Positions 1 through 64,000 of a stretch of 64,000 nucleotides of DNA are shown in pieces. Source of the stretch: a virus. A program made the position numbers and the translations under genes. Under the pieces are notes generated by a model. That model ran no database searches. It was not told the origin of the DNA and worked only from the letters and a program-made list of their open reading frames with translations. Location: UHGV virus genome UHGV-1380027; one strand, written 5' to 3'. How positions within the stretch are numbered: position 1 is the stretch's first letter; each line of letters begins with the position of its first letter.

Positions 1-16
1 ATTTTTTTTGAAAAGT

Positions 17-45
17 GTTGACAGCGGCCCCGCCAGGTGGCACAA
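17..45 (+). promoter_or_regulatory. sigma70-like promoter candidate (TTGACA-N17-CACAAT)
   Basis: TTGACA at 17-22, 17-nt spacer, CACAAT at 40-45; precedes first copy of a ~90-bp repeated unit. Confidence 0.3.
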
Positions 46-290
46 TATACCTATCGAAAGGACGGCAGGCACCGGTGACGGGGGAGACAACCACAGGGGA
101 TGGGCGCTGCATAAAATGAGAACGGTTATCATTATCATTTAAAAATTTATGCAAAAAATCCTTGCTTTCTTTGTCCTGTGTGATACTATAATAACAAGCC
201 GGGGCAACAGGGGCCGGGAGACAATCACCGGGGGTGCCCGTTATTCTGCAAACGAGAATGATTATCATTCAAAATTCTAAATGAGAACTT
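46..290. repeat. two diverged copies of a ~90-bp unit (46-145 and 193-290), possible small RNA genes or regulatory elements
   Basis: shared ordered blocks GGGAGACAA(C/T)CAC(A/C)GGGG and GAGAA(C/T)G(G/A)TTATCATT in both copies, each downstream of a promoter-like element; no ORF. Confidence 0.4.
162..192 (+). promoter_or_regulatory. sigma70-like promoter candidate (TTGCTT ... TATAAT)
   Basis: perfect TATAAT at 187-192, TTGCTT at 162-167 (19-nt spacer, non-optimal); precedes second copy of the repeated unit. Confidence 0.3.
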
Positions 291-397
291 TTCGCATTTC
301 ATAAATTTAGTTAGCATGCTAATTACCTACCGTGACAATTCTATATAAAATAATACCTCCTTAAGTATTTCCATATACAAATTTTAAAAATCCATTT

Positions 398-566
398 CCG
401 AAAACGAAAAATCGATTTCGTCCCCAAAAATTTCAGGTCGAGCTCCGGAACGATTTCCAGAAAATCTGATTCAGAAAACGAAAAACAGATCGAGTACTAA
501 GAAATTTATCGAGAAAAATTTTCAGAAAATTCAATCTTTGAAACGAAAAACAGATCGAGTACTGAG
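398..566. repeat. AT-rich iteron-like direct repeats
   Basis: identical 23-mer AAACGAAAAACAGATCGAGTACT at 476-498 and 541-563 inside ~47-bp repeat copies (455-501, 520-566); diverged third copy GAAAACGAAAAATCGAT at 400-416. Confidence 0.6.
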
Positions 567-721
567 AGAGATGTATCAAAACCTACTGAGAATAATGGGT
601 TTATTGTTATAAAGGGTCAAAGGTAAGCTGGGAAAGTTCTGGTAGAAGGGTGAGAGTATGTGCGGAAAATCTGGAATAGTAACTTAAAGTACGGTGCGAA
701 CGATAGAATGAGCAGCACATC

Positions 722-829
722 TTATCGCGCCTGTCTTGAAAAATCCATTTTAGTTTTCGATCCATTTTCTGATTTTCTAAGAATTTTAAAATATCCGGCC
801 AGGTAAAATATCAAAAGGAGGAAGTCCAT
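722..829 (-). CDS. possible small ORF, 35 aa, hydrophobic N-terminus (MDFLLLIFYLAGYF...)
   Basis: ATG 8 nt downstream of AAGGAGGA on minus strand; below the 60-aa cutoff of the supplied track; uncertain. Confidence 0.2.
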   Translation of the reverse strand: MDFLLLIFYLAGYFKILRKSENGSKTKMDFSRQAR

Positions 830-845
830 TTTAGAAATCCTCCTT
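815..845 (-). promoter_or_regulatory. perfect 8-bp inverted repeat AAGGAGGA / TCCTCCTT forming a hairpin that covers the SD and start codon of the small ORF; may also act as end-of-operon structure
   Basis: arms at 815-822 and 838-845, 15-nt loop containing the ATG (827-829 complement). Confidence 0.35.
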
Positions 846-874
846 ATACTTGATGTGCCAGGGATTTTCAAGTA

Positions 875-1204
875 TCAACTGTCTTTGTTTTTAGGCTTGT
901 GCATACGTAGAGGTATGGTCTTTATAACATTCCATCTACCCAACCCCTCCCAGTTCCAATTGTGAGCGTGATACCCGGTTATGCATGCACTGCTGGCGTG
1001 ATCATAAGCATAAGAGAACGCTATGCGAACCAGGTGGGGCCAGTCCCTCCACGGCTGTGGACCGTAAGCCTTTCTCCAACACCGACACAAACTAATTGTC
1101 TCAAGAATAGGTAGAATAACAAATCCATATACCGCCACCAAAATGGTCAGAGCAATGATTGTCAGGAATACATACCCTGCAGTTGAAATAATGATCTCTG
1201 TCAT
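875..1204 (-). CDS. hypothetical membrane protein (109 aa, N-terminal TM helix)
   Basis: ORF with SD AAAGGGGA upstream, ATGA overlap with upstream gene; hydrophobic stretch FLTIIALTILVAVYGFVILPIL. Confidence 0.55.
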   Translation of the reverse strand: MTEIIISTAGYVFLTIIALTILVAVYGFVILPILETISLCRCWRKAYGPQPWRDWPHLVRIAFSYAYDHASSACITGYHAHNWNWEGLGRWNVIKTIPLRMHKPKNKDS

Positions 1205-1404
1205 TTGTCATCCCCTTTCTTACGGATATAGATGTGAGAGCCCGCTTGTACATAAATTTCCCGACCATCTTCTGCAAAGATGTGGAATACACGGTCGCCT
1301 TCGTATTCAATACGAGATATCTTCATAACGGTCTTCCCACCAGGGATGCGGATCTCATCACCCACAGCAATGTTCCATGCAGATTTAAGCTTAAACATCT
1401 GCAC
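1201..1404 (-). CDS. hypothetical protein (67 aa)
   Basis: co-oriented ORF in tight minus-strand array, stop overlaps next start. Confidence 0.5.
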   Translation of the reverse strand: MQMFKLKSAWNIAVGDEIRIPGGKTVMKISRIEYEGDRVFHIFAEDGREIYVQAGSHIYIRKKGDDK

Positions 1405-1636
1405 CCTCCTTTGGGAGCTCTAACTCTGGCATAGCCATATACGCCACAACAGGGTTGTAATCAAAGTAGAAATGACCGTTAATTATCCCAGTTTTGTGGG
1501 CATAGTCACCAGATCCTGCAAGAACAATCTCGCAAACTCCGAAATCCACCTTGCCATTCTCATCTGCCATGGCTACAATATACTTTCCTAGAGGCATGTT
1601 TTTAACGCCGTCTACAAATGTCCACCCTTTGTTCAT
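1391..1636 (-). CDS. hypothetical protein (81 aa)
   Basis: co-oriented ORF, overlaps neighbours by a few codons. Confidence 0.5.
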   Translation of the reverse strand: MNKGWTFVDGVKNMPLGKYIVAMADENGKVDFGVCEIVLAGSGDYAHKTGIINGHFYFDYNPVVAYMAMPELELPKEGADV

Positions 1637-1656
1637 ACTTTATCTCCTGCGTTTTA

Positions 1657-1989
1657 TTAAGGTAACCAGTAAACAATCTCACCTTTCAGCTTCATGTCGT
1701 TTCCAACATAAATTTCCCAGCCATCCATCTTAGCAACTGCAGGCCCAAAGTCATCAGCACCCCTTACTTCTTTCCAGGTCCCGTAGTCAGGCTGCCAGAT
1801 ATAGAAACCACCTTCCTTATCCCATGCACCTGCAACTACACCCAGCAGGCTACCCATTGCAACAATGGTGGGCCGTGGGAATAATACATCTACAGATGCG
1901 CCGCAATATCGGGTATCTTTTAAATTGCAATCCCAAAAGATGTCTGCCAGTGTGGCGGCGATAGCTTTACGTCTTTCTAATGTTACCAT
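1657..1989 (-). CDS. hypothetical protein (110 aa)
   Basis: co-oriented ORF in early array. Confidence 0.5.
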   Translation of the reverse strand: MVTLERRKAIAATLADIFWDCNLKDTRYCGASVDVLFPRPTIVAMGSLLGVVAGAWDKEGGFYIWQPDYGTWKEVRGADDFGPAVAKMDGWEIYVGNDMKLKGEIVYWLP

Positions 1990-1999
1990 AGTATAATAC

Positions 2000-2191
2000 T
2001 CACTTGTTGTTAAGAAGTTCTAAGACTTTCTGTTTTACTTTATCAAGATCTGTTGATTCAAAAACTGTGCGATATCCCCAACTTTGCCCATAGGAATGAC
2101 TGCAATCACCGTAACACCATTGCTCAACCTGATAGTATTCAAGGAATGGGTGCTGTCTAACTATGATACCGTCTCGATTAAAAATTACCAT
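2000..2191 (-). CDS. hypothetical protein (63 aa)
   Basis: co-oriented ORF. Confidence 0.45.
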   Translation of the reverse strand: MVIFNRDGIIVRQHPFLEYYQVEQWCYGDCSHSYGQSWGYRTVFESTDLDKVKQKVLELLNNK

Positions 2192-2254
2192 AATTTATCC
2201 CTCTCTGCTAGTTTATGTTTATATTATATACCGCAGTTTTCAGATGTCAACCTT

Positions 2255-2449
2255 TTACAGGTTACTCCAGTATACTCGGCATTTACACTTCGGGCAATGA
2301 GGTTCTTTTATGTAATAACCGTCAGTCTTTGGAACACTTTTTGGTGCAGTTTTAAGATTGTACCGAGTAAAGCAACGGAAGCAGGTTACCTCTCCTACCT
2401 GTTGATCGTTTATCCACTCGCCAGAGTAAAGCTCTTTCTTGTTTCTCAT
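2255..2449 (-). CDS. small Cys-rich protein (CxxC...CxxC zinc-ribbon-like), 64 aa
   Basis: track ORF 2255..2506 trimmed to internal ATG at 2449 which has SD GGGAGA and avoids overlap with upstream gene; motifs CFRC and CPKCKC. Confidence 0.45.
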   Translation of the reverse strand: MRNKKELYSGEWINDQQVGEVTCFRCFTRYNLKTAPKSVPKTDGYYIKEPHCPKCKCRVYWSNL

Positions 2450-2451
2450 AA

Positions 2452-2646
2452 TTATCTCCCCAAGCCTCTGCAATCTTCTACCAGAATCTCCAGCCAGAAA
2501 GCACACGGGAACACTTTGATGATTGAATCTTTACTCGGCTCGGAAGTTCTTTTTCCGTAGGGCAGGTAGAAATACCCTCCTGCAGATTCAAACATGGCTC
2601 CTTCTGTTGTATCTATCACAGCTAGAATTAAGATTTTAGTCTCCAT
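2452..2646 (-). CDS. hypothetical protein (64 aa)
   Basis: co-oriented ORF. Confidence 0.4.
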   Translation of the reverse strand: METKILILAVIDTTEGAMFESAGGYFYLPYGKRTSEPSKDSIIKVFPCAFWLEILVEDCRGLGR

Positions 2647-2700
2647 AGTGCTCCCCTGTCTTAATCGTTGTGGTGACTATACCACCTTAAAATATAGCTG

Positions 2701-3240
2701 TCAACACTCTTTGTACTCCACCACGATAATATCTATATCAAAAGTGGCAAGGTTAATAATGTCCTCTACATGTTCCCACTTCAAACCGCCTATGCCGCAC
2801 CCGATCTTAGGGATGTAGAATGGTAAAATCGACCCCTCAAATACTTCATTGACTCGCTCAAATCCTTTCAGTATTGAGAAATATTCAGCATTAGGCCCTG
2901 GGTAGAACTGAGTATACAGATTTATTCCGTAGACAATACCTCTCGGAGATAAGTGCTCCCAGCGGGAGAACGCGCCCAGTTTACTTAGGCAACCGTGCAT
3001 AGTCATTTTATCAGCTTCCAATGCTTGAGGGAACTCACGGGCAATCTGTTTTGCTACACCCTTACCCATTGTGTGGAAGCAGTTACAACCGTGGATCAGG
3101 TGACCAGCACCGCTCTTAAAAAGGGAGATTAAATCTCCCTCTACAGTATCAATAATCACGATATTCCAGCTCCTCTTCCACAATTTCAAAAAACTCAGTC
3201 CAGCACTGTGGCATATTGGAGTTACCGAAGTGGCTTTCAT
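2701..3240 (-). CDS. macro-domain-like protein (ADP-ribose binding/hydrolase fold)
   Basis: motifs HGCNCFHTMGKGVAKQIAREFP, LYTQFYPGP, FYIPKIGCGIGGL and DIDIIVVEY match the order and spacing of macro-domain loops (NAAN..GGGV..AI / HTVGP / AISTGIYG / RIIFCVF); true start may be GTG at 3159 (SD GAGGAG) rather than ATG 3240. Confidence 0.5.
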   Translation of the reverse strand: MKATSVTPICHSAGLSFLKLWKRSWNIVIIDTVEGDLISLFKSGAGHLIHGCNCFHTMGKGVAKQIAREFPQALEADKMTMHGCLSKLGAFSRWEHLSPRGIVYGINLYTQFYPGPNAEYFSILKGFERVNEVFEGSILPFYIPKIGCGIGGLKWEHVEDIINLATFDIDIIVVEYKEC

Positions 3241-3574
3241 AGTAAAGGTTTTTACCGCTCGGAAGATAGAAATCTGTTACCTCATAAAATCCACAATCGT
3301 CGCACTCTCCCTCTTCAAACTTGGCCTTAATCTTAATACCAAGGAAGGTGAAAAGTTTATGGATATCTTCGGTCTCGAACTCCCAACTAATGTTGTTTTC
3401 CGCATCGGTGTAAAACTGGATCAGTAGGCCATCATCCATTTTTCCAAAATATTCTGTGAAGTAGCTCCCTTCCCAGAAGTCTTTGTGACAAATAATATCC
3501 ATGCGCTTGCCCATAATAAAGGTGTGGGCGTTTCGTGCATCGTCACGAATCAGTTTTGGCATTTCATAAATCAT
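3149..3574 (-). CDS. hypothetical protein (141 aa)
   Basis: co-oriented ORF. Confidence 0.5.
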   Translation of the reverse strand: MIYEMPKLIRDDARNAHTFIMGKRMDIICHKDFWEGSYFTEYFGKMDDGLLIQFYTDAENNISWEFETEDIHKLFTFLGIKIKAKFEEGECDDCGFYEVTDFYLPSGKNLYYESHFGNSNMPQCWTEFFEIVEEELEYRDY

Positions 3575-3639
3575 CGTAGTTCTCCAGGATCAATAGGTGG
3601 TGCTACAGGAAGATCATAAAACATGGCGATCACATTCTC

Positions 3640-3837
3640 TTACGCAGGAATTGCTTCAAACAGGCCGTTATCGATACCATCTTTCAAGTAAAGATTATAC
3701 TCTATGTCGGTATCTGTGTAAAGGGCAGCATCCAGCATTCTATCTGTGAGTCCATCCATTGGGTGGAGAAACCACCACCCACGCCAGTCAAAGTAACAAC
3801 CTGGTGCATCTTCTCTCACACGGATTCGATAAATCAT
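3640..3837 (-). CDS. hypothetical small protein (65 aa), possible distant member of the KDDxG-W small-protein family
   Basis: contains WFLHP also present in ORF 8092..8286. Confidence 0.4.
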   Translation of the reverse strand: MIYRIRVREDAPGCYFDWRGWWFLHPMDGLTDRMLDAALYTDTDIEYNLYLKDGIDNGLFEAIPA

Positions 3838-3933
3838 GGGCAGTGGCCTCCTGTTAGTTACACATCCCAGTTTTCTTCGTTCATCACATCCTCCAGCTCT
3901 ACAAGGTTATAATTGCACACCTTACAACCTGTG

Positions 3934-4350
3934 TCAACAGAAAACTTCAACAAATTCTTCCACAGTTTTAATGTCGTGGGAAAAAGGTTTACGGCTATAA
4001 CGAGCAATAGCACTGTCAACCACCGCCCGGTACTCCAAATCTTCAGAATATTTCATGAAGCATTGCAATGTCTCTGGACAGATAGCCAGATAGCTCCACC
4101 ACCCCTCTTCAGATTGGTAGTCAAATCCCATACTCTCTAGCCACGAAGCGTATACACCTGCACCTTCCAGCCAGTGAGTATTTTCATCAAGGAACTTGTT
4201 CACAGTCATGTGAGCTTCTAAGCATTTATCCAACTCTTTTCCGTTAACCAGCCACGCACTGACAGTGGCGCATCCAAGGTCCACAGATTGGGTTGATAGA
4301 TTGTATTGGTCATAGTTCTCAGGTTTAACAATGATATCTTCTAATGTCAT
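3934..4350 (-). CDS. hypothetical protein (138 aa)
   Basis: co-oriented ORF. Confidence 0.5.
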   Translation of the reverse strand: MTLEDIIVKPENYDQYNLSTQSVDLGCATVSAWLVNGKELDKCLEAHMTVNKFLDENTHWLEGAGVYASWLESMGFDYQSEEGWWSYLAICPETLQCFMKYSEDLEYRAVVDSAIARYSRKPFSHDIKTVEEFVEVFC

Positions 4351-4375
4351 TTTTCAGTCCTCTCTATACAAAAAT

Positions 4376-4397
4376 GCCCCACCCTTTCGGGTAGGGC
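4376..4397 (-). terminator. rho-independent terminator hairpin (GAAA-loop type)
   Basis: minus-strand RNA GCCCUACCC-GAAA-GGGUGGGGC followed by AUUUUUGUAU; fully paired only in minus-strand transcript (G-U pair). Confidence 0.6.
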
Positions 4398-4412
4398 TAT
4401 GTTAACTAGATG

Positions 4413-5639
4413 TTAAAAAGGTATGTCATCATCAAAGGCGTACTGTGCCGGATTCTGATCCATCGGGTCGTCTTCCGCATCATCTACAGGAGGAGCGTCT
4501 ACAGTGTTTTGCTGTGGGGCGGCTTCCTGTTTGGCAGCTTGAGGCTCTTGATGGTCAGTGGCTCCAGCACCGTTCTTGATCCAATCATACAACGGTTCAG
4601 CAAGATTAGTCAAGACATCTTTTGCCTCTGCAGTAATTGCTACTGCAAAATCATCAACTTTCGTTTTCTTGTCAATACGGCGACAAGCGTTCAATACCGC
4701 ATTACCAACACTGGCACCTACTTCATCTTCAGTTCGGTTAGTGGCTTGAGCGTACTCTTTCTTAAGCTCGATGGTGACCACGTGCAGTGTTTTAGCCACA
4801 TCTAAAGGGCTGTCAATCTTAAACCCGCGATCCAAGATGATCTGCAATGCATTGATACTGTGCCCTGTCTCTACACCGATGGGGTCGTAAGAGGATTTAC
4901 GCTTACCACCAGAACCTTGTGTACCGTTCTCTGCTTTAGGCGGGTAGGCCTTGAAGCCGCTGATAATATTCCCGGTGTCTTTGTCAACAATAGCTGCAAC
5001 ACGACCGCCAACCACCAGGTCTTTAAGCTGCTCATCGGAGACAACCATAGCACCTTCGCCAATCTTGTGGTCATTGACAGTAACCACGTTACCAACAATC
5101 TGAGTCACATCACCATAGATGCGTAAAACGTCCTGATTGGCATTCTGCTGAGGTTTCTGCTTCTGGCCTTGTGATTGTGTGCCTTGTTGCTGTTTTTGTT
5201 GCTGTGGAGCTGATGGAGCCTCTCCTGCCCCCAACTTAACCATTTTAGCCAGTGAGCCTTTGTAGTAGGTCTTACCGTTATGCTCATTTGCCTTTAAAGG
5301 GATATTTACGATCCATCCTGGCGTTACTGTTTCCCACTTGTCATCAATTTTAACAGAGACGGAGTCTTGATGACCAGGCTTAAGCAGCTTATCACCCATG
5401 CTGATCCAAACTTCTTCACCACCTTGGAGCAGGTTATCAGAGGAGTCCAGTTCAGAAATCAGTAAAGAGATGGTGTGGCTGGATTCAATTTTCTTACCTT
5501 GCCACACAGTGGTTTTAATACCTGTTGTAGGATCAGCACCTTTAATGGGCTTGATGCTGACACGTTTAATCATACCGTGAGCCAGTAAAACAGTTTCACG
5601 CGGATTCATCGGGTTAGCAAATTGTTGGATAACGCTCAT
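4413..5639 (-). CDS. SSB-like protein with host-SSB-type C-terminal tail (408 aa)
   Basis: C-terminus AFDDDIPF identical to bacterial SSB tip; Gln/Gly-rich linker PQQQKQQQGTQSQGQKQKPQQ; adjacent to replication genes. Confidence 0.5.
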   Translation of the reverse strand: MSVIQQFANPMNPRETVLLAHGMIKRVSIKPIKGADPTTGIKTTVWQGKKIESSHTISLLISELDSSDNLLQGGEEVWISMGDKLLKPGHQDSVSVKIDDKWETVTPGWIVNIPLKANEHNGKTYYKGSLAKMVKLGAGEAPSAPQQQKQQQGTQSQGQKQKPQQNANQDVLRIYGDVTQIVGNVVTVNDHKIGEGAMVVSDEQLKDLVVGGRVAAIVDKDTGNIISGFKAYPPKAENGTQGSGGKRKSSYDPIGVETGHSINALQIILDRGFKIDSPLDVAKTLHVVTIELKKEYAQATNRTEDEVGASVGNAVLNACRRIDKKTKVDDFAVAITAEAKDVLTNLAEPLYDWIKNGAGATDHQEPQAAKQEAAPQQNTVDAPPVDDAEDDPMDQNPAQYAFDDDIPF

Positions 5640-6049
5640 TATTTATCTCCTTGTTCTTCGTTAGTGGTTGATGTATGTGCAAACCCTGCTTGAATTAATT
5701 TGTCCTGGACTTGAGCTAACAGGCCCATTGCAAAACTCGTCGTCCCAGAAAGGGCCATTAGCATATCTCGTTGTTGAGCTACCCAACCTAAGGCATAATC
5801 CAAACGACGATATTTCTCTTCTTCTCGCAGAGCCTGGAATAACTGTTCAGCCTCTGGTTGTTGTGTGAGCTCCTGAAGTCTCCCCATGAAAGAAGAAAGT
5901 ACCAGCAGAAGAGACACTTGATCTTTGCTTAACCCTAAGAAAAATTCTTGAGGTTGTTCTTGCTCGTTCATCGCAACCGACGCTTGATCGTTCATTTGTT
6001 CCATTGTGGAATCTCCGATTTTATTTGAACAACATAAAGGAGACACCAT
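5639..6049 (-). CDS. hypothetical protein (136 aa)
   Basis: strong SD AAGGAGA 7 nt upstream of ATG. Confidence 0.55.
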   Translation of the reverse strand: MVSPLCCSNKIGDSTMEQMNDQASVAMNEQEQPQEFFLGLSKDQVSLLLVLSSFMGRLQELTQQPEAEQLFQALREEEKYRRLDYALGWVAQQRDMLMALSGTTSFAMGLLAQVQDKLIQAGFAHTSTTNEEQGDK

Positions 6050-6086
6050 TTTAGCATCTCCTTCTGTAAATTACAACAGCTATTTG

Positions 6087-6332
6087 TTAGCCAATTACTT
6101 CGAAAGTGCCCCAGCTTCCGTTCAGCAGGCAGGTGATCGGATCGCCATCATCGTCAAATATTTCAAAGTTTTCAGCATCCAGAATATGATCATCGAACAC
6201 AATGCTCTTATCTCCACCACCAGAAATAACAGCGTATTCCTTACCTTGTGTTAGGTTCTGGCAACCTTTGCCGCCGAAACCAACTTCAACACAACGTACT
6301 TTCTGTCCTGCGCGAGCAACTACTCCAGCCAT
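6087..6332 (-). CDS. small protein, KDDxG-W family member (81 aa)
   Basis: SD AGGAGA; motif IFDDDGDPITC. Confidence 0.5.
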   Translation of the reverse strand: MAGVVARAGQKVRCVEVGFGGKGCQNLTQGKEYAVISGGGDKSIVFDDHILDAENFEIFDDDGDPITCLLNGSWGTFEVIG

Positions 6333-6349
6333 CTTAAGGTCTCCTGATA

Positions 6350-6652
6350 TTAATCGTCAAGTTCAAAATAGATTTTAACAGCTTCATCAAAGATTGGAAT
6401 CCCGATGTTGTTGATAAGCTGCCAAACTACCATATCTTTTCCTGGATCTGGGAGAATGTCAACCTTTCTCCATGCGCTGTATATCCAGTTCGGACCGCCT
6501 TCTGCACTAACTGGTAGATTTTCACCAGCTTCTTGTAGATACTTATACAGCAAAAGGTATTCTGGGTACTCTAGAACACTGTCCTCTGTAGTATATAGCA
6601 GTTCACGGTATACTTTCAAGAATCCTGTTGGGTTGATGTTTTCAGTCTTCAT
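6350..6652 (-). CDS. hypothetical protein (100 aa; track ORF extends to 6670)
   Basis: internal ATG at 6652 has SD AGGAGA 8 nt upstream, the ATG at 6670 has none. Confidence 0.45.
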   Translation of the reverse strand: MKTENINPTGFLKVYRELLYTTEDSVLEYPEYLLLYKYLQEAGENLPVSAEGGPNWIYSAWRKVDILPDPGKDMVVWQLINNIGIPIFDEAVKIYFELDD

Positions 6653-7046
6653 TTGCTGCTTCTCCTGCATTCATCAGATCTGCCATAGCGTCACCAACGA
6701 AGAGGACAACCACGTCGTTGACAGCGTCAGCATCATCTTTATTGATGTTGCTGAATTTGGGGCACACTGCAATGACCATATAGACCCCGTTGCCCAACTG
6801 AACAGTGCGTGTAGTGCACATCAGTGTGGTGCTTGTGCCTTCTTTAAAGGCAAATCCTTGCAGACGTTCTTCCAGAGAGTCACCTGTTGATTTCAACAAG
6901 GCAAGATCTCCCAGTGCGTAGGTAGTGTCCTCATAGGTCAGTCCAGAGGTCAATGTTGCCTTTCCATCAGAGACTATAATAACTCCATCGGCACCGTCAA
7001 GCTCAGAGGCTTCAAAGATATTAATATCCCAAATGTTTTTCATCAC
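6642..7046 (-). CDS. hypothetical protein (134 aa)
   Basis: co-oriented ORF. Confidence 0.5.
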   Translation of the reverse strand: MMKNIWDINIFEASELDGADGVIIVSDGKATLTSGLTYEDTTYALGDLALLKSTGDSLEERLQGFAFKEGTSTTLMCTTRTVQLGNGVYMVIAVCPKFSNINKDDADAVNDVVVLFVGDAMADLMNAGEAANED

Positions 7047-7375
7047 GCTTCCTCGTCATCTAAGTAATCATCAAGAGAGGTGAAGATTTCACCGAAGTAT
7101 TCTAATACCTCCAGCTCTCTGGTGGTGCAACAAACATAATCTCCCTGGTCATCCTTGATAGTAGCCTCCTTACCTAGCACATCCACTTCAAATTCATCGT
7201 TTAGCAGGACGGCCCCTGTGTAAACTTTATCTGCCGTGCAGTCCCGAAAAGCAGAGTCCTTCTCCAAGTAGTCTGGCTTAACCTTGGCTTTAATTCGTTG
7301 ATATTGTTTGGTCATTGCTGTGGTCCCCTTTCGTTTTGATAGGGCCATTATATTAGGCCCTATCGCTATTGTCAA
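7043..7375 (-). CDS. small protein, KDDxG-W family (110 aa), paralog of 7379..7633
   Basis: shared motifs AF(R/K)DCT and (I/F)KDD(Q/E)GD.V.CT with neighbour. Confidence 0.55.
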   Translation of the reverse strand: MTIAIGPNIMALSKRKGTTAMTKQYQRIKAKVKPDYLEKDSAFRDCTADKVYTGAVLLNDEFEVDVLGKEATIKDDQGDYVCCTTRELEVLEYFGEIFTSLDDYLDDEEA

Positions 7376-7378
7376 GTA

Positions 7379-7633
7379 TTAATGCTCAGGTTTTACAAAA
7401 ACTACTTCGTTAACAGTGCACCAGACAGAATCTCCTTCATCATCTTTAAAGGTAAGACACTGGGCTGAGTTTTCCAACTCATCGAGCTCTTCTTGTGATA
7501 AATAGGTCCCTTCTTCCAGAAGAGCTTTTACCAGAGGGTTCTCACAAAACTCTGCTTCATAAATTGCACCGAGTGTGCAATCTTTAAAAGCTCGGTCATT
7601 TGCAACGCATTCTGGCTTCAAAGTGATTTGCAT
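7379..7633 (-). CDS. small protein, KDDxG-W family (84 aa), paralog of 7043..7375
   Basis: shared motifs with neighbour. Confidence 0.55.
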   Translation of the reverse strand: MQITLKPECVANDRAFKDCTLGAIYEAEFCENPLVKALLEEGTYLSQEELDELENSAQCLTFKDDEGDSVWCTVNEVVFVKPEH

Positions 7634-7709
7634 CTTAGCAGTCTCCTCAATTATTTAAAAATCAAATCTCTGTTTGTGTGAAGTATCTTATATCCAATCT
7701 TACTTCTTG

Positions 7710-8108
7710 TCAATGGCTATTTTCAATCATCCACACAGGGTCGAGGTAAATTTGTTGGCGTTTTGCCCAATGACAAACTTCATTGTACATCTGAATCTCT
7801 TTGTCTGTCAATTCACGAATAGGCTCATCTATACCCTCATTTTTGTGGTAATCCCAGTCGGCATCGATTTCCCACAACCATGACTTACGATCTTCACGCT
7901 TACGCACACAGAAGTCCCCAGGACGGCCTGCCAGTGCATTTAAGAACTCGTTCTCCGCTCGCTCCTGAAGAATACTAAGGAGCAAAACGTTGGAGCATGA
8001 CCGTAAAATATGCTTCAGCTCACAATCATCGATCTCAACTTCAATACGTTGCTTGACTGTGTGGGTACCTTTTACTAACATTCTACCTCCTCTATACAAA
8101 CTCTGCAA
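7710..8108 (-). CDS. hypothetical protein (132 aa)
   Basis: co-oriented ORF. Confidence 0.5.
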   Translation of the reverse strand: MQSLYRGGRMLVKGTHTVKQRIEVEIDDCELKHILRSCSNVLLLSILQERAENEFLNALAGRPGDFCVRKREDRKSWLWEIDADWDYHKNEGIDEPIRELTDKEIQMYNEVCHWAKRQQIYLDPVWMIENSH

Positions 8109-8286
8109 GGGTTGTGTTGTTCACCGCACCGCAGTAGATGGAATATCCCAACCCATTAGGGTGCAGAAACCACGGCACACCTTGGTCATCCTTCACGTAT
8201 ACATCTCCATTTTCCGTGAAGGGCCAATACTCTTCCCCAAGGGTAAAATACCTACTCATACCTTCAGCCAGATACTTTACTTTCAT
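8092..8286 (-). CDS. small protein, KDDxG-W family (64 aa)
   Basis: motif VYVKDDQGVPWFL; paralogous to next two ORFs. Confidence 0.5.
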   Translation of the reverse strand: MKVKYLAEGMSRYFTLGEEYWPFTENGDVYVKDDQGVPWFLHPNGLGYSIYCGAVNNTTLAEFV

Positions 8287-8510
8287 AGATCCTCTTCAAC
8301 AACTGCAAACTTGGCAAGTAGGGTGGTCCCATAGATATGATACTCACCATTTGACAGATGGGAGATATACCAGGAGATACCGTCCTCGTCTTCGATCATA
8401 TTGTTCCTGCGATCCTTATCGTAATAAACCTTGTAGACCTTACCTTCTTCAAAGAATGACAGGTCTGTCATCTTTTCTTCTACAAACGTAGCTTTAACCA
8501 AAGTTGTCAT
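8283..8510 (-). CDS. small protein, KDDxG-W family (75 aa)
   Basis: FFEEGKVYKV and EDEDGISWYI; ATGA-type overlap with neighbours. Confidence 0.5.
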   Translation of the reverse strand: MTTLVKATFVEEKMTDLSFFEEGKVYKVYYDKDRRNNMIEDEDGISWYISHLSNGEYHIYGTTLLAKFAVVEEDL

Positions 8511-8791
8511 TGATCTGTCTCCTTCTTGTTGAGCCGGAACACTGCAATAATAGCATTTCCAAGATGCAGTGTCAAATCATTCCCCAGATACCATAACATT
8601 CCACGGTCATCTTTAATGAAAGGGTAACAATCCGGTGCCTTCCAGACATTATACACTTTGCCGACCTGAAAGAAATCAGGCCCTGTTGGAATTTTAGTAC
8701 CGGGCCACACTTGGGACACCTGAACGCACTCTACCTGCATAATGACAGGGATAGTCATGGAGGTAAATGTTTTTGTTGGTTCTACTACCAT
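8507..8791 (-). CDS. small protein, KDDxG-W family (94 aa)
   Basis: FFQVGKVYNV and IKDDRGMLWYL. Confidence 0.5.
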   Translation of the reverse strand: MVVEPTKTFTSMTIPVIMQVECVQVSQVWPGTKIPTGPDFFQVGKVYNVWKAPDCYPFIKDDRGMLWYLGNDLTLHLGNAIIAVFRLNKKETDQ

Positions 8792-8842
8792 AAAAGTCTC
8801 CTCTCTTTGTCTAACAACACTTCCGTGTGTTGATAGTTTACA

Positions 8843-11620
8843 TTAGTGACAATCGCCCCAGTTACGACCGCACAAGTATTCACCTGTGATCTGGAACGGA
8901 ACGCCCATCATTTTAGAAGCCTGCCAGAAGCAATGCACCACCATTTCGCCCACAGGGCTCCAGATAAGTTCAAGCTTTCCGTCATCGTTCAAGATAGGAT
9001 CGTATACCGTATTTCCGTCCTTGTCAACCACTTCGTTTCCGTCCTCATCTTTGCGTGCCTTTTTGTACTTATGACCGTCGAACACATGAAGTTTAGCCTC
9101 TTGTTGGGCTTTAAATGTTTCCAGCTCTTCAATTGTGTCGAAGGTGTATACAGTTTTATACTTAGGGGTGTCAGGCACTTGAAGCTGATATTCGTCATGG
9201 TAATAAATAATACGACGAACACCTTCATCATACCATCCACGCTTCACCATTTGGTGGTGCATGAGGATTCCGACCAAGTCGCACAACGATGCACCGCCAT
9301 TTTGCTGATATGCATTAAGCAAAGAGTGTTTAGAGCGGGTCCAAATGGCATGCCCGTCAAAAGAGTAGATAAATTTCTTACCTGTTGCTTCCCAGAATTT
9401 CTCCAGATCCTCTTTGCGCCCCTTAAGACCTGGGTTGGCATCCCAGAGAGCATCAATTACTCTCTGCCCCAGTTCTGGAGAGATATCCAGCATATCTGCA
9501 ACTTTATCTTTTTGTGCCCCATACATAACCCCATACGTGATAGGTTTACCATCGTTACGAGACACCTCTCTACCTGCTACTTTTGTATATGCCTCAGCAT
9601 TGTTTTGGTGCGCGTCCCCGTTACTTACAACATCATAATACAGGCCGTTGTCAAACTCAAATGCACCCCAGGCCCCGATGAGCTGCTCTAAGTTGGACCC
9701 GTCAATACCGATCTCAAAGTATCCAGGAGGAACACCCCACAGACTACGCATCTCTTTACCCATAACCACTTTAGGAGATGGTTTAGGCATGTTTGCACAA
9801 ATACTATGTTTCTGTCTGGAAGTGTTTGTTAATCCAGAACTTTTAGCAGGAAGCTTGTGGTCAATCTTCAAACGTGGATGATTAAGAAGACCAGTATCAA
9901 CCTTATCTTCCTTGATTGGATCAAGGACCGATCTGCGGTTTCGCAATGATAACCACAAAACGATATCTTTAGCCATCTCTCCGTTCAATTTTTCAAGATT
10001 CGGGCACAGGTGTCCAAACGTATCTTTCAGTTGCGGAGAAGTAATAAGCGCTCTGGCTTTTCTACGTATCTTCCCAAACACTTCCTTTTTAATCCTTTCT
10101 GAGTTAGGGAAGCTTCGGAACTTATGCACAGTTGTCTGGAACTTGGCATCAGTTTTGTTCCAGAAGTTGATAATTAGATCACAATACTCTGACTCCAAAA
10201 GCTCGTCCATATATGCATATACTCGTGCATCAACATCTGCATCAGGTAAAGCTTTCTTCTTGCTGTCTTTAGTTACATCTTTAGTTCTCCACATTGTTGG
10301 GAGCCAACCAGCACTGATCAGGTATCGCTTGATGTCGTCCTGATTGCTGATTTTCATAGGTATCTTGCAGTCAGGCATTCGCTTCTGCTGTAGGTCACTT
10401 ATCGCCTGATCCATCAGCTCTTTAGGTAAAGGGTGTGGTGTAGAAGTTCCTTTGATATACCCCCTCAAGAAATCAGCCATCTTATCGGGGTCTTTACAGC
10501 CCATCTCTTCACACCATTTTATCCCCATCTTACTTACATCCCCTGTGGAGGTAAATGCTCGCTTAGGAGGAGCTTTGAACTCTAAAGCACTCATGTCCAC
10601 AGGGTAGCCAAGCTTGTCTTTTAACCATTTCCAACCATTATTGGAGATTGTCCCATCCTGGTTAAACGGCTTTTCAGGGAACTTAGGCCGCTGAGACATT
10701 GATAACTCTTTTAAAGGAAGTTGTGGTTCAACACGATCAGCGATCTCTTTCATCCACGCATCGCAACGGTCACGTAAAGCAATAGCCCCATCTATGTCGA
10801 AATACACCCCCTGTCGAGCCTGCAGCTCCATCAGGAAGTGCTGTAACATGCCTCGGCGTAATGCGTTCTTCCAGGTGATCTTCTTGAAGCCTTTCGGCTT
10901 CTCTTTGGCAGGATCGTACATAAAGTTCTGCATGTCAGATTTGCCGTAGAATACACCTTTTGATTCAGCTACCAACTCCTTCCAGAGCAACTCCTGAATG
11001 ATAACGTCCTCGAACACACGATCCACATACTTCCACAGCGGAAGCTCACGCCAGTCATCGATTTGAACTTTCTGGTTACCAAGGGCATAGCCCCATGCCA
11101 TAAGGCCATGAGGCCCAACAGGCTGCATTTTCTTGGTAACTGGATTGAATACTGCGTCCGGACAACCTTTTGGCAAAGGGCGGTCAGGCCACAAGATTCG
11201 ACTCATCGCTAACGTATCAAACAGATTAACCTGGTGGTCGTTGATAGTTCCCATGCATTTAGGATCACGGAACATATCAAAATGAATACCGGATAATCTT
11301 TCCATCAGCATAAAGTCGTAACTGTAGCAGTTATGGCAGTTCAAAGCCGTAGGTGACCAGTCTGAATTGCCTGTAAGCCAGCCTTCCAACTCTGAAAAAT
11401 CTGCTATGCGAGCCTCAAAATCTGTATAAAGGGTCTTCTTTGCCAGAATGAAGTTCTTAGCTTTCTCCACATCCTCTTCAGAGTAGTGTGTGCGGTCATT
11501 TAGGGGAAGGAACAGCATAAAACGGTTCTTATTCAGCTCTTTAAACAAACCGCAGTGATAATAAAGATCTGGGTCTTCCAGCAAGCCAGAGGCCTCAAAA
11601 TCGAACGACCACATGCTCAT
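8843..11620 (-). CDS. DNA polymerase, family A, with 3'-5' exonuclease domain (925 aa)
   Basis: Exo I FDFEASGL; motif A DGSNLEQLIGAW; motif B SRNDGKPITYGVMYGAQ; motif C IIYYHDEYQLQV; SD AAGGAGA. Confidence 0.85.
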   Translation of the reverse strand: MSMWSFDFEASGLLEDPDLYYHCGLFKELNKNRFMLFLPLNDRTHYSEEDVEKAKNFILAKKTLYTDFEARIADFSELEGWLTGNSDWSPTALNCHNCYSYDFMLMERLSGIHFDMFRDPKCMGTINDHQVNLFDTLAMSRILWPDRPLPKGCPDAVFNPVTKKMQPVGPHGLMAWGYALGNQKVQIDDWRELPLWKYVDRVFEDVIIQELLWKELVAESKGVFYGKSDMQNFMYDPAKEKPKGFKKITWKNALRRGMLQHFLMELQARQGVYFDIDGAIALRDRCDAWMKEIADRVEPQLPLKELSMSQRPKFPEKPFNQDGTISNNGWKWLKDKLGYPVDMSALEFKAPPKRAFTSTGDVSKMGIKWCEEMGCKDPDKMADFLRGYIKGTSTPHPLPKELMDQAISDLQQKRMPDCKIPMKISNQDDIKRYLISAGWLPTMWRTKDVTKDSKKKALPDADVDARVYAYMDELLESEYCDLIINFWNKTDAKFQTTVHKFRSFPNSERIKKEVFGKIRRKARALITSPQLKDTFGHLCPNLEKLNGEMAKDIVLWLSLRNRRSVLDPIKEDKVDTGLLNHPRLKIDHKLPAKSSGLTNTSRQKHSICANMPKPSPKVVMGKEMRSLWGVPPGYFEIGIDGSNLEQLIGAWGAFEFDNGLYYDVVSNGDAHQNNAEAYTKVAGREVSRNDGKPITYGVMYGAQKDKVADMLDISPELGQRVIDALWDANPGLKGRKEDLEKFWEATGKKFIYSFDGHAIWTRSKHSLLNAYQQNGGASLCDLVGILMHHQMVKRGWYDEGVRRIIYYHDEYQLQVPDTPKYKTVYTFDTIEELETFKAQQEAKLHVFDGHKYKKARKDEDGNEVVDKDGNTVYDPILNDDGKLELIWSPVGEMVVHCFWQASKMMGVPFQITGEYLCGRNWGDCH

Positions 11621-11678
11621 ATACAGTTCTCCTTAAAGGGGAGGCGGTTGTACTACCCCTCCCACTCTTGGTTAAACA

Positions 11679-13757
11679 TTAAAAAGGTGTTTCGTCGTCT
11701 TCAAAACCAGGAACGTGGTTAGAGGACGGATCATCATACTGAAGATCTTCCTGTGTGTCAACAGGGTTAACAGCAGGAGTTATAACCTTATCAGCCACAA
11801 CCTTGCCCACAGGTGTTTCTACAACTGCATGCTCCTGATCCTCAAACATAGCTTGAGGTCTCCAAACAACCTCTCCACCTTCCCCGTCTGTAAACATCTG
11901 CATCTCTTTATCCCAATACCAATTGCTGGCATCGTGGAACTTGCCTGTGTGGGGATCCATAACTAGAGTGTCCGCAATACCTAAGGTTTTTGCTGGGCGG
12001 TTTTTAAGACCTACCAGCCGGACACGCCCACGGGAACGATCCACCATCTCCTCTGCCTCTACCCCGACAACCACCCAGCTAAGTTGCTCCAATCCGGCAC
12101 TACCGCGAAGGTTCTCTTTTCGTACAGGGTACCAGAAAGGTAACGGATTTCCATCCTTATCCTTCGGAGGTACAATCTCTGTGCGCTTCAGGTGAGCAAT
12201 CACCAAGATAAACACATTAAACTGCTTACAGAACGCGGCTAGTTGAGTCATAGCCATGTCAAGCTCTTTACGCTCATCCTTAACATTAAGCCCTGAAATC
12301 ACCATAGACAAGTGATCCAGCACAATGTAACGGCAGTGATACAGGCACACCATTTGTTTAAGCTTAGTGATCAGCTCATCTACAGGGATGGAGCCGAAAT
12401 GCTTGAACACTTTGATTTTTCCGGCCTTGGCCCAAGATTGATGAATCTCAGCGTGCTCCTGATCGGTCAGGAACTGACTGGGGTCTTCAACAAACTCTTT
12501 AACATCAACCCCCAGCTGGTTAGCGTACAGAGAGTTGATTGCTTCCTCAGGATCCTCTTCAAGGTGAATCAGGCACAGGCGATCATCCTCTTCATAATCA
12601 TCAGCTTTAGGGCATGTTGGGTCCATCAAGTATCTTGCAATGCAATGTTCCAGCTTCTTGGCTACAGTTGTTTTACCACCGCCAGACGGGCCTGTCAGCA
12701 TCATCAAGGTGCCTTTGTGGAGTCCTTTCAGCATCTTCTGCAGTTTAGGGAACTCTGCACTAATATCCACGCCATTGGAAGTCTTCTTACGAAGAGATTC
12801 AATGGAGAAGTCTTCTAAATCAGATACAGCATCAGGCACATATTTGACTGGGTGACGGAACATGTTGACAATATCTTCCAGCTTTTTAGCCTTCAGCATG
12901 TCACGAATATCTTTTACACCATCAGGGTCGTTTACCTCACCTGGGTATTCCACGTGGTAAACGTTGTCAGCCATCAAAAATGCTGCGATATTATGCGTAG
13001 CTTCAACACCTTTGATAACGTGTTTTTGCTTCTCTACCTCGTTAGCTGCATCGTTGTCCATTGCAAGGACTACTGTTCCGTAGCTACGGATAAATTTCTC
13101 ATTGTTCGCAAAAGTGTCTACGGCGTTTGCACACCCGCAGTTAATTCCGACAAAAGGCAGGCATGGTTTTCCTGCCAGATCACCGCCGTTGATAACTGCA
13201 TCAATCCCATCCTGGACTTCTTTAGCCCACTGCTTCACCTTCGCCGGGGCTTTAGTATTGGTGAGAATTCCTTTTACTTGTACCTGATATGCAGCCTGCC
13301 ACGCTGCAATAACATCTCCTTCCCCCTCACAAACGTTAATCTGCTTGCGGTTGTTGGAGGATGCACACAGCTTTTGACCAAACATCTGGGAGTTGGCCTT
13401 TACTATGCCAACAACCGAGAAATGGCCCCTTTGCTCTTTAGGGATTGTCCAGTCCCGCTTTTTAAAGCCAGATAGATTACCGTAGCGGTCATAATACGGA
13501 AAGTAGGTGGCAGTAACAGTTACACCATCCTCTTGGGATAGCGATGATCGTACACCAAAATATTGTGCAGCCATCAGTCCAATATTTTGTTGTGGAACAG
13601 GGACAATTTTAGTATTTTCTAAAACAGTCTCTACAGTTTCAACTTCTTTTTCATCACGATAGTCTCGTTTCACACTTCCCCCACTTTTATACTTAGTTGC
13701 TTTCGGGTTTTGCTCACCGAAACGGTTGTATGCAGATGCCATGAATTTACTGCCCAT
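11679..13757 (-). CDS. primase-helicase fusion (TOPRIM domain + DnaB-like helicase), T7 gp4-like organisation (692 aa)
   Basis: TOPRIM motifs NVCEGEGD and LAMDNDAANE; Walker A LTGPSGGGKTT; Walker B IVLDHL; acidic C-terminus FEDDETPF; SD AAGGAGA. Confidence 0.8.
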   Translation of the reverse strand: MGSKFMASAYNRFGEQNPKATKYKSGGSVKRDYRDEKEVETVETVLENTKIVPVPQQNIGLMAAQYFGVRSSLSQEDGVTVTATYFPYYDRYGNLSGFKKRDWTIPKEQRGHFSVVGIVKANSQMFGQKLCASSNNRKQINVCEGEGDVIAAWQAAYQVQVKGILTNTKAPAKVKQWAKEVQDGIDAVINGGDLAGKPCLPFVGINCGCANAVDTFANNEKFIRSYGTVVLAMDNDAANEVEKQKHVIKGVEATHNIAAFLMADNVYHVEYPGEVNDPDGVKDIRDMLKAKKLEDIVNMFRHPVKYVPDAVSDLEDFSIESLRKKTSNGVDISAEFPKLQKMLKGLHKGTLMMLTGPSGGGKTTVAKKLEHCIARYLMDPTCPKADDYEEDDRLCLIHLEEDPEEAINSLYANQLGVDVKEFVEDPSQFLTDQEHAEIHQSWAKAGKIKVFKHFGSIPVDELITKLKQMVCLYHCRYIVLDHLSMVISGLNVKDERKELDMAMTQLAAFCKQFNVFILVIAHLKRTEIVPPKDKDGNPLPFWYPVRKENLRGSAGLEQLSWVVVGVEAEEMVDRSRGRVRLVGLKNRPAKTLGIADTLVMDPHTGKFHDASNWYWDKEMQMFTDGEGGEVVWRPQAMFEDQEHAVVETPVGKVVADKVITPAVNPVDTQEDLQYDDPSSNHVPGFEDDETPF

Positions 13758-14511
13758 TAATTCTTCTCCTTACTGCAGGCTCGTTTGCTAAGAATACAGC
13801 TCTTGCCCAGCCACGTGGTGTAAGGCTTCGAATCATCTTCGTCCTTGCACTCTTTCCACCTAGCTTAGCGTGTTGCATGGAATAACCACTAACCACATCA
13901 ACTATTTGCGGGACAGGTTTTGTGGCGGGGATTATAAATCCATTGCCTATCCAACCGCAAGTTATTTTTGGGTAGGCATCACGTGGAGCTATAAATTCAG
14001 GAAACCATGGGTTTACATCGTCCTCTGGTAGATACCCACCATAATCCGAAGGATGAAAACGGTAATCAGGTTTTCGCCACAGTGTTGACATAACTCCTAC
14101 AGGGTTCTCTACATGCCACGGGCAATCATAAATCTCTCCCAACTCTTCTGCAACCCGAGCATCTTTCACAGCATTAATTTGGATCAGTGGGTCCTTAGCC
14201 AGCTTTTTCTTAAAGTGTGCAGCTCCGGATACTGCTAAATGCGTGCACGGAGGAAATGCAAGAATAAAGTCTGGAGCTGGATACATGCAAAAAGTTTCTT
14301 GAGGGAACCATGGATCAATCCAATAATCCACATAGTGAATGTTAGGATGATCGGTTATCACCTCTGCATAACTACCGTGGTCAGCACCTTCTGCATTAAA
14401 GCACAGGCACAGGTACCCAGCTTTTGCCCAGTCAATAACTGCACCACCAGACCCGTCAAATAGACTCCACACGACACCTTTGTGGTAGTGTTCTTTGTAG
14501 ATAAATTTCAA
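13747..14511 (-). CDS. DNA (cytosine-5)-methyltransferase-like protein, short (~254 aa)
   Basis: motif I FDGSGG, motif IV PPCT, motif VI ENPVG; start moved from track GTG (14541, inside terminator hairpin) to TTG at 14511 with SD AGGAGA; 3' end overlaps primase-helicase start by 11 nt. Confidence 0.5.
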   Translation of the reverse strand: MKFIYKEHYHKGVVWSLFDGSGGAVIDWAKAGYLCLCFNAEGADHGSYAEVITDHPNIHYVDYWIDPWFPQETFCMYPAPDFILAFPPCTHLAVSGAAHFKKKLAKDPLIQINAVKDARVAEELGEIYDCPWHVENPVGVMSTLWRKPDYRFHPSDYGGYLPEDDVNPWFPEFIAPRDAYPKITCGWIGNGFIIPATKPVPQIVDVVSGYSMQHAKLGGKSARTKMIRSLTPRGWARAVFLANEPAVRRRINGQ

Positions 14512-14534
14512 TTTGCTGTCTCCTAATGCAAAAA

Positions 14535-14556
14535 GCCCCACCCTTTCGGGCAGGGC
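14535..14556 (-). terminator. rho-independent terminator hairpin (GAAA-loop type)
   Basis: minus-strand RNA GCCCUGCCC-GAAA-GGGUGGGGC then CUUUUUGCAUU; paired with two G-U wobbles only on minus strand. Confidence 0.6.
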
Positions 14557-14562
14557 ATAGTG

Positions 14563-15045
14563 TTAAACCCGGATACCTATTGTATACTCGGTGGATACCA
14601 ATGTCAAATCTAAATTTAAAATTTCTTGCATCTCATAGTATGCGTCCAGGGTGAGATACATTTCACCATCCTTTTCTACATACTTGTCAAGGTGTTTGAG
14701 GCACTTTGGATAGCTATCAAGGGCAGCCTTTAGGCACTCAAACTCCGTGCTGTTGATGAATCCTTCCATCTTGGCTACCCGTTCCGGAGTAACGATAGCA
14801 CTGTAGTGAGATTTAGCTTCCTGAATGCAATGGGTCCAAGCATCAACTTTCTCTTCGAAAAGTCCGAAGAACTTCTTCTTGGTGAGCTTCAGATTCTTTA
14901 AGTGCTTAAGAACTCGGTTGCCGATTACAGACACATCACGAAACTTAAGGATCACTTTGTCAATATCCTCGCGGCCTATTTTCACAAAACAAGCCTCACA
15001 CATTTCAGGAGAGGCATAACCTACCTTCCACATAAAATCTGACAT
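14563..15045 (-). CDS. hypothetical protein (160 aa)
   Basis: co-oriented ORF followed by terminator. Confidence 0.5.
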   Translation of the reverse strand: MSDFMWKVGYASPEMCEACFVKIGREDIDKVILKFRDVSVIGNRVLKHLKNLKLTKKKFFGLFEEKVDAWTHCIQEAKSHYSAIVTPERVAKMEGFINSTEFECLKAALDSYPKCLKHLDKYVEKDGEMYLTLDAYYEMQEILNLDLTLVSTEYTIGIRV

Positions 15046-15057
15046 AACACTCTCTCC

Positions 15058-15456
15058 TTATTCCTGAAAAGCAACAATATCATATGCACTTGCAGATGAT
15101 CCTGGTGAAGAGTGACTCCAGTCTAGGTCATCAGAGTAGTCAGCATACTGTGCACCGCTACGTAGTTTGTATTTTACCCACTTACCTGGTGCAGGGTTTT
15201 CACCACCTTCCCACACTTCCCAACCTTCTGGCAAGCCGTTATCTTGGGAGTAGCCATCAACTTCACTAGCGATCTCTGGGTTTGGCACCAAGATCCATGC
15301 AGGCTCTTCCTTCTTAGCAAGTGTCCACACAATGTATGTGTCTGAGCAGGAGCATGTCAGTAAAGTATACCCACTGTTCAGAACTTCTGCAAGCTCTTTT
15401 TCAGCATCTTCTAATTTGGTTAGGTGGTATTGGATAATCTTCACATCTGTAATCAT
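15058..15456 (-). CDS. hypothetical protein (132 aa)
   Basis: co-oriented ORF. Confidence 0.5.
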   Translation of the reverse strand: MITDVKIIQYHLTKLEDAEKELAEVLNSGYTLLTCSCSDTYIVWTLAKKEEPAWILVPNPEIASEVDGYSQDNGLPEGWEVWEGGENPAPGKWVKYKLRSGAQYADYSDDLDWSHSSPGSSASAYDIVAFQE

Positions 15457-15758
15457 TAGAAGCCTCCTACTTCTTCAGCAAATGCTGCCGCTGTCGTCGC
15501 TGCATCCAGATAGGACTCTAGTTCACGTGCTGCACGTTTGTAAATCGAGTGGCGCAGATCGTTTGGTAACTGGTGAAAATCCACCTCTTCTCCGTTGTGG
15601 TAAACATGCACATCAGTAATCTGTCTAAATCCATAATAATCAACATCAGAATCACGGCACTCCGGATCTGGCAACTGGACAACTGCCTGAGCTTCTACAG
15701 TGAGCATATCGTCAAGTTCGAAATCGATTTCAAAAGTGTATGGTTTATAACGCTTCAT
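15456..15758 (-). CDS. hypothetical protein (100 aa)
   Basis: SD TAAGGAGAA; translation initiation region nearly identical to that of the methyltransferase gene at 17161. Confidence 0.5.
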   Translation of the reverse strand: MKRYKPYTFEIDFELDDMLTVEAQAVVQLPDPECRDSDVDYYGFRQITDVHVYHNGEEVDFHQLPNDLRHSIYKRAARELESYLDAATTAAAFAEEVGGF

Positions 15759-15817
15759 CGTTTGGTGTTCTCCTTATCTTGTGTGAAGAGTAGACCTACC
15801 CTTAGATATTTTAAATA

Positions 15818-17161
15818 TTACTCTAAATCTTCTTCTGAGTCAAGCTTATCTTTCATAACTAAGTTCGGGGCAAGTTTGTAATAGCGAAAGCCCCCGCCAC
15901 CTTGCCAGTTTACAGATTTAGAAATACCACTTTGATCTTTGCCATCGATCACTTTTTGCAAGCGCGGGATGATATGGGTATGACAATGATCACCTAACTC
16001 GACAGAGATCCAACGTCTTTTCATCTTGTGAGCTACGGCAGCAGTAGTTCCTGAACCGCCGAATGAATCCAAGACTAAATCTCCTTCTCGCGTACACATT
16101 TCGAAAATTCGCTTCAAAAGCGCTTCGGGCTTTTTTCCATTTTTGAAACTAACGCCGCCTTCATTTGCTATTCCATTCCAACTAATGTCAGTCCAAACAT
16201 CAGTTATTAGTTCAGCAGGCTGCATCTTGCCGTCAATTTCCAAAAGCCTATTGGAATAAAAGACCATTTGCCTACCATTTGCGATATAAAAGCCTTCGAC
16301 ATCCTCATTTGGATGTACATAAACCTTATCCCTATCTTTCTTTGACTTCTCGATAGTTTCTTTTCTCTTTATTTTGGCACCACCGCCAATTGCAACGGAT
16401 TGAAATACACGTTCTGCATTATCAATTGCAAATTGTGCTAATTCATCATCAAATGTATCAGGCAGTTTTTTCTTGGCTTCTTTTGTATCTTTATAGCCAT
16501 TGGCCTTTGCAAACGCATCGGCAATACCGCACCACGTCCAACTTTTATAATGGTCATCTGGGTTTAATAGATATTTGTTATATCCCGTATCATACTCTTT
16601 AGGTATATAGATTTTGTTAAGTGGTTTCTTGGTACGATCTTTTGCATATACAAGCAAAAAGTTTGCTGTGGAGAAAACTGTAGTTCCTGTTGCCTTAAAG
16701 CCTGAAGGGCAATTTGTAGTCATCGATATGGTATTTAACTGATTTGCACGACCAAAAATCTCGTCCATCAAGACTTTTAAATAAGCCATTTCGCAGTCAT
16801 CTAAGTGAACGAATATCACTCCATCATCGCTTAGCAGATTACGAATTATTTCTAATCTGTCCCGCATTAAGCCCAGCCAAATGGAGTGCTCCAGGCTATC
16901 ATCGTAGTGCTCAAAATCCCTTCCGGTATTGAATGGCGGGTCTATGTAAACACACTTCACTTTGCCTGCATACTCTTGCTCTAGTGCCTTCAATGCCAGT
17001 AAGTTATCTCCAAAAATCAGTTTATTATCAAAAATATCGTTTTCGGTCACCTTTTTACTGGCGTGATAAGACTTGCTCGAATCTTCTAACAAAATGTGAG
17101 GCTCTAGCTTTTTGCGCTCGTTCTTACCTATCCAGGTAAGTTCTAATTTGGTTTTACTCAT
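15818..17161 (-). CDS. DNA methyltransferase, beta-class amino-MTase (N6-adenine or N4-cytosine), 447 aa
   Basis: motif IV IDPPFNTG precedes motif I LDSFGGSGTT (beta-class order). Confidence 0.75.
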   Translation of the reverse strand: MSKTKLELTWIGKNERKKLEPHILLEDSSKSYHASKKVTENDIFDNKLIFGDNLLALKALEQEYAGKVKCVYIDPPFNTGRDFEHYDDSLEHSIWLGLMRDRLEIIRNLLSDDGVIFVHLDDCEMAYLKVLMDEIFGRANQLNTISMTTNCPSGFKATGTTVFSTANFLLVYAKDRTKKPLNKIYIPKEYDTGYNKYLLNPDDHYKSWTWCGIADAFAKANGYKDTKEAKKKLPDTFDDELAQFAIDNAERVFQSVAIGGGAKIKRKETIEKSKKDRDKVYVHPNEDVEGFYIANGRQMVFYSNRLLEIDGKMQPAELITDVWTDISWNGIANEGGVSFKNGKKPEALLKRIFEMCTREGDLVLDSFGGSGTTAAVAHKMKRRWISVELGDHCHTHIIPRLQKVIDGKDQSGISKSVNWQGGGGFRYYKLAPNLVMKDKLDSEEDLE

Positions 17162-17222
17162 CGTTTGGTGCTCTCCTTAGTTTTTGTGGGGAGGAGTGCC
17201 TCCCCTTTATACTCACATCTTA

Positions 17223-17564
17223 CTACTCAAGGTCTTCAGAGTCAAGCTCAAAAAGAATCAAACTGTGCATGCCTGCAGAGAGATCAACACACCCTGCAAC
17301 AATAAGGGTTTGATAGTAAGGTTCAGCACCCTCAATATCTTCGTTAAAATCCACAACAAGGTAGTCACCTTTGTTAAAGGTGTATTTGTCCGATGTAAAC
17401 GCAAAACCTGCCCAGTCCCCTACTGCAGGATCTTTATCAGTCACCTTTGTTAGCAGTAGATCTTTTTCACGAGATCTTTTAGTAAAATCGTGAATCACAA
17501 CATCCTTCTCTTCAGGAGTCGGATTGCCACACACGTAGTTAACGATATTTCTCCACAAACTCAT
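17223..17564 (-). CDS. hypothetical protein (113 aa)
   Basis: co-oriented ORF, 4-nt overlap with helicase gene. Confidence 0.5.
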   Translation of the reverse strand: MSLWRNIVNYVCGNPTPEEKDVVIHDFTKRSREKDLLLTKVTDKDPAVGDWAGFAFTSDKYTFNKGDYLVVDFNEDIEGAEPYYQTLIVAGCVDLSAGMHSLILFELDSEDLE

Positions 17565-18931
17565 ACGTCCCCCTTTTCTGCTCTAGTTTCAAAATCTTTC
17601 CTGACTTTCTCGTCTAAGCCAGGGAAAGTTGTATTATAAAACTCTACGACTCTCGGGTCAACAATAATATCCACCTCTCTTAATGGACGCAACAAGTTTA
17701 TTCCTTGTATCGTCTTAACCCGACTCAAGGCAACATACGTCATTCCGGGAGAGAAAGCTCCGTTCTTTCCGAGGTCTAGGTTGTAACAATCTAACGTAAG
17801 TCCTTGACTTTTATGCGATGTTACTGCGTACCCAGATTTCAAAGGAAGTTGCTCATAAGACCCGATCACAACCCTCTCTATGAACTTCTCCATCTTCCTT
17901 TCGGCAATATTGTACCTCTGGGAAGGTTTGTACTCGTTATTCTCCCACAATCTTGGCTCAATTTCAACCTGTGTTCCGTCTTCTAGCTCAACTACTACGG
18001 ATTTGGTCTTGAATTTTACCACTGTGGCACGTGTCCCGTTAACATAATACGGGACTTTGTGAGTAGGGTCAACATCGTTTGAGGTTATCATAACCTTCAT
18101 CCCTATCTTCAGCCTCATTTCCTGCTCCACAGGTAGTGTGGAAGGGAACTTACCTTTCATTTTACCAATGTAGGTCTTCTCTGGGGCCTTGATGGCATCA
18201 TAGAAACGTCTGTTCACCTCCTCTGCTTGCTTATTGGTGGCACAGATGGTCAAGGCATCTGTTGGGACACCACCATGATAGCAACGAGTGTTAAGCTCTG
18301 CTACAACCTCTTTTATGCGACGACCTTCACGAACACAGTTCAACATTGTGGCGAAGCGAACAGATTCCTGACGGAACTGGTCTACCAAGGCTATGTTGTG
18401 AAGATTAAGATCCTCCCAAGATTCTGTATAGCAACACAGATCTGTGTGGTAGAAGTTGAAGTAGGCTTCTTTCTCCATAGAAGAGACAACTGGAGGTGCT
18501 TGGTAGAAATCTCCAAACAATAACACCTGAATGCCTCCGAAAGGTTTGTCATTTTTCCGAAGAAAGCGGAGTTTTCTATCCATCTCTATGAACTTGTCAG
18601 CACGGATCATAGAGATTTCATCGATAATCAGGATGGTAAATGCCTTGCTTTTCAGAGGCTTTGCTGTTTTTGCCCTTATTGCTGTCCAGTCTGACTCCAT
18701 GCTCACACCTGCGGCAAGATCGAAAGTTCGGTGCGCTGTTGCTCCATTAACGTTTAAAGCGGCTACCCCTGTCGGGGCAACCGTTATGCAAGAGTCTCCA
18801 TACATGGACTGGATCATGTTGATAAGATATGTCTTCCCGGTTCCACCAGGTCCACTTACGAAGACATTCTCACCGCTCATGATTGCAACAAGGGCAGCAT
18901 CTGTGCCTACATCGTACTGCCCTTTTTCCAT
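17561..18931 (-). CDS. SF1 DNA helicase, Dda/RecD/Pif1-like (456 aa)
   Basis: Walker A VSGPGGTGKTY near N-terminus, Walker B IIDEISM, helicase-like C-terminal region. Confidence 0.75.
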   Translation of the reverse strand: MEKGQYDVGTDAALVAIMSGENVFVSGPGGTGKTYLINMIQSMYGDSCITVAPTGVAALNVNGATAHRTFDLAAGVSMESDWTAIRAKTAKPLKSKAFTILIIDEISMIRADKFIEMDRKLRFLRKNDKPFGGIQVLLFGDFYQAPPVVSSMEKEAYFNFYHTDLCCYTESWEDLNLHNIALVDQFRQESVRFATMLNCVREGRRIKEVVAELNTRCYHGGVPTDALTICATNKQAEEVNRRFYDAIKAPEKTYIGKMKGKFPSTLPVEQEMRLKIGMKVMITSNDVDPTHKVPYYVNGTRATVVKFKTKSVVVELEDGTQVEIEPRLWENNEYKPSQRYNIAERKMEKFIERVVIGSYEQLPLKSGYAVTSHKSQGLTLDCYNLDLGKNGAFSPGMTYVALSRVKTIQGINLLRPLREVDIIVDPRVVEFYNTTFPGLDEKVRKDFETRAEKGDV

Positions 18932-20136
18932 TACGCCTCCTCGTAGATAATGTCGATAGTATTACCGTCGCGGTCAACCACGTACTCAATTGGGTCGCCA
19001 TCTTTGCGCGATTCTGGAGCTACTACGATTTCGTAGCGGCATGCACGGCACTTGGCGCTGTTGTGTTGGTAAGGTACACTAACTACATCAGCAGGGTCAA
19101 CCATAACCGTCATCACAGTTCCGTAGCTCTTTGCATACTCTTTGCTGGCACAGTGCAGGCCATAAGAGCATGCAGCTTCCGGATCATCCTCTACAAAGTT
19201 ACGAGGCATGGATACAAAAGCCCCCTGGTATTGTGGGACTTTACCACTGTGCCAATCCACCCACTTGTCGCCGTTAAACTGAACCCCTTTGTAGCAAATG
19301 ATTCGACCATCTTCTGCAATCTGAATGTCGTTTGCCTGCATAAAATCGTAGAGCATGTTTACAGATTTTGCAGAAGGATTGCGTAGCAGGCGAACGAGGA
19401 ATTTCACATAGCGGTCATCCAGTGTTCCGTCTGCATAATCTTTCTCAATTTTCTTTGCAATGGTGGATCGCATCTCTACACCGTAGTAGTAGAGCTTACC
19501 ATCTTTCATGATCAGGTTGTCTGCAAGTGTGGTGAACTCATTCTTGCGTTCCAGCCAGACAAGGATTTCACCAATTGCCTCGTCATATTCCTGAACAGAG
19601 ATATGGTCGAAGACTTTCTGGTAAACTTCCTCACTTTCACTGCGGCGAATTTCAAAAATACCTTCGTTGCAGGTGATCTGGAGGAGTTCCCCGCAAATAA
19701 CCACCAAAGGCTCGATGCTTCGGGTCTGTTGCTGAGACACACTGCTCACCACCTCCAGCACCGGGTCTTTGACTTCTACTAAAGGTTCTTCTGACTTGAT
19801 TGCTACCCCAGTGAACCCTACACCGTGAACAACACACAGCGGATATACCACGCCCCAACGTTTAACGGAACCTTCGCCTAAGTCTAAGATCATGGCGTAC
19901 TTACCGTTATCTTCCAGCCCATATCGAAATAAACGGGCCTCTTCACGGGTTTCAAAATCCTCACGGGTGTAGCAGACGCTGTCACGGTCAGGATCGAACA
20001 ACTCTGGGGCACCTACTGCCAGTGTCCAGGTTGTGTTACCTTTCTCAATAGCGCATGTGAAACCCTTCTTCTCAAGCTCTGCACGGCGGTCACGTGCTTC
20101 TTTACGAGTTTTGAAATGTTCGTAGATGAAAATCAT
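18931..20136 (-). CDS. hypothetical protein downstream of rIIA-like gene (rIIB-like position), ~401 aa
   Basis: start set to ATG at 20136 with SD AGGAGA (track TTG at 20172 overlaps upstream gene); two N-terminal ~35-aa repeats (KTRKEARDRRAELEKKGF / ETREEARLFRYGLEDNGKY). Confidence 0.45.
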   Translation of the reverse strand: MIFIYEHFKTRKEARDRRAELEKKGFTCAIEKGNTTWTLAVGAPELFDPDRDSVCYTREDFETREEARLFRYGLEDNGKYAMILDLGEGSVKRWGVVYPLCVVHGVGFTGVAIKSEEPLVEVKDPVLEVVSSVSQQQTRSIEPLVVICGELLQITCNEGIFEIRRSESEEVYQKVFDHISVQEYDEAIGEILVWLERKNEFTTLADNLIMKDGKLYYYGVEMRSTIAKKIEKDYADGTLDDRYVKFLVRLLRNPSAKSVNMLYDFMQANDIQIAEDGRIICYKGVQFNGDKWVDWHSGKVPQYQGAFVSMPRNFVEDDPEAACSYGLHCASKEYAKSYGTVMTVMVDPADVVSVPYQHNSAKCRACRYEIVVAPESRKDGDPIEYVVDRDGNTIDIIYEEA

Positions 20137-20146
20137 CTTGGTCTCC

Positions 20147-22129
20147 TTATTTGATGTTATTCTTTGTATCAATCAGTTCACGGTATTCAATCATAGCAGG
20201 AGTGTCCCAATATTTCAAGCCTACATGCTTCAAAAGTGGATATTTCTTTTCCAATCTTGCAATATAGGCCTTCCCGCACTTAACCCGGTTGGCGATTAAG
20301 ATTTTGGCACGATGATTTAGCTCACCGTACTTCCACGTGGTGCTACCTTCCCACTTGTGGAAATGTGGCCGATAACTTCCAAAATCCTGCATGGGGATAA
20401 TTTTACCTAACTGTCTGCACAGGCTGTCATATGAAGTTTCATTTGCTGCGCGAGTTAGTAAGAATTTCCAAGCATCCTCTTTCAACAAATGTTCCACATT
20501 CTTCTCTGTAACATATTGGCAATCAGGATCAGTCCAAAGCAGACGAGATTCCGACACCAGGTACAGATCTTCCCCTTCAGGAATCTGGAGTGCCGCACGC
20601 ACACGGTCATAATCTTGCTGGTAGATGTTGCTCATCTGCCCTAGCCAACAACTTCCGCGTTGGATATCCCCCTCATACGGTATGCAGTGCTTAATCTTCC
20701 TGAACTCTGCCTTAGTAATACGCTCACGCCGGAAGTAACCATCCTTCTCAAGTTTTTTAACCCAATAGCCTGGTTCGTAACGGGTTTTGGTTTCACCTTT
20801 CTTCGTAGGTCGGCGTGGAAGCTCCGATAACAATTTGACCGTATCTGCAAAAAACGGATGGTGTGCCGCCTCTTTAAACTCTTTCACCAGATCCGTGTTA
20901 CGGCAATAGAAAACGTTGCGTCCGGTAATCTCGCTTAAGTAGTTACACTTATTCCGGTTATATTTGCCGTCTCCGTCGTTAAATACTAAATAAACTCCCC
21001 GTAAGAATTCTACCTTTCCGTAGCAGGCGTAACCTATGCGGCCTTTATTTAAGCCGCCAGCGAAGATCTCGCAGTCCCCCAAATTTCCTAGCCCTGTTTC
21101 TTCCCAGCGGTCATACATAAAATTCTTACCGAAGATGTGCCCGAACACTCCACTGTTCTTCATCATCTCGCGTGCTTCTGAGGATGTTTTTGCTGTCTCC
21201 AGTTCTGCAACAACTTCTGCTCCACGAAGGCGAATGCCTTCTTTGACAAAAGCTTCCAAACGCTCTTGGAATCCACCATCGTCGTGACCTTCTATGGTCC
21301 ATTCACGCCCTGGGTTAATATTGCAATCTCCGATAGGGATCTCTACACAAATTGCAGGATAATCTATTAGTGTCTCCAGGAACTTAGAACGGTAAGGTTG
21401 GTGACCCATTACCACACGACTCTCGTCAGAGCTGGTATAACCCTTCAGGATGGTCATCTTCCAACCATCTTTTTCATAATAATACTGCGCCTCTACTTTG
21501 TCTCCCTCCAGCATCTTGCTCGTCATCGGGTCGGTGACAGTGAACGGAAATTTTGCATAGCGCAGGCATGATGCAATAGCGGTGCGATATTTCAGAACAT
21601 GCTCTTTCTTAACATGAAACTGAACTTTTACCCCGTTGTGCTCTTCAGTCTTCCGCTCACGGATCTTGGTGACATTTGGGATACCCTGGTCCAAGAACAA
21701 TAGGTATGTGCTTTCCACACCGTTGTGCACACTGATTACATCGAAAGTGTCCACCATGCTGAACGGGGCCTTTGAACCAACACCTTTATTGCCTACCAGA
21801 GCGTTGCTGTTGCGCTTGGTCGACTCACCGAGGTTCATGAAAGTGTTACGGACCATCTCTTCTGACATGCCTAATCCAACGTCCTGCACAAAGAAGTATG
21901 GTTCAAGGTCTGTAGGAGAGTGAATGATGATCGGAACATCACCCCGTCCAGACTCAACATGGGAGTCCACAGCATTGAAGATCGGTTCACGGCAGCTTGC
22001 CAGTACCTTATCTTCATAAATCCCTTTGATGATTAGCCCAAAAGTCTCTTTGTTCAGAGAAATTGATCCCCTGGTTACCTCCATATTCCCAGTTAGCACC
22101 GCTTTAGTTTCATTGCTGTTTACAATCAT
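20147..22129 (-). CDS. GHKL/Bergerat-fold ATPase domain protein, rIIA-like (660 aa)
   Basis: N-box REPIFNAVDS, G1 DVGLGM, G2 GNKGVGSK in N-terminal third; SD AAGGAG. Confidence 0.5.
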   Translation of the reverse strand: MIVNSNETKAVLTGNMEVTRGSISLNKETFGLIIKGIYEDKVLASCREPIFNAVDSHVESGRGDVPIIIHSPTDLEPYFFVQDVGLGMSEEMVRNTFMNLGESTKRNSNALVGNKGVGSKAPFSMVDTFDVISVHNGVESTYLLFLDQGIPNVTKIRERKTEEHNGVKVQFHVKKEHVLKYRTAIASCLRYAKFPFTVTDPMTSKMLEGDKVEAQYYYEKDGWKMTILKGYTSSDESRVVMGHQPYRSKFLETLIDYPAICVEIPIGDCNINPGREWTIEGHDDGGFQERLEAFVKEGIRLRGAEVVAELETAKTSSEAREMMKNSGVFGHIFGKNFMYDRWEETGLGNLGDCEIFAGGLNKGRIGYACYGKVEFLRGVYLVFNDGDGKYNRNKCNYLSEITGRNVFYCRNTDLVKEFKEAAHHPFFADTVKLLSELPRRPTKKGETKTRYEPGYWVKKLEKDGYFRRERITKAEFRKIKHCIPYEGDIQRGSCWLGQMSNIYQQDYDRVRAALQIPEGEDLYLVSESRLLWTDPDCQYVTEKNVEHLLKEDAWKFLLTRAANETSYDSLCRQLGKIIPMQDFGSYRPHFHKWEGSTTWKYGELNHRAKILIANRVKCGKAYIARLEKKYPLLKHVGLKYWDTPAMIEYRELIDTKNNIK

Positions 22130-22626
22130 TTATTGCGCTCCTTGTAGTAGATATGACTCCCGAATTGAGCTGTCCTCTGCATCTTTTTTGCCCATTTCGG
22201 TCGTACTTTTGTTGTATGGTAGTGTGTTGCTCCACCTGTTATATCCATAGCCATGTATGCAACATGGTTGTTATTATAGACCTTTAGAAGCATCTTTGCA
22301 AGACTTTTAGCGTGATCCCATGAATCTTTTTCTGTCACCTTAAAAGTTTTGCCGTGGTTTGTCCACGAAAACTGGTTAGGTTGGTAGACAATCTTTCTTA
22401 TAGTGTCTGGGTATTTGGGGTGAGATTTCCTGTTTAGTGTGGCAAATCCGGATGCCAGCATCCCCATCGTGCCATCCCCTCTAGCCTCCCTGTAGATATT
22501 GCATGCTAGAATGTTTTCCTTAGTATCCGACGGCTTGCAAGTGTGATATACTTTTTGTTTTGGTGCTGCAACAACAGGCAGCGATAAAAATGCGCTCAAA
22601 ATAATAGCAAAGATTTTAATTTTCAC
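22126..22626 (-). CDS. secreted cell-wall hydrolase, SleB/CwlJ-like (166 aa) with signal peptide
   Basis: N-terminal signal peptide MKIKIFAIILSAFLSLPVVAAP; motifs CNIYREARGD and YQPNQFSW. Confidence 0.6.
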   Translation of the reverse strand: MKIKIFAIILSAFLSLPVVAAPKQKVYHTCKPSDTKENILACNIYREARGDGTMGMLASGFATLNRKSHPKYPDTIRKIVYQPNQFSWTNHGKTFKVTEKDSWDHAKSLAKMLLKVYNNNHVAYMAMDITGGATHYHTTKVRPKWAKKMQRTAQFGSHIYYKERNK

Positions 22627-22646
22627 AATAGCTCCAAATAGAAAAT

Positions 22647-22662
22647 CCCCGCCGAAGCGGGG
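22647..22662 (-). terminator. rho-independent terminator hairpin (UUCG-loop type)
   Basis: minus-strand RNA CCCCGC-UUCG-GCGGGG followed by AUUUUCUAUUU; the U-tract overlaps the SD of the hydrolase gene. Confidence 0.6.
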
Positions 22663-22675
22663 TGTGTCTTAGAAA

Positions 22676-23056
22676 TTAATCGTAGTGTGCCAAAATCTCT
22701 CCATCGTTGCAAGTCCCCTCTACGAAGTTGTGAAGATTCATGCATTCATCTTGATAGAAGAATTTACCGCTTTTCAGCCGTAGACCAAACAACTCCGCAT
22801 CTCCACGATGGCAAGCCTCTACAAGTTCATAGATTTCATACGGTAATTCCCCATCGTCATGGAAGAACCCCGCTTTATCGTTGACATAGATGAAGAAATA
22901 GTCACTGCTGTCGCAAGCGTCCAGTATTTTAAACCAGATTTCATCCACATCTTTTTCTCGGATATCGATCACACAAGTGGAGCTGCATTCGTACTCCTTC
23001 TCCGGCTCCTCGGTCAATACCACTAGGTAGTTTCCCCGCTTACCTACTTTAGCCAT
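22676..23056 (-). CDS. hypothetical protein (126 aa)
   Basis: co-oriented ORF. Confidence 0.5.
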   Translation of the reverse strand: MAKVGKRGNYLVVLTEEPEKEYECSSTCVIDIREKDVDEIWFKILDACDSSDYFFIYVNDKAGFFHDDGELPYEIYELVEACHRGDAELFGLRLKSGKFFYQDECMNLHNFVEGTCNDGEILAHYD

Positions 23057-23065
23057 ACAACCTCC

Positions 23066-24250
23066 TCAAGCTTTAGCTAAAATGGCGCTAAACTCTTCAC
23101 CAAACTCTTTTACAATCTTCATCAGGTTTGGGTATGCTTTGATCAGCTGAGCAACGATCTTGTCCCTGCCTTTACCAATAAGTAAGGCATTTCCTAAGGC
23201 GTTAGGTTTCATCATCGCCATAAAGACTGAGAATACAAAGTCTCGGTTCTCATCCTTGAAATTTTCCCAAAGGAAATCAAGGAAGTTTGCCACACAGCTG
23301 ACGAGATCTTCGTCGGAGATACTTGCATTTTCCATCATATTACGAATAGCGATACAACCTTCAGACCCCAGAATCCACAAGATGTCTGGCTGCTTAGGAC
23401 CTACATATTCTTTGCAGCCTCCTGCCATAATCCGACCGATTTCTGGCAAGTTTCGTTTCTTGGTGTGGTAGGTCCAAATTTCTACCGCTGCAGTGTGACC
23501 AATTGCACCTTGTAGAAGGACACGGGCCATAGCGTCAGAAATAATACCGCTGTCAAAATCGTGCAGGATGTCAGATGCAGCAACCCAAGATCGCGGTGTA
23601 GCAAAAGATGGACAATTAATCTCAGCCATGGCCTCATAATTATCGATGGCTGATGGGACTCTTTTCAGATATCCAATTACCGAGGAGTGCACCCCATTAA
23701 GGAATGCATAGTCCTCAATAAACACCTCTGCACTGCTTGTAACTTCTACAATGATAAAGCGGTTAGCTAGAGGAGCTTCGAGCGCCGAAAGAACAGCACC
23801 GTCTGTAGCACGGTTACCTGCAGCTACAAAAACAGAGCCCTTAGGAAATGCATAGGTGCCGCACTTGTGGTCGAGCATAATTTGCATTGCAACCTTCTGC
23901 AGGTAGTTATCTGCATGAGTAAGCTCATCTAGAAAGATAATTCCGCTCCAGTCCGGATCTGCAGGCCAAAATTCTGGAATTGCAAACACTGTGCGTGTAG
24001 TCCCATCCGACTCTACAGGGATAGGTAGCCCAGATAAGTCAGCAGGATCTTTATCTGACAACCGCACGTCAACCAGGTTGTCATCTCGCTCACCGAACAT
24101 GTTATCAGCAATCTGCTTCATCACCTGGCTCTTCCCCACGCCCATCGGTCCTAAAATCAGGACAGATCGGTTATGACGCTGGGCAAATTGAATAATAGCT
24201 GGCAACTCGCGGACAGTGATTTGACCACTTTCGAATACGTTTCTTGACAT
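23066..24250 (-). CDS. AAA+ ATPase, MoxR/AAA_5-like (394 aa)
   Basis: Walker A LGPMGVGKSQ, Walker B IIFLDELTHA, sensor-region AAGNRATDG. Confidence 0.65.
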   Translation of the reverse strand: MSRNVFESGQITVRELPAIIQFAQRHNRSVLILGPMGVGKSQVMKQIADNMFGERDDNLVDVRLSDKDPADLSGLPIPVESDGTTRTVFAIPEFWPADPDWSGIIFLDELTHADNYLQKVAMQIMLDHKCGTYAFPKGSVFVAAGNRATDGAVLSALEAPLANRFIIVEVTSSAEVFIEDYAFLNGVHSSVIGYLKRVPSAIDNYEAMAEINCPSFATPRSWVAASDILHDFDSGIISDAMARVLLQGAIGHTAAVEIWTYHTKKRNLPEIGRIMAGGCKEYVGPKQPDILWILGSEGCIAIRNMMENASISDEDLVSCVANFLDFLWENFKDENRDFVFSVFMAMMKPNALGNALLIGKGRDKIVAQLIKAYPNLMKIVKEFGEEFSAILAKA

Positions 24251-24519
24251 TAGTAAAAGTCCTCTACTTGTGTGTAAGTGTTTTCAAAGTTTTCCAAAAC
24301 AGACATCACATCGGATCTGTCAATATCATACGCAACTCTCCAGCCATATGCAACCCTTTCTGCTGTTGCCTCTTCTGGCGCTAGTCGTCTGCTGGCATAA
24401 AAGAGTGTTGGAGTACACTTTCTTGCTTGCCCTCTAACTTTCCCATAATAATATCTGTGAATATCTTTGTCAAAATTTAATTCTTTTTCTGCACGAAGTT
24501 CGTACTGCTGGTATAACAT
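24250..24519 (-). CDS. hypothetical protein (89 aa)
   Basis: co-oriented ORF, start overlaps stop of upstream gene. Confidence 0.45.
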   Translation of the reverse strand: MLYQQYELRAEKELNFDKDIHRYYYGKVRGQARKCTPTLFYASRRLAPEEATAERVAYGWRVAYDIDRSDVMSVLENFENTYTQVEDFY

Positions 24520-24563
24520 CTCTACTGCTCCTTAAGCAGCATCCTTGCCGCCATCCCTGCCCA

Positions 24564-24944
24564 CTAAAATGCAGTCCGAATCCAGACAAGGTTCTTATCT
24601 GCCCAATCATAGAGGCAAGTCATTGCACTATTGAATTGCTCACACGGAGGATAATCTTCTTCCATCTTGCGCATAGCAGAGCCTTGTGGGTAAAGCTCCC
24701 GTGCTGCAAACCACGCGTCGTAGTCATCAACGGTATCGAAGTAGTATACAACATCCTCCAACTCAGGATCGAACTTTGAACTATCAGGATCCAGCCGTTC
24801 AGGGAACTTGGAGCGTAACTTGCCAGCCACAATACTTGCCAACTCGCTAACATGTTTGTTGTCCCACTCTACCAGTTTCCCGTCTTCAGTTATGCGTCCT
24901 AACCACTGATCATGAAGGTCAACTGTTGTCTTCCACTGGGCCAT
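24564..24944 (-). CDS. hypothetical protein (126 aa)
   Basis: co-oriented ORF. Confidence 0.5.
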   Translation of the reverse strand: MAQWKTTVDLHDQWLGRITEDGKLVEWDNKHVSELASIVAGKLRSKFPERLDPDSSKFDPELEDVVYYFDTVDDYDAWFAARELYPQGSAMRKMEEDYPPCEQFNSAMTCLYDWADKNLVWIRTAF

Positions 24945-24946
24945 TA

Positions 24947-25204
24947 TCAGTCTACCTCTTCTTCTCGTTGCAGTTCAAGATACCCATAGGTCTGGATATC
25001 TTCAAAGGTGTGGAACTCTCCATCTGCCGCTAAGGCACGGACAACCTGGCATAGAGTTTTATAAGGTACTTTCTCCAAACCCAGATTCAGCGCAGGAAAA
25101 ACCTTATCTAAGTCAACAAAATATACAAACTGTAGCTCACCAGTTTCAAAAGGCGTATCTTCGATAAACATCTTCTCGGCATTAGTTAAGATTTGCACTT
25201 TCAT
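24947..25204 (-). CDS. hypothetical protein (85 aa)
   Basis: co-oriented ORF. Confidence 0.45.
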   Translation of the reverse strand: MKVQILTNAEKMFIEDTPFETGELQFVYFVDLDKVFPALNLGLEKVPYKTLCQVVRALAADGEFHTFEDIQTYGYLELQREEEVD

Positions 25205-25560
25205 TATTCTGACTCCTCTTCTTTTTCTTCAGCATTAGTTTCAGTACCACCCCACTCTGGAGTTTCCACCTCGACAGTAAACTCACGCACTACACGGTAA
25301 TTGCCCATGAAGCGCTCCACTTCTTCAAGGCTTATGGAGAGGCCATTGGCAACCAAGTCTGCAGCACCCTTCTCTACCAGGTAGTCCAGATTGGCTTCCA
25401 AGGCTTCAGGCTCAAACCCTGTCAATGCAATCATATAACCTTCCCCTTCATCAGGGAGGGCAATACAGCCCAACTGATTTTCTTTAAAAAAGCAGTGACC
25501 ATCACTATTGATTGGTTGCTCATTGCAGTAAATAGCTGCACGATAAGTAACTTTAGACAT
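25204..25560 (-). CDS. hypothetical protein (118 aa), acidic C-terminus
   Basis: co-oriented ORF. Confidence 0.5.
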   Translation of the reverse strand: MSKVTYRAAIYCNEQPINSDGHCFFKENQLGCIALPDEGEGYMIALTGFEPEALEANLDYLVEKGAADLVANGLSISLEEVERFMGNYRVVREFTVEVETPEWGGTETNAEEKEEESE

Positions 25561-25572
25561 TGATAGGCCTCC

Positions 25573-25851
25573 TTAGGCAACTGTCATTTTACATTCTTGA
25601 AATTTTAGCACAAGACGGTGATTGTGTCTAGTGTCTAAAAAGATTTTTTCAACCATCAGGCACACGGTATAACCGTCTGTCTTGTTGACAACAAAATCCC
25701 CAGGGTGAGGGAGAATGTCCCCAGGATTGGGGAAACATAACCCGCTCAAGAAGGCATCATCGGTGGTGGACTTAATGGATTTCCACACACTATCTGCCTG
25801 AACATTCTCACCAACATAATATACACTACCACATGACTTCATCATAGTCAA
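25573..25851 (-). CDS. hypothetical protein (92 aa)
   Basis: co-oriented ORF. Confidence 0.45.
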   Translation of the reverse strand: MTMMKSCGSVYYVGENVQADSVWKSIKSTTDDAFLSGLCFPNPGDILPHPGDFVVNKTDGYTVCLMVEKIFLDTRHNHRLVLKFQECKMTVA

Positions 25852-26747
25852 ATCTCCGCGTAAATTAAACTGGAATCAGTATACTTCTTTAGTGGGTAAA
25901 TATCCTGTCCATAGATGCCGTCATTAAACACCTCATCTACCCAAAGGCTACACTTATATCCCATCATCTCTAAAACACCCATCTCTTCTTCGGTAAACTT
26001 ATCACCGCTCTTGCAAGATGTCAACACCTCATTCTGTACTCTTGCTACCTCGAAGCGATTATTGGCAATATCGCTATTGGCGATCAAATACTCACCTAAA
26101 GGGTGTGCGGCATTAAAGATGCACAGTGGGCGGTTGACGTAATAGTCTCCAGGTGTATAAAAATTATTGAGGTCTTTCACTAGGACATTCTTATCAGTCA
26201 CTTCATTTATAACATCATGCATATCGCACATCTTTATATGTTTGAGGATTCCATCCCCCATCACAAAATAAAAACTTGCTGAGACACTCTCGGCATAGAT
26301 CTTACTAGATCCGTTGTAGTTGTATTTTACTCGGATGCTAACGGGGGTTTTTCCTGTCGCGTTAGCCATCATCCAAAGAAATGGCAGCTCATACTTCTCC
26401 TCTGAGGAAACAAAAGGTGAAGTTGCCAGAGATCGGAAACCTCCAGAGAAGTTGAAAGTTACAGAACCGCTCCGGCGGTATGATACTGCGTATTCCACTT
26501 TTATATCAACATATCCGTTGGAGTAAGTATGCCCTCCATTATCAAGGTATGTCCACTTATCTGACCCAGATACCAACCTCCGCTCAATTACCTTCATCAC
26601 TACAGGGATTAGCGGATTAGTACAAACCGATTTTGAAGTAGCTTTATCATCCAAAGCCTCGTAAATTGCAGAAAGGATATCACCTGCTGAGAGATTGGTT
26701 GTGATATCTTGTTTCCACCTGGTGCTAAAACTGTTAAGATTTGCCAT
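25848..26747 (-). CDS. hypothetical protein (299 aa), first gene of the minus-strand early block
   Basis: preceded by consensus-like promoter and SD TAGGAG. Confidence 0.55.
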   Translation of the reverse strand: MANLNSFSTRWKQDITTNLSAGDILSAIYEALDDKATSKSVCTNPLIPVVMKVIERRLVSGSDKWTYLDNGGHTYSNGYVDIKVEYAVSYRRSGSVTFNFSGGFRSLATSPFVSSEEKYELPFLWMMANATGKTPVSIRVKYNYNGSSKIYAESVSASFYFVMGDGILKHIKMCDMHDVINEVTDKNVLVKDLNNFYTPGDYYVNRPLCIFNAAHPLGEYLIANSDIANNRFEVARVQNEVLTSCKSGDKFTEEEMGVLEMMGYKCSLWVDEVFNDGIYGQDIYPLKKYTDSSLIYAEI

Positions 26748-26787
26748 GAGTAAGTGCTCCTATGTTAGTTTTCTTTTGAATGGGTGC

Positions 26788-26816
26788 ACTATATCGTGGA
26801 TTTAGAGTAAAGTCAA
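26788..26816 (-). promoter_or_regulatory. sigma70-type promoter (TTGACT-N17-TATAGT) for leftward early block
   Basis: on minus strand TTGACT (26816-26811), 17-nt spacer, TATAGT (26793-26788). Confidence 0.55.
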
Positions 26817-26829
26817 TACGTTTTTCAGG

Positions 26830-26858
26830 TTGACATCTTCTCAGGCACTTGGTAAGAT
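26830..26858 (+). promoter_or_regulatory. sigma70-type promoter (TTGACA-N17-TAAGAT) for rightward cassette
   Basis: TTGACA 26830-26835, 17-nt spacer, TAAGAT 26853-26858; divergent to the minus promoter. Confidence 0.5.
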
Positions 26859-26889
26859 TTCTCCACCCACAGAGAACAAGAGACAACTC

Positions 26890-27879
26890 ATGAATCTTGA
26901 AAAATATTATACACCAGAAGAGTTAGAGCGCTTGCTCAAAAAATACAGACGCAAACAGAATAACGCACGGAAACGGGATATAGAGTTCAACCTGTCATGG
27001 GAAGAATATCTCCTATTTGGTAAAAAACTTTTAGGAGAGGGAGTATGCGACTATACCCTTATACCTTTCGACATGCACACAGATGAAAACGGACTGGGAA
27101 ATCCTTTCTACCCATCTCTAGAGCGGATAGATGATGAAGGTCCTTATGCGGTTGATAACTGTTGTGTGGTAGGATTGAGATGCAACTCTCTAAAGGACTG
27201 TCTGGTAGATAAAAAGACCGCAGTCTTGATTAAAGACAAAACTGATCGAAAAATTGTCCAGCAGATGATGCTCCACCTGAGCGAAGAGCGTATGGAGAAA
27301 TTGAAAGGTGATTACACTTTTGAAGATTTCATCTTGCAATATGGAACGGAAGAGGATAAACTAGCACTCTTTGACGAAGAATGGGAGGAAGATATGTCAC
27401 CAATGCAGGATTTTAAAAACTTCATGGCTAATCGTGGAGCCAACAAGCACATTTCTGACATTGTAAACGAGCCTGTAGTAGAGGAGATTGAAGAGATGAC
27501 GCAACAGGCTTACGAAGAGGAAAAAGAGCCTCAAGGGGTCGAAGAAGAGCTTACAGAAGAGGTTCCTGCACTGCCTGACGATGTTGAGATTGCCAAAGCT
27601 TACACTTTCTATTGCCAGACGTTCTACGATGCAGGTATGAAAGTTGATCTGTCATTCAGCCAGTTTAAGAGCACATACATTCGAAAATGTTGTGCTTTAA
27701 CTGGTGAACGTCTCGGTGCCGGACTTAAACCCCTATTAGTTACCGACTGGAACAAAGGTTTCACCAAAGGTAACTTCATGGTAGTATCTCCAATCATGGA
27801 GAAGGCTATGACAGACCTTATGAAGACCACTCGCATGACAATGACCGAGTTGGCTGGTATTTTCAAGCACGTTAAATAA
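26890..27879 (+). CDS. protein with two tandem HNH-like (zinc-ribbon/HNHc-type) modules (~329 aa)
   Basis: FNLSWEEY...CDYT...PSLERIDDEGPYAVDNCCVVGLRCNSLKD and a second degenerate copy CCALTGERL...KGFTKGNFMVVSP; start set to ATG 26890 because track TTG 26830 lies inside the promoter. Confidence 0.35.
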   Translation: MNLEKYYTPEELERLLKKYRRKQNNARKRDIEFNLSWEEYLLFGKKLLGEGVCDYTLIPFDMHTDENGLGNPFYPSLERIDDEGPYAVDNCCVVGLRCNSLKDCLVDKKTAVLIKDKTDRKIVQQMMLHLSEERMEKLKGDYTFEDFILQYGTEEDKLALFDEEWEEDMSPMQDFKNFMANRGANKHISDIVNEPVVEEIEEMTQQAYEEEKEPQGVEEELTEEVPALPDDVEIAKAYTFYCQTFYDAGMKVDLSFSQFKSTYIRKCCALTGERLGAGLKPLLVTDWNKGFTKGNFMVVSPIMEKAMTDLMKTTRMTMTELAGIFKHVK

Positions 27880-27891
27880 TGACAGGGGCCA

Positions 27892-29373
27892 ATGGCCCCT
27901 TCTGGAGTTTTAATGGATAGCAGAAGTTCAGAAATCATTACCGCACAAAAAGATGATGCCTTGCGAATGCTGCAGGCCGCTCGCATGTACCTTCTTGAAA
28001 AGCTGCCGTTTTATGGCACACTGTTGTCAGGGTTGCAGTTCGTAGAAAACCACACATGGTGCTCCACTATGGCAACAGACCATAAACGCATCTACTACAG
28101 TCCTGAGTTCATTATGGGGTTGGCAGATGAGCGTAAAACCATTCTTAAAGCATCTCTGACTGACAAGCAGTTTGAGATGGCTGAAGTTTTCTATTCCCCA
28201 AAATCTGTGAAAGAGGTGGCCTTTCTTCTGTCACATGAGGTGGGGCATATTATCTGTGATCATCTGGTCCGTGGTAAAAGCTTTGAGCCGGAACTGTTCA
28301 ATATTGCTTGTGATCACGTTATCAACACAGGTCTTGTGGTTGACTTTAGCAAGCCTCCTTGTGTTTTCTTCCCGAAGGGGAAAAGCACTGAGTTCGTAAA
28401 AGGTAAGCCTTTTGGCTTCTTAGCCAGTTGCTACTGCGACATGGAGTTTCATGGATGGATTGCTGAGAACGTCTATGCAGTTCTTGATAAACAAAGAGAT
28501 CAGAATAGCGGTAAAAGTAAGAACGGTAAAGGTGAGAACTCCCAAGGAGATAAACGACAAACCGATGATCACATGAGTGGGAACGGTGGCACCAGTGATG
28601 ATCTTGGAAAGGCTATGGGGTATGATCAGCCGCAACCAGTAATCAGTCAATCTGATAAAGATCAGGCCATGCAGGACTCTGGTGACATGTTGGAAGCAGC
28701 AATGCAAGCTTCAGGAGGTCGTTGCCCCGAGGCGGTGCGCGAGTTTGTCAAAAACAGAGGCAAGCCTGTAATCAATTATATAGATATTATTAAGCAACGT
28801 ATGTTATCTAAAAGAAAGGCTGAGTTAACCTACAGAAAACCTGGTCGCCGATCTGGGTCTTTGACCACCACAATGCGAAAAGTTGGAGCTATAAACAAGA
28901 ATCAACACGTTATTGTTCCTGGTCGTAATCCGGAAAACACTATAGATATTGTAGTGGCTTTAGACGTTTCTGGATCGATCTCACAAAGAACTTTAAAGAA
29001 AATGTTCAATGAGATCACCGGGTTGTGCAATTTGTATAAAGAGTTTAAGGTTACGATGTTCTGTTGGTCAACCGAGGTTGGAGAGGTTAAAGTATACACT
29101 CGCGGTAACATCGATGAGATGATCAACTATGAGGTCCACTCAACATGGGGCACAACAGCCGCCTGCGTGTTCGAGTATCTGGATGCTAACATACCGAATG
29201 CAAAAGATGTCATCGTCCTTACCGATCTCTACTTTGAGCATAACTTTGAACAAAAGGCTGTTGACAACAAGTGGAAAAAGTACGATACTTTATGGGTTCT
29301 CACTGAAGGGTATAATAAAAATTATATCCCGAGCTTTGGGAAAACTGTGGAATTAATCGAGTACGTTAAATAA
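27892..29373 (+). CDS. putative metallopeptidase (HExxH) + von Willebrand factor A domain protein (493 aa)
   Basis: SHEVGHIICDH zinc-binding motif in N-terminal half; MIDAS motif VVALDVSGSIS in C-terminal half. Confidence 0.6.
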   Translation: MAPSGVLMDSRSSEIITAQKDDALRMLQAARMYLLEKLPFYGTLLSGLQFVENHTWCSTMATDHKRIYYSPEFIMGLADERKTILKASLTDKQFEMAEVFYSPKSVKEVAFLLSHEVGHIICDHLVRGKSFEPELFNIACDHVINTGLVVDFSKPPCVFFPKGKSTEFVKGKPFGFLASCYCDMEFHGWIAENVYAVLDKQRDQNSGKSKNGKGENSQGDKRQTDDHMSGNGGTSDDLGKAMGYDQPQPVISQSDKDQAMQDSGDMLEAAMQASGGRCPEAVREFVKNRGKPVINYIDIIKQRMLSKRKAELTYRKPGRRSGSLTTTMRKVGAINKNQHVIVPGRNPENTIDIVVALDVSGSISQRTLKKMFNEITGLCNLYKEFKVTMFCWSTEVGEVKVYTRGNIDEMINYEVHSTWGTTAACVFEYLDANIPNAKDVIVLTDLYFEHNFEQKAVDNKWKKYDTLWVLTEGYNKNYIPSFGKTVELIEYVK

Positions 29374-29388
29374 AGGAGGAGATTATTT

Positions 29389-29652
29389 ATGGCAACAGAG
29401 TTAAAATTTGCATCCAACCGTAAAACTAAGAAGTATCTGTCTTCAGTAGCTCCAGGTACTGTGGTGATGTTTGTTGATGAACTTGGAGATGTGAATACAG
29501 CACTTGTTGTGAGATCACATCCTGCAAACATATATGTTGGGGTATTTGACCTGTTCAGAAAGGTGTTTGCAGAACTACCTCACACCTTGGTTGTTACAGA
29601 AATGGATGCCTGCATAGAAATTCTTGGCGAAGTTATGGTGGAGGAACAATAA
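29389..29652 (+). CDS. small protein, tandem paralog 1 of 4 (87 aa)
   Basis: SD AAGGAGGAG; shares GTVV...FDL...LP...VTE.D..I.ILGE pattern with next ORF. Confidence 0.6.
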   Translation: MATELKFASNRKTKKYLSSVAPGTVVMFVDELGDVNTALVVRSHPANIYVGVFDLFRKVFAELPHTLVVTEMDACIEILGEVMVEEQ

Positions 29653-29915
29653 TGGCTACTAGCATTGTATTCAATTCTAAAGTGAAGAACAAAAAGCGTG
29701 CAGACAGTTTTCCATGTGGGACCGTGGTAAGTTGTGACGGAGACGGCATTCAAAACATAGTTATGATTGTCAAAACAGGGGAACATTGTGTATGGGGGTT
29801 CGATTTAGAAAATAATGAGTTGTACGATCTGCCACCAAACATGAAAGTTACAGAGCTTGACACCAAAATTACCATCCTTGGAGAGACAAGCTATTCAAAA
29901 GAAGGAGGAGAATAA
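29652..29915 (+). CDS. small protein, tandem paralog 2 of 4 (87 aa)
   Basis: TAATG overlap with upstream gene, SD GGAGGAA. Confidence 0.6.
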   Translation: MATSIVFNSKVKNKKRADSFPCGTVVSCDGDGIQNIVMIVKTGEHCVWGFDLENNELYDLPPNMKVTELDTKITILGETSYSKEGGE

Positions 29916-30178
29916 TGACCACGAAAATCACCATTGCAGAACCAAAAGCTAACACGCAACCTATCGAAAAGTTTAAATGCGGTGAGGTGGTAACATTTAC
30001 ACCAGATAATGAAGATGCTAAGATTTTTGCCATGGTAACAGCCGAGTGGATGTGTGACAATACCACACAGGTGCTGCGTTTTGACACCTATCTTACAGAT
30101 GAAATCAGGAACGACAAGATCGTGACTGGTGTGGATACTGAGATTATTTTCTACAAGAGCTTTTTAGAGGGTTTCTGA
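29915..30178 (+). CDS. small protein, tandem paralog 3 of 4 (87 aa, more diverged)
   Basis: TAATG overlap, SD AAGGAGGAG; same length, FKCGEVV and VTGVDTEIIF motifs. Confidence 0.55.
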   Translation: MTTKITIAEPKANTQPIEKFKCGEVVTFTPDNEDAKIFAMVTAEWMCDNTTQVLRFDTYLTDEIRNDKIVTGVDTEIIFYKSFLEGF

Positions 30179-30179
30179 T

Positions 30180-30413
30180 ATGGCAAAAATTCGTAAATTA
30201 TCCAGCAATCAGGTTGTGAAAGACTTTGAATCTGGAGAGATCTTGTATGTCCGTGATGCAGATGATGAATGTGAAGATCTTGTTATGCTGGTAGGGCACG
30301 CTGAAGACGGATGCATCCAGGCTGTTTTTCTTGAAACAGCGATGGTGCACTGGATAGAGCTGGACCTGAAAGCACGAAAACCTAAAGCAGAAATCATTAT
30401 TTACGAAGATTAA
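30180..30413 (+). CDS. small protein, tandem paralog 4 of 4 (77 aa, most diverged)
   Basis: immediately follows paralog 3; FESGEIL motif at conserved position. Confidence 0.5.
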   Translation: MAKIRKLSSNQVVKDFESGEILYVRDADDECEDLVMLVGHAEDGCIQAVFLETAMVHWIELDLKARKPKAEIIIYED

Positions 30414-30429
30414 CAAGAAGGAGAGAGCC

Positions 30430-30879
30430 GTGTTGAGCAAACGTGAATGCGACAGCATTAGCCTGAATTCTTATAAGAAACAATGGTTTGGGGTAGAAGT
30501 TTGCCGACTACGGCTGGGCTCCTACTTGAACTTCGTCTATTATGAGAGTGACAGTCGTATCGTTTCTTATGAAGTGTTCTACACTAAGAATACATTCGAG
30601 CTGAGACGTAAGGTGGATGGCGGGAGATCTACCGCCCAGAATAATTGGGAAACTATTCTGCCTCCAGATGTTATAGGAAGTCCCCTGAATGTATCTGAAG
30701 ATGAAAATCTTATGGTTCATGCTATGATGGGACTTGACAGCTTAGAGCTGGCGATCTATGATATGTCTATCGAAGCAGTTAAGCTGGACTACATCGAAAA
30801 CACTTTAGAGGAAGGTATCAAGAAGTTTCTCGGTGAGAAATTGAAAGCCCACTTTCATAAGAAGCTATATCTGTTATGA
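30430..30879 (+). CDS. hypothetical protein (149 aa), GTG start
   Basis: SD AAGAAGGAGAGAG directly upstream of GTG. Confidence 0.5.
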   Translation: MLSKRECDSISLNSYKKQWFGVEVCRLRLGSYLNFVYYESDSRIVSYEVFYTKNTFELRRKVDGGRSTAQNNWETILPPDVIGSPLNVSEDENLMVHAMMGLDSLELAIYDMSIEAVKLDYIENTLEEGIKKFLGEKLKAHFHKKLYLL

Positions 30880-31121
30880 AGACCCGTAAAGAACGTAACA
30901 AGATTTTACCTGGCGCTCTCGAACACATGATGAAGTGCAGATCTATCTGGCACTCTGCCAAGGAGGGGCAGCATGTGGTCGTGGTTAGTGATAATGCCAA
31001 CCCGTTCGGTGATTATGTCACCATGATGACTCCATACATCCGCGACGGTGTTGTGGAAGTGGTTCCTTATAGTGGTCTGCATGAGAGGCATTTTGAGAGC
31101 ACTTTGCTAGTGGAGCTATAA
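30876..31121 (+). CDS. hypothetical protein (81 aa)
   Basis: ATGA overlap with upstream gene. Confidence 0.5.
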   Translation: MKTRKERNKILPGALEHMMKCRSIWHSAKEGQHVVVVSDNANPFGDYVTMMTPYIRDGVVEVVPYSGLHERHFESTLLVEL

Positions 31122-31123
31122 TT

Positions 31124-31690
31124 ATGGCGGTCAATGTGGCTTACAACACAGGAAAGCTTGACAGAGACATTGGGTGTCTTGTCCTTTCAGATACAGAGGA
31201 GTATTGGGGTTATGGGTTGCTGTCAGACCCACACCCGAGCAACCTTGTATCAACAGTGCTATATCGCTACGACCCTGTACCAACGGTGCACGACAAAGAT
31301 ATTCACGACCTTCGGGTCAAGTGTCTGGAAGATCTTCTGAACAATGGCTGCAACGATCTGCAGGTAGCCAAGGAGAAGCTTACAAACATCCACAAAGAGG
31401 AAGTGATGAGCACCCTCAGTAAGAGGTCAGTGCACAAAAAGATGATGCTGAACTTTGCAATGGGTATCTACATGGATGGGTATAAGGGAGGGGATCCGAT
31501 CCTCAAGCTTCGCTGCCCAACACTGTGGGAAAGAGTGGTTGACAGTAAGGACGGTACTGCCCTGCTAGAACTCCACACTGCAGGTTGGATTTGGCGGTAT
31601 GTAGACGGATACCCTCTGTGGGCATGTGGACCCGGTGAGTTTGTTGACAGACCTAGCGCGGTGGTGGATTTGCTATTGCAGTTTGAATAA
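31124..31690 (+). CDS. hypothetical protein (188 aa)
   Basis: co-oriented ORF. Confidence 0.5.
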   Translation: MAVNVAYNTGKLDRDIGCLVLSDTEEYWGYGLLSDPHPSNLVSTVLYRYDPVPTVHDKDIHDLRVKCLEDLLNNGCNDLQVAKEKLTNIHKEEVMSTLSKRSVHKKMMLNFAMGIYMDGYKGGDPILKLRCPTLWERVVDSKDGTALLELHTAGWIWRYVDGYPLWACGPGEFVDRPSAVVDLLLQFE

Positions 31691-31746
31691 AAGGTGAGTT
31701 ATAAAGCATTCATACACCTATCAACAATACAACAAGAGAGACTGAG

Positions 31747-32022
31747 ATGACGAAAGAAGAAGCTGACGTATTAGACTTTGCACTAGAGGCTACGCAAGAG
31801 GCTCTAGTGTTAGCTTGGAAAATGAACCAACGTGCTGCAGAATGCAACCGCCGAATCAATGAGATCCTGGGTATGTCTATGTATGATTTCACCATGCATG
31901 CTGGAGAGATTCCTGAATTAACTGCTGAGATGAATGATCTTGACAATAAAATTAATATCATTCTGAAGACAGCAGAAACAACTCACCAAACCGCCCGTAA
32001 ATTTATCAACGAGAAGGTGTGA
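31747..32022 (+). CDS. hypothetical protein, predicted helical/coiled-coil (91 aa)
   Basis: co-oriented ORF. Confidence 0.5.
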   Translation: MTKEEADVLDFALEATQEALVLAWKMNQRAAECNRRINEILGMSMYDFTMHAGEIPELTAEMNDLDNKINIILKTAETTHQTARKFINEKV

Positions 32023-32024
32023 AT

Positions 32025-32498
32025 ATGGACTACAGCTACTGCGGAGAAGAAGTACCTTTTAACTACAGCAATCTCACCACGAGCAATCCATATGAGACTC
32101 GTCACGGCACGCATATCATTGCTATTGACTTTGATGGAACGTTTAATGCGAGCCCTTTCATCTTCTCCCGCCTTATTAAGGACCTGAAGAAGGAGGGGTG
32201 GACAGTCTATCTTGTGACTTTCCGATTCATCACTCAAGACAACGTGGACATCGAATACTGGCGCAAGGAGCTCGATGTTGGAGTGTTTTATACTGGAGGC
32301 GTTCAGAAGGCCGCTTATCTGGCGCAGTTTGATATCTACCCAGACATCTGGGTTGATGATTCTCCAGCTTGCATTCCGGCTAAGAATCAGTTAGAGTTTG
32401 CAATGAAGGAGATTGAGTATAAGTCTGACGCTAAGCGTAACGGATGGCCCTTTATTATTGAAGATTACCCAGATCCTGAACCGGAGAAAGAACCATGA
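32025..32498 (+). CDS. HAD-superfamily phosphatase, 5'(3')-nucleotidase-like (~157 aa)
   Basis: motif I IAIDFDGTF, motif IV DIWVDDSP; start set to ATG 32025 (SD GAGAAGG), track begins at GTG 32019. Confidence 0.5.
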   Translation: MDYSYCGEEVPFNYSNLTTSNPYETRHGTHIIAIDFDGTFNASPFIFSRLIKDLKKEGWTVYLVTFRFITQDNVDIEYWRKELDVGVFYTGGVQKAAYLAQFDIYPDIWVDDSPACIPAKNQLEFAMKEIEYKSDAKRNGWPFIIEDYPDPEPEKEP

Positions 32499-32665
32499 AA
32501 CGAAGATACCATTACGTGATGTGGAAGTTATATCATGGTGCTGCTAAGGCTTATCGAGCCGTGTTTGGTAATGACAATCACTGCATTATGTTACACCTTA
32601 CATCCATTGAGCATCACAATGAGTGGATTCGTGAAATCGTAATAGGTGACAAAGACTTTAAGTAA
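32495..32665 (+). CDS. possible small ORF (56 aa)
   Basis: ATGA overlap with upstream stop, SD GGAGAAAG; below track cutoff. Confidence 0.3.
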   Translation: MKRRYHYVMWKLYHGAAKAYRAVFGNDNHCIMLHLTSIEHHNEWIREIVIGDKDFK

Positions 32666-32695
32666 AGTATGGCTTTCTAGATGGAGACTGACTAA

Positions 32696-33076
32696 ATGTG
32701 CAAGTGTAAATCTTATAATTGGAAAGTGAAAGGTGCCAAGCATCCAAATGTTATCGTTGATGTGCCTAAAAAGCTCCGTGACGGCAAAAAACGTGTGTGC
32801 CTTGATAAGTGCATGGCTAAACCTATCATGAGTCTATGGGCGGCAGGATTGAAAACTCTAAACTGCTGCTGTGGTCATAACAAAGATGTTCCAAGCATCA
32901 TTATCCCAGAGGATGCAGACCCTAAAGCTTATGCCAAAATACTGACTCGCTACCCCAGCACCTTTCTGATCGGAAAATGGTGTCACGATGAACTTCAATG
33001 GTGGATAGCGTACGGTAGTGTAGGTGCTGCTTTTGGCTTCCCAGCTTTGTCAGAGCGCTACGTCAAATCGTCATAA
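32696..33076 (+). CDS. Cys-rich hypothetical protein (126 aa)
   Basis: SD GGAGA; motifs CKCK, CLDKC, NCCCGHN. Confidence 0.5.
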   Translation: MCKCKSYNWKVKGAKHPNVIVDVPKKLRDGKKRVCLDKCMAKPIMSLWAAGLKTLNCCCGHNKDVPSIIIPEDADPKAYAKILTRYPSTFLIGKWCHDELQWWIAYGSVGAAFGFPALSERYVKSS

Positions 33077-33180
33077 TCTGTTTTAAGGCCTCAAACGAGG
33101 CCTGTGCCTTCATAAACTGCCTACCTCTGTGTGATTACCTCTCTAAATAAAATACCCTCTCAAATTGCTTAAAATTAAGC

Positions 33181-33209
33181 TTGACATCAACACCAGATTT
33201 ATATATATG
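33181..33209 (+). promoter_or_regulatory. sigma70-type promoter candidate (TTGACA-N17-TATATG)
   Basis: TTGACA 33181-33186 with AT-rich -10 region 33202-33209; in the 165-nt gap before 33242 gene. Confidence 0.4.
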
Positions 33210-33241
33210 ATTATCTCATCAACCAAGCAGAGGAGATTGTC

Positions 33242-33649
33242 ATGGATAATCTTGCAAGTGTGAACGTCGAAATTGTTAAACTAAAGTTCTTGGGCTTTCG
33301 AGACCCTAATTCTCTAACAGCTATACTGATGGATACCCACTTCACACCTGGGAAAGAGTACACTGCCTTCCGTTATATTTGTGGAGATCACGAATCGGCC
33401 TATAGTGTGAATACAAACCTCGGCGAGGGGTATTTCATCAAAGATATCACAGATCACTTGTGGGGTATGTGGGAATTGGTGGAAGAAGAGAATAAATCCC
33501 TTCCCAAAGAGATTTGGGTGCACACCTTCCACACAGGTAAGTTCGGAGGTACGGAACATAAGTCTATCCACTATGAAGAAGAAAGTGCCATCAAACAACA
33601 AGCTGTGCTTGGTGGATCTGTAGAAAAATTTGTTAAATGCGAGGACTGA
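33242..33649 (+). CDS. hypothetical protein (135 aa)
   Basis: SD GAGGAG 6 nt upstream of ATG. Confidence 0.55.
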   Translation: MDNLASVNVEIVKLKFLGFRDPNSLTAILMDTHFTPGKEYTAFRYICGDHESAYSVNTNLGEGYFIKDITDHLWGMWELVEEENKSLPKEIWVHTFHTGKFGGTEHKSIHYEEESAIKQQAVLGGSVEKFVKCED

Positions 33650-33652
33650 GAA

Positions 33653-33853
33653 ATGGCTGATTTTTGTAAAGATTGCTCTGAAGAGTTGTTTGGCTTTGAC
33701 TGCAAAGATTTGGAAGGTCTGATCACTGAGGATCAGTGGAAGGAAGGCTATGCAGCACCTGTTATTTGTGAAGGTTGTGGCTATACCTATGTTGACCATA
33801 AAGGTAAGCGCGTCAAGCCGTCTGAAGATGGGGCATGTTGGGAGTATTACTAA
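33653..33853 (+). CDS. small zinc-ribbon-like protein (66 aa)
   Basis: CKDC ... CEGCG cysteine pairs; SD GAGGA. Confidence 0.5.
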   Translation: MADFCKDCSEELFGFDCKDLEGLITEDQWKEGYAAPVICEGCGYTYVDHKGKRVKPSEDGACWEYY

Positions 33854-33866
33854 CTATAAAAAGAAA

Positions 33867-33891
33867 GGGGCCATTTGGCCCCCCTTTTTTT
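33867..33891. terminator. bidirectional rho-independent terminator between convergent blocks
   Basis: GGGGCC-ATTT-GGCCCC stem-loop flanked by AAAAGAAA upstream and TTTTTTT downstream. Confidence 0.7.
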
Positions 33892-33903
33892 ATCTACTAC
33901 TTG

Positions 33904-36900
33904 TTAAAGAGAGAAAGTCGCGTAGGCTCCCAGACGATACTGCTGGTCACCAGGGAACATAACACCTATAGAGGCTGTCCCTAGAATCCTGCCTTCCTTT
34001 CCAGACTCCATTCTGAACCCTACCCATCCTGAACTCCTTGCAGCCTCGATGTTGTCGCTATACCCGAAAGTGGCAAGATCGTCAACACCAGCCCCAAACA
34101 GCAACTGAAGCTGACTTCTCGGAAGCCCTATAATTTCAGGAATATATGCACCAAAGTACACCATCTGCCCTACCTTAGGACCGCTGCCGTACTCCATCGG
34201 CTTGCTTGTAGCAAAAGTCTTCATACCAGAAGTCCCTGCCGGATTAGGGTATGCCCCGTTTGTTGCTGTACCTATCCACATTCTCCACTGTGGTGTCATC
34301 TGTTTGACAGTAAAAGATGTTGAAGACGTTTTGCGACCTGCATCATCAGTAGCTACAAACTTTATAGTGACATTACCAGGAGCTTTAAATGTTACCAGCC
34401 CTGTGGTAGCATCCACTGTTGCAATGTTGGTATTACTGCTTTCCCAAGTCTTTCTAATCCCAGACACATTGGAAGGGGTAATAGAAGGTTCCTGCATCTG
34501 CAGTTTACCACCCACAATCCCTATGCCGTTACCTGGGTTATACAACGCACCAACTTCATCTATAATGTTACCTGCCTTGAGACTGTACTTCCTTGAGAAG
34601 TTGTAAGTTCCGTTATAAGCGTGTGTCCCTGAGAAGGTGACATCTGCTTTTCCGTAAGAGATGCAAACCAAAGCATACTTCCTGTCAGGCAACGTTTCTC
34701 CAGTCTCTGGGTGAGTTTTACCTACCTGGAACACACTCGGGTCAGTGGAGTCGTGGCTATCACTAACGGAGCTTGGACCACCCATCAGTTGTGACAAGCA
34801 ATTCCTTACCCATGTCCAGTTATTGTCACTGGAGAAGTCTACGGTCAAATCAAACACAACCCACTCATTTGGCTTCCACACAGGTGTTGTGATCAACTTA
34901 CCAACACCCCCACCCTGAAGAGTAGGAGATTGTTCAGTGATCAGGGCAGAGTATGCCAGAGTGCCCAACTGCATAGTCTGGCTTGCTGTCCTCACTACCT
35001 TAGAATCAGCATCTGTGAAGTTGTTGATGATCTGGAATGTGCCATAAGTGTTTTTACAGGTAATTCTGGCGTTCAGTGTGTCAATCTTCCTCACATCTGC
35101 CATAGCAGTGTTAGACACAGAGAAGTCAGAAGCTTTAGCTGAGTTTGCCGCAACAGCAGGATCAACGTTAAGAGTTGCGTTGAACTGACAAGCAGGGGTA
35201 ACCAGCAGCTTGTTATCACCTATTTGCTTCCATGAAACACTTTGAACAGGGAGATTCCATTTAATACCTGAGAAAACTTTAGCAACCCTTGGTCCCAGGG
35301 CTCCAGTCCTGTTGTCTTTACAGCACATGGACATGGTGATCGTTGACGGAGTTGCCTGACCAAACAATTGCTGTGCTTTTACAGAGGACATAGTGTAGAA
35401 ATTGTCCTTAACAAACTCATCAGCCGCTAACGATCCGTCAGATCTCCACCATTGTACCTGGTAGCCTGTCTTATCCCAGCCACCAACCTGCTTCAAGTCC
35501 TCCCAAGAGATTTCCAGATCCCCAGTGGTAGGGTTGATTGCCGCAGTTCCTGGTGTTCCAGATGACCATATTGGGATATCGAACCACGCTGGTTTAACAG
35601 ACTGCACTGCGTTAGGTCCTATTGCAGCAGCAAGTTGTTGACCCATCAATACGCGAGCATCTTTCACCAGGCCCCGCTCAATCATAGATCCAGAGTAACC
35701 CTCTTTCTTATATGCAGAGGACCCGTTCAAATGGATGAGCCTGCTGCAGTCGAAGCCATACGCTCCACCACCATTAGGGTCTGCGAAGTTAGTTATGATT
35801 CTATCCCTAATATTTTTCCATGCCCTACCCCCAATCTCGTAGTCATGGTCATAACATCTTTGCAGCGTTGTCCAGCAAATGATTGCCATTCTTCTGCCAC
35901 CTGTAAACCCGAAAGCGCCGTCATTCAACTCTTTCCACAGGTAGCAGTTAGTTGTCCACATAGCTCTGTGAATGTTGAACCAGTTTATGGACTTGGCTGA
36001 GTTATCCCACTGAGTCCCAGGTAATTCAGGCCACACTGCATTAACCAGCATGTCTTCTGTTCCTGCATCAACCAAGAACCCTCTTACCTTTTTACCCATG
36101 CCTACCCTGTCTTTTGCAATCCAACTGCCAAACAATCTCAGTTTTGGACCGTAAACAACATCTTCCGGATGCTCAAAAGAGACATACTTTAAGTAGATTG
36201 TTGGGTCACCGTAGGTGCCATCACAAACACTTTTGTGCATGTTTTCGCCAAGATCTAGACGAAGCCCTGTCACCACTTTAGACGTGTCAGTGAATTTGTC
36301 TGTTAAATCAAATTCATACCACCACCATCCACCACCAAGCATAAATTTCTTGCATCGAGTATTGTCTGTATCAGATATTCTCTTATCCCCTGCAAAAGGT
36401 GAATCAGCAAACTGATAATGCAGAGCAGTCTCGAATAGATGTGTTGAGGTTCCGTTTTCTGCAAGAACTTGCTTACCTATTAAGTCGCACTTAATGATCA
36501 TCACAACACGTTTGTACCCGTTTGTTACTGGAACTTGCATAGATATGGATGTTCCGTCCATGTTCGATCTTAGTGCTGTCATGATGATATATGGGTCAAC
36601 AGCGTTGCCTAAAGTTTCAGGCCCTGGGATTATCTTGTACTTCTTAACCTGCCCCATGAACCTGTCACTGGCGTAAGTTGCAGCCTCAAAGCAAGATCCT
36701 CCATTAGGCAGTTCGCCAGGACCCCAGAAAAATGCGCCATAACAGTTATAAAACCACTTGTTAGGGTCGTATTTGTTCTTGAAGGTCTGAACCTCGTTAG
36801 CCTGTTTTGTCAAGAAAACCTGCGTATCTGTAAAGATTGCAGGATTTACTCTCGCCTGACGTGGAGGGTACCCTGTCGATTGGTTAAACCACTGATTACA

Positions 36901-39540
36901 AGAGTAATCTCTCATATAGTCATAATCAGAGTATTTGTTTGCATCTTCGTTCCAACACATATTTAGGTTGGTACCGCCCATGCACACAATGTATTCTGCG
37001 ATATACTTATCGCTTCTGGTAGGAATACCTATGAACCATCTATTAACAGGCTCATCCCAAGCTGTGCGCTCATCTTTAACGCAGATAGCAATCCAGTCAT
37101 GTGTTCCTGTTTTCTTGCATACATCTCGCTTCATACCGTAGTAGAACTCTTTAGTATTCGGCTCAGGTGCATTTATCAGGTAACTCCATGCCTGATTTGC
37201 ATAAGTTCCATTGGTTCGCGGGTCATGATCAAAGGCATACATGATGATCCTTTCCCCACCAAGATGTTCGCCAAGAGTAACTTTGACATTCACATCGCCG
37301 TAACCATTGCGAACAACATCCATATTATCAATAGAGATGCCCCTAGGGGTGTAGGCAATTTTCAGAGAGCTATCTTCACTGGTGCCTCCAAGTGTAATCC
37401 CTATGTTGTTTGTTGTCCCGTCGGCATATCTTACTGTGGCTTCCCAGCGTATTCCGAAATATCCTGCATCATGGCTGACAATTTTCAGTGTACGAGCACC
37501 TGGGTGAGGTTTTCCAGGATCAGGCCAAGGGTCTGGGTGTTCGTGGACAGTCAACGACGTTCCGTTTTGCTCGTTAACCTGCAACATTTTACCGCCTCTG
37601 CCGTTAGGGTTGAACTCCCATACGGCCTGTGTCTGCACTAAGTTGTTGTAGGTATTTCGTCTCTGATCATAAATCTCTTGGGTAACATCATAGGTGACTG
37701 ATCCAGCATCCATTCTGTGGAGTCGGACCATATACGATGTATCTCCTTCTACCGCAGGCTGAGTCCCATTCAGCCCGAAGTATACAGTATCGTTAACATG
37801 GAACTGCTTGTTTCTACCAACGGTATGCCACTTACCGTCAGAAGGATACGCAGGAACTATGGTGTTCCAGTTCAAAGTCCTTGTCGTGTGAGTTCTTCCT
37901 GTGCCATGTTTGTCATGATAGGTTATTTTTACAGAGTACAGGCCACGTCTGTTAACATTCCTGTTATACTGAGTAACAACAACTTCGTTGGCCCCGCCGT
38001 GGTTCCAGTTGGTGGAGAATTGGTAATTTGCATCTGTAACAACCGTACCCGCAGCATTTACCAGTTCAATCTTGTCAATAATGAACGTAGCCCCCTCTGG
38101 CTGAGGCTTCAATTTCATCTTGACCGTGTCACCAATGTAAATATTGCTAACACTGCTAACACCGTTAACGTCAAAAATATCATCAACACCCCAACTGTCT
38201 ACTGGGACATTTTTATACCAATTCTCAGGAACCTCTGTGAACCCCTGACTATTAAGTCTGCCGCCAAACAGGTTGTTAGAGCCTGCAAAACTTCCCCTTG
38301 GGATGCCTGACCACCAAAGTTTACCATTAACAACAGTAAAGGTACCTAAAAAACCTTCTCTGTGAATGCCCTGGAAATAAACACTCTCTGTCCAGCTAAC
38401 TGGGAGGCGTTGCTCAACGTATTTGGCTGTGGCAAGAGCTTGATAGTGGATAAAATTGGCCCTAGGGTTATTGTTTGCAGATTGTGCGCCAATATCATTA
38501 CATAAGTTGCGAGAGAATCCGCGATACTGCTTAGTGCCATTATTGAAGAAAATGCCACTTGTTCCGTACCCACGAGCCATTATTACTTCATGGGTGTAGG
38601 TAATATTTAAGGAACGCCATGTATCATCTCCCCAGACATCTTGCCCGTAGAATACGTTAACAAGCTGCTGATCATTAGGCTTGTGCATCCTCTGCGTTGC
38701 AATTATCGCCCCGTTCGGACCACACATGAATCCTTTCCACTCCTCCTCTGCAGGAATGCCTTTCAAATCGTTGCGAGTAATCTGAGCAGGGGGCCAAACA
38801 AGGTCGTTTCTACTGTTGTTTCTCAGAAAGTCGTATCCAGCAATCCAAAAACCTCTGGGCCCACCGAAAATAACAGAGTTGTCATGCACCTCGCAGTTGA
38901 TACTTGGGTTTTTCCAAGGGCCTGTTTCAGGATTTTCCGATGTTTCACCAATCTTTACAGGGGTTGCATGCTGGTTCTTATCTACATGTAAAGATCCGTA
39001 GGTGTTGTTACCAGACCCGTACAGGTGTAAAATGCCGTCACCCTCAGCCTCTGCCATAACCCAAACAGTGTTGTTAATACCGCCCATTACCTCGATAAGG
39101 CGCTCTGGGTGGGTGTCAAGGTGCAATCCTTGAACAATCTGTTCCGGAAGAGGTGTCCACTCGTTTACGCAAACATCGTTACCACCTGCCGCAGTGGATC
39201 CGATAAGACCTGCAGTGCAGCCGATGTAGAAAAACTGGTTATCAAAAGTCCGGATCACAAACGCACGGTCTGCTCTCCACACATGATCAACATTCCAGGC
39301 CGTCTCGCTCGGGTAGTTTATAGGGTTACGATCCCCAGTGCGACACTCCCCGAACTTGTTATAGCCAGTAATATTAAGCTGACCATCGTCAAAAAGTATA
39401 GCTAAGCTATTTACATAAGCTACTGTAGTGCTTGTACCGTCACTGTTGTCTATTGGGTATGACAGAACAGCAAGTTCCTTAACTCCACCCCTCTTATCGA
39501 GGAAATGACGACCAAGTTTTAGCAAAGGGATTGGAAGCAT
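33904..39540 (-). CDS. giant tail fibre-like / host-recognition protein (1878 aa) with N-terminal RCC1-like repeats and C-terminal Ig-like (Big_2-type) domain
   Basis: repeats GYNKFGECRTGD, YGSGNNTYGSLH; segment VTFKAPGNVTIKFVATDDAGRKTSSTSFTVK; position at distal end of tail module. Confidence 0.45.
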   Translation of the reverse strand: MLPIPLLKLGRHFLDKRGGVKELAVLSYPIDNSDGTSTTVAYVNSLAILFDDGQLNITGYNKFGECRTGDRNPINYPSETAWNVDHVWRADRAFVIRTFDNQFFYIGCTAGLIGSTAAGGNDVCVNEWTPLPEQIVQGLHLDTHPERLIEVMGGINNTVWVMAEAEGDGILHLYGSGNNTYGSLHVDKNQHATPVKIGETSENPETGPWKNPSINCEVHDNSVIFGGPRGFWIAGYDFLRNNSRNDLVWPPAQITRNDLKGIPAEEEWKGFMCGPNGAIIATQRMHKPNDQQLVNVFYGQDVWGDDTWRSLNITYTHEVIMARGYGTSGIFFNNGTKQYRGFSRNLCNDIGAQSANNNPRANFIHYQALATAKYVEQRLPVSWTESVYFQGIHREGFLGTFTVVNGKLWWSGIPRGSFAGSNNLFGGRLNSQGFTEVPENWYKNVPVDSWGVDDIFDVNGVSSVSNIYIGDTVKMKLKPQPEGATFIIDKIELVNAAGTVVTDANYQFSTNWNHGGANEVVVTQYNRNVNRRGLYSVKITYHDKHGTGRTHTTRTLNWNTIVPAYPSDGKWHTVGRNKQFHVNDTVYFGLNGTQPAVEGDTSYMVRLHRMDAGSVTYDVTQEIYDQRRNTYNNLVQTQAVWEFNPNGRGGKMLQVNEQNGTSLTVHEHPDPWPDPGKPHPGARTLKIVSHDAGYFGIRWEATVRYADGTTNNIGITLGGTSEDSSLKIAYTPRGISIDNMDVVRNGYGDVNVKVTLGEHLGGERIIMYAFDHDPRTNGTYANQAWSYLINAPEPNTKEFYYGMKRDVCKKTGTHDWIAICVKDERTAWDEPVNRWFIGIPTRSDKYIAEYIVCMGGTNLNMCWNEDANKYSDYDYMRDYSCNQWFNQSTGYPPRQARVNPAIFTDTQVFLTKQANEVQTFKNKYDPNKWFYNCYGAFFWGPGELPNGGSCFEAATYASDRFMGQVKKYKIIPGPETLGNAVDPYIIMTALRSNMDGTSISMQVPVTNGYKRVVMIIKCDLIGKQVLAENGTSTHLFETALHYQFADSPFAGDKRISDTDNTRCKKFMLGGGWWWYEFDLTDKFTDTSKVVTGLRLDLGENMHKSVCDGTYGDPTIYLKYVSFEHPEDVVYGPKLRLFGSWIAKDRVGMGKKVRGFLVDAGTEDMLVNAVWPELPGTQWDNSAKSINWFNIHRAMWTTNCYLWKELNDGAFGFTGGRRMAIICWTTLQRCYDHDYEIGGRAWKNIRDRIITNFADPNGGGAYGFDCSRLIHLNGSSAYKKEGYSGSMIERGLVKDARVLMGQQLAAAIGPNAVQSVKPAWFDIPIWSSGTPGTAAINPTTGDLEISWEDLKQVGGWDKTGYQVQWWRSDGSLAADEFVKDNFYTMSSVKAQQLFGQATPSTITMSMCCKDNRTGALGPRVAKVFSGIKWNLPVQSVSWKQIGDNKLLVTPACQFNATLNVDPAVAANSAKASDFSVSNTAMADVRKIDTLNARITCKNTYGTFQIINNFTDADSKVVRTASQTMQLGTLAYSALITEQSPTLQGGGVGKLITTPVWKPNEWVVFDLTVDFSSDNNWTWVRNCLSQLMGGPSSVSDSHDSTDPSVFQVGKTHPETGETLPDRKYALVCISYGKADVTFSGTHAYNGTYNFSRKYSLKAGNIIDEVGALYNPGNGIGIVGGKLQMQEPSITPSNVSGIRKTWESSNTNIATVDATTGLVTFKAPGNVTIKFVATDDAGRKTSSTSFTVKQMTPQWRMWIGTATNGAYPNPAGTSGMKTFATSKPMEYGSGPKVGQMVYFGAYIPEIIGLPRSQLQLLFGAGVDDLATFGYSDNIEAARSSGWVGFRMESGKEGRILGTASIGVMFPGDQQYRLGAYATFSL

Positions 39541-39588
39541 TGTGTTCTCCAGATAAGAAAACCGCCCCGTCAGGAGCGGTCAGATATA

Positions 39589-41334
39589 TTAACGTTGTGC
39601 AATAACCACATCCACAATATCACCAACACCACAATATGTCAATTGTAGCAAGGTGACACTGTTGGCTTTGTTGTTAATAACAGGAGTAGCCGACAGTATG
39701 GCATATTTATCGTGTAAAGTCACGTTGTGGCCTACAGCATCCTGAATGACATAGATGATTGCAGTGAACGGGTAAGGTTTATCTTCAGCCGATGTTCCAG
39801 GCCATTGCCCTATTGTAAAATCCCCTTTCGCGTGGACAACATACATATTGGCCTGCCCGTTAGGTGTCCATGTCCCACTAGATGCGTCAGCCTCCTCTAA
39901 GTCAAACTCCACCTTCCCTGCATGGAAAGCAGGGGCAGTAATAGTTTTACCAGCTTCAATTTCTTGAGAGGTGGTTATCTTGCCACTAGAGTTAATGCCA
40001 TTACAGACAAAGTTGACATTAGAGAAGTCTGGCAGCCACCCAGTCACTGTACCTGATATTTCAAGGTTGTGAAGGTGGGTGGTGCCAGTCCCTGCTGCGT
40101 TTAAACTAACATCTCCATTTACCTGCAAGTTTCTGGTAACGTTGCAGTTTTCAGAGTTTGCAGTTGTTGCAGTTAAAGTGGTGGTTGTCAGCTCGGTAAT
40201 TACACCTTTGTTGGCTGTAAGTCCTTCTCCTTCAAAAGTGGCACGCTCATTCACCCTCAGAGTATTTAAAGATATGTTCTGGACAGATGCTGTGCCACGA
40301 ATGACTATAGATCCTCCAACCTCTAAATCTCCATTGATCAGTGCATCTCCCGTGCTTTCAATATAGCTAGGGTAGATCATGGTGCCATCTACAGAGTAGG
40401 TTATCCCTGTAACGGTGCCTGTCACCTCAAGGTTCTTAACCCTAGTGGTCCCATCAACCTGCAATGTCGGTTCGGTGGCTGCCTTCATGGCATTACCGCG
40501 AATGTACACGTAGTCAAAAAAGTTATTACCTAGACCATCAAAATGCACATCGTTGTTATTAGCCACTGGTTTCCCAGAAGTTATAGTGTCAGCTATAACT
40601 CTGTGAGTTGATACTTCATGAGGTTGCAGCTCTGTGCTCCTCCAGTCTGCATGCTTAGGATCGCTCCACGCAAAAGTCAGTGTAGAAGTATTTGCCGTAA
40701 GGATTAGGTTCCTGAAGCGTGCAGTAGAATCTGCTCCATTAACAGGTCCGTGTAAGGTAAGGGTACCCCCAACTATAGTGTTAGCAAGTTCTGTAAGACC
40801 TTTTACCACCAAAGATCCTACAGTAACTTTCATCCCCTCCATGGCTTTAAATATGCTATCCACATAGTCAACAACAAACTCTGTGTTTGCTATAGACTCG
40901 GACTTATCATCCATTGGAGGTGTAGGTACTCTCGGGTCACCTTCGAACCTTGGGCTGTTAAGTTTTGCGTAGTATTTTGCCATTACTGCAGAGTCGGTGT
41001 ATAATCTCCAGTTCGGAGATTGTGAAGGATCTGCTGGCATCCTAACCGGGTTAGATTTTGACGCTGCTGGAGCGTACCACCACTGAGGGCCTGTATCTCC
41101 TTTAAACTCATACAGCTGGTTAAAAACTGTTGTGGATGCACCATACGCCCAAGGGATCGGTGGCGTTTTAAAATAAAGGTTGTCAAGCATGGCTTTTCGT
41201 ACCGTAGGGATAGTGGTCCCATCCTCTACGACAACTTCATCCACAGCGTTACCGTTGACAACCAAGTGCAAACGTTCAGAATCAACAATTACTTGATCTA
41301 CCGCCTGCTCGAAGCTTGTCATGTCTTGCGCCAT
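39589..41334 (-). CDS. tail fibre / tailspike-like protein (581 aa)
   Basis: Thr/Gly/Asn-rich beta-strand repeats (TGTVTGITYSVDGT, NLEISGTVTG); location in fibre module. Confidence 0.45.
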   Translation of the reverse strand: MAQDMTSFEQAVDQVIVDSERLHLVVNGNAVDEVVVEDGTTIPTVRKAMLDNLYFKTPPIPWAYGASTTVFNQLYEFKGDTGPQWWYAPAASKSNPVRMPADPSQSPNWRLYTDSAVMAKYYAKLNSPRFEGDPRVPTPPMDDKSESIANTEFVVDYVDSIFKAMEGMKVTVGSLVVKGLTELANTIVGGTLTLHGPVNGADSTARFRNLILTANTSTLTFAWSDPKHADWRSTELQPHEVSTHRVIADTITSGKPVANNNDVHFDGLGNNFFDYVYIRGNAMKAATEPTLQVDGTTRVKNLEVTGTVTGITYSVDGTMIYPSYIESTGDALINGDLEVGGSIVIRGTASVQNISLNTLRVNERATFEGEGLTANKGVITELTTTTLTATTANSENCNVTRNLQVNGDVSLNAAGTGTTHLHNLEISGTVTGWLPDFSNVNFVCNGINSSGKITTSQEIEAGKTITAPAFHAGKVEFDLEEADASSGTWTPNGQANMYVVHAKGDFTIGQWPGTSAEDKPYPFTAIIYVIQDAVGHNVTLHDKYAILSATPVINNKANSVTLLQLTYCGVGDIVDVVIAQR

Positions 41335-41343
41335 GATTTCTCC

Positions 41344-41610
41344 TTAAGCTTTTTGCTCTTCGTTTTTAACGTGGTCAGGGTGCTGGCAACCCCACCGGAG
41401 CGAGATGAATTTGCTAATAAGCTGGGGGCAGGCTACTGAAGGTGCGTATATCCACGCATACCATTCAGGAAGCGTATCATTGTACCCCATATGAATAAAC
41501 ACCCCAGTCATCACTGCCATGCCTATGTTTGACCATAGCTTAGATTGGGACACTTTCGTAGGGTCATCCGATGCCGCAACCAACCCCCATAAAAACTGAG
41601 TTAATTTCAT
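41344..41610 (-). CDS. small membrane protein (88 aa), function unknown
   Basis: hydrophobic segments IGMAVMTGVFIHMGY and WYAWIYAPSVA. Confidence 0.4.
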   Translation of the reverse strand: MKLTQFLWGLVAASDDPTKVSQSKLWSNIGMAVMTGVFIHMGYNDTLPEWYAWIYAPSVACPQLISKFISLRWGCQHPDHVKNEEQKA

Positions 41611-41619
41611 TTACCCTCT

Positions 41620-42666
41620 TTAAGCATAAGATATAGTGATCCATTGACCGTTTACAAATTTTTGAATGGCACCAGTCCAATAGTCGCCTTGATACGGGTG
41701 TTTATAGGCGTAATTGCCGGAGCACATTACATGCCCAGGGTATACTCTTGATTCTCTGTAGGTGGTTCTGAAACGGTTTGCTATCCTTACATCTTCAACA
41801 CCCCTACTAGGCATAGGAATAGTAAGGTTACCACTGCTATCTGCGCTGCTACCATTTACCCTGCGGACCACGTTTCTCCCACCAACTGTTGCATATTGAC
41901 CCCTGGCGGTGTTATCGTTACAATCCACTCTTCCACCTATTTGAGCGCTGCCGCAGGATTGTTGTCCATTAACAGTGGCTCTTGGTATCGTTACCGCATT
42001 AGCATTTGCAGAGGAGCTTTTTGCATCATTGCATTCAAGATTCCCTTGGATAGCCAGTCTTGCACGGTTGGCAGTTATAGCATTAAGCTTCATAGCCGAA
42101 AACACAGGCTGCCCACCAGAAGGTTGAAATCTCCAACGGAAACCGTCTATTTGGTGAGAAGGATCATCAAGGTCTGTGCCGTCAGCGCCGCCGATGTTGT
42201 CCATAATCCAGAAATCCATCATCGTTTTGTCTGGAGTTATGGTGGTGTATATCGCTGCATTGTCTGTTGACGCGGATGCAAACTCGATTCTTTGAAGACC
42301 CAAAGTTTGAGTCTGGGTCATTGTGTCCCCAGTCTTGTCAACATACAGGTCATCCATTTCTTCAGGCGAGTATACATTGAGGACTTTACGTGCAGCAGCT
42401 TTGTCTGGAACGTCTGCCAGATTATTAGTGACCCTTAAGAATCTATTATCCCATCCAGGGACAACATCTTCTGTTAAATGCTTTAGCCACGCAGAGAGCA
42501 TGTGGAGTTCAAAGTTAACAACTTCACATGCTATCCTTTGTGTCATATCCCAACCTTTCAATCTCTCTTCTTTGTTCGGTTGAGACTTGTTCAACTCTCC
42601 TGTATTTTCAAGCACAACATCCTGATTGGCCCAAATATCGAGAGGGATAACTGGTTTAGTCATCAC
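41620..42666 (-). CDS. tail fibre protein, paralog 2 (348 aa)
   Basis: GDTMT motif; N- and C-termini homologous to 43679..44719 (C-terminal VNGQWITISYA). Confidence 0.6.
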   Translation of the reverse strand: MMTKPVIPLDIWANQDVVLENTGELNKSQPNKEERLKGWDMTQRIACEVVNFELHMLSAWLKHLTEDVVPGWDNRFLRVTNNLADVPDKAAARKVLNVYSPEEMDDLYVDKTGDTMTQTQTLGLQRIEFASASTDNAAIYTTITPDKTMMDFWIMDNIGGADGTDLDDPSHQIDGFRWRFQPSGGQPVFSAMKLNAITANRARLAIQGNLECNDAKSSSANANAVTIPRATVNGQQSCGSAQIGGRVDCNDNTARGQYATVGGRNVVRRVNGSSADSSGNLTIPMPSRGVEDVRIANRFRTTYRESRVYPGHVMCSGNYAYKHPYQGDYWTGAIQKFVNGQWITISYA

Positions 42667-42721
42667 ATTCTCCTGAGAAAATTCCTTAAGGACTATTTTA
42701 ACACTTTAGAGAACAAAATGC

Positions 42722-42745
42722 AAGAACGGCATCCTTACCGTTCTT
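42722..42745 (-). terminator. possible terminator hairpin
   Basis: 8-bp stem AAGAACGG / CCGTTCTT with 8-nt loop, followed on minus strand by GCAUUUUGUUCU. Confidence 0.35.
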
Positions 42746-42753
42746 ACCTTTGT

Positions 42754-43068
42754 TTACCTTTTACTATGCTCTACAAGCATGTGCAAAATCTTTTGTACAT
42801 CAGCTCGGATACCGGAGACATCTGTCCTGACATCTTGCTTAAGGTCGTTAATATCGGCCTCTAGCTTACTTAACCGGGTCTCGATAATGGAATCAAGTCT
42901 ATCTTTTGTAACCATGCTATTTTTCACTAAAATGAGGTCTTTCTCCAGCTCATCCAACCTCTTGGAAATGCCTTTCCATTTGGTGTGCCACTGGTTGAAA
43001 GCCCATACACAGATCGGGACAACGGTACCCATGCAGATACCGTACAATGCCGCCAAATCCAACTCCAC
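42754..43068 (-). CDS. membrane-anchored coiled-coil protein (104 aa)
   Basis: N-terminal TM LAALYGICMGTVVPICVWAF followed by heptad-like region. Confidence 0.4.
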   Translation of the reverse strand: MELDLAALYGICMGTVVPICVWAFNQWHTKWKGISKRLDELEKDLILVKNSMVTKDRLDSIIETRLSKLEADINDLKQDVRTDVSGIRADVQKILHMLVEHSKR

Positions 43069-43079
43069 AACACCTCCTC

Positions 43080-43664
43080 TTAGAGGGTAGGTCGTTCCGG
43101 GAAGAAAATGTCAGGGGCTTTAGATGTATCTATTTCAAGAAGTTTTACCCTGTACATTTTCAAATCTCTGATGTTGCGTTTTTGGTCATCAGTAAGATCG
43201 TATTCAAGGTCAATCATGTCTTGATAGGCACCAATTCTAGCAGTAGCCCAAGCAAGTTCTGTCTCTATGACACCCTCTGCCTGTTGAACAAAGAATTCAT
43301 TGTCTGTGACAAATTCATCACCAACTAAACGCAAAGCGTCGTGGTGGAGCATAATGTTTTCTGGTACCTCTTCTTTTTTGGCGATAACCACACGAAGACC
43401 TGGAGCAGGCCACAAGGCATCAGGTTCTTCTGTAGATGTCTTAAGAATACCCTTCTCGTCAACAAGTAAGAAGATACAGCCGGGATTTTCTTGTCGCAGT
43501 GTTCGTGATTGCACATACCAATCGCCATCATCATTACGTAAAAAATATCCAGTGTATGCTGTGTAATCCTCAACCTCCTGAGGAGTCAGCTCCTTGGTCT
43601 CCTTGTTGGTGTAGTATTCGCCAGATCCCGGTTGGTAAAGTTTAAACTCTTGAAGTATTTTCAT
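43080..43664 (-). CDS. tail fibre assembly protein (Tfa / P2 gpG-like), 194 aa
   Basis: C-terminal signature DLKMYRVKLLEIDTSKAPDIFFPERP resembles Tfa consensus (WKxYRVxLxRVDTSxAPDIxWPxxP); directly downstream of fibre gene. Confidence 0.7.
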   Translation of the reverse strand: MKILQEFKLYQPGSGEYYTNKETKELTPQEVEDYTAYTGYFLRNDDGDWYVQSRTLRQENPGCIFLLVDEKGILKTSTEEPDALWPAPGLRVVIAKKEEVPENIMLHHDALRLVGDEFVTDNEFFVQQAEGVIETELAWATARIGAYQDMIDLEYDLTDDQKRNIRDLKMYRVKLLEIDTSKAPDIFFPERPTL

Positions 43665-43678
43665 GCTAGTCCTCCGAT

Positions 43679-44719
43679 CTACGCATAATTAACAGTGATC
43701 CATTGACCATTTACAAGTTTTTGTAAAGGTCCTGCCCAGTAGGTTGAACCACGCATCTCTTTTTTATCACCAAAATGCCAACCTGTGACAACGTAGCCGT
43801 TGCGAACTGGAGATTCAGAAACACCATCAACAAGTCTTGCACCGATTCTGATATCCTGTACCCCTGTCTGCGGGATGGTGATCGTTACATCTCCGTTACC
43901 GTTAGCCGTCACTCCATTCACAGAGCGCACCACATTTCTGTTACCGACAACACAATGCTGGCTTCTTACAACCATACTGTCACAACTTGCACCGCCATCA
44001 ACATATACGGACCCAGCTGTCAACTGACTAGCCACATTACAGTTGGTGAATGTTGCTGTGCTGCTGATGGTAAGGTTGTTACACCGCATGTTATCGACAA
44101 CTTCAACATTACCTACCACTTTCAACAGCGCACGGTTAGCCGTGATCGCGTTCAGGTACATCAAAGTGAACTCTGGATTAATGTCTGGCTGAGTTGGCTG
44201 GAATCTCCAACGAAACGCATCTACTGTAGATGTGCCACCATCATCAAACGCCCCAGTGTTATCACTTAACCCAAAGTCGAGAGTTGTCTTATCTGGACCA
44301 ATAGTTGTCTCTATCCAAGCCTTATCTGTCTCGGCAGCTTTAAAGTTGATACGCTGCAAACCTAAGGGGCCTGTCATTGTATCGCCTGTAACTTTTACAT
44401 ACCTGGCGTCTGCCTCTTCCTTAGTGATAATCCCAAGGTTTCTACGGGCAACAGGAATGTTCAAAAGATCGCTCAGGTTATTATCACGTACCAGATAACG
44501 GCCCTCTTGGGCAGGGATCTGCTCGTCAGCAATATATTTTGCCCAAGTCCCGAGCATATTGAAAATATAGTTAAGTTCTTCACATGACGGCTTTTGACCA
44601 AGATCCCAACCTTTTCTCCACAAATCATCAATCGGGCGTAGCCTGTTCTGTCTGTGGGTGTTAGGCAGAACCTGATCCTCCTCTGCCCAAATCTCTAATG
44701 GAAAACTAGGTTTTGACAT
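43679..44719 (-). CDS. tail fibre protein, paralog 1 (346 aa)
   Basis: GDTMTGPLGLQRINF motif; homologous to 41620..42666. Confidence 0.6.
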   Translation of the reverse strand: MSKPSFPLEIWAEEDQVLPNTHRQNRLRPIDDLWRKGWDLGQKPSCEELNYIFNMLGTWAKYIADEQIPAQEGRYLVRDNNLSDLLNIPVARRNLGIITKEEADARYVKVTGDTMTGPLGLQRINFKAAETDKAWIETTIGPDKTTLDFGLSDNTGAFDDGGTSTVDAFRWRFQPTQPDINPEFTLMYLNAITANRALLKVVGNVEVVDNMRCNNLTISSTATFTNCNVASQLTAGSVYVDGGASCDSMVVRSQHCVVGNRNVVRSVNGVTANGNGDVTITIPQTGVQDIRIGARLVDGVSESPVRNGYVVTGWHFGDKKEMRGSTYWAGPLQKLVNGQWITVNYA

Positions 44720-44731
44720 TTTATCTCCTGA

Positions 44732-46804
44732 TTATGAGAAGTCTGGCGGAACAACATCTTCTACATACCCTTTCAGAGCAACCTGCCCCATATGCAGAAC
44801 AGTAGAATCTCTGGCGGTAACAGTGATGCTGTCAGACATTACTTGCGGGTATGCCCACACATACTGTTTTACCTCAGGGTATCTATACTCTATGGTTGCC
44901 ATGTTTCCGCAAATACATCTCCATAAAAATTCTTGGTAATTCCTGGTTGGGTCGTAGCCATATACCGGAGCAAGCTCTTTGCTAGGAACGAACCCTGCAA
45001 GGTATTGTATTTCAGACGGTTTCCAACCTAACTTAACGATAGGTATGTTTACAGACTCTTTTGCCTTTTCAATACCTCCCTGCATCACCCAATCGTAGCA
45101 CTCAGTGCAGAAGAAATCAAGAGCACCTGCTTCCTTTTTATATTGGTCAGCAAGGTTCAGTTTTTGCGTAAGCTCGGTTTCCATAATAGTGGGGAAAAAC
45201 AGTAAAGCTGTCATCTGAGCCGATGCAGCGTGTGCTTTTATTGCCTTTGAAATGGCTGCAATACGAGCGCCAAGCTTACCACGACAAAATGCTACATACT
45301 TGTCATAAACACCGCCAGTTTTAGGATCGTCAATAGTCCCAATGTCTAGTGCATATTCACCAGTCTCATCATAAAACGCCTGCTTTGTAGGGTAGTCATA
45401 AATACAAGGCTTACGAGTATCGGTATTGAACCACCACCACGGTTCACCAATCTGCATAATCACTGGTAGGTTGTTTCTCATAGCGGCTGATGCAAAATTC
45501 TTAAATACTGCAGTAAGGAAATTCATGCCCTCTTCAATGGTTGGAGACAGGAGGTAACTACAAGGCGTATAGCCTGTTTTAGCATAGTTATCGTTCCAGT
45601 CTCTCTGGGTCCATTCCAACGGACAGGCATCGCTATAAAGCTCAAAGCTTACAGACTGCATAACGTCGAAGTCATGTCGTTTGGCATTGTACATAAAATC
45701 ATCATGCCATTTATAAGCTGCAGCGTTTAGAGCTCCTGTTTTGTTTATAGACCATTGGGTTCCTGACCATGTGTAGTCATAATAATGGCTCATACCAACA
45801 TAATGGTTTATGGTTCCTGTATAGCCCAGACGCTTGATATTGCTCAACACCCTTAAAGGGGATACGTTCCACATATCGTCATATGCTGTGCAGATCCCAA
45901 CATCGTGTTCTTTCACCTGAATATTGTTAAGTTGCATCATTTTCCAGCCTGTGTCCGGCTGAAGAAGATCTAGACGCAACTCACACTCTACATTTTCCGT
46001 TCTCGGGTCTGTGCTATTACCTACCCAATCTTTAGGCATAAGTGGTATTAGAATCCTTCTCACCTGCCGAGGATCAACACCCATCATGTTGTTGTTCTGG
46101 TCCATCCCGACGCAGTCCTCGAAATCAATATGAATTTCTGCAACATTCTTATCCTCTGAGATGCTGACAGCATATTGAGCTAAAGGAACATAGATGATTG
46201 TACCATCAACAAGGTCTACAGGCATAATCATCTTTTCAGGGGTGGAGAAGTTGCTGGCATTGGTTATTGACATTCTGAACCAAAGCTTGGTGTTTCTCAT
46301 CTCGTAGTGATCATCAAATCCAATGCCGAAATGGTCATACTTGTCAACTGTTTCCCAAATGCACCCAGCCATGCCCCCATATGTTCTTGACACTAAACGG
46401 TTAATACAGCAGTTATTATCCGCAACAATACAGGTGCTTTCAGTCTGCTGTGTGGTTGTAACCCAGTATCTTGGGTGAAACATTCTCTCCTCAACTGTAT
46501 CCCAAGATATTCTGTCAAGATTCTCATCTGAAACTATTGTACATTTCGCTCTTTGTGTTCCAATCATAACCCCTTGGGAGTTTGATGAAAACTCCATAAA
46601 GAAGCTCCTTGGCAACCTGTTTGGCAATTTGTCAACAATTTCTACAGGGATCTCGATACTGGTTGCCCCAACCGGGATAGTTACATCGCCCTCAACATGA
46701 TCATAATCCCTACCCGGAACTGCAGTATCTTGAACTGTGCGGTAATGAAACCGTGCAGCCATTGTAGAGTAATCACGGTAAGGTTTAAAAACAGCTGTTG
46801 CCAT
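44732..46804 (-). CDS. structural protein with N-terminal Calx-beta-like domain (690 aa)
   Basis: HYRTVQDTAVPGRDYDHVEGDVTIPVGATSIEIPVEIVD resembles Calx-beta consensus. Confidence 0.4.
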   Translation of the reverse strand: MATAVFKPYRDYSTMAARFHYRTVQDTAVPGRDYDHVEGDVTIPVGATSIEIPVEIVDKLPNRLPRSFFMEFSSNSQGVMIGTQRAKCTIVSDENLDRISWDTVEERMFHPRYWVTTTQQTESTCIVADNNCCINRLVSRTYGGMAGCIWETVDKYDHFGIGFDDHYEMRNTKLWFRMSITNASNFSTPEKMIMPVDLVDGTIIYVPLAQYAVSISEDKNVAEIHIDFEDCVGMDQNNNMMGVDPRQVRRILIPLMPKDWVGNSTDPRTENVECELRLDLLQPDTGWKMMQLNNIQVKEHDVGICTAYDDMWNVSPLRVLSNIKRLGYTGTINHYVGMSHYYDYTWSGTQWSINKTGALNAAAYKWHDDFMYNAKRHDFDVMQSVSFELYSDACPLEWTQRDWNDNYAKTGYTPCSYLLSPTIEEGMNFLTAVFKNFASAAMRNNLPVIMQIGEPWWWFNTDTRKPCIYDYPTKQAFYDETGEYALDIGTIDDPKTGGVYDKYVAFCRGKLGARIAAISKAIKAHAASAQMTALLFFPTIMETELTQKLNLADQYKKEAGALDFFCTECYDWVMQGGIEKAKESVNIPIVKLGWKPSEIQYLAGFVPSKELAPVYGYDPTRNYQEFLWRCICGNMATIEYRYPEVKQYVWAYPQVMSDSITVTARDSTVLHMGQVALKGYVEDVVPPDFS

Positions 46805-47490
46805 TAACCCTCCTGTCTAGTTGCGTTTACTGTAATACTTTCACAATAAATGGTTGTAGTGTCCCAATCAGGTCTTACGTCAGGAACATATAACAAAGTA
46901 GCCAGCCCACCAACCCCGAACTGATTTTCTTCCCACACTGATCCAAAGCCGAGAGCTGTAGAGTCCCCTTCAAAACCAAAAGCTTGTCCTTGCGACTCCG
47001 TAAGACGCAAATGACAAGGCAATGGCAGCATATCTAAGATTTGGTCGATAGACTGCAATATGTCAAAGCAAGTTTTTCTAATGTTTATGTCAAACCTGAA
47101 ATTGTCACCTTTCCACGTATCGAAATTATCTCTTCCGAACAACTGTCGTAAGGTGGAGATGACATCTTCGCGAGTACCACCTCTTGATGATGCTGCCTGC
47201 TGAATAATCAGCGTAGCACGAAAATCCGCGTCTGAAAGACCATTCCTAAGAATACCAAGTTGATTACCAACTTCGTCAAGGTATCTCCCGCTGGCATTGT
47301 TAAGCAATCTTCCTTCAGCCAAGCCTACCAGCATTTTATCAACATTCTTCAACCTTTTAAGGTACACGGTTAAGAATGTGACTAAATTAACCTTCTCAGC
47401 CAGAAAATCCCCAGGGAGGTAATCAAGACCTCCCTGAACAAAATCTGGCAGAGTGTGGATGTGGTTGACATCCGACTTAATCTCTGCCAT
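46804..47490 (-). CDS. putative baseplate protein (228 aa)
   Basis: follows baseplate-J-like gene with ATG/stop overlap, as in P2-type J-I arrangement; no motif recognised. Confidence 0.3.
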   Translation of the reverse strand: MAEIKSDVNHIHTLPDFVQGGLDYLPGDFLAEKVNLVTFLTVYLKRLKNVDKMLVGLAEGRLLNNASGRYLDEVGNQLGILRNGLSDADFRATLIIQQAASSRGGTREDVISTLRQLFGRDNFDTWKGDNFRFDINIRKTCFDILQSIDQILDMLPLPCHLRLTESQGQAFGFEGDSTALGFGSVWEENQFGVGGLATLLYVPDVRPDWDTTTIYCESITVNATRQEG

Positions 47491-47501
47491 ATCTCACCGC
47501 C

Positions 47502-48992
47502 TTAAATAGTTTGTTGGAAAGTTATATTACTTTCGTCTAGATCAAACACCTCAGTCATGTTTGCAACAATATCGTTTGTGGTGTAAGCTTCATCAGAGGC
47601 CCCCACAGGTTTGACTTGAATTACAAGTCTGTTAAATCTGCCTATTGACACAGCAGCCGATGCAGCACCAACCAATTGGATATTGTACAACGTATCTGCA
47701 ACATCCAGTCCGTTAACAACCTGCAAAAGAGCCTCTACAATGGCATCTTTTTCTGTTGTGGAAAGCGCAGCACCTGAGTAGGTAATTCTTACATCTAGGC
47801 GGTAGGTATTTGCCTTGGAGTAATAAATCCTTTCAGTCTGACCGTCTGATGTGGTAATATCGTAGAAGATATTCCCATAAGTTCTATTTGTGCAAGCTAT
47901 GGTTTGATACAGCGCCTGACAGATATCCTCTGTTGCACCACCAAACACCACCACTTGAAACTTATAAGGTGGTATACCTTTCGCATCCGTTTTATCGGTG
48001 TTGTTAGAGAACACTCTTACTTTCTCAACACCTTTCACCTCGCTTACAGCGCTAAGGATTGCAGGACGGGTAGCTTTAGATGTCAGCTGTTTAGTGCTGG
48101 AAGCTCTTAAGCGATACTCAGAGTCTTTCTCAACATCCCTGCCCTCATTGAATCTTTCTCGGTTGGTAAGCTTGATAAATCCACTGGGAGTAGGTGACAT
48201 TGTTGTCACGGTTTCTGCCCCTCTTGACAGCTCACCAGCCTCGTTAGCGATAACATCTAGGGTGATAGTTCTTTCCCCTACAATCGGGGATACTCTGAAA
48301 TCTACCCTGCTATTAAGTCCAACTTGATAAAGATTCGAATTGTACCCTATCCACAACGTCCCTGTCAACATATCTATCTGAATTAAATCATCATTCAGCA
48401 GGGTTGTATTATCGACAATGAATTGCTTAATCTCGCCGTAAAAGCTTGGCAAATCAGAAGAGTCCAGAGCCTTATCTGTTAAAACCAGACTTTTTGTTTT
48501 GATACTTCCGTCTGTCTGGTTGGTAATTTGAAAGTTGTATTTCCCAATTCTTAGGTCTGGAGCGTTTATTCTGTGAGCAATAAGATTTCCCGCCACCTGC
48601 ACATCGTTGCTAAGAACAAAGTTGCCACTGTCCAGCGTATAAGTTTTGGAATCATAAATCATATTGTACGGCACAGTTGTGTTGATTGTCAACTGGCAGG
48701 TACCTGATGATTTAGAACGGCCTCTTCGGTAAATACCCTGTCTTCCAAGAAGCTCATCTAGGTAAATACCTTCTGCCCCGTACAGCGTCTGCGATGCGTA
48801 TACAGATGCTGCCATAAGAATAAGTTGATACTCTCGCTCGTTGAAGATAGTGGTCAGCTTATCTGCAACGGAGTTACTCTGTACGTTGAAGTTTTCGCCA
48901 AAAGCACGGATCAGGCTTTGCTTAGTTTCAACGATTAGGTCATTTAGGGTTGGTATAACGAAACCAGCCTCTGTCAATCCATACTTAGCCAC
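47502..48992 (-). CDS. baseplate J-like protein (496 aa)
   Basis: N-terminus YGLTEAGFVIPTLNDLIVETKQSLIRAFGENFNVQSNSV matches the characteristic N-terminus of baseplate J family proteins. Confidence 0.55.
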   Translation of the reverse strand: MAKYGLTEAGFVIPTLNDLIVETKQSLIRAFGENFNVQSNSVADKLTTIFNEREYQLILMAASVYASQTLYGAEGIYLDELLGRQGIYRRGRSKSSGTCQLTINTTVPYNMIYDSKTYTLDSGNFVLSNDVQVAGNLIAHRINAPDLRIGKYNFQITNQTDGSIKTKSLVLTDKALDSSDLPSFYGEIKQFIVDNTTLLNDDLIQIDMLTGTLWIGYNSNLYQVGLNSRVDFRVSPIVGERTITLDVIANEAGELSRGAETVTTMSPTPSGFIKLTNRERFNEGRDVEKDSEYRLRASSTKQLTSKATRPAILSAVSEVKGVEKVRVFSNNTDKTDAKGIPPYKFQVVVFGGATEDICQALYQTIACTNRTYGNIFYDITTSDGQTERIYYSKANTYRLDVRITYSGAALSTTEKDAIVEALLQVVNGLDVADTLYNIQLVGAASAAVSIGRFNRLVIQVKPVGASDEAYTTNDIVANMTEVFDLDESNITFQQTI

Positions 48993-49072
48993 GTCACTCC
49001 TCCGGTATGAAAATCTCTACAAGGTATTTTACCAAATTTTGTAACAATAGTCAATCTGAGCATAAAAATAAA

Positions 49073-49088
49073 CCCCGCCGAAGCGGGG
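49073..49088 (-). terminator. rho-independent terminator hairpin (UUCG-loop type)
   Basis: minus-strand RNA CCCCGC-UUCG-GCGGGG followed by UUUAUUUUUAU. Confidence 0.65.
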
Positions 49089-49096
49089 CTTTACTG

Positions 49097-52000
49097 TTAG
49101 CCATGAGACTCGTTCCAAGGTCCCTGGAAGCTAGAGTTTGAACGACTAACTATTACGGTTGGACAAGATATTGTAACTCCTGTCACGCTTGACCTTGGTG
49201 TGTATATCTCGACGATAATGTCTATGGTTTGTTCACCGAGACCAGTTATCCCTACCGCACACATGCCGTTGTTGTCGTTTCCGTACTTCTTGCCTGCAAG
49301 GATTTGATGTCCGGCTATCCAAACGTTGAGCTGGGAGCCAGACAAGGTTCCGTTTAGTTTAAAGAAGAATGTTACGTTCTTACCTTGCCCTGAAACGTTG
49401 TCCACATATCTCCACCTCCAACGGCAAACCCCCTGCTGCGAGTTATATACCGGAGGACAGTCACCATAGGTCCTATGTGCAACGATTGCACCTTCGAACT
49501 GGTCAGCACGGATAACGGAAGCTTCTACACGTCCACGGAATGTACCTCCTGTTGCATCTATGGTGCCTCTAAAGCTACCATTATTGGCATAAACATCCCC
49601 ACGGAAAGTGCCACTGGTAGCGTTAACTGCCCCTGTGAAGTTACCTGCACTAGCGTTGATGTTACCTTTCACCCACACATCCATAAACTGGGCGTGTCCG
49701 TTCTTGTTAATATACCAACCGTATTTATGGTACCCGTTGCCATCGTAGTTGTTAGACGAAATTTCTTGTGCAATCTTGGCAGAAGAGATCGTCCCGTTCT
49801 CTATAAAAGCATCTTTCAAGAACGCTTGGTTGTTCTTGATTGCGAAAGCAAGGGTTGCTGTTCCATTTCCGGGGTTGTATACCGCAAAGTTGTTTGCACT
49901 AACCATGAAGTATGATTGAACTTGGCCTCCAGAGCCTTCCATGCCCAATTGGATACCTGCCACATACTTATTCCCTGCGGAGTCTACCTGTATTTTTGTG
50001 CCCCATTGAGCATTTACTTTGCCCTCTAAGTCTGTCACAGCCTTAGATGTTGTAGCTACTGCAGCTCTAAGCTCTGACACATCACCGACATCATCAATGA
50101 TCTCCTGCTTAGCAACAGCAAGTTCTTGACGAATAGCTGACGCTGTGCCGTTAATAAGATCCACGGTTGCTTTGTTGGTATCGGAGATTGTAGCGTCCAG
50201 TGCTGTTTTTGTGGAGGTCAGCTTACCATCCAAATCCTTAATCGCCTGTTTGTTGGTAGAAATTTCTCCACGTGCAGAAGTTATCTGCTCCGACAGTGCA
50301 GAGGTTTTCTGATTCAACAAATCTGTGGTGGCCTTGTTGGTATTGGCAATCAAGGTATTGAGATCAGTTTTTGCGGTAGTTATCTTACCATCAAGGGTGG
50401 TATAGTTCTTAGATACCGTCGCGTTTGTCTGACTGATCTTTTGATCCAGAGTTTCAGATGTCCTGTTGAGAAGATCCACTGTCGCCTGGTTGGTGCTTAA
50501 GATGCTTGCATCAAGTTCCGTTCTCTGAGTATTGATCTTGCCATCTAGAGTTTTATCTCCGGCAAGGTATCCGCTCTCCACACCACTTATTTGTTCTACC
50601 AACTCCCCTTTGGCTGCAACCAATTTCTCGTCTAAAGCCTCTGTCTTTTTGTTCAGAAGATCAGTGGTTGCTTTGTTGGTTGTCTCGATCAGGGATGCCA
50701 GTCTTCCACTTTCAGTGTTCAGATCGTTGGTGAACTTGTTCTGTGCAGCAACAAGTTTCCTATCCAGAGCTGTGATATTACCATTGACATCCTCAAACTT
50801 CTGAGTTGTCTCTGCAACTACTGCACCTATCCTATCTCCAAGTTGTTGGAATGCCTCATCTACCCTTCCGTCCATGTACTTGTTAAGCTCTGTGACACGA
50901 TTTTCAACCTCCTCGATAGAGGAATCTAAAGTGCTCATCAACTCTTTATAAGTTTCTGTCTTTTTAAATTCAGCATCTATCTGAGGCATCAAATCTTCAA
51001 TAGAGGTGTAGCAGCGTGCAGCGCATTCTACAAACTGAGAACTACCAAAAGCGTTTGTGGTTCGAATATACCAATAATAAATCTTATCGTTCTGCAGACC
51101 TTCAGATGTCCAAGTTGAACCAACACCCATACGGGTAGCTTTTGAAGTAACGGTTGCATCACTTGTGTCCGGCAACCTTGTCATACCAGATGTCCAAAAA
51201 TCATACTGGGTGCTTACACTTGCTAAGTCCCTGCTGTGCGGAATCAAGGTGATAGCAAAGTATCCCTGCTTAACTTCTACAGAAACAGGAGCTTCAGGTG
51301 CTTGAATGTTGAACTCGCAGTAGGCTTCTGGAGATACACCACCCTTATAAGATGTTGCAACCACGGTTGCTGTGTATGACCCTTTGGTCAATCCTTCTAC
51401 GCGGACAAACTGCTCGACTGTTTGTGCTGTCCAAATAATCTCTCCGTTCTTTCTTACCTGCACAATATTTTGAGCATAAGTTCCAACGTTGTCCCAAGCC
51501 AAAACACCATGAGTTACTTCCCCAGCTTGAAGAACAGAGTATCTGAAGTTTTGCGGTTGAGCTACACCGGACGGGGATATCGGAATATCCACATCTCCAG
51601 AATCCGGAAGTTGCCCTGTGGCATCATTCCACTCTTTAGCATCTTGACGGAGTTTTACCTTGACACCGCCCTTTTTGGTGAACTCCCATTCAAGAACCCT
51701 CATTTCTTGGCCCACTATACCAATACTTGGGAGGTCCATCGTAACGTAACGCCCAGGCTTAAATTTAAAACCCCGCATATTGCAGGTTACTTCAATAATC
51801 CTGCCAGCTCTGGCACGTCTTAAGAATATTGCGGAAACACGCTGAGCCTGATAAGGACTGGTAACAAAACGATAATCTATATCAATTATCTTTCTTTCTC
51901 CGTCCTTCTCTACCCATTCAGGTACGAACACCGATGGGAAGTCTGTTTCAGAATACCCTTTGGTTGGACTGGTGAATCTCCCAGTTATTGTGTTTGATCT

Positions 52001-52930
52001 TTTGTCGAAGGAGGCTTCAGGATAGATCTTAACCTCACCGCAAACACAGTCCTCACTCAGTGTCATTGTTGCCGGGCCATAGTATGCACCTACCAGCAGA
52101 CCGTATTTGCCAGCTACATAGCTAAGGTCTGCACCACAAGCCTTCAGCATTTCTGCCATAATACTTGCTGGTGCTTCGTCCATGTCGAACTCACCATTAA
52201 TAGTGTAACGGCGCTCACTGGTTCCGTCCGCGTTTTTTACAGCCTCGTCGCATATGTTGGCAGCTTCCTTGAAGGACTCCCAGTTGATGGTTTCGTCAGG
52301 ACATTTAAGGTACGTTCTTAGATAGTCCAGAATCACCAAGGCAGCGTTGTTGGTATACACCTCTTTACTGATACGAGGATCATAACATTTTTTACCAACC
52401 TTGACAAGTGTAACGTTTGGCAACCCAAAAGGAAACTTGTTAGGGTCAAACTTAAAGCTGGCACGTAGCCAACTGATCCCTCTACCTATCATGTCTGGTG
52501 ACCACGAAGGGCAGTGTGTGCCCATGAAAGGATCAGAGGTTTTCCTGTCGTTATGCAACTCCCACGATACCAAATCCCCATACGAGGAAATAGGATTACC
52601 GTCGATAAGTATATCTTCTATACCTTCCAAGGGATGATTGGCAAGAACAATAGCACAATGAAGGGTTCTGTCCCTGTCCTGCTCCAAAAACGCAAGCAAT
52701 CCAGATGTGCGTGTCTTCCCATACACTACAGAGCAAGGTGCAGCAGAAGATCTGAGAAGCTTTTGTCTATCTTGTGGACTTCTGTAAGATTTGTTGCCTT
52801 CGAAAATCTTATCAAGGGTTCTGGTGGTAACAGTGTTCAGGCTGTCAGCCAGAGCTGCCTTGGATGCGTTCCAGTCATAGCTCGAAGATCTTGCAGAAGC
52901 AACGATGTTATCAATCATTGCAATTGGCAT
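49097..52930 (-). CDS. large tail/host-specificity-like structural protein (1277 aa) with internal ~53-aa repeats and C-terminal GTFRG repeats
   Basis: fibronectin-III-like segment (SYTATVVATSYKGGVSPEAY), four to five coiled-coil repeat units (TNKATTDLLNKKTEALDEKL etc.), GNFTG/GTFRG/GSFRG beta repeats. Confidence 0.5.
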   Translation of the reverse strand: MPIAMIDNIVASARSSSYDWNASKAALADSLNTVTTRTLDKIFEGNKSYRSPQDRQKLLRSSAAPCSVVYGKTRTSGLLAFLEQDRDRTLHCAIVLANHPLEGIEDILIDGNPISSYGDLVSWELHNDRKTSDPFMGTHCPSWSPDMIGRGISWLRASFKFDPNKFPFGLPNVTLVKVGKKCYDPRISKEVYTNNAALVILDYLRTYLKCPDETINWESFKEAANICDEAVKNADGTSERRYTINGEFDMDEAPASIMAEMLKACGADLSYVAGKYGLLVGAYYGPATMTLSEDCVCGEVKIYPEASFDKRSNTITGRFTSPTKGYSETDFPSVFVPEWVEKDGERKIIDIDYRFVTSPYQAQRVSAIFLRRARAGRIIEVTCNMRGFKFKPGRYVTMDLPSIGIVGQEMRVLEWEFTKKGGVKVKLRQDAKEWNDATGQLPDSGDVDIPISPSGVAQPQNFRYSVLQAGEVTHGVLAWDNVGTYAQNIVQVRKNGEIIWTAQTVEQFVRVEGLTKGSYTATVVATSYKGGVSPEAYCEFNIQAPEAPVSVEVKQGYFAITLIPHSRDLASVSTQYDFWTSGMTRLPDTSDATVTSKATRMGVGSTWTSEGLQNDKIYYWYIRTTNAFGSSQFVECAARCYTSIEDLMPQIDAEFKKTETYKELMSTLDSSIEEVENRVTELNKYMDGRVDEAFQQLGDRIGAVVAETTQKFEDVNGNITALDRKLVAAQNKFTNDLNTESGRLASLIETTNKATTDLLNKKTEALDEKLVAAKGELVEQISGVESGYLAGDKTLDGKINTQRTELDASILSTNQATVDLLNRTSETLDQKISQTNATVSKNYTTLDGKITTAKTDLNTLIANTNKATTDLLNQKTSALSEQITSARGEISTNKQAIKDLDGKLTSTKTALDATISDTNKATVDLINGTASAIRQELAVAKQEIIDDVGDVSELRAAVATTSKAVTDLEGKVNAQWGTKIQVDSAGNKYVAGIQLGMEGSGGQVQSYFMVSANNFAVYNPGNGTATLAFAIKNNQAFLKDAFIENGTISSAKIAQEISSNNYDGNGYHKYGWYINKNGHAQFMDVWVKGNINASAGNFTGAVNATSGTFRGDVYANNGSFRGTIDATGGTFRGRVEASVIRADQFEGAIVAHRTYGDCPPVYNSQQGVCRWRWRYVDNVSGQGKNVTFFFKLNGTLSGSQLNVWIAGHQILAGKKYGNDNNGMCAVGITGLGEQTIDIIVEIYTPRSSVTGVTISCPTVIVSRSNSSFQGPWNESHG

Positions 52931-53367
52931 TAATACCTCCAGACATCAACAACGATAGAATCTTTCATGTCGAACATAAAGATCCCTTTATCACCTTTCG
53001 CCCAAATCTGGTTGTTCCAGAACACACCAGCGGTGAGCCCGTTCAGACCTTCGAAAATAACAATATCACCACGCTGAACCTGTTTAGGAGTATCCAGTCG
53101 AGTCAAAAAGAGATCAAAAATAGTAGGCAGATGTGTGGTTTTGAAACGAAGCATGCACCATCTCTTGCTTTCCAACTCTGTTTTATACGTTCCTTCAAAG
53201 TTAGAAAGAAAATCTGTTCCGTATTGGGCATCAACACACTTAGCCGCAAAAGTGCAGCAATCGTGGAATCCCCATTCAAACGGGACGGTGACTTCTTCGT
53301 CAAACACTTTCCACAATCTTTCTTGCCAGTCCACTAAACGAGGGTGTGTGCTCATTAAACCTCCCAA
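52930..53367 (-). CDS. tail-associated protein, possibly NlpC/P60-like (145 aa)
   Basis: FHDCCTFAAKC and RGDIVIF motifs; weak. Confidence 0.3.
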   Translation of the reverse strand: MGGLMSTHPRLVDWQERLWKVFDEEVTVPFEWGFHDCCTFAAKCVDAQYGTDFLSNFEGTYKTELESKRWCMLRFKTTHLPTIFDLFLTRLDTPKQVQRGDIVIFEGLNGLTAGVFWNNQIWAKGDKGIFMFDMKDSIVVDVWRY

Positions 53368-53921
53368 ATGATCGGGCGGCTTGCCACCTGATCCACATAT
53401 TTAAAAAATCTGTCATTATCGTTTCTTGAGCTATGGCTCTCCTCTGTGTATCGATAAGGAAAACCTCTTAACCAGCTGTTGAAGATGGAAGATATGGATA
53501 TGGACAAAGCACTATTCTCCCCTGTCTGAATAGCCATGTCTGTTATAAGGCCGTCAAACAAGCCATTGGTTGTAACAGGTAAACCATTCTCCATAGCTGT
53601 GATATACAACGTGGCACGACAACCCGAATACTCCGTCTTCAGCAGATCACCTACATACTTGGGATCAAACCCGTTCAATGTTGCTACCACAGACCCAAAG
53701 TTGGTGGCATCTTTCTCAGATACAGCAGTCAATGTTGCTGATCCACCTATCCCTATAAAATGCTGCCCCTCAATCACCACAACACCAGTGCCTGAGCACA
53801 CCCTGACAGTTCCTGTTGGCAGCTCTAGCTTTGCGGCAATTAAGATCTCAACACTATCAAGCTCTAGCTTTTCAAGAAATAAATTATCTAATGGCGCTCT
53901 TATCATCTTAGAAATCCTCAA
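53355..53921 (-). CDS. hypothetical tail protein (188 aa)
   Basis: co-oriented ORF within tail module. Confidence 0.4.
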   Translation of the reverse strand: MRISKMIRAPLDNLFLEKLELDSVEILIAAKLELPTGTVRVCSGTGVVVIEGQHFIGIGGSATLTAVSEKDATNFGSVVATLNGFDPKYVGDLLKTEYSGCRATLYITAMENGLPVTTNGLFDGLITDMAIQTGENSALSISISSIFNSWLRGFPYRYTEESHSSRNDNDRFFKYVDQVASRPIIWEV

Positions 53922-54501
53922 AAAAGTTGATAACTATATTATCACCTTTCTGCATAGCATCAACCTTTTGCTTAATCTTATAGAGATCCCTGATATGAAA
54001 TCTACCCTTCGGAGATTGAGTTATTATCTTCATAGTATCCCCTGCGGCAATAGGTTTTCTAAGTCTTGGTGATATGTTTATAACAGCTGCCCCCACACCA
54101 TCACTTCGCACTGAGGATGTCACAACTTTCAACTCATCATTGACAGATATTTTATCCCCAGCCCTGACTATATCTCTGTTCGGTTCCCAACCAACCGTCT
54201 TCAAAAAATCGTCATTACCAGTTGGTCCTAGAGCGATTGGTTCATTGGAAGTAACTGAATGACCATAAGCCTTGATAAGAAAAATGTTTCCATCTTTGTA
54301 AACCTGATCAACAAAACTTTTAAGCTCCAATAGCTGGGACTCACTTATATTGGAAACCGTCAAAGTTCCTTTCCAGTTGGGCGTGGCATAGGTTACTTTT
54401 TGCGTCTTACCTGTAAACGGGCTTTTAAACGTAACAATATCTGCCAGCAACTCCAATCTAATATCTGGAAGATATCTAGGTCTTTCCCATAAAAACATCA
54501 T
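53908..54501 (-). CDS. hypothetical tail protein (197 aa)
   Basis: co-oriented ORF within tail module. Confidence 0.4.
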   Translation of the reverse strand: MMFLWERPRYLPDIRLELLADIVTFKSPFTGKTQKVTYATPNWKGTLTVSNISESQLLELKSFVDQVYKDGNIFLIKAYGHSVTSNEPIALGPTGNDDFLKTVGWEPNRDIVRAGDKISVNDELKVVTSSVRSDGVGAAVINISPRLRKPIAAGDTMKIITQSPKGRFHIRDLYKIKQKVDAMQKGDNIVINFFEDF

Positions 54502-54570
54502 GCCTCCAGGTTAAACAATTATGATAGTTATTTTACCAGATTTTAAGTTAATACGCAATACAAACAAAAA

Positions 54571-54590
54571 GCCCTCGCCGAAGCGAGGGC
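54571..54590 (-). terminator. rho-independent terminator hairpin (UUCG-loop type)
   Basis: minus-strand RNA GCCCUCGC-UUCG-GCGAGGGC followed by UUUUUGUUUGUAUU. Confidence 0.65.
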
Positions 54591-54596
54591 AATACT

Positions 54597-54929
54597 TTAA
54601 AGTGCTTCCAAGGTAGATACTGATGGGTCGAACATGTTCAACCTTATCGGATCTACAATTTTTCCGCTTTTAGAGATGATATTTTCTGCATCTTCGTCTA
54701 GAGCCAGAACGTTGACATAAAACAATTCACTTTTCTCGCAAACCGGGTAGACAACCATGTTGCCAAACTCATCCTCGGCCTCATAAGTGTCTTCAGTTTC
54801 TGTGTAAATGAACCCGACAACCTCTACAAGAAGGGTGTTTTGCAACACCTCATTCTCGTAAAAGCCGATTTCGTCCATGAAACCGTTAAAATCCTCCCTA
54901 CCAGTAAACCCAAGGGTAAAAGTATTCAT
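54597..54929 (-). CDS. hypothetical acidic protein (110 aa), possible fibre/spike chaperone
   Basis: ORF coupled to end of tailspike-like gene (stop/start overlap). Confidence 0.4.
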   Translation of the reverse strand: MNTFTLGFTGREDFNGFMDEIGFYENEVLQNTLLVEVVGFIYTETEDTYEAEDEFGNMVVYPVCEKSELFYVNVLALDEDAENIISKSGKIVDPIRLNMFDPSVSTLEAL

Positions 54930-57900
54930 TATTCAACACTCTCCATCATAAGCTGGGTGTCGGTCAATGCAGAGTTCCAAACTCTTACATCTTTAATATG
55001 ACCAAACAAATGTCTTTCACCTGTCGCCGTTTGACCTCCGAGACGGATGAGAGCGCCTCCTGCCAGGAATTCCCAAGAAGATTGCGTTTCCGTACTCACC
55101 AATCCGTTAGCAAAAGAGCAGGTTTTACCGTCATCTTTTATCCTGAACCCAATTTTCAATTTACGTGTTTTAGCCATCTCATAGACACGTCTGTTTGAAC
55201 CGCCAATATCACAATATGGATAACCATCTTCTGCAATATTTGCTGCAGAGCCAAATCCCATGATAAATGCAGCACCTGATTGGTGGCCCTCTGTATCAAT
55301 AACCCTAGGAGCTGCGTTAGGAGCTTTTCCCCAACCTCTCCAGTTGGCATCCACCGTAGCGGCGATGGTGAACGGTCTAGGTGCTAAATTATCAGTCATT
55401 GGGAATTTACAAAGGTCTGCTGCCCTAGTCACTGGTGAAGACCCTGTAGGGATAAACGAGGACTCACAAGATCCTAACTCGAACTGAGGTATTGCGACGT
55501 CAACCCAATCCCCTACGGCATGTTGAGAACCATCCGGTGGGGCAATCTGGAACTGGCACCCAATATTCATGTCAGAGTCCACTGCCTCAAACGTAGCAAC
55601 AACTCTTATCCAAGCAGGTCCGGCTGTTTGCCATCTCTCAGCTTTTACTTTAATTCTCCCAGCTGCACCACCTGTTGTTTTAACTTCAAGTGTTGACAGG
55701 TTAACATAGGCATCACCCTGGAATACTGTGGTAGATCCGTTATACATGTCGAATCTTACACGCAGTCTCTGGTGAGCTTTACCACCTCTTGCAATAATAG
55801 ACCCAGTACAAAATTTCTCAGCGCCTGTTACATCTGCACCACGGGTGGCTGGAACTGTAGCCAGGTTTAACGCTGTTGTTTCTACACCGGATACGTTGCT
55901 TACTGTAAATCTTGCACCTTTTGTTCCGTTAGTGTTTGTTACAGTGTTACCGACCGTAATCTGTGACTGGGCTCCCCATTTGCTCGGGTCTTCACTGTTA
56001 AGCATCAGATTTGTCCTTTGACCTTCAATGAGCAGCCCATCTCTTTCGAAACGTGGTTGGTTTGCTTGTGCAACAGCCATAACACCGCGCTTAGTGAAAT
56101 AGGTTGCGGTAGAAGGTCTGGAGAAGATCATCTCCCCCTCACCTAACACAGGTTTCAGGTTAGAGGTTAAAGGTAGCCACAGGTCTGGCATAACTGGGGC
56201 AGTTGTACTTTCTGGGAAGCTAGTTCTCTTCCAAGGGCTCCAGTTCATTCCACTTCCAGTGTTATTATAATACCTTTCCCACGTCCCACCAAGATACATT
56301 TTATATATCTGGACACACCCAGTACCCTCGTTGGCAGAGTTTCTAAGCACGATCAGCGTACCAGCCATCTGCTGTCCTGGTGGATAGTGTCTTTCCGCTG
56401 TGGCGTTGGCATTTGCCTCTTGATGGTAAATACCTTCGCGATCAGCTTTGTAATCGTTAAGGTCACTAGTACCCAACCCTTGACCACGGTGCTGAATAAC
56501 TTTGTTCCACGCTCTGTGGTTACCCTGCTCTATGGAACGGGTGTACAGCTGATCTAAACGGCCTGCCATCTGGAAAGCATAGTTTCCAGAAAATGCCACA
56601 GACAACCCGCCAACAACCATTGAACCTTCAGGTCCGTTGACATTGCCAGCCAGTATTTTGGACGGATTATTATTCCCGAACTGATTGTTCCAATCTGCAC
56701 CAGTATGACATACAAAACCACCCGGTGCTGAGAAAGTACCATCTTTGTTGAAATTGTAGAATCTGTGAGCAGAACCTACAACATCACGAACAATAACTTG
56801 ACCAGCTTCTGGAGTAGATCTGAACTCTGCCTGGCCTTTGAGGCCAGCACCATTGCCGCATTTAGAGGTAAATGTACCGTTAGTCAGATCCTCTGTCCCA
56901 TCTGATGCACACTGGAATCCTGCATTAGAGAATAACGCCTTTCTAGGACTGCTGTAGCACAAATAGTCAATACCGTCTGCCCATAGCTCGACTTTCGGCA
57001 TGTTCATTTTGCTCATCACTGCATAGCGTTCAGCAGTGCCTATATAGTGCCACTGTGTGCCGCCGCCAGTGTAGAACCCAGAGGTGCCTTTGAAGTCAAC
57101 AATAGGTCTGGTGTTAGTAATGTTATCTCCAAGAACAGCAAGATTCAAGTCAGCTGACTGGAGAGGTGAAACGAACTTAACACCGTCCTGATTGTTTGTT
57201 ACAGAGCCGACCTGATAATCTTGCTCTCTGGTAAACACTTCGACAACATTTCTACTCGCGTATATGCTGACAGGGAAAGCACGAGCCTCCACATAGAAAG
57301 CAACATACTCTTGTTTACCCCTTGTTGGAGCAACCATCCCAAGAATTGCTTTTTCATTCTGGTAGAAATTTACTACCCCGTAGAAAGAGTCTCCTCTGTC
57401 TGTCCATCCTCCAGTTCTATAGTGACACTGTAAGGTAGCGCAGTTCATAGGGTCATTTCCAGATGACGATCTGGTAACTATGGTAATATCAGTGCCAGTT
57501 GCTGGAGCATAGTACGGATCTGTTCTAACGATGATAGGGTAGTATTTCCCATCTTCCATTCCTGCGGTTCTTGGCAGTGTTAAGAAGTCTTTTACACCTG
57601 CTGCTATAGGAACTTTGAACAGATTCTGAGCATCTGCTAAAGTTGTAGCCCCTGTGCCGCCTTGCTCTATAGCAAGAGGTTGCCACGAAGCTGTTTGTTG
57701 GTTCCACATACCCCAACGGCCTGTTGCATCAAGCTGCAAGTACCCTGCTGTGTTTAAATCATCTCCGGCACGGATAACTGTTCTTGTTGGGTTGTTTGCC
57801 TCCAGGTGTTTAAATTCGTCACGAAGTGCTATTCTTTTTGTTGTTGCTACACCGTTGGTTACTGCAATGGTATACATGGCTCCGGAGGTAGCGCCACGGA

Positions 57901-58525
57901 AAATGCCATCAACAGTTGTAGTATCACGACGAGATACCACACCGTTCAGAAATTTTTCACCCGCCGCTTCAGAAGGGTAGTTAGTAGTTCTTCCCTCTTC
58001 AATAACTGCAGGACCAACAAAGTTGACAAGGTGAATAACATCGCCTACAGTATGCACTGTGCCAAAATCTACCCGCTGTGCAAGTGCTTTAGCATCGTTG
58101 GCTGTCTGAACAGTAACATCCATTACATCCTGGACAGACTGCCCTTCGGCTGTCATGATCATAGATGCGCCAATGGTAGACTCCAGCTCCTCCCTTAAGG
58201 ACGGATCTGTATATACCATCCACGCAGCGTCAGTAATCCCACCGTCAGAATATGGTGAAGACAGTGCAGGGACAGTGTGTGGAAATTCGCCTTTCCAACG
58301 CAGGTATAGATCTTCCTCTTCGAAGTAGGCAAAATCCATTGGGCCGTTTAACTTACCACCTTCCTTAAAGGAGATTACATGAGAAACAGTCCCATCCACA
58401 TGGACAACATCGCCAATTTTTACACGACGGGTCAGGTCTGGTTGTTGAACAACCAGGTAATCATCCTCTGTCACTGCGGTAGTGGCAGGAAGAGATTCAA
58501 TTCTGACAACTTTAATATCAGCCAT
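54929..58525 (-). CDS. tailspike-like protein (1198 aa) with N-terminal anchor domain
   Basis: N-terminus (LPATTAVTEDDYLVVQQPDLTRRVKIGDVV ... FKEGGKLNGPMDFAYFEEEDLYLRWKGEFP) homologous to ORF 61160..61828; long Gly/Thr/Asn-rich region. Confidence 0.5.
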   Translation of the reverse strand: MADIKVVRIESLPATTAVTEDDYLVVQQPDLTRRVKIGDVVHVDGTVSHVISFKEGGKLNGPMDFAYFEEEDLYLRWKGEFPHTVPALSSPYSDGGITDAAWMVYTDPSLREELESTIGASMIMTAEGQSVQDVMDVTVQTANDAKALAQRVDFGTVHTVGDVIHLVNFVGPAVIEEGRTTNYPSEAAGEKFLNGVVSRRDTTTVDGIFRGATSGAMYTIAVTNGVATTKRIALRDEFKHLEANNPTRTVIRAGDDLNTAGYLQLDATGRWGMWNQQTASWQPLAIEQGGTGATTLADAQNLFKVPIAAGVKDFLTLPRTAGMEDGKYYPIIVRTDPYYAPATGTDITIVTRSSSGNDPMNCATLQCHYRTGGWTDRGDSFYGVVNFYQNEKAILGMVAPTRGKQEYVAFYVEARAFPVSIYASRNVVEVFTREQDYQVGSVTNNQDGVKFVSPLQSADLNLAVLGDNITNTRPIVDFKGTSGFYTGGGTQWHYIGTAERYAVMSKMNMPKVELWADGIDYLCYSSPRKALFSNAGFQCASDGTEDLTNGTFTSKCGNGAGLKGQAEFRSTPEAGQVIVRDVVGSAHRFYNFNKDGTFSAPGGFVCHTGADWNNQFGNNNPSKILAGNVNGPEGSMVVGGLSVAFSGNYAFQMAGRLDQLYTRSIEQGNHRAWNKVIQHRGQGLGTSDLNDYKADREGIYHQEANANATAERHYPPGQQMAGTLIVLRNSANEGTGCVQIYKMYLGGTWERYYNNTGSGMNWSPWKRTSFPESTTAPVMPDLWLPLTSNLKPVLGEGEMIFSRPSTATYFTKRGVMAVAQANQPRFERDGLLIEGQRTNLMLNSEDPSKWGAQSQITVGNTVTNTNGTKGARFTVSNVSGVETTALNLATVPATRGADVTGAEKFCTGSIIARGGKAHQRLRVRFDMYNGSTTVFQGDAYVNLSTLEVKTTGGAAGRIKVKAERWQTAGPAWIRVVATFEAVDSDMNIGCQFQIAPPDGSQHAVGDWVDVAIPQFELGSCESSFIPTGSSPVTRAADLCKFPMTDNLAPRPFTIAATVDANWRGWGKAPNAAPRVIDTEGHQSGAAFIMGFGSAANIAEDGYPYCDIGGSNRRVYEMAKTRKLKIGFRIKDDGKTCSFANGLVSTETQSSWEFLAGGALIRLGGQTATGERHLFGHIKDVRVWNSALTDTQLMMESVE

Positions 58526-58560
58526 TCTTTCTCCTGAAAGGGGGCAAACAGCCCCCTATG

Positions 58561-61158
58561 TTAAAGGTACAATCCACGGTATTGAGCATAAAGTCCCAGA
58601 CCGCGAAGGATTTCGCCAGAGTGATAGCCTACCGGATCAGAAACTGCCCAGCAGCCGTTTAAAACATTATCCCCGTTAATGAAGTGGTGCTTTTGCAGTA
58701 ACTTCACACAGGCTTCTACAACAATATCTATTTGAGGTATTGTCTCTGAATACCCGCAAAGACCTAGCCAGCAGCAACCTGCAAGCCATTCACCTACCAC
58801 CCACATCCTGTCTCCTCTGTCCTGATAAGAGTATCCTCCAGAGGTGTTAAAGTCTGTAGGTAGATTTCCTGAATGAGATGACCGGAATCTGTTGAGGAAC
58901 CATGCCCATTTCTGGCAGAACAGGAACAGTCTTTCATCAACAGGTTCTTTATGTTTCTTGAGCTCATATATTGTGCGGCACGCAGCAACAAAAGATCTTG
59001 ACTGGAGCTTAGAGTTATCTACCATCTCCCACCAACCAGTCAACCCTTCATTACCTCTCTGCCATACATAACGTGAGGCAACTGGACCCTCTGTCTTAAA
59101 TGTATTGTTATACCAGACTTGAGAGTCATACAGAAAGCCTATTGTATTTGACAATCTATGGCGGTCTATGTTTTCTGCCCCCATGCAGTAGACTGCTGGG
59201 TATTGCATACCAGGATAGGGCCAACTTGGCCTTTCCTCTAAGAGATAATTTTCCTTATCTATCACCTTTCCAGCAGGGAACACACCCGGCGTGTGCCTGT
59301 ATGCACCTTGCTTGTAGTTTCTGACATAACAATCGCCAACCTTAGCGGTTGATTCTGTCTTGCTTGCCATCCATACACTAAACCAAATTAGGTAAGCATC
59401 TCTATCTGCAACATAAAATTGCGGTAGCGTGTTGACGCAATACAGATCAAACAAGCCATTACCTATCTGCCTGTCGCTCAGACTGAAATCTACAGAGGTG
59501 ATCCCTTTGGTGTTAGCAAAGAAAGGTTTAATCTCCTCTTCGGTGTGATGAGGTTGTGTAGGGTCTAGTTTAAAATCTCCCAGAGTAAGAGTTTCTGTTA
59601 TCCATTGTCCATTAGTGGCATATAGATCAGCATACCATAACCAACGGTCTTTGTCAAGAAATTTGACCCTTACCATCTCATCATCTGATCGATAAGTTAC
59701 TGAGTTTAAAGAAATCTCTCTTCCAAAATTGAAAGTTACCTTGCCTCTTACTATGTTGCAACGGGTGAAGTTGTCAGAGTGGTTGTAAATGTCGGTATCA
59801 TACTGCATACTAACACTAGCGCCACCGCTTACGGCAATGTTTTCCTCTTTTGGCAAGAGATACGGGTTACCGTCTTTACCAACCACCTCTACAAAATCAG
59901 TAACCTTGGCAACTGTTTCTGTTACCTCTGCCCCTCCAAAAGGTACACCTATTCTGTACTGTTTTTTGTTATTGTTGCCATCATTAAGGATGAAATGTGG
60001 CTGGAACAGAACCCCTTCTCCTCCGAAATTCATAACAATTTCAGCATCTCTGCCTATTTTGTATGTAGTCCCTTTTTGGATTATTTCGCAAGGCTGGCGT
60101 GCGTTCATTCTAAAATTGATATATCCGTCACTATCCCTACTCATGACAGGTACTGTTCCTGCAACTAGACAAGTACCATCTGTGAACGGGGCCTTAATCA
60201 ACGTGGTCTTTCTGAACAGCTTGTCGTAGGCATTTATATCACTAAAATTAAGCAACTTATTGTAAGACTGCTTAAACGCGGTGTAATACTTTTCCTCACC
60301 TGTCAGGGTGTAGAGTTGATAACAAGCGTCACACCACATCTCTTCCCCATCTAACTCTGGGGCTTGATTGTCTGCAACCACGTTTATAGGATTTACAATT
60401 ACAGGGGATCCAGCAGGTATCACCGATCCGCCCTGCTCTTGAGGCAATCTCACACAATAGGTAACCTTGTGGTTGCCTGTAACACCCTTATCTTGCAGTT
60501 GGATTGTGCCGAACTCTGCAGACGTATGACCACTGTCGGCTATGCTACCGTTGGCCCAATAGCGGTTACCATCCCATGCTATATACCACTCAACCAACCA
60601 ACTTAATCCGGAAGTTGTCCAATTAGGATTAGCATCTGTGCCGCCGTAAACATCAGAGTCTACAGTGTTTCTTCCTAAAACACCGTTATACGCCTGAAAA
60701 GCCTTGTCCAAGTATTCTCCCCATGTCGGGGATCCTGCTGGGATTTTTCCTCTACCTTTGTTAAAAGACACAACCACATCTTTAAACCCACCATGTGATG
60801 GAACTCCATCTGTGGATAACGGGTAGTGGGACAATCTTTGCATTTTACTTTCTACTGCATATACTCCCAGAAGATGACTGTTGTAGGCTTCCCAAGCCTC
60901 TTTGGCCCTGTCCAGATAAAAATCGCTTTTTGATGCCCTGTATGCCTCAATGTATCCCAGAATCAACACAGCTTGGGACTCATGCATTGCCCAATCATTG
61001 TTTATCTTACTCCCTGACCAACCTGACGCTATAAGTCCATCCTGGTTTACCAGTTTGTTCTGTGTAGGGAGATTGGTAATACCTGTGTTGTTATCGAGGC
61101 ACTTCCTGTGCCCCTCGATCATCTGAAATACGTTATCAATGTTGTGTTGAATACGCAT
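58561..61158 (-). CDS. large tail-associated protein, possible carbohydrate-active enzyme (865 aa)
   Basis: own SD AGGAG; follows the stand-alone anchor-domain ORF with only 1 nt between stop and start; no motif confidently recognised. Confidence 0.4.
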   Translation of the reverse strand: MRIQHNIDNVFQMIEGHRKCLDNNTGITNLPTQNKLVNQDGLIASGWSGSKINNDWAMHESQAVLILGYIEAYRASKSDFYLDRAKEAWEAYNSHLLGVYAVESKMQRLSHYPLSTDGVPSHGGFKDVVVSFNKGRGKIPAGSPTWGEYLDKAFQAYNGVLGRNTVDSDVYGGTDANPNWTTSGLSWLVEWYIAWDGNRYWANGSIADSGHTSAEFGTIQLQDKGVTGNHKVTYCVRLPQEQGGSVIPAGSPVIVNPINVVADNQAPELDGEEMWCDACYQLYTLTGEEKYYTAFKQSYNKLLNFSDINAYDKLFRKTTLIKAPFTDGTCLVAGTVPVMSRDSDGYINFRMNARQPCEIIQKGTTYKIGRDAEIVMNFGGEGVLFQPHFILNDGNNNKKQYRIGVPFGGAEVTETVAKVTDFVEVVGKDGNPYLLPKEENIAVSGGASVSMQYDTDIYNHSDNFTRCNIVRGKVTFNFGREISLNSVTYRSDDEMVRVKFLDKDRWLWYADLYATNGQWITETLTLGDFKLDPTQPHHTEEEIKPFFANTKGITSVDFSLSDRQIGNGLFDLYCVNTLPQFYVADRDAYLIWFSVWMASKTESTAKVGDCYVRNYKQGAYRHTPGVFPAGKVIDKENYLLEERPSWPYPGMQYPAVYCMGAENIDRHRLSNTIGFLYDSQVWYNNTFKTEGPVASRYVWQRGNEGLTGWWEMVDNSKLQSRSFVAACRTIYELKKHKEPVDERLFLFCQKWAWFLNRFRSSHSGNLPTDFNTSGGYSYQDRGDRMWVVGEWLAGCCWLGLCGYSETIPQIDIVVEACVKLLQKHHFINGDNVLNGCWAVSDPVGYHSGEILRGLGLYAQYRGLYL

Positions 61159-61159
61159 C

Positions 61160-61828
61160 TTAGATAGCTCCTGCGATGATCAATGCCCCGTACCAAGTTA
61201 GTCCATTATCATATGTTTCCAACTTGAAAATGTCTGTTGCACCAGCTGTAAATGTTAGGATAGGATCTCTTCCGTAGGCCCATTTAACATTGTCAGGCCA
61301 ATAAACTTTGTTACCACCAGAGGTCTGCGTTATGCATACAGTTATAGTTCTTGCCACTCCGTCGAGCCCTTCTGTTTGATTTTCAAAAGAGATTGTGGTA
61401 TTTGAAGTGAGCCGAACTTTAAACGTGTCTGCAACGTCAAGATCCATGTCAAGTTGACCACCAATAGAGCCGTAATCAACTATCCTACCTGAAGAAGTTG
61501 CAGCAAGCTCTCCAAAAACAGACCATGCTTTTGCAGACACACCTCCGGCACCCTCTACAGTGGAATCTGGGAGGATTATTTTAGGATAATCTCCATTCCA
61601 TGTGTAGTAGCGCTTAGTTTCCGGATCATAAGCAAAATCCTTCTTGCTCTTAAGATAACCGCCTTCTGTGAAATAAACTATTTTAGTAATGCTAAGATCA
61701 TTGACAACATCATCAATCTTAGCCTTTCTTGTCCCGTCAGTCTGGTTGACAACCAAGAAGTCATCACTCAAGACTGTTTCTGCATCTTCAAGATCTGGGA
61801 TTGGTATTGTAGGATAAGCTACAGCCAT
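61160..61828 (-). CDS. stand-alone tailspike N-terminal (anchor) domain protein (222 aa)
   Basis: homologous to N-terminus of 54929..58525 (IPDLEDAETVLSDDFLVVNQTDGTRKAKIDDVV ... FTEGGYLKSKKDFAYDPETKRYYTWNGDYP). Confidence 0.5.
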   Translation of the reverse strand: MAVAYPTIPIPDLEDAETVLSDDFLVVNQTDGTRKAKIDDVVNDLSITKIVYFTEGGYLKSKKDFAYDPETKRYYTWNGDYPKIILPDSTVEGAGGVSAKAWSVFGELAATSSGRIVDYGSIGGQLDMDLDVADTFKVRLTSNTTISFENQTEGLDGVARTITVCITQTSGGNKVYWPDNVKWAYGRDPILTFTAGATDIFKLETYDNGLTWYGALIIAGAI

Positions 61829-61837
61829 GATTTCTCC

Positions 61838-62554
61838 TTAGTTAACATCAATAGCACGACCAGACTGGTTGGCAATAGCCTCATCATTAGAGGTAGCAAT
61901 AACACCAGAATATTCGCGATCATCTGGAGCAAGCGTCCAGGTATTGCGGTTAATGGTTTGTTCTGCATCAGTCATCAGCAGATCTTTATCCTGAGTCAAC
62001 AGAGAACCTACAGGGATCGGGTTTTCCATCTCAGGACCAGCATACTGGTTCCACCACGTAGCATCTCCAGTTCTAGGCAATCTGAAATTGATCAGGTAGT
62101 ACAGTTTATTAGCCCACTTAATCCAACCTTCATCATCACAAAGAGAGGTTGCCCCGTCATCAGGCTGTGGGTAGGTAAACTGATCAAGACCTACGAAAGC
62201 CAGCCTTACAATCTCGTTCTCCTTGGTAACAACCTCAAAGAACGCTTGGTATGTTCTCGATCTTCGATCCATAGTAGACTGGAAGTTTATGATGTTTAGC
62301 ACATCTGGCTCTTGTCTTGCCACTTCCATAATCTTGTTATCAAGAACAGTCTTCATGACCTTCTTACTGAGAAAGTCCATATAAGGGAAGCCAAACAACT
62401 CATCAAAGTACCAGCTCCCCTTCCATGTATTAAACCTCATCCACAGGCGCTGGCGCAGACTTACTTGGTTTGAATCTATCAACTCAAGACCTTTGTCTAT
62501 CGCCAAATCACCTGTCTGTGGGTCCATCAATATATCACTATAAAGCGTAGCCAT
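61838..62554 (-). CDS. hypothetical structural protein (238 aa)
   Basis: co-oriented ORF within tail/baseplate module. Confidence 0.4.
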   Translation of the reverse strand: MATLYSDILMDPQTGDLAIDKGLELIDSNQVSLRQRLWMRFNTWKGSWYFDELFGFPYMDFLSKKVMKTVLDNKIMEVARQEPDVLNIINFQSTMDRRSRTYQAFFEVVTKENEIVRLAFVGLDQFTYPQPDDGATSLCDDEGWIKWANKLYYLINFRLPRTGDATWWNQYAGPEMENPIPVGSLLTQDKDLLMTDAEQTINRNTWTLAPDDREYSGVIATSNDEAIANQSGRAIDVN

Positions 62555-62566
62555 TCAAGCCCTCTA

Positions 62567-63244
62567 TTAGTGCGGTCCACTTGTCTCGCCATCAGGGCAA
62601 GAGTGGGTATGACCTTTATATTCTGCATAGAATGAGTCCAAATCCACACCAGCAGCCGTTATAATTCTACCTGATGGGTCTATTGTGGCACCATTCATTC
62701 TGATATTTCCATCCACAGCAGCTCGTAAATTGGCAGCCCCGTTGGTGAAAGAAAACTCCCCGCTACTGTCGCACCGTAATGTCCCACCAGGTGTTTGAAG
62801 CTCAAAATCACCAGAAGGTGTCAGCTTAAAATAAACCCTATCATTCCATAACTCCACATTATCAGGATCGATCTGTAAAGCGTTAGAGTCTGAATGAACA
62901 GAGGTTATTGCCCACCCTGGAAACAGGCCGTGAGTTTGTTGATCATCATTATTGTTTTCATTTCTCTCTGAAAACTGCAATCCTACAACATCACCAGCCT
63001 TAATAGGAAGTGTTAACCTTGCCTTCCCGCTGTTTGCAGACATCACCTGGATTGGCACATCATAGATAAGAGGGTATCTCTCAACATCCCCGTCATCAAA
63101 CGTGGTTTCAGCTATTGGCTGCACTGCTGCGGAGGGGATACTGTAATCTACACTGACAACTCTGGCCCTGATACTGGTGTGGTAGTCCCTCATTATTTTT
63201 TCTATAAAGGATCTTACAGCAGCATCTTTCCTATTAATTGCCAT
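62567..63244 (-). CDS. possible baseplate spike/hub protein (225 aa)
   Basis: C-terminal His/Cys cluster KGHTHSCPDG; position in baseplate module; weak. Confidence 0.3.
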   Translation of the reverse strand: MAINRKDAAVRSFIEKIMRDYHTSIRARVVSVDYSIPSAAVQPIAETTFDDGDVERYPLIYDVPIQVMSANSGKARLTLPIKAGDVVGLQFSERNENNNDDQQTHGLFPGWAITSVHSDSNALQIDPDNVELWNDRVYFKLTPSGDFELQTPGGTLRCDSSGEFSFTNGAANLRAAVDGNIRMNGATIDPSGRIITAAGVDLDSFYAEYKGHTHSCPDGETSGPH

Positions 63245-63993
63245 TATACCTCCTCAGTTTTGTCAACAACTCCACCCACTGTTTCCCCAAGGCCAAGCTC
63301 TGTAGTGTAATCACCACCTTCTATGGTGCCCTTATGATGGACTGTGATCACCTTATAGAAGCCTGTGTATTGCCTACTTTTAAGATAAATGGTGGACTCT
63401 GGGAGGATAGCCCCGTTAAGACATGTGGTTACAGTAAGACCAACATCCTCTCTCGGGTTTTTCTTTTTCTTCTTACTTGTGCCACCTTTCGCAGCAGCTT
63501 TAGCTTTTCGTTTTTTAGCAGGTTCTGGGTTTTTAGGTGTGGGTGAACCGTGCATCCCAGACTCTGCACTTATTTCAAACACAGAGTCCTTGAACCTTTT
63601 TCCAACCTTGGTCCAATATAAAGCCCCGTCCTGAACGCTAAATGTTGAGTTTGTCAGCCTTGCAAACCTGCGCAGGTTCTCTGCGGTGTTTCCGGAGAAA
63701 GCCATAGAGTATTGCAAAGTTTGGTTTCCAAAACCAACAACCCTCCCTTTTGGCAAGTTCATATCCTTCAGCAGGTCATTAAGCACAGAGTTCAGAGGTG
63801 TACCTTTCTGATAAGATCTTGTGCTTTGGCACTTAATGATGTTCTCAGTGCCATCCCCAAAGATGAACTTAGTTTTTCTGGTCGGGCCTTCCCATCTGTC
63901 CTCAACAAACTCTACAGTTCCAGAGAATATCAACTGGTTCTCATTATCATAGCCAGCCTCAAACATAACTGCAAGAGCATCAGCTTGATGCAT
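63244..63993 (-). CDS. hypothetical tail/baseplate protein (249 aa) with internal Lys-rich segment
   Basis: ORF complete within window; basic stretch KKRKAKAAAKGGTSKKKKK. Confidence 0.4.
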   Translation of the reverse strand: MHQADALAVMFEAGYDNENQLIFSGTVEFVEDRWEGPTRKTKFIFGDGTENIIKCQSTRSYQKGTPLNSVLNDLLKDMNLPKGRVVGFGNQTLQYSMAFSGNTAENLRRFARLTNSTFSVQDGALYWTKVGKRFKDSVFEISAESGMHGSPTPKNPEPAKKRKAKAAAKGGTSKKKKKNPREDVGLTVTTCLNGAILPESTIYLKSRQYTGFYKVITVHHKGTIEGGDYTTELGLGETVGGVVDKTEEV

Positions 63994-64000
63994 ATCTAGA

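Follow-up and report, generated by a model that had tools for sequence, protein, structure and literature searches.

Organisation and genomic position of the locus

Positions 1–870 of the window (the whole 64-kb stretch of DNA that was analysed), together with ~110 bp beyond its left edge, form a control region within the leftward early transcription unit of a Vequintavirus (rV5-like, E. coli; 99.8% identity to B9-1 and ECP26). From left to right, the region carries two tandem promoter-leader-box modules, a melting-prone segment of 100 bp, three repeats, and an inverted repeat copy with a probable leftward terminator (Table 1). This ~0.9-kb stretch is a real, strongly conserved non-coding region and, as a preliminary description of the DNA had stated, it is AT-rich, with a GC content of 24–29%. 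The same description had placed the region at the distal end of the minus-strand early block. Complete genomes showed that it lies inside this block, with minus-strand genes running 11 kb further left, and position 1 is therefore merely the edge of the window and not the left limit of the locus.

The locus is found ~11 kb (8%) from the physical left end of the genome: in Gotham, with 137 kb, the left terminal repeat and the locus are 11.05 kb (8.1%) apart, and in KPP-1 ~8.5 kb separate the terminal repeat and the locus. Record start coordinates, for example that of EC152, are arbitrary. A packaging site or terminus was ruled out, because the Gotham terminal repeat lies 11 kb away. Searches of the neighbouring proteins against Pfam and PHROGs returned only unknown function, DUF7170 or NADAR, and no initiator was recognised. 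HNH endonuclease insertions are present at this type of locus.

Such a position could suit a boundary like the injection-stop region of T5, or a region controlling DNA entry, a reading that we consider unlikely. On this model, entry would begin with the left 8% of the genome, from which small pre-early genes would be expressed, and would be halted by the repeat-rich untranslated region. The remaining genome would be drawn in with the help of host transcription running rightward from promoters P1–P3, much as host transcription assists entry of the T7 genome. Consistent with this are the distances from the terminal repeats in Gotham and KPP-1, a left block made up of ~40 small genes without known function, in which many sigma70 promoters are predicted, the orientation of the rightward promoters P1 and P2, which are antisense to all surrounding genes, and parallels with the T5 region (bioRxiv 10.1101/866236). 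However, the terminal repeat is 459 bp long and not ~10 kb, and the paired DnaA boxes and A1/A2 pre-early genes of a T5-type region were not found: the locus has no DnaA boxes, and the left block encodes small proteins of at most 207 aa and no large A1-like protein. In the literature searched, two-step or transcription-driven entry was not found reported for this myovirus group.

Table 1. Features of the locus (window positions; most are predictions).
Feature	Position	Strand	Description
Open frame (92 aa)	1–268, start 268	-	Homologue of rV5 ORF198, Murica gp179 and Gotham F10B_0202
Promoter P1	18–46	+	TTGACA 18–23, 17-bp spacer, TG-extended CACAAT 41–46; 10/12 consensus positions
Unit 1	53–112	+	G-rich leader; loop motif GGAGACAACCAC 83–94; outer pairing GCAGGC/GCGCUGC
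Fur-box-like operator 1	112–142, core 118–136		GATAATGATAACCGTTCTC on minus strand; 16/19 Fur consensus positions
Promoter P2	162–192	+	TTGCTT 162–167, 16-bp spacer, TACTAT 184–189; overlapping TATAAT 187–192
Unit 2	194–246	+	5'-terminal hairpin RNA: outer helix, inner helix CCGG/CCGG, apical loop GAGACAAUCA
Fur-box-like operator 2	248–272, core 253–267		Core CGAGAATGATTATCA; 18.3 bits (19-mer matrix), 24.1 bits (25-mer matrix)
Degenerate third box	277–301		TGAGAACTTTTCGCA 282–296; 3 mismatches; weak matrix score, 6.1 bits
Candidate DNA-unwinding element	296–396		AT-richest, least stable duplex; GC 24%
Weak candidate promoter P3	within 296–396	+	TTAGCA 311–316, 17 bp, GACAAT 334–339; read from sequence
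Three direct repeats	387–433, 448–502, 513–567	+	Core GAAAACGAAAAAC/TNGATCGAGTACT; one GATC per full core
Terminator-like hairpin	394–431	-	Formed by the palindromic first repeat copy
Hypervariable spacer	531–737		G-rich on plus strand; 53% of sites variable (8 Vequintaviruses)
Second conserved block	738–845		8% of sites variable
AAATCCATTTTAG motifs	741–753, 822–834		Within block 738–845
Inverted repeat-like core	753–769	-	Contains GATC; within block 738–845
Stem-loop	815–845		AAGGAGGA / TCCTCCTT; read from sequence; T-rich run after it on minus strand

Conservation and coding potential

Only 6–7% of sites are variable in 53–300 and 386–530, compared with 32–48% at third positions of codons in the neighbouring genes. 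Across Vequintavirinae, Stephanstirmvirinae and unclassified contigs, the promoter, 5' hairpin and box persist as a conserved cassette, whereas conservation does not extend to the flanking genes. Matches at the DNA level in other genera cover the unit and box only (80–89% identity), and the same order of parts was seen in GAP31, SSE121, CR3, P7_Pc, Hena1, Mydo, ESCO13, anhysbys and contig L144, whose flanking proteins have no homologue in the window. The locus is the best conserved non-coding DNA that we found in the early region of these phages. Recent capture from a host was rejected: no match was found to E. coli genome sequence, and the composite pattern is missing from Enterobacterales representative genomes, where all 22 matches of the scan (22/22) were attributable to chance. 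A bacterial contig with the same 18-mer box, upstream of a family-5 solute-binding protein, was uninformative, and an initial 16-mer scan of viral contigs proved too unspecific for use.

The region had been called gene-free, with no ORF of 60 aa or more. This holds for ORFs lying wholly inside the window, but a 92-codon minus-strand ORF leaves the left edge, so that an annotated ORF does overlap the locus, albeit one that lacks a coding signature. That the region is protein-coding (rV5 ORF198, ORF199 and homologues), with the repeats incidental, is hardly credible to us, even though these ORFs are annotated in rV5, Murica and Gotham, the ORF198 frame is open in the window, and a strong ribosome-binding-site-like AAGGAGGA is placed 8 nt upstream of the ATG at 829. 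Variable sites by codon position number 5/8/9 in ORF198 and 6/4/7 in the small ORF, against 23/12/46, 7/3/28, 15/6/26 and 16/12/53 in neighbouring genes. The ORF198 frame does not behave as coding and was judged not to be so, and coding ORF198 and ORF199 were rejected on these counts, which display no third-position excess. Additionally, ORF199 is truncated here to only 35 codons, ORF198 has no ribosome-binding site in the Murica annotation, and these ORFs are missing in other genera despite conservation of the DNA. Where 'ORFs' cover the repeats, in GAP31 and P7_Pc, their matches come from the DNA repeat only. Several annotated 'hypothetical proteins' over the DNA of this locus are probably spurious.

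Promoters and hairpin-RNA units

Two sigma70 promoters had been proposed. Both exist on the plus strand and are non-random, but the 'perfect TATAAT' is not the working −10 element of P2: it is 19 bp from TTGCTT, and the alignment of relatives points instead to the overlapping TACTAT. A simple scan did not call P2, which was identified in the sequence itself and by aligning it with unit-B promoters from other genera. Variable sites in P1 among 8 Vequintaviruses are confined to the spacer and position 3 of the −10 element; likewise, relatives retain the −35 and −10 elements of the unit promoters while the spacers have diverged. The hexamers of P3 are retained in L070 and rV5. Both units therefore have a predicted promoter of their own, as a small-RNA gene should, and P1, P2 and the weak P3 are predicted to face 296–567.

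The two units are paralogous, as had been noted, and share the block GGGAGACAAC/TCAC at 82–102 and 216–236 and the block AAAYGAGAAYGRTTATCATT at 114–133 and 250–269. The suggestion that they are paralogous small RNAs or protein-binding modules fared well as regards promoter linkage and a hairpin in relatives, but the second block has no RNA fold. Both units have a short, G-rich leader that is able to form a hairpin at its 5' end, and the GGAGACAAYCAC loop of this hairpin is conserved. Unit 2 matched covariance model R1 with 31.1 bits (E = 3.5e-8) and has homologues in at least six genera. Unit 1 has the same fold topology; it was missed by this model, and its 5' half matches a third copy that is present in Gotham.

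Comparison with relatives, one of the checks that had been suggested, gave mixed signals for the hairpin. The helices of relatives show sequence changes with retained complementarity, and G-U pairs outnumber A-C mismatches by 22 to 8 on the plus strand, which favours a plus-strand RNA. In the unit alignment 85.6% of cells were paired, compared with 35–50% in slid controls, and four pairs were changed on both sides, a number attained by 17 of 500 shuffles. On the other hand, RNAalifold run on a plain MAFFT alignment returned no hairpin. Fold z-scores ranged from −4.5 to ~0, with −0.26 for unit 2 and −0.38 for unit 1 of this phage. No plus-strand terminator-like site was found in 1–1500, so that the 3' end expected of a small RNA was not seen; Rfam gave no match to a curated family at E ≤ 1 for the window and three relatives, and a tRNA/tmRNA search found none.

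Two further RNA candidates were rejected. For a minus-strand, Fur-regulated small RNA (promoter TTGAAT-N18-CAGAAT, with the box in the spacer), the 22 to 8 ratio favours the opposite strand; the candidate has no U-tract in other genera, which was also counted against it. A type III antitoxin-like RNA array would consist of near-identical 34–45 nt repeats arranged head to tail, whereas the repeats here are 55 nt long with unique spacers.

In other genera a different RNA-like element, 'unit A', replaces the first unit and has clear compensatory pairs (e.g. AU:9 / GC:7). A further promoter-hairpin cassette is seen 7–9 kb leftward, on the opposite strand and upstream of early genes. The cassette is therefore not origin-specific, which counts against an origin at this locus.

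These observations bear on a reading that we regard as quite possible though below even odds, in which the locus is a hub of small RNAs and transcription control that takes no part in replication. The units would function as small RNAs or leader RNAs, and the boxes would control the promoter that follows in the series, or else obstruct elongation. The long repeats would either serve a phage regulator of transcription as binding sites or give rise to interference with the converging early operon. The conserved promoter of each unit, the helices retained on the plus strand, unit A and the cassette upstream of early genes near the left end argue for it, as does the finding that in Seunavirus and Mydovirus the boxes adjoin the next promoter at its A-tract and −35 element. 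The units nevertheless have no intrinsic terminators and no Rfam match, and the window's own units have fold z-scores near zero; moreover, this reading leaves unexplained the least stable DNA and the lineage-specific repeats that always follow. The modest RNA-structure support for this phage's own units also counts against the origin reading.

Fur-box-like operators

The second shared block is not part of the RNA fold but is, by its sequence, a Fur-box-like palindromic operator (GAGAAYGRTTATCATT). Fur matrices were built from published site lists, with training-set minima of 14.3 and 20.2 bits, and the two copies are the two best matches to the Fur matrix in 64 kb. The matrices ranked 118–136 and 248–272 first and second. 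Against the 19-bp palindromic consensus GATAATGATAATCATTATC (7-1-7 form TGATAATnATTATCA), operator 1 is the sole 16/19 match in 64 kb (0 expected), and its position-weight-matrix score of 23.0 bits is the best in the window. The offset of operator 2 from CACCG is fixed at +28 in 18/18 relatives examined, and relatives have stronger boxes at the position of the degenerate third box, with the same 29-bp phasing. A locus contains one to four boxes, and Klebsiella-type phages carry another in the second cassette.

Measured to its centre, each box is placed +65 to +74 relative to the start site of its own unit and about −57 to −90 relative to the promoter that comes next. The operators do not overlap the −35 and −10 elements of a promoter that they might regulate, and their location downstream of their own promoter, not over it, is unusual for Fur repression and counts against the origin-type reading. 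No homologue of Fur was detectable in these phage records, and any Fur-family binder would hence be a host protein. If the boxes bind Fur, these lytic phages would read the iron state of the host, which would be relevant in the iron-limited gut and at infection sites.

One conceivable role for such boxes is as a decoy, where host Fur would be titrated by copies on replicating phage genomes. Iron uptake would then be de-repressed and would supply the phage-encoded iron-dependent ribonucleotide reductases. We think this very unlikely. The boxes are strong and occur in several copies, and rV5 encodes NrdAB and NrdDG (PMC3606486), but there are merely ~2–5 boxes per genome, and they hold a strictly constant position and phasing with respect to the hairpin and the promoter that follows, suggesting an action in cis.

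A more specific proposal, speculative and in our view somewhat improbable, is that the cassette of promoter, hairpin and Fur operator couples the iron status of the host to rightward non-coding transcription, and thereby gates either replication initiation or entry of the remaining genome, as at the T5 injection-stop region or in T7 entry driven by transcription. On the same rather doubtful footing, this would place a boundary at a fixed 6–8% from the left end of the genome, marked by a cassette that spans two phage subfamilies. If true, lytic phages would have their first Fur-wired control point, and an origin or entry signal would have been defined for the first time in rV5-like phages.

The candidate unwinding segment, the repeats and an origin-type reading

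The segment 296–395, which adjoins the repeats as expected of an AT-rich unwinding element, has a duplex free energy of −111.2 kcal/mol, where the mean is −134.2 (sd 5.3). It is the least stable 100 bp of the 64 kb, with a stability 4.3 sd under the average. All three of the AT-richest 100-bp windows of the 64 kb fall within the locus.

The identical 23-mers reported earlier were confirmed inside the 55-nt repeats 448–502 and 513–567 (78% identity), together with the diverged copy at 387–433. The reported period of 65–75 bp also held, with spacings of 74 and 65 bp, and the repeats are non-random. Repeat units are 72–78% identical and parted by unique spacers, and the repeat core has no other occurrence in 64 kb (0.16 chance matches expected). 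The locus therefore has the three or more specific direct repeats looked for in an iteron array, in three copies and one inverted copy. Absence of the repeats from all related genomes would have spoken against the earlier reading, but they recur across genera: three repeats of 65–80 bp have related cores in Seunavirus, Certrevirus and Henunavirus and different sequences in Phapecoctavirus and L144. Number and spacing are thus conserved and sequence only partly, making the repeats lineage-specific. Origin iterons or an array of regulator sites, as had been suggested, stay viable, because the repeats are conserved across genera and adjoin the least stable DNA. The lack of DnaA and IHF consensus sites at the locus and of a recognisable initiator gene adjoining it counts against an origin. 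The repeat period of 65–80 bp, far longer than that of classical iterons, also counts against it, as do neighbouring genes of unknown function that are not conserved between genera.

To the right, the spacer 531–737 has a GC skew of +0.5 to +0.6. A G-skewed segment was rejected as a universal feature, being strong only in Vequintavirus and L144. Because a T-rich run comes after the stem-loop 815–845 on the minus strand, this structure probably terminates the upstream operon in the leftward direction.

Taken together, the layout suggests that the locus is most likely a replication-origin-type control region, not previously described for this therapeutic phage group. More specifically, we assign a probability of roughly 0.4 to a control region in which rightward transcripts would enter a DNA-unwinding element and an iteron array, accompanied by Fur-like boxes. 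It would work like a transcription-activated, iteron-type origin. From P1, P2 and possibly P3, the polymerase of the host would transcribe into the unwinding element, and the lineage-specific repeats would be bound by a phage protein. The boxes may be occupied by a host factor, Fur being the most plausible, that gates or shapes rightward transcription, and the structured 5' ends could stabilise or mark the transcripts, which would serve as activator or primer RNAs.

In rV5, the origin of replication could not be located and GC-skew analysis was uninformative (PMC3606486). The literature searched contained no matching description of such a region, and nothing relevant was found on the motifs, on Fur boxes in virulent phages or on transcriptomes of these phages. 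The rV5-like and phAPEC8-like phages are in wide use as broad-host-range therapeutic and biocontrol phages. As the locus outlasts its flanking genes across genera, it is a concrete, testable candidate for an origin or entry-control site.

Comparison with known systems

The putL and putR sites of HK022 are promoter-proximal antitermination RNAs. The units resemble them as predicted paralogous structured RNAs located just past early promoters, with several copies per genome, but have no sequence relationship to them, and both copies at this locus are oriented away from every gene.

In the primary origin of T7, the tandem promoters 1.1A and 1.1B are followed by an AT-rich segment, and T4 oriF and oriG combine a promoter with a downstream unwinding element and an R-loop primer. 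As a candidate origin, the locus shares with them tandem predicted promoters aimed at the most easily melted DNA nearby, transcripts that would be non-coding in context, and a place among early genes, close to the left end of a terminally repetitive genome. Unlike them, it has host sigma70 promoters, and adds long direct repeats and Fur-like boxes. Iteron-type origins include lambda ori, plasmid oriV and RSF1010 oriV with its ssi hairpins. Here the likeness consists of at least three direct repeats of lineage-specific sequence next to an AT-rich element, predicted host-factor sites alongside, and an inverted copy. The units differ in measuring 55 nt at a 65–80-bp period, in contrast to ~20 bp at ~22 bp, and neither an adjoining initiator gene nor DnaA or IHF sites were found.

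Fur (iron) boxes of Gram-negative bacteria are of the GATAATGATAATCATTATC and the GATAATGAGAATCATTATT type (PMC10665472), and a 25-mer motif is available for Acinetobacter baumannii Fur (PMC3055841). The operators of the locus, candidate sites by their sequence, depart from the usual boxes in belonging to a virulent phage genome, in lying at +65 to +74 from the promoter, and in having the half-site GAGAAT instead of GATAAT in many copies. They agree with them in matching 16/19 consensus positions, in matrix scores within the range of the training sites, in being palindromic, and in forming arrays with ~29-bp phasing, and are as sequences indistinguishable from an enterobacterial Fur box.

The T5 region is placed 7.9% from the left end and comprises 1.2–1.7 kb of untranslated DNA with 66-bp direct repeats, ordered host-factor boxes, a partial copy in inverted orientation a few kb further left, flanking ORFs that are not conserved and HNH endonuclease insertions (bioRxiv 10.1101/866236). 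The locus differs from it in phage family, in repeat sequences, in a short terminal repeat and in the putative host factor, DnaA in T5 and Fur-like here. The likenesses are its place ~8% from the left end, an untranslated stretch of ~1 kb, rich in repeats and more strongly conserved than the ORFs on either side, ordered (here predicted) host-factor boxes, repeats of ~66 bp, and a partial inverted copy further left.

Results

The first 1.3 kb of the window showed 99.8% identity to Escherichia phages B9-1 and ECP26 and 88-94% identity to rV5, FV3 and Murica, values that assign the phage, on sequence, to Vequintavirus. Sixteen or 17 'Campylobacter phage' records (MG0656xx; host C. jejuni) share 87-90% identity with this Vequintavirus of E. 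coli, and their host label looks doubtful. In the complete genomes of Murica and rV5, minus-strand genes flank the region, which is enclosed by a long early transcription unit running leftward and is not at the distal end of the early block where the preliminary description had placed it. The Gotham record begins with its own 459-bp terminal repeat and carries the homologous region at 11,054-11,920, so that 8.1% of the genome separates it from the physical left end; this position and the flanking minus-strand genes rule out both a block end and a packaging terminus. In Klebsiella phage KPP-1, ~8.5 kb separate the reported terminal repeat from the homologous locus on its right. On the left, the region (1-870) is bounded by the window edge, and ~110 more non-coding bases, with more GGCCCCGCCAGGT repeats, lie further left.

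The predicted promoter P1 was confirmed by sequence, with a 10/12 match to the sigma70 consensus and a TG extension, and the paralogous blocks and direct repeats were found as first described; the repeat core has no occurrence in the 64 kb outside this locus (0.16 matches expected). For the predicted promoter P2, the core is not the perfect TATAAT first proposed: the alignment of relatives gives TTGCTT (162-167), 16 bp and TACTAT (184-189), which the TATAAT overlaps by 3 nt.

The region had been called gene-free, which holds in substance although a 92-codon minus-strand ORF, annotated in rV5, Murica and Gotham, starts at 268 and exits the window. In an alignment of eight Vequintaviruses (87-98% identical), variable sites by codon position numbered 23/12/46, 7/3/28, 15/6/26 and 16/12/53 in four neighbouring genes, the third-position excess expected for coding, as against 5/8/9 in the ORF198 frame (the minus-strand frame at 1-268) and 6/4/7 in a small ORF at 829-722. 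These counts and the variable-site fractions of successive segments (see table) show that constraint acts at the nucleotide level and falls into three blocks. A protein-coding role, as the annotations imply, is unlikely. The 'hypothetical proteins' annotated over conserved non-coding DNA (rV5 ORF198 and ORF199, GAP31_043A, P7_Pc orf143-146) are probably spurious; GAP31_043A is annotated 'poor ribosome-binding site' and matches the window through repeat DNA only.

A sensitive DNA search with 1-870 matched, outside Vequintavirus, a single part, 201-301, which spans unit 2 together with its box. Identity was 80-89% in Seunavirus, Certrevirus, Henunavirus, Mydovirus and Klebsiella phages and ~71% in Phapecoctavirus (Stephanstirmvirinae). 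Read from the sequences of the matched genera, related loci share one plus-strand order of parts (see table), with a second unit B in Vequintavirus where other genera have unit A. In the unclassified contig L144, unit B comes with three boxes and with three repeats whose sequence is quite different; the diverged Vequintavirus-like contig L070 combines a single unit and a single box with the same GATCGAG repeats and an additional repeat family. Homologues of the other genera's flanking proteins were absent from this window, and the non-coding locus therefore outlasts its neighbours. HNH homing-endonuclease genes are inserted directly beside the locus in several genera, Ro1 and K23PH08C2 being among the phages concerned.

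Single-sequence folds of 15 representatives shared one topology in 12 cases (a helix including the transcript 5' end, an inner helix and a GAGACAA loop), with z-scores from -4.5 to about 0, the window's two units scoring -0.26 and -0.38. RNAalifold on a plain alignment found no hairpin. A covariance model seeded with eight sequences recovered window unit 2 at 31 bits and homologues in all genera; in its alignment 85.6% of cells pair, compared with 35-50% in slid controls. Changes on both sides were seen in four pairs; the same count was attained in 17 of 500 shuffles. The unit alignment holds 22 G-U cells against 8 A-C cells, a ratio that favours a plus-strand RNA. Support for a functional RNA hairpin thus appears real, if modest. 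In Gotham and Klebsiella-type phages the model also detected an extra promoter-hairpin cassette, which lies upstream of early genes, 7-9 kb further left and on the other strand, so the cassette is not unique to the main locus. Gotham's copy lies between two tandem promoters and has a 9-bp outer helix (GCAGGCACC/GGUGCCUGU) and no box; the Klebsiella-type copy carries a Fur-like box. That the locus is purely a regulatory or small-RNA hub seems to us a fair possibility, if somewhat less probable than an origin-type region.

Unit A has no counterpart in this window. In Seunavirus, Certrevirus, Mydovirus, Henunavirus and Phapecoctavirus it spans ~90 nt, carries its own promoter and directly precedes unit B. 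The consensus fold comprises 18 pairs; compensatory changes (e.g. AU:9 / GC:7), clearer than those of the window-type unit, affect four of them, and a pseudoknot (CCCC/GGGG vs CCAA/UUGG) may form as well. As it has no Rfam match, unit A could be an undescribed structured RNA.

Of the 19 positions of the Fur consensus, the site at 118-136 matches 16, and no other such site occurs in 64 kb. With Fur matrices built from published iron-box lists (PMC10665472, PMC3055841), 118-136 and 248-272 ranked first and second in the window, within the range of training-site scores. In 18/18 relatives examined, the distance from CACCG to the first box is exactly 28 nt (15.9-24.1 bits), with additional boxes at ~29-bp steps. 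By sequence these qualify as putative Fur boxes, and no Fur homologue was detectable in any Vequintavirinae or Stephanstirmvirinae record. The placement of the boxes, at +65 to +74 relative to their own start site and upstream of the promoter that follows, is a poor match to classical Fur repression. A Fur-decoy role is unlikely. The L028 arrangement (see table) shows that the box and 3' half of the unit can occur without the hairpin's 5' arm.

To the right of the boxes, 296-395 is the least stable 100-bp duplex in 64 kb (-111.2 kcal/mol vs -134.2, sd 5.3), and the three AT-richest 100-bp windows of those 64 kb all fall within 1-870. Three direct repeats follow, the first copy with a terminator-like hairpin on the minus strand. 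The second conserved block contains an inverted repeat-like core, also with GATC, at 753-769. A stem-loop at 815-845 is followed on the minus strand by a T-rich run and is probably the terminator of the upstream leftward operon. No DnaA or IHF consensus sites were found in the region. The 531-737 segment is a hypervariable spacer with indels whose plus-strand G-over-C bias is kept in the three Vequintaviruses measured (GC skew +0.5 to +0.6; strongly shared by L144 only) and may reflect a composition constraint, e.g. R-loop tendency.

Features of the locus and its relatives (L handles, phage records or contigs compared; variable sites, eight Vequintaviruses)
Feature	Record	Positions	Strand	Detail
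Segment	window	53-140		5.7% variable
Segment	window	141-195		5.5% variable
Segment	window	196-300		6.7% variable
Segment	window	301-385		24% variable
Segment	window	386-530		6.9% variable
Segment	window	531-737		53% variable
Segment	window	738-845		8.3% variable
Part 1	some genera		+	small gene
Part 2	related loci		+	promoter, ~90-nt unit A
Part 3	related loci		+	TGTAAAGA, two copies
Part 4	related loci		+	promoter, unit B (window-type)
Part 5	related loci			1-4 palindromic boxes, form AATGAGAATnATTCTCATT
Part 6	several genera		+	third promoter
Part 7	related loci		+	three direct repeats, 65-80 bp
GGCCCCGCCAGGT	window	26-38		P1 spacer
GGCCCCGCCAGGT	L004	2215-2535		2-3 more copies, left of window
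GGCCCCGCCAGGT	L070	2890-3020	minus-strand reading	every copy followed by AATGTTGTAACTAA
TAGTAACG..GGTGATTAATAGTTAC	L070	2580-2760	minus-strand reading	5-6 additional repeats between box and AT-rich segment
Extra cassette	L187 (Gotham)	2440-2600	minus	covariance model
Extra cassette	L046	4300-4440	minus	covariance model
Extra cassette	L140	4995-5047	minus	covariance model
Unit A	L125	1620-1715
Unit A	L003	2310-2405
Unit A	L126	1630-1725
Unit A	L129	1680-1765
Fur-like boxes	L202 (Rhodospirillaceae metagenome-assembled-genome contig)	1280-1370		two, upstream of family-5 solute-binding protein gene; one nearly identical to Certrevirus box (AATGAGAATCATTCTCATT)
Half unit and boxes	L028 (jumbo-sized viral contig, 347 kb)	1225-1350		TATAAT, then 3' half of unit alone (CCACACCACTCCTGCCTGCTATTCC), two Fur-like boxes
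Overlying annotations	window	1-268, 617-829
Overlying annotations	L003	2651-2932
Overlying annotations	L130	1428-2350
HNH gene	L126	2393-2980
HNH gene	L127	2368-2934
179-aa ORF	window	2701-3240	minus	counterpart of Murica gp188, annotated 'contains Macro domain'

Discussion

We give a probability of roughly 40% to the locus being an origin-type control region. Of the readings considered, this one takes in the largest number of features: predicted rightward non-coding transcription that would enter an unwinding element, lineage-specific repeats to which a phage protein would bind, ordered sites for a host factor, and very strong conservation. The lack of an initiator gene, the length of the repeat period and the occurrence of a further cassette outside the locus argue against it. 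The origin of rV5 could not be located (PMC3606486), and our literature search found no description matching these elements. A boundary like that of T5 is an improbable reading, and such weight as it has comes from what the locus shares with the T5 boundary region (bioRxiv 10.1101/866236): the fractional position, an untranslated repeat region, host-factor boxes, an inverted partial copy and unconserved flanks.

Follow-up and report, generated by a model that had tools for sequence, protein, structure and literature searches.

The phage genome analysed here encodes a stand-alone, single-domain macro protein that falls into the same class as the DarG antitoxins and, judged by its sequence, is orthologous over its full length to T4 Tk.4, now also called AdfM. 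The analysis covered 64,000 nucleotides of the virus genome UHGV-1380027, referred to below as the window, in which the gene occupies positions 2701..3159 of the minus strand. Taken as a whole, the analysis indicates that the protein is likely to counter the DarTG2 defence by reversing the DarT2 modification of phage single-stranded DNA. This anti-DarT hypothesis is not new, as it has already been published for the T4 ortholog, and the addition made here is a small one: the widespread Tk.4-type AdfM carries the glutamine of the SCO6735 type in its active site, and not the lysine of the DarG/PhiKZ type.

The window can be assigned to a Vequintavirus, an rV5-like myovirus of E. coli. Positions 2000-4500 give a 99.9% match to Escherichia phage vB_EcoM-ECP26, while 151 phage records match overall, and the macro gene is 100% identical in nucleotide sequence to the ECP26 gene for QDB73627.1, which GenBank names "macro domain protein". 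The corresponding record of rV5_ev147 carries the label [quoted passage not shown]. The identity of the gene was thus already known, many GenBank records annotating a macro domain protein. Positions 2000-4500 are also matched by 16 records that go under the name "Campylobacter phage", with C. jejuni as host (e.g. C7, MG065658, and C9, MG065661), and the two listed of these 16, C7 and C9, have 91.9% nucleotide identity and 100% query coverage; given that the region is that of an E. coli Vequintavirus, these are probably mislabelled or contaminant genomes.

The earlier note had placed the gene at 2701-3240 and had quoted four segments of its product. The maximal open reading frame at 2701..3240 on the minus strand, which would encode 179 amino acids, is real and all four segments (HGCNCFHTMGKGVAKQIAREFP, LYTQFYPGP, FYIPKIGCGIGGL and DIDIIVVEY) are present in its translation, but the true coding sequence is shorter. 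Homolog starts, the annotations of relatives and a conserved start codon and ribosome-binding sequence place it at 2701..3159 (minus strand), which gives a protein of 152 amino acids with a GTG start and a TGA stop. The remaining 27 codons, or 81 nt, at the 5' end of the maximal frame (3160..3240, minus strand) overlap the 3'-terminal part of the gene at 3149..3574, which lies upstream and is read in another frame. In the alignments MII or MIV forms the N-terminus of all homologs, RB49 and T4 Tk.4 included, and no extension equivalent to 3160..3240 was found among them. The GTG at 3159 is the annotated start in ECP26, nimi and rV5_ev147, and the long form is used only by the pharokka annotation of phage NHEP1. 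A Shine-Dalgarno-like GAGGAG is located at 3170..3175 (minus strand), 10 nt 5' of the GTG, and both elements are conserved in the diverged relatives nimi and rV5_ev147. An ATG start at 3240 was ruled out by the overlap with the upstream gene, the lack of any such extension in the homologs and the conserved GTG and Shine-Dalgarno sequence, and 3160..3240 is probably not translated as part of the macro protein.

Comparison with diverged Vequintavirus orthologs, which are 79-91% identical in protein sequence, gives dN/dS values of 0.11-0.21, and the macro gene is therefore a maintained coding gene under purifying selection. Between the window and rV5_ev147 the macro proteins are 79% identical with a dS of ~1.3, while the products of the overlapping upstream reading frame at 3149..3574 are 92% identical. 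The extra divergence of the macro gene could be due to local mosaicism or to a faster turnover of this putative anti-defence gene.

The upstream gene (3149..3574, minus strand; phrog_8157) encodes 141 amino acids, and because its stop codon overlaps the macro start (GTGATTATTGA) the two genes are probably co-transcribed and translationally coupled. The same overlapping arrangement is found in nimi and rV5_ev147. Its product is acidic and rich in cysteine and aromatic residues, and has no match in Pfam or PADLOC. We considered whether it might be a conserved partner of the macro protein in a two-component system and rejected this, since this reading frame is conserved in, and specific to, Vequintavirus and vs takes its place in T4 and RB49; vs is the gene upstream of tk.4 in T4, T2 and RB49. 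Searches with Pfam, PHROGs and PADLOC revealed no DarT or other ADP-ribosyltransferase (ART) toxin gene among the neighbours of the macro gene, which are small phage reading frames of no assigned function apart from one with a zinc-binding domain. The latter, at 2255-2506 on the minus strand, matches Pfam Phage_zn_bind_2 (PF23903) with an E value of 1.5e-22, and in ECP26 the annotated coding sequence measures 195 nt, less than the maximal reading frame.

Several sigma70-like promoter matches are found close to the macro gene on the minus strand. One of them, TTTACA-17-TATAAT at 3694..3722 (11/12), is located 5' of the two-gene unit; a second, TTGACA-17-TATAGT with an extended -10 TG at 2676..2704, lies at the macro stop codon and would serve the gene at 2452..2646; both are consensus matches only. 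A third consensus match, TTGACA-16-TATAAT, is found at 2250..2223 (12/12). In total the minus strand of positions 1800-6200 contains 17 such matches, compared to 7.6 +/- 2.5 expected, and the near-consensus ones sit between small minus-strand reading frames, suggesting many short early transcription units. This enrichment is consistent with, rather than proof of, an early region transcribed by the host polymerase, and it is plausible that the macro gene belongs to it. The same strand also contains a 408-residue reading frame (4413-5639) with long low-complexity segments rich in Gln, Pro and Gly, which is annotated as hypothetical in relatives, and a strong terminator-like hairpin 3' of it at 4397..4376.

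The assignment of the protein to the macro domains is borne out by both sequence profiles and the predicted fold. The Pfam Macro family PF01661, which the earlier note had expected, is matched above its cutoff with 31.3 bits against 22 (E 2.1e-7) over profile positions 1-118 of 118, and phrog_335 is matched with an E value of 1e-60. In both NCBIfam and PADLOC the best model is DarG (E 2e-14 in PADLOC), of which only the N-terminal macro part is matched; for the DarG2 antitoxin model NF048014 this amounts to positions 3-143 of 338, and the score of 47.1 bits compares with a cutoff of 250. A family profile built from 37 diverse homologs recovers the macro domains of M. tuberculosis DarG (3e-18), TARG1 (6e-17) and SCO6735 (1.3e-15), with similar scores for T. 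aquaticus DarG, Bt_1257 and Poa1p, while those of MacroD-like and viral Mac1 domains are far lower. An AlphaFold2 model with a pLDDT of 95.9 and a pTM of 0.90 shows alternating strands and helices, and in the Foldseek comparison TARG1, Poa1p and the DarG proteins of T. aquaticus and M. tuberculosis rank highest, with TM values of 0.70-0.82. This structural comparison likewise agrees with what had been proposed from the sequence. Altogether 155 structures in the PDB match the model at E <= 0.001, and the best 50 of these 155 are macro-domain structures together with engineered enzymes whose descriptions name no macro scaffold.

From the family-profile scores and fold matches it follows that the protein is a macro domain of the ALC1-like/TARG1/DarG/SCO6735/Poa1p class and not of the MacroD type. 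The MacroD consensus (NAAN...GGGG) against which it had originally been compared is therefore not the appropriate one, and the MacroD class implied by those strings is ruled out. No other ADPr-processing domain is as common in phages as the macro domain, which is defined by a GxG motif and is found in ~41% of myoviruses (PMC9503650).

Within this class the closest characterised protein is T4 Tk.4. Its identity to the window protein is 41% over the full length (BLASTP E 7e-43), and in a tblastn search of the window with T4 Tk.4 the macro gene is the sole locus below E 0.05 (E 2e-36), which we take to identify it as the full-length ortholog. Homologs were detected by tblastn in 2,810 of 50,697 phage records, including those of the Tevenvirinae, in which the gene is tk.4. 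Identity to the Tk.4 protein of RB49 is higher, at 70%. RB49 is a T4-like Krischvirus, and its Tk.4 (sequence L006, positions 1501-1956) is only 44% identical to that of T4; being closer to the Vequintavirus protein than to T4 Tk.4, it suggests a lateral exchange of the macro gene between the Vequintavirus and Krischvirus lineages.

The idea that the protein is a counter-measure to DarT gains support, by homology, from what has been reported for Tk.4. T4 without adfA and adfN is still resistant to DarTG2 (LeRoux and colleagues), which predicted a further factor, and tk.4 fills this gap: it is the single T4 gene found to be conditionally essential when the host expresses DarTG2, and has been renamed adfM, for anti-DarT factor Macrodomain, while a clean T4 tk.4 knockout is sensitised to DarTG2 (bioRxiv 10.1101/2025.11.20.689424, a November 2025 preprint). 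This evidence is genetic, comes from a preprint and concerns a protein with 41% identity to the one described here, for which we infer the same anti-DarTG2 phenotype. Biochemical support comes from the more distant AdfM of PhiKZ (gp104), which in vitro frees DNA of the ADP-ribose attached by DarT2 (PMC13309987, Cell Rep 2026).

The names given to the family could point in another direction, as phrog_335 and many GenBank records carry the label "phosphatase" or "contains A1pp phosphatase motif". An enzyme with this function would process small ADP-ribose metabolites, acting as an ADP-ribose-1''-phosphate phosphatase or an O-acetyl-ADP-ribose deacetylase, and might perhaps clear what the Sir2/RNA-repair cluster of the same phage produces. 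In favour of this reading, yeast Poa1p ranks high in both the sequence and the fold comparisons and has the HxCNC motif too, and soluble ADPr derivatives may be preferred by many viral macro domains, as Iyer et al. argue (PMC9503650). The phosphatase label, however, is a putative one, assigned through resemblance to Poa1p. The near-identical phage NHEP1 (PQ511146) does encode a cluster consisting of an RNA ligase, a hypothetical protein, Sir2 and a nucleotide pyrophosphohydrolase (sequence L008, positions 15769-18549, outside the window), possibly an NAD/ADPr-linked RNA-repair or counter-defence module that could be a source of macro substrates, yet in NHEP1 ~50 kb separate it from the macro gene. 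What functional evidence exists for the orthologous group is confined to the DarTG2-specific tk.4 phenotype, and a role in metabolite processing seems rather unlikely.

To compare the active site with those of characterised enzymes, residue conservation was counted over 104 aligned family sequences, T4 Tk.4 included. Asn26 of the HGCNC motif (codon 3082..3084, minus strand), which is equivalent to DarG N22, PhiKZ AdfM N23 and SCO6735 N27, is shared by 103 of these sequences; in PhiKZ AdfM mutation of the conserved Asn reduces activity (PMC13309987). The first Gly-rich ADP-ribose/phosphate-binding loop, located by alignment, is M31-G32-K33-G34 (codons 3058..3069, minus strand), in which M31, G32 and G34 show no variation in the alignment with DarG, TARG1 and PhiKZ AdfM and are found in 101, 96 and 104 of the 104 family members, respectively. 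The second Gly-rich loop, I119-G-C-G-I-G-G125 (codons 2785..2805, minus strand), also located by alignment, is conserved in the family, its IGCGIGG aligning with IGCGLDR of TARG1 and LGVGNGG of DarG. Each of the signature residues H23, N26, Y82-T83-Q84 and G120/G122 is present in the protein and in at least 99 of the 104 sequences.

The catalytic lysine of the DarG/TARG1 type (DarG K80, TARG1 K84) is absent from the window protein, where Gln84 of the NLYTQ motif (codon 2908..2910, minus strand) aligns with it; the segments concerned read NFPTK in DarG, LITK in TARG1 and MFPTK in PhiKZ AdfM. The equivalent of TARG1 Asp125 is also absent, with a glycine at the aligned position. Because Gln84 is shared by 103 family members out of 104, among them T4 Tk.4, it is a feature of the Tk.4 family and not a sign of decay. 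The same glutamine, as Gln85, occupies the lysine position of SCO6735, although the equivalence of Gln84 and SCO6735 Q85 rests on transitivity through DarG and TARG1; the phmmer alignment of the window protein to Bt_1257 is ambiguous in the central segment around Gln84.

Loss of the lysine might be read as inactivation, in which case the protein would be a non-catalytic ADP-ribose binder or sponge; a related possibility is that it hydrolyses immune signals such as the Thoeris-type gcADPR or His-ADPR, a macro domain being the part of the Thoeris II effector ThsA that binds such signals. We rejected the reading of an inactive macro domain, as the glutamine is near-invariant, occurs in T4 Tk.4, which is functional against DarTG2, and is required for activity in SCO6735, whose Q85A variant is inactive (PMC9411070). 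The Thoeris II paper contains nothing on phage macro counter-defence, and no evidence links the Tk.4 family to Thoeris. Binding or signal-clearing functions of this kind are very improbable, and we infer that the window protein is catalytically competent.

SCO6735, a protein of Streptomyces coelicolor, offers a precedent for how a glutamine could serve in place of the lysine. It removes thymidine-linked ADP-ribose on ssDNA better than DarG or TARG1, and mutagenesis together with molecular dynamics has led to the proposal of a mechanism that is water-mediated and independent of lysine (PMC9411070). SCO6735 hydrolyses both DNA and protein ADP-ribose (PMC9411070), and, like TARG1, the top fold match of the window protein, it reverses Glu/Asp-linked ADP-ribose. 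A second function to be weighed is thus the removal of ADP-ribose from proteins or RNA, directed against other ART defences (e.g. the mRNA-modifying CmdTAC), against toxins, or at modified host or phage proteins. DarG, however, acts on DNA and has no activity on protein substrates (PMC9411070), and the CmdTAC paper describes neither a phage macro counter-defence nor Tk.4, the T4 escape mutations being in alt.-3. No annotated ART gene is present in positions 1-50 kb and 64.6-122 kb of NHEP1. A principal role on proteins or RNA appears improbable.

For the preferred function, reversal of the DarT2 modification, the following sequence of events can be proposed. The Tk.4/AdfM enzyme would probably be synthesised early in infection from a host-type promoter. 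Host DarT2 would modify thymidines of the single-stranded phage DNA with ADP-ribose, and the macro enzyme, with dT-ADPr DNA as its predicted substrate, would most likely bind the thymidine-linked ADP-ribose and hydrolyse the bond between base and ribose. Replicable DNA would thereby be restored and the DarTG2 defence neutralised. Catalysis would probably follow the SCO6735 pattern, with Gln84 positioning the distal ribose and a water network, and no need for a lysine such as that of DarG or TARG1.

This is an ordinary phage gene from a family found in ~2,800 phage records, and its description adds little that is new. The presence of Gln in the Tk.4-type proteins and of Lys in the DarG/PhiKZ type does imply two separate classes of AdfM, and we tentatively suggest that the phage proteins of this name comprise two independently acquired and mechanistically different classes, the PhiKZ type with Lys and the far more widespread Tk.4 type with Gln. 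If this is true, Tk.4-type enzymes could share the wider range of SCO6735, acting on protein-linked as well as thymidine-linked ADP-ribose, and could counter more than DarTG2. The lysine to glutamine difference is therefore a point to address when a Tk.4-type AdfM is characterised biochemically. For Vequintavirus phages, which are represented in phage-therapy and biocontrol collections, the prediction is that they are intrinsically protected against DarTG2.

Among the known systems, PhiKZ AdfM (gp104) resembles the window protein: both are DarG-like phage macro domains that stand alone and have the conserved Asn. The two are only ~23% identical (E 2e-5), so that gp104 is best placed as a distant relative and not as an ortholog, and they differ at the lysine position, which is K78 (PTK) in PhiKZ and Gln (YTQ) here. 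PhiKZ AdfM is imported into the phage nucleus, and Vequintaviruses are not known to be nucleus-forming. The two types of AdfM are probably independent acquisitions that share a name, and the chimallivirus protein likewise protects against DarTG2 (PMC13309987).

The DarG2 macro domains of T. aquaticus and M. tuberculosis (PDB 5M31/5M3E/5M3I) give the best profile and sequence matches in the PDB and share the fold, the Asn and the Gly loops. Unlike DarG2, the window protein has only 152 amino acids, no C-terminal DarT-binding domain and no adjacent darT, and Lys80 is replaced by Gln. Because it lacks both the DarT-binding domain and a toxin neighbour, it is an orphan antitoxin-like enzyme, a DarG-like catalytic domain without a toxin partner. 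Human TARG1/OARD1 and yeast Poa1p are the top structural matches (TM 0.72-0.82). The Lys84/Asp125 dyad of TARG1 is absent, with Gln84 and Gly in its place, and Poa1p acts on Appr-1''-p, the resemblance to the window protein being one of sequence and fold only.

SCO6735 (PDB 5E3B) is likewise an orphan macro protein of the ALC1-like class with Gln at the lysine position, but it is encoded by a bacterial chromosomal gene and acts on proteins too. It has a longer mobile loop with the extra lysines K89 and K93; in the window protein the segment that follows Gln84, FYPGPNAE, contains no lysine. SCO6735 is able to rescue cells from DarT toxicity (PMC9411070).

The closest parallel is T4 Tk.4/AdfM itself. 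It comes from another phage subfamily and has a vs/tk neighbourhood, where the 141-aa reading frame is found upstream here, and of the two it is the one for which genetic evidence exists. Both proteins nevertheless belong to phrog_335, are single domains of the same length, and share the HGCNC...MGxG, NLYTQ and IGxGIG motifs as well as the Gln at the position of the DarG lysine.

Follow-up and report, generated by a model that had tools for sequence, protein, structure and literature searches.

Five short tetraloop hairpins recur on the minus strand of a 64,000-nucleotide stretch of Vequintavirus DNA (an rV5/FV3-like E. coli myovirus; the window is that whole stretch), and they raise the question whether they end transcripts and, if they do, whether the places where they do so are operon boundaries. 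A sequence-only reading had sorted them into two recurrent families of intrinsic terminators, with GAAA and UUCG loops. All five lie where it placed them, on the minus strand, with the motifs, following U-tracts and preceding stop codons that it had described:

Site 1, 4368..4397, minus strand: predicted terminator, hairpin at 4397-4376; homologue of rV5 t213.
Site 2, 14527..14556, minus strand: predicted terminator, hairpin at 14556-14535; homologue of rV5 t232 and of Alma Terminator_15.
Site 3, 22636..22662, minus strand: predicted terminator, CCCCGC-UUCG-GCGGGG (22662-22647), then AUUUUCUAUUU; homologue of rV5 t003.
Site 4, 49058..49091, minus strand: predicted terminator, AAGCCCCGC-UUCG-GCGGGGUUU (49091-49070), then AUUUUUAU; an ARNold terminator in Gotham.
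Site 5, 54558..54590, minus strand: predicted terminator, GCCCUCGC-UUCG-GCGAGGGC (54590-54571), then UUUUUGUUUGU; homologue of rV5 t041.

The five hairpins look like canonical Rho-independent terminators, and we put the probability at roughly 0.85 that they are indeed intrinsic terminators of minus-strand Vequintavirus transcripts, acting on the RNA polymerase of their E. coli host; that RNA 3' ends form there, and how efficiently, is predicted from the letters. As ordinary phage terminators they are not new. Four of them (t213, t232, t003 and t041, with the sequences GCCCTGCCCGAAAGGGTGGGGCATTTTT, GGCCCTGCCCGAAAGGGTGGGGCTTTTT, CCCCGCTTCGGCGGGGATTTTCTATTT and GCCCTCGCTTCGGCGGGGGCTTTTTG, respectively) stand in Table S4 of the rV5 genome paper as predicted Rho-independent terminators (Kropinski et al. 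2013, Virol J 10:76), at positions homologous to window sites 1, 2, 3 and 5 and with identical or near-identical sequence; one A-U pair of the window is G.U in rV5 at site 5 and in relatives at site 1. The site 4 sequence exists in rV5, yet it is missing from that list. The Gotham record (MT682716) carries all five sites as terminator features called, like those of rV5, by ARNold, an independent terminator-prediction program, and site 2 is ARNold Terminator_15 in the Alma record (OV101294). The repeat structure, the strand asymmetry and the order of P231 before t232 pass without comment in the paper and in both records. No Vequintavirus transcript 3'-end maps were found in the searched literature, and Rfam covariance models, applied at the gathering score to both strands of the whole window, return 0 matches.

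The anatomy is that of an intrinsic terminator on the minus-strand transcript, as the sequence-only reading had proposed, and both its conservation and the ARNold calls in relatives support that assignment. Stems of 6-9 bp with 6-7 G-C pairs are capped by 4-nt loops, C(GAAA)G at sites 1 and 2 and C(UUCG)G at sites 3-5; at every site a U-rich run adjoins the stem on the transcribed strand; and the hairpins begin 5-15 nt after minus-strand stop codons, with flanking genes that are on the same strand in relatives. There is no material difference from the UUCG- or GNRA-capped intrinsic terminators of E. coli type, which have the same G+C-rich stem of 6-9 bp, the same C-G-closed 4-nt loop and a U-run 0-1 nt after the stem. 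Tetraloops are reportedly over-represented among E. coli terminators, as d'Aubenton Carafa and colleagues are said to have found in 1990.

The site 1 hairpin (GCCCTACCC-GAAA-GGGTGGGGC as DNA, GCCCUACCC-GAAA-GGGUGGGGC as RNA) has a 9-bp stem with one G.U pair, followed by an A and UUUUU (tail AUUUUUG); it begins 15 nt past the stop codon at 4413-4415, and the next ATG is at 4350. At site 2 (GCCCTGCCC-GAAA-GGGTGGGGC and GCCCUGCCC-GAAA-GGGUGGGGC, respectively) the 9-bp stem contains two tandem G.U pairs, the tail is UUUUUG and the hairpin begins 6 nt past the stop codon at 14563-14565. Site 3 begins 13 nt past its stop codon (22676-22678), ahead of a GTG start codon at 22626, and its hairpin is unchanged across 10 relatives in which the 5' flank varies. 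Site 4 comes after a gene for a 1277-aa tail fibre or tip attachment protein, whose side of the hairpin has a stop at 49097; its core, CCCCGC-TTCG-GCGGGG at 49088-49073, is lengthened by A-U and G.U pairs to 49091-49070, with the tail (UUU)AUUUUUAU. Site 5, upstream of which lies a stop at 54597, reads GCCCTCGC-TTCG-GCGAGGGC as DNA, with the tail UUUUUGUUUG, and shares with sites 3 and 4 no more than the loop and its closing GC pairs. Thus the hairpins can be called near-identical within the GAAA pair and between sites 3 and 4, but not at site 5. An A intervenes between stem and U-run at sites 1 and 3, and the site 3 tail is interrupted besides; this suggests that both would work at reduced efficiency.

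Two of the checks that had been proposed for the hairpins, fold energies and a motif search, were run. On the minus strand, sites 1-5 fold with -20.1, -18.8, -13.1, -16.5 and -17.8 kcal/mol (z = -3.6 to -5.0), and at each site 0 of 200 shuffles are as stable as the real hairpin. Searched with up to 3 mismatches, the GAAA motif occurs 2 times against 0.00 expected by chance and the UUCG motif 3 times against 0.12. A chance origin of the hairpins is ruled out by the shuffle controls. The five sites also come first or close to first in both terminator scans, one of them custom-made (the permissive version of the latter, with 282 candidates, was set aside and the filtered lists were used).

The further claim, that these hairpins pair properly only in the minus-strand transcript, separates the two loop types. 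Plus-strand folds of sites 1-5 come to -14.6, -12.9, -12.1, -12.7 and -17.2 kcal/mol. The GAAA hairpins bear the claim out: where the minus strand has G.U pairs, the plus strand has internal C-A mismatches, at a cost of ~6 kcal/mol. The UUCG stems do not, being perfect palindromes whose strand energies differ only through the loop bonus and the flanking pairs. Substitutions in the stems among relatives are solely transitions between Watson-Crick and G.U pairs that keep the sense pairing (A/G at site 1, U/C at site 2, A/G at site 5). Relatives at ~73% amino-acid identity, for example, keep site 2 with G-C in place of G.U and, in one case, a GGAA loop, and site 5 shows A-U changed to G.U and its loop changed to UCCG. 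Loop variants in relatives stay within their class (UCCG, GGAA) with one exception, UUAG at site 4 in a single relative, and the U-runs of the five sites are conserved to the same degree as the stems. From these substitutions, selection is read as acting on the hairpins as RNA, in the sense orientation. Genome-wide, the sense strand folds better in 22 of 27 terminator candidates (Wilcoxon p ~1e-4), a comparison that is biased by the choice of candidates on sense-strand energy and a sense T-tract. A strand-symmetric scan finds 10 sense against 1 antisense G.U pairs in hairpins with a T-tract, and a weaker bias, 24 against 14, in hairpins without one. Sense-biased G.U content is a general trait of the terminators of this genome.

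Whether the sites mark operon boundaries turns on what stands next to them, and three promoter-like elements are relevant:

14579..14607, minus strand: sigma70-type promoter, the equivalent of rV5 P231, TTGACA-17-TACAAT, inside the 3' end of the ORF 14563..15045.
49025..49054, minus strand: promoter-like element that follows site 4, with TTGACT-17-TAAAAT and a TG-extended -10; equals rV5 P036.
54529..54538, minus strand: late-promoter-like motif TGGTAAAATA after site 5; equals rV5 P040.

Promoter-like elements lie downstream of sites 4 and 5 only, and the late-type motif TGGTAAAATA is also present within the element after site 4, at 49034-49025. At sites 1-3 the next start codon is 20-25 nt beyond the hairpin, a space into which a promoter cannot fit; around site 1 there is none over the 150 nt before it and the 130 nt after it. 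Terminators of the early region cannot, therefore, be operon boundaries and, their next start codons being so close, have to be read through: by this layout sites 1-3 must be internal, attenuating terminators. The proposal that the hairpins mark operon boundaries in early and late regions alike thus survives for sites 4 and 5 and fails for sites 1-3. The rV5 genome has consensus sigma70-type promoters scattered across it, and homologues of the T4 late-transcription proteins are lacking (Kropinski et al. 2013, Virol J 10:76). In the mechanism that we favour, the nascent RNA would form a short G+C-rich stem with an extra-stable tetraloop (C-GAAA-G or C-UUCG-G) directly ahead of the U-run, and the transcript would be released from E. 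coli RNA polymerase. In the tail/baseplate region, sites 4 and 5 would each join the end of one late transcription unit to the promoter of the next. Sites 1-3 belong to the early/replication region and would be partial terminators, tuning how strongly the genes before and after them are expressed relative to each other in one longer unit.

Are the two loop types two conserved modules? The GAAA pair is a true two-copy repeat of ~63 bp that takes in stop codon, hairpin, U-tract and Shine-Dalgarno sequence (SD); a 65-column alignment of 4343-4405 with 14566-14504 has 80% identity (E = 3e-7 within the window):

4343..4405, minus strand: repeat copy A, with TTAACA block, GAAA hairpin, U-tract, SD and start codon.
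14504..14566, minus strand: repeat copy B, whose TTAACA block supplies, with its TAA, the stop codon for the gene upstream.

There are exactly two copies per genome, at fixed loci, in ~116 genomes. The UUCG group is, by its sequences, a loop class with varied stems: a complete relative genome has 5 UUCG and 1 UCCG loops among its 27 terminator candidates. Nor is the exact hairpin peculiar to these phages. More than 120 viral contigs, 35-67% in GC, contain GCCCCGCTTCGGCGGGGTTT; 80 of them were inspected, and in 71 of these the 10 nt counted from the stem end include 7 or more T. The GAAA hairpin is found in ~15 contigs from outside Vequintavirus, with at least 5 unrelated contexts among them, and 27 times (~2 expected) among 185,579 species representatives of a bacterial collection, spread over many phyla, with no match in the Escherichia representative. 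A phage-specific terminator module is accordingly rejected for UUCG and weakened for GAAA, and a host-derived GAAA element is rejected on the distribution of its bacterial matches. Exact hairpins shared by unrelated phages and bacteria point to convergence on a stable design.

The promoter that lies directly upstream of site 2, and is conserved, is awkward for an efficient terminator. It matches the consensus at 11 of 12 positions, is identical to the rV5 P231 sequence and is kept in L004-L007. A distance of 22 nt separates the end of its -10 element from the hairpin downstream, so that its transcripts must cross the terminator, beyond which lies an SD. A similar layout, promoter then terminator, is seen at 39642-39560. 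Site 2, and perhaps 39642-39560 too, might thus be a regulated promoter-proximal attenuator, a temporal switch of the lambda pR'-tR' type; we consider this unlikely, and equally so its corollary that transcripts halt ~45 nt on, and that a factor from phage or host, or an altered polymerase, later lets them read through into the genes for primase, helicase and DNA polymerase. In lambda, pR'-tR' (the source of the 6S RNA) is a promoter-proximal terminator 194 nt away from its promoter and is overcome by Q antitermination. The likeness, confined to site 2, is of a strong sigma70 promoter with an intrinsic terminator close behind and a functional block of genes next, here the replication module; the spacing differs (~45 nt), and no protein like Q, no site like qut and no pause element was identified. 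The analogy is one of layout only. In favour of regulation, promoter, hairpin and U-tract are all kept where the C-terminus of the overlapping protein is only ~49% identical and the local DNA is otherwise undetectable by megablast, there is no space for another promoter before the next gene, and 3 of 24 terminators show this layout where 0.56 would be expected (P ~0.02), an enrichment that is based on three cases. On the other side, no anti-terminator alternative fold is found in the P231 leader of the window or of a divergent relative, and no antiterminator gene was identified; the promoter may persist merely through conservation, at the DNA level, of the coding sequence that contains it, and a leaky terminator with read-through from upstream promoters accounts for the layout without regulation. 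We know of no temporal switch described in Vequintaviruses.

That the hairpins serve mainly as 3'-end protectors of mRNA, or as processing barriers against 3' exonucleases, is in our estimate quite unlikely. Extra-stable tetraloops would fit such a role, other intergenic GC hairpins in this genome have no sense U-tract (17188-17205), and in a divergent lineage the site 3 position is occupied by another GC hairpin, one compensatorily changed from G-C to U-A and lacking a U-tract, which may have a role other than termination, 3'-end protection for example. All five window sites, however, have stem-adjoining U-runs conserved like the stems, and the two roles are compatible, terminator hairpins normally stabilizing the released RNA 3' end as well. 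Very unlikely, in turn, is the GAAA pair as a mobile or recombinogenic regulatory cassette that mainly mediates gene shuffling, on the pattern of the PeSLs (promoter-early stem-loops) of T4-type phages. These are repeated intergenic cassettes of stop codon, GC stem-loop terminator or attenuator, sigma70 promoter, SD and start, present in many dispersed copies concentrated in hyperplastic regions, where they flank variable ORFans and mark breakpoints of indels or recombination; the stem-loop precedes the start site of the promoter that belongs to it (Arbiol et al. 2010; Comeau et al. 2014). The similarity of the GAAA copies does run past the hairpin into stop-codon block, U-tract and SD, the two copies sit among unrelated genes, an endonuclease-like ORF is inserted directly beside the site 1 hairpin in some relatives, and PeSL-like hairpins overlap TTGAC boxes elsewhere in the genome. 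But that ORF, the only nearby indel, is not bracketed by two cassette copies, which number just two and are fixed in position; site 1 is promoterless; the site 2 hairpin, unlike that of a PeSL, comes ~17 nt after the predicted transcription start; and much of what the flanks share has a function (TAA, U-run, AGGAG) and could have arisen by convergence. The PeSL order of hairpin, promoter and SD is matched by site 4 alone. To DNA-level signals (cruciforms, protein-binding palindromes, replication or packaging sites) or chance inverted repeats we give almost no credence: the UUCG stems are perfect DNA palindromes, but pairing that depends on G.U and the sense bias favour selection on RNA, every site follows a stop codon and has an adjoining sense T-run, and the motif counts far exceed those of shuffles.

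As predicted terminators the five sites have routine annotation value, helping to delimit transcription units in rV5-like phages, which are in use for biocontrol and phage therapy. What goes, modestly, beyond prior annotation is that the early terminators are not boundaries, that G.U pairs are biased to the sense strand, and that a promoter precedes site 2. The G.U pairs of this genome's terminators, being almost all in sense orientation, can serve to call the strand. If site 2 is regulated, it would time the expression of the replication genes and provide a first handle on temporal control in this phage group.

The five minus-strand hairpins singled out by the sequence-only reading lie exactly where, and have exactly the sequences that, it reported; each begins 5-15 nt past the stop codon of a minus-strand ORF and is adjoined by a T-rich run; that reading too had put each just after a stop codon and ahead of a U-tract. 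They are designated sites 1-5 and typed by loop sequence:

Site 1, 4397-4376, minus strand: GAAA hairpin, starting 15 nt past the stop of ORF 4413..5639; folds -20.1 (minus strand) and -14.6 (plus strand) kcal/mol
Site 2, 14556-14535, minus strand: GAAA hairpin, 6 nt past the stop of ORF 14563..15045; folds -18.8 and -12.9
Site 3, 22662-22647, minus strand: UUCG hairpin, 13 nt past the stop of ORF 22676..23056; folds -13.1 and -12.1
Site 4, 49088-49073, minus strand: UUCG hairpin, extended by A-U/G.U pairs to 49091-49070, 5 nt past the stop of ORF 49097..52930; folds -16.5 and -12.7
Site 5, 54590-54571, minus strand: UUCG hairpin, 6 nt past the stop of ORF 54597..54929; folds -17.8 and -17.2

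The RNA-fold check proposed with them gives -13.1 to -20.1 kcal/mol on the minus strand, matched at none of the five sites by any of 200 dinucleotide shuffles. With up to three mismatches allowed, there are two matches to the GAAA motif against 0.00 expected, and three to the UUCG motif against 0.12. A terminator scan ranks all five at or near the top and adds strong candidates absent from the earlier list (39581-39560, the bidirectional 33885-33864, 27900-27884, 42747-42720 and 47438-47410). This is the anatomy of intrinsic terminators for the host RNA polymerase, termination itself being predicted: hairpin and U-run in the nascent RNA would stop the enzyme. Calling these sites terminators is correct and already known. 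For the related phage rV5, the genome paper (PMC3606486) reports 20 Rho-independent terminators predicted by ARNold, and the sequences of t213, t232, t003 and t041 in its Table S4 match sites 1, 2, 3 and 5; the GenBank record of phage Gotham has an ARNold terminator at each of the five homologous positions, and that of phage Alma has one at site 2. The searched literature yielded no transcript-end mapping for Vequintavirus. We put the probability that sites 1-5 are real, ordinary and previously annotated (predicted) intrinsic terminators at about 0.85.

Searching with 4 kb of the window gives 117 phage records, 90-99% identical to it, and searching with 9 kb gives 123, nearly all in the same range; every one is a Vequintavirus (rV5, FV3, ECP26, B9-1 and others). 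Apart from a block at ~26.8-33.9 kb, the genes are on the minus strand, and the window has no tRNAs and no Rfam matches. A bidirectional terminator at 33858-33890, AAAAAAGGGGGGCC-AAAU-GGCCCCUUUCUUUU, readable on both strands between convergent genes, is t026/t027 of rV5. Within the block, three consecutive plus-strand ORFs of exactly 87 aa (29389..29652, 29652..29915 and 29915..30178) suggest a tandem gene triplication. Among related GenBank records, 16-18 are titled 'Campylobacter phage' (e.g. MG065672, MG065655; our loci L170 and L176), with >91% identity to E. coli Vequintaviruses; those inspected are flagged UNVERIFIED and lack annotation, and the attribution to a Campylobacter host looks doubtful.

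That the hairpins pair properly only in the minus-strand transcript holds for two of the five, the GAAA pair. The GAAA hairpins contain G.U pairs (one at site 1, two in tandem at site 2) that become C-A mismatches on the plus strand. The stems of sites 3-5 are perfect palindromes, and their two strands differ in energy only by the loop bonus and by A-U/G.U pairs next to the stem. The underlying idea of sense-biased pairing is right at genome scale, as judged from B9-1, a close relative whose genome is complete. Of 27 post-stop terminator candidates there, chosen on the sense strand, 22 fold better in the sense direction and 2 worse (Wilcoxon p ~1e-4), with 28 G.U pairs in sense folds and 0 in antisense folds. 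Because that choice was made on the sense strand, the comparison was redone with strand-symmetric criteria: the GC-rich inverted repeats that have a sense T-tract number 19, and their internal non-Watson-Crick pairs form G.U 10 times in the sense direction and once in the antisense, as against 24 and 14 for hairpins without a T-tract.

The proposal of two families of reused, near-identical hairpins stands for the GAAA pair, whose two members form a genuine dispersed repeat. In the window, an alignment of 14566-14504 with 4405-4343 spans 65 columns at 80% identity (E = 3e-7); a 151-nt query spanning site 2 has two hits each in most of 118 genomes, and B9-1 has exactly two copies of the hairpin, both at homologous loci. 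The repeat comprises a TTAACA block (at site 2 its TAA serves as the stop codon), hairpin, U-run, AGGAG Shine-Dalgarno and start codon, and the genes flanking its two copies are unrelated. UUCG, on the other hand, is a loop class on different stems: five B9-1 terminators carry it and one carries UCCG, over CCCCGC, GCCCTCGC, GCCTCACC, GCCCTC and GGGGGC, in agreement with rV5 Table S4. The exact UUCG hairpin with T-run occurs in >120 viral contigs of 35-67% GC, and the GAAA hairpin, wobble included, in ~15 non-Vequintavirus viral contigs from at least five unrelated contexts. The latter is also found in 27 bacterial and archaeal species representatives of many phyla (~2 expected by chance), none of them Escherichia, and in 11 of the 27 the 10 nt that follow include 6 T or more. 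A terminator module peculiar to this phage is thereby rejected for UUCG and made less likely for GAAA, and the two hairpins appear to be convergent solutions to one design problem.

Conservation was followed in ~15 genomes, comprising homologous loci from IMG/VR and about a dozen GenBank genomes. Within the genus hairpins and tails are nearly invariant, and substitutions and indels alter the sequence just 5' of site 3. The stem changes seen (A/G at sites 1 and 5, A-U vs G.U; U/C at site 2, G.U vs G-C) all keep sense-strand pairing. Loops change within class (GAAA to GGAA, UUCG to UCCG), with one UUAG, at site 4, outside it. An uncultured divergent lineage (DNA polymerase ~73-75% identical in amino acids; best nucleotide match to a cultured phage 76%, solely within the helicase gene) keeps the site-2 hairpin and U-run, while the overlapping protein C-terminus is ~49% identical. 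At its site-3 position is a different hairpin, GCCCCUUG-UAU-CGAGGGGC or GCCCCUCU-UGU-AGAGGGGC, with a compensatory G-C/U-A exchange and no U-tract, and one member has a UUCG-capped hairpin at the site-1 position. Hairpin positions thus outlast sequences. In several relatives an inserted ORF of ~190-210 aa that the window lacks separates the 408-aa gene from the site-1 hairpin and shares that terminator; its annotation is endonuclease or endonuclease VII:

17465-18040 in homologous locus L003: inserted endonuclease-type ORF
714-1337 in L168: the same (JEP1_088)
714-1292 in L171: the same

The hairpins had been taken to mark operon boundaries. This fits sites 4 and 5, which plausibly separate late transcription units: 15-35 nt downstream lie promoter-like elements (P036 and P040 of rV5), namely TTGACT-17-TAAAAT, whose -10 is extended, and TGGTAAAATA, a motif put forward as a late promoter in the rV5 paper (PMC3606486). 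It does not fit sites 1-3, where the next start codon is 20-25 nt past the hairpin, too short a gap for a promoter, so that expression of the next gene needs read-through. By this spacing sites 1-3 would be internal attenuators, not operon boundaries, with partial read-through supplying the next gene. Another terminator, 42720-42747, is followed after 16 nt by a late-promoter-like motif, TGTTAAAATA (42694-42703, minus strand), in the order seen at sites 4 and 5.

Ahead of site 2 lies a near-consensus sigma70 promoter, TTGACA-17-TACAAT (14607-14579, minus strand), identical to P231, also listed for rV5. From the end of its -10 to the hairpin is a distance of 22 nt; given an expected start at ~14572, the hairpin occupies roughly +17 to +38, and the promoter's own transcripts would meet the terminator at ~+17 to +45. 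The genes directly downstream encode primase/helicase and DNA polymerase. The same order recurs twice:

39614-39642, minus strand: promoter TTGACA-17-TATTGT, extended -10 TG
39560-39581, minus strand: strong terminator GACCGCUCC-UGAC-GGGGCGGUU (rV5 t028), 32 nt on
30251-30272 of B9-1, outside the window: third case

The first of these pairs is flanked by a 581-aa tail fibre gene and the 1878-aa gene; both extra cases have UGAC-type loops. Three of 24 terminators with this order compare with 0.56 expected (P ~0.02). Promoter and terminator at site 2 are both kept in the divergent lineage, and no competing fold was found in the leader. A regulated promoter-proximal checkpoint is an unlikely reading of this arrangement; site 2 may instead be a leaky terminator, or the hairpin a 5' stabiliser. 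The promoter-early stem-loop (PeSL) cassettes of T4-type phages likewise combine promoter and stem-loop, but their stem-loops sit before the transcription start; the site-2 hairpin lies downstream of its expected start and by definition is not a PeSL. The loop region of a 24-nt hairpin of B9-1, GATGGCCTTGACTCCAGGGCCATC, repeated at 111103, 111723 and 115457 (variant at 112054; OQ420740.1, outside the window), contains TTGAC; here a stem-loop and a -35 box seem to overlap, as in PeSL cassettes.

Two similar hairpins, AAGGAG(G)A...CUAAAAUGG...CUCCUU, at 815-845 and 6037-6063 (minus strand), bury a Shine-Dalgarno and ATG; in appearance they are hairpins of a translation-initiation region, not terminators:

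829-827, minus strand: buried ATG
6049-6047, minus strand: buried ATG, start of ORF 5639..6049

The GC hairpin at 17188-17205 (sense strand GGGGAGGCACUCCUCCCC), in a minus-strand intergenic gap, has a T-run on the plus strand only and no sense-strand U-run; Alma has an annotated terminator at the homologous position, and the B9-1 early region has several such hairpins flanked by A-rich sequence.

What is added to the existing annotation is the correction of strand specificity, the distinction of a true repeat from a loop class, the read-through that sites 1-3 would require, and the placing of a promoter before a terminator.

What the first reader, a model, noticed from the sequence alone, without database searches (positions are those of the whole stretch)
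4413..5639. SSB-like protein ending in FDDDIPF, and primase-helicase ending in DDETPF: shared SSB-type acidic C-terminal tails
The 408-aa ORF ends with AFDDDIPF, identical to the C-terminal tip of bacterial SSB that recruits partner proteins, preceded by a Gln-rich linker. The primase-helicase (11679..13757) ends with FEDDETPF. In the T7 replisome both gp2.5 and gp4 carry acidic tails ending in Phe that bind the polymerase, so this phage may use a similar tail-mediated replisome assembly. Alternatively the SSB-like tail could recruit or titrate host SSB-interacting proteins. The protein is much longer than typical SSBs and its OB-fold was not verified.
Basis: partly seen in the sequence, partly recalled or inferred. 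Interest (0 to 1): 0.5.

Follow-up and report, generated by a model that had tools for sequence, protein, structure and literature searches.

The report
Phage SSB-like protein with host-type tail
An rV5-like E. coli phage encodes an unusually long single-stranded-DNA-binding-like protein that ends in the docking peptide of the bacterial SSB, and its primase-helicase ends in a similar peptide; the first point was reported in a 2026 preprint, the second I did not find reported.

Summary
ORF 4413-5639 (408 aa) ends AFDDDIPF and the primase-helicase 11679-13757 (692 aa) ends FEDDETPF. They are the only two of 211 ORFs that end in PF.

The window is an rV5-like Vequintavirus. The 408-aa protein is rV5 ORF214 (phrog_4477, "unknown function", no Pfam). 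It is 97% identical to Bas52_0087. A 2026 preprint describes Bas52_0087 as SSB-like with an FDDDIPF tip and shows genetically that it triggers the DRT10 defence.

My model gives this order of parts:
- a Gln-rich disordered linker
- a small second OB-like barrel
- a four-helix bundle with no informative neighbour
- an acidic disordered linker and the tip

A profile of the N-terminal domain alone found 111 cluster representatives. Of these, 94 carry an acidic [I/V/L]PF at or near the C-terminus. Of the 120 primase-helicase homologues listed, 112 end in PF.

Both tails are therefore conserved docking motifs in one replication module. What they dock to is not shown: the phage polymerase, as in T7, or host SSB partners such as ExoI.

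Many relatives carry 15 extra residues after IPF, often with a mobile endonuclease gene starting inside that extension.

The parts
4413..5639 (-). Gene for the 408-aa SSB-like protein (orthologue of rV5 ORF214 and Bas52_0087; phrog_4477)
   Evidence: ORF. phrog_4477 match over the full length, E=3e-172. No significant Pfam hit. 97% identical to Bas52_0087.
5223..5639 (-). aa 1-139: N-terminal OB-fold domain, basic (pI 9.1), the presumed ssDNA-binding domain
5133..5222 (-). aa 140-169: disordered Gln-rich linker (43% Q)
   Evidence: pLDDT below 50; composition.
4932..5132 (-). aa 170-236: small five-stranded barrel with OB-like topology (b1-b2-b3-short helix-b4-b5). It is absent from the shorter family members (phi92-like phages, P0056, P0057).
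   Evidence: Secondary structure. Absence in short members. The preprint also calls it a second OB-fold.
4569..4889 (-). aa 251-357: four-helix bundle, the most conserved part of the family (invariant G259, H260, N263, H286, G312). It holds D252 and Y351, the DRT10-escape positions in Bas52.
4440..4568 (-). aa 358-400: disordered acidic Pro/Gln-rich linker
   Evidence: pLDDT below 50 for 359-403. Net charge -12 for aa 358-408.
4416..4439 (-). aa 401-408: tip AFDDDIPF, whose last six residues DDDIPF are the E. coli SSB C-terminal hexapeptide
   Evidence: Sequence read. P407 and F408 invariant. DDDIPF named as the SSB-Ct hexapeptide in PMC5872125.
4376..4397 (-). Terminator-like hairpin followed by a T-run just after the stop codon. 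There is no coding extension and no endonuclease gene at this point in this phage.
   Evidence: 23 phage records share this junction without the endonuclease gene.
11679..13757 (-). Primase-helicase gene (692 aa)
   Evidence: phrog_239 E=8e-159; DnaB_C and AAA_25 Pfam hits.
11682..11705 (-). aa 685-692: primase-helicase tip FEDDETPF, an acidic stretch ending in PF
   Evidence: 112 of the 120 listed homologues (42-98% identical to the query) end in PF, while the linker before it varies freely.
8843..11620 (-). Family A DNA polymerase (925 aa), the candidate common docking partner. This role is inferred, not tested.
   Evidence: phrog_8888 E=1e-142 and phrog_17 E=2e-98. PF00476 scores 31.8 bits, just under its gathering score of 34.3.
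5639..6049 (-). Upstream 136-aa ORF (phrog_7310, unknown function). Its stop codon overlaps the ATG of the SSB-like gene by one base, which suggests translational coupling.
   Evidence: The same one-base overlap occurs in Bas52 genes 0086 and 0087.

Best explanation
ORF 4413-5639(-) most likely encodes the phage's own replication-fork single-stranded-DNA-binding protein, from an uncharacterised phage family (phrog_4477).

Inferred working model: the basic N-terminal OB-fold, and probably the small second OB-like barrel, bind ssDNA. The conserved four-helix bundle mediates self-association or another conserved contact. The long acidic disordered linker presents a bacterial SSB-type tip (..FDDDIPF-COOH) as a docking peptide.

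The primase-helicase of the same module carries a similar tip (..FEDDETPF-COOH). The two proteins can therefore be brought to the same kind of binding site, one that takes an acidic peptide ending in Pro-Phe with a free carboxyl group. I think the partners are both the phage replisome (polymerase and/or each other, as with T7 gp2.5, gp4 and gp5) and host SSB-client enzymes such as exonuclease I.

Shown here: the sequences, the predicted folds, the conservation of both tips, the gene order, and identity with the DRT10 trigger Bas52_0087. Inferred: ssDNA binding, oligomerisation, and every binding partner.
For: Tails present and unique in the window.

Predicted architecture is OB-fold, disordered linker, OB-like barrel, four-helix bundle, disordered acidic tail. 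The best PDB neighbours of the model are SSB, PriB and RPA-type OB-folds. Weak BFVD matches include phage SSB and DUF2815 proteins.

A profile of the N-terminal domain alone recovers 111 cluster representatives, 94 with the acidic xPF end. The tip is invariant in the alignment. The primase-helicase tip is kept in 112 of 120 listed homologues although the preceding linker varies.

The order primase-helicase, PolA, small ORFs, SSB-like gene is kept in distant contigs L008 and L009. In Vibrio phage 277E43-1 an unrelated 402-aa protein (phrog_2544) sits in the same position and also ends MDFDDDIPF, and its helicase ends DEDIDEPF.

No SSB is listed for rV5 (PMC3606486) or annotated in 45 kb around the module of NHEP1.

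The Bas52 orthologue (97% identical) was described as SSB-like with an FDDDIPF tip. It is needed to trigger DRT10, and only missense escapers (D252V, Y351C) were recovered, which would fit an essential gene. ExoI/SbcB dosage modulates that defence.

T7 precedent: the gp2.5 tail anchors on the front basic patch of gp5, where a gp4 tail peptide (DTDF) also binds in PDB 6P7E (PMC12339929).
Against: There is no sequence-level membership in any known SSB family. No Pfam hit. Profile searches of PDB sequences find nothing. hhalign to a phrog_44 SSB gives only a 26-column match at 32% probability.

In at least 32 Vequintavirus records (rV5 included), in the phi92-like phage BME3 and in the Klebsiella phage KpS11, the IPF is followed by a 15-residue extension. 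Known SSB-tip pockets use the free terminal carboxylate (my knowledge of the ExoI, RecQ and chi complexes). The tip can therefore be masked without loss of viability.

The helicases next to the distant family members in L008 and L009 end NKDF and MNYG, so the double-tail arrangement is not obligatory.

Expression of Bas52_0087 alone did not trigger DRT10, and no tail mutant was tested. Absence of a second SSB in the genome was not checked exhaustively.
Confidence: 0.55

Rival explanations
1. Decoy or hijacker of the host SSB hub. The main role of the protein is not to coat phage ssDNA. Instead it presents many copies of the host SSB tip so as to titrate or redirect host SSB-client enzymes (ExoI, RecQ, PriA, RecJ and others) away from phage DNA or host repair.
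For: The last six residues are identical to the E. coli SSB hexapeptide DDDIPF. Family tips track bacterial SSB variants such as DDDLPF and DEDIPF. A T7-style internal partner would not require this. DRT10, which is restrained by ExoI, needs this protein for activation, and extra ExoI weakens the defence.
Against: The gene sits in the replication module in conserved order, and no other SSB is known in rV5. Two OB-like domains are more than a peptide decoy would need. Only missense escapers were found, which would fit an essential function. Viable relatives mask the tip with an extension. The helicase tip is not explained by this idea.
Confidence: 0.2
2. Strict T7-type replisome glue only. Both tips bind one basic site on the phage family A polymerase. 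They have no relation to host proteins, and the resemblance to host SSB is convergent.
For: The module composition matches T7: a fused primase-helicase, a family A polymerase and an SSB, with an acidic tail ending in Phe on both helicase and SSB.
Against: No interaction was tested. The exact match to the host hexapeptide over many host genera is unexplained by convergence. The genetic link to ExoI and DRT10 points to host contacts. Distant members pair an IPF-tipped SSB-like protein with helicases lacking the PF end.
Confidence: 0.15
3. Not an ssDNA-binding protein. The OB-folds serve protein binding, and the protein is an adaptor, for example a helicase loader or recombination mediator, that merely carries an SSB-like tip.
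For: OB-folds also bind proteins. There is no sequence homology to SSB families. The conserved helical domain, with invariant His and Asn residues, has no known counterpart.
Against: The best structural neighbours are overwhelmingly ssDNA binders. The layout of a basic OB domain, a disordered acidic linker and a tip is the SSB layout. It occupies the position in the module where a Vibrio phage has an unrelated protein with the same tip.
Confidence: 0.08

Closest known systems
Bas52_0087 (QXV84166.1) of Escherichia phage RudolfGeigy, the DRT10 trigger (bioRxiv 10.64898/2026.04.29.721553)
   Same: Orthologue: 97% identity over all 408 residues, the same neighbours, the same tip (SFDDDIPF against AFDDDIPF), and D252 and Y351 conserved. 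The preprint already reports the SSB-like prediction (Phold, AlphaFold2), two OB-folds, a disordered C-terminus and the FDDDIPF tip.
   Different: The preprint does not mention the primase-helicase tip ('primase' occurs 0 times). It gives no family-wide conservation, and it does not mention the 15-residue extension or the endonuclease alleles. It calls the region holding D252 and Y351 a putative oligomerisation interface. Here that region is modelled as a separate four-helix bundle with no known structural neighbour.
Bacterial SSB (E. coli SSB, Pfam PF00436)
   Same: OB-fold at the N-terminus, an intrinsically disordered linker rich in Gln and Pro, and an identical C-terminal hexapeptide DDDIPF.
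   Different: No detectable sequence homology in the OB domain. The protein has 408 residues, more than twice the length of E. coli SSB (my knowledge, about 178 aa), with an extra OB-like barrel and a four-helix bundle. The oligomeric state is unknown.
T7 replisome: gp2.5 SSB, gp4 primase-helicase, gp5 polymerase
   Same: The same module type: a fused primase-helicase, a family A polymerase and an SSB. Both the SSB and the helicase end in an acidic tail with a terminal Phe. In T7 both tails bind the same basic patch of the polymerase.
   Different: The tips here end in Pro-Phe like bacterial SSB, whereas the T7 gp4 tail peptide is DTDF. No homology of the SSB-like protein to gp2.5 was found; there is only a weak DUF2815 structural hit at E about 9e-3. 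Polymerase binding is untested.
Phage SSBs of phrog_44 that carry the host tip (for example phage morffagbaw)
   Same: OB domain, Gln-rich linker and MDFDDDIPF tip. They share a short motif G..VS......EYNGK.Y in the last OB strands. The same 15-residue extension and endonuclease insertion occur after the tip.
   Different: 163 aa with a single OB domain and a weak PF00436 match. No second barrel and no helical bundle.

Membership tests
phrog_4477 (phage protein family, function unknown) | Full-length match to the family profile | tested here: met
   E=3.3e-172, residues 1-408 on profile positions 1-393 of 393.
Orthologue of Bas52_0087 / rV5 ORF214 | High identity over the full length and the same genomic neighbours | tested here: met
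   97% identity, 408 of 408 aligned, no gaps. Same order of flanking genes.
Bacterial SSB family (Pfam PF00436) | Sequence match to the SSB OB-domain profile | tested here: not met
   No PF00436 hit at E up to 0.1. A profile of the N domain finds no SSB among PDB sequences.
Bacterial SSB family (Pfam PF00436) | OB-fold of the SSB type | tested here: met
Bacterial SSB family (Pfam PF00436) | Disordered linker followed by the acidic tip D-D-D-I-P-F at the very C-terminus | tested here: met
   pLDDT below 50 for 359-403, net charge -12. The protein ends in DDDIPF.
Bacterial SSB family (Pfam PF00436) | High-affinity ssDNA binding and homo-oligomerisation through the OB domain | not testable with these tools
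   Needs purified protein: EMSA or fluorescence titration, and SEC-MALS.
T7-type tail-mediated replisome | Fused primase-helicase and family A polymerase in one module | tested here: met
   phrog_239 primase/helicase with DnaB_C. Polymerase phrog_8888 and phrog_17, with PF00476 at 31.8 bits, just under its cut-off.
T7-type tail-mediated replisome | Both the SSB and the helicase end in an acidic tail with a C-terminal Phe | tested here: met
   AFDDDIPF and FEDDETPF; both conserved.
T7-type tail-mediated replisome | Both tails bind a basic patch on the polymerase | not testable with these tools
   No complex prediction or binding assay was available.
T7-type tail-mediated replisome | SSB homologous to gp2.5 (DUF2815-like) | tested here: inconclusive
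   Only weak BFVD matches, for example a DUF2815 protein at E=8.7e-3 and TM 0.17/0.30. No Pfam or PHROG link.

The most novel reading that the evidence does not exclude
The Pro-Phe tips on both the SSB-like protein and the primase-helicase plug the phage replisome into the host's SSB-client network (ExoI, RecQ, PriA, RNase HI and others). Bacterial defences such as DRT10 guard that network. The recurrent 15-residue extension after IPF, which travels with a mobile endonuclease gene but appears to be under peptide-level purifying selection, acts as a natural switch that masks the tip. It would change both host-factor recruitment and detection by tip-dependent defences.
Probability: 0.12. Interest if true: 0.7.

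Novelty: new member of a known kind. Interest (0 to 1): 0.35.

Why it matters
rV5-like and phi92-like phages are widely used therapeutic and biocontrol phages. Their SSB has never been assigned in genome annotation: phrog_4477 is listed as "unknown function", and almost every GenBank record examined calls the gene "hypothetical protein".

Three things follow from recognising the family as an SSB analogue with a bacterial-type docking tip.
- It fills a gap in the replication module of these phages.
- It suggests how this protein could perturb ExoI-controlled ssDNA metabolism and so trigger DRT10.
- It points to the primase-helicase tip as a second, untested handle on the same binding sites.

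Alleles with and without the 15-residue extension are a ready-made natural experiment on whether a free SSB tip is needed.

Tried and rejected
Searches that found nothing:
- Pfam scan of the protein and of ten distant family members gave no meaningful family.
- phmmer and profile searches of PDB sequences with the whole protein, the N domain and the helical domain gave only chance-level hits.
- hhalign of the N-domain alignment against a phrog_44 phage SSB gave one 26-column motif at 32% probability, too weak to claim homology.
- A literature search for a homing endonuclease that targets the ssb 3' end found nothing relevant in the library. The retron Eco2 paper holds nothing on this protein.

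Ideas considered and not adopted:
- That the 15-residue extension is a mere by-product of the endonuclease ribosome-binding site and start codon. This is only partly tenable, because the extension persists without the endonuclease gene in BME3 and KpS11 and varies mostly synonymously in its own frame.
- That the extension is a beta-clamp-binding or PIP-like motif. Inspection shows the spacing of hydrophobic residues does not fit; I ran no test.

Model coordinates are not exposed, so the distance between D252 and Y351 could not be measured.

Full report
**1. Observation.** On the minus strand, ORF 4413-5639 encodes 408 residues ending ...NPAQYAFDDDIPF. ORF 11679-13757 encodes 692 residues ending ...HVPGFEDDETPF. 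Of 211 ORFs of at least 60 aa on both strands of the window, these are the only two ending in PF. The stop codon of the first gene is followed at once by a terminator-like hairpin with a T-run at 4376-4397. DDDIPF is the C-terminal hexapeptide of E. coli SSB, known as SSB-Ct (PMC5872125).

**2. What the window is.** The region is 92-98% identical at DNA level to rV5-like Escherichia phages of the genus Vequintavirus. The 408-aa protein is rV5 ORF214. It is annotated "hypothetical protein" in nearly all of the 278 phage records that hold a match. It matches phrog_4477 ("unknown function") over its full length (E=3e-172) and has no significant Pfam family. Its neighbours on the same strand are these:
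- a Dcm-like methyltransferase
- the primase-helicase (phrog_239; DnaB_C and AAA_25)
- a family A DNA polymerase of 925 aa
- about ten small ORFs
- a 136-aa ORF whose stop codon overlaps the ATG of the SSB-like gene

The rV5 genome paper lists a ligase, a polymerase and two helicases as replication proteins, and no SSB (PMC3606486). The PHROG-based annotation of 45 kb around the module in phage NHEP1 shows no SSB either. I did not scan a whole genome exhaustively.

**3. Fold.** An AlphaFold2 model built on 36 homologues has mean pLDDT 73, which is high inside the domains. It gives the following parts:

| Residues | Feature | Notes |
|---|---|---|
| 1-139 | all-beta domain | pI 9.1 |
| 140-169 | disordered linker | 43% Gln |
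| 171-232 | compact barrel | order b1-b2-b3-short helix-b4-b5, the OB topology |
| 253-355 | four-helix bundle | pLDDT about 90 |
| 359-403 | disordered segment | net charge -12 for aa 358-408, 14% Pro, 14% Gln |

At sequence level no link to a known SSB family could be shown. The only trace is a short motif, G..V.......EYNGK.Y, shared with a phrog_44 phage SSB in the last OB strands (hhalign probability 32%).

**4. The tips are conserved motifs.**
- In 36 homologues down to 29% identity, P407 and F408 are invariant and the consensus is D[F/W]D[D/E][D/S][I/V]PF, while the linker before it is free to vary.
- A profile of the N-terminal domain alone, without the tail, searched against 1.84 billion representatives found 111 proteins. 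Of these, 83 end in PF or PW and 11 more have PF followed by a short extension. Most of the remaining 17 are fragments or spurious long proteins.
- The commonest architecture is N domain plus helical bundle plus tail. The middle barrel is an addition in the rV5-like branch.
- For the primase-helicase, 112 of the 120 listed homologues (42-98% identical to the query, including Vibrio phages) end in an acidic stretch plus [T/S/C/E]PF. Two more have PF followed by the extension.
- The order helicase, PolA, small ORFs, SSB-like gene recurs in two distant metagenomic contigs. There the helicases end NKDF and MNYG, so the double tip is common but not obligatory.
- In Vibrio phage 277E43-1 the helicase ends DEDIDEPF. 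The syntenic position holds an unrelated 402-aa protein (phrog_2544, unknown function) that ends MDFDDDIPF. The pairing of tips thus recurs with a different carrier protein.

**5. Prior knowledge.** A bioRxiv preprint of April 2026 (10.64898/2026.04.29.721553) isolated escape mutants of phage Bas52 on the reverse-transcriptase defence DRT10. Both escapers map to Bas52_0087 (D252V and Y351C). The authors report these points:
- Phold and AlphaFold2 predict an SSB-like protein with two OB-folds and a disordered C-terminus carrying FDDDIPF.
- The protein alone does not activate DRT10, but it enhances restriction during infection.
- The host exonuclease I (SbcB), a known binder of the SSB tip, restrains the system.

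I fetched Bas52 and found that gene 0087 is 97% identical to the window ORF over all 408 residues, with the same neighbours. Its primase-helicase also ends FEDDETPF. In my model D252 lies just before the first helix of the four-helix bundle and Y351 in its last helix. The SSB-like reading and the tip are therefore already in the literature at the level of prediction plus genetics. The preprint does not mention the helicase tip.

**6. Mechanism.** The best-supported reading is that this is the phage's fork SSB. It binds ssDNA through the OB domain(s). It self-associates or makes a conserved contact through the helical bundle. It uses the tip on a long acidic tether as a docking peptide.

The primase-helicase offers a second, similar peptide, so both can reach the same kind of pocket. 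In T7 the tails of gp2.5 and gp4 bind the same basic patch of the polymerase (PMC12339929), and the module here has the same composition. On the other hand, the SSB-like tip copies the host hexapeptide exactly, and its variants in the family track bacterial variants. Together with the ExoI link, this favours contacts with host SSB clients as well. The two ideas are compatible, and no tool here could test binding.

**7. A complication found on the way.** Many relatives carry 15 more residues after IPF (AP[I/V]GL[Q/P]Y[G/A]...[I/L][H/Y][A/C/V][L/I/F]). They include rV5 itself, the representative of a 533-member protein cluster, the phi92-like phage BME3 and the Klebsiella phage KpS11. The same extension follows canonical phage SSBs (morffagbaw, mEp235, Vibrio phages) and the primase-helicase tip of Seunavirus and some Klebsiella phages.

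In rV5, morffagbaw and KE23 an endonuclease gene (annotated endonuclease VII or endonuclease) starts at a conserved CAATATG inside the extension, on the same strand in another frame. The three endonucleases share an N-terminal CxxC...CxxC module. Among phage records, 52 hold the rV5-type endonuclease gene and 32 the full junction, whereas 23 hold the junction of this window without it. This looks like a mobile endonuclease cassette that lands on DNA encoding the SSB tip, whichever gene carries it.

However, BME3 and KpS11 keep the extension without the endonuclease gene. In all ten pairwise comparisons the extension frame has more synonymous and fewer non-synonymous differences than the other two frames. 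The peptide itself therefore seems to be under selection, but five loci are a small sample.

Known SSB-tip pockets hold the free carboxylate of the last Phe (my knowledge of the ExoI, RecQ and chi complexes). The extension should therefore mask the tip. Such phages are viable, so a free tip is not indispensable for this protein.

**8. Verdict.**
- Supported: the SSB-like nature of the protein, its place in the replication module, and the functional status of both tips.
- Open: the partners of the tips.
- Already reported in the Bas52 preprint: the SSB-like architecture and the FDDDIPF tip.
- Not found in the papers I read: the conserved Pro-Phe tip of the primase-helicase, the family-wide coupling of the N-terminal domain with the tip, and the extension and endonuclease alleles.

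The arrangement is a new member of a known kind, namely a phage SSB with a bacterial-type tip in a T7-like double-tail layout.

Noticed in passing
Absent from the window (junction 4351-4415). Seen in L002:2519-3167 (rV5), L003:1525-1984, L004:3025-3505, L005:2525-2572, L006:2525-2572: A 15-residue extension (AP[I/V]GLQYG...) follows the IPF or TPF tip in many relatives. It occurs on three unrelated carriers: phrog_4477 proteins, canonical phage SSBs and primase-helicases. An endonuclease gene with a conserved N-terminal CxxC...CxxC module often starts at a CAATATG inside it. This looks like a mobile endonuclease that targets DNA encoding the SSB tip. Yet the extension persists without the endonuclease gene in BME3 and KpS11 and varies mostly synonymously in its own frame. 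Its function is unknown, and it should mask the terminal Phe.
   Followed up: partly
L011:17866-19074 (Vibrio phage 277E43-1, OX241464.1): An unrelated 402-aa protein (phrog_2544, unknown function, no Pfam) sits in the SSB position of the same module type and ends MDFDDDIPF. The neighbouring primase-helicase ends DEDIDEPF. This may be a second unannotated family of tip-bearing SSB analogues.
   Followed up: partly
window 5639-6049 (-): The 136-aa ORF (phrog_7310, unknown function) ends one base inside the ATG of the SSB-like gene, and the same overlap is kept in Bas52 (genes 0086 and 0087). It may be a translationally coupled partner of the SSB-like protein.
   Followed up: no
Homologues of window 11679-13757 (P0063-P0065, P0104-P0151) and of window 8843-11620 (NHEP1 L007:19468-23214; Bas52 L010:7750-10803): Many primase-helicase homologues are about 975-1025 aa instead of about 670-690, with query coverage of only 52-81% in one BLASTP alignment, which suggests an insertion of about 300 residues. 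The polymerase gene is 3747 nt in NHEP1 and is a two-piece join in Bas52. In this window both genes are uninterrupted. The replication genes of this phage group seem to be hot spots for mobile insertions.
   Followed up: no
Phage records MG065645-MG065690: About 20 records named 'Campylobacter phage', with host given as C. jejuni, are 96% identical in protein to these E. coli rV5-like phages. The host label is probably wrong or reflects contamination.
   Followed up: no
L001 (Salmonella phage 40, KR296694.1): The orthologous gene is split into three short CDSs annotated 'terminase large subunit', 'hypothetical protein' and 'single-stranded DNA-binding protein'. This is a frameshifted or low-quality record, and its SSB label rests on the tail only.
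   Followed up: yes
P0001; rV5 L002:2506-2527: In rV5-type alleles that carry the endonuclease gene, the tip reads DFCDDIPF, with Cys in place of the first Asp of the DDD stretch. This could be a target-site immunity change or relaxed selection on a masked tip.
   Followed up: no
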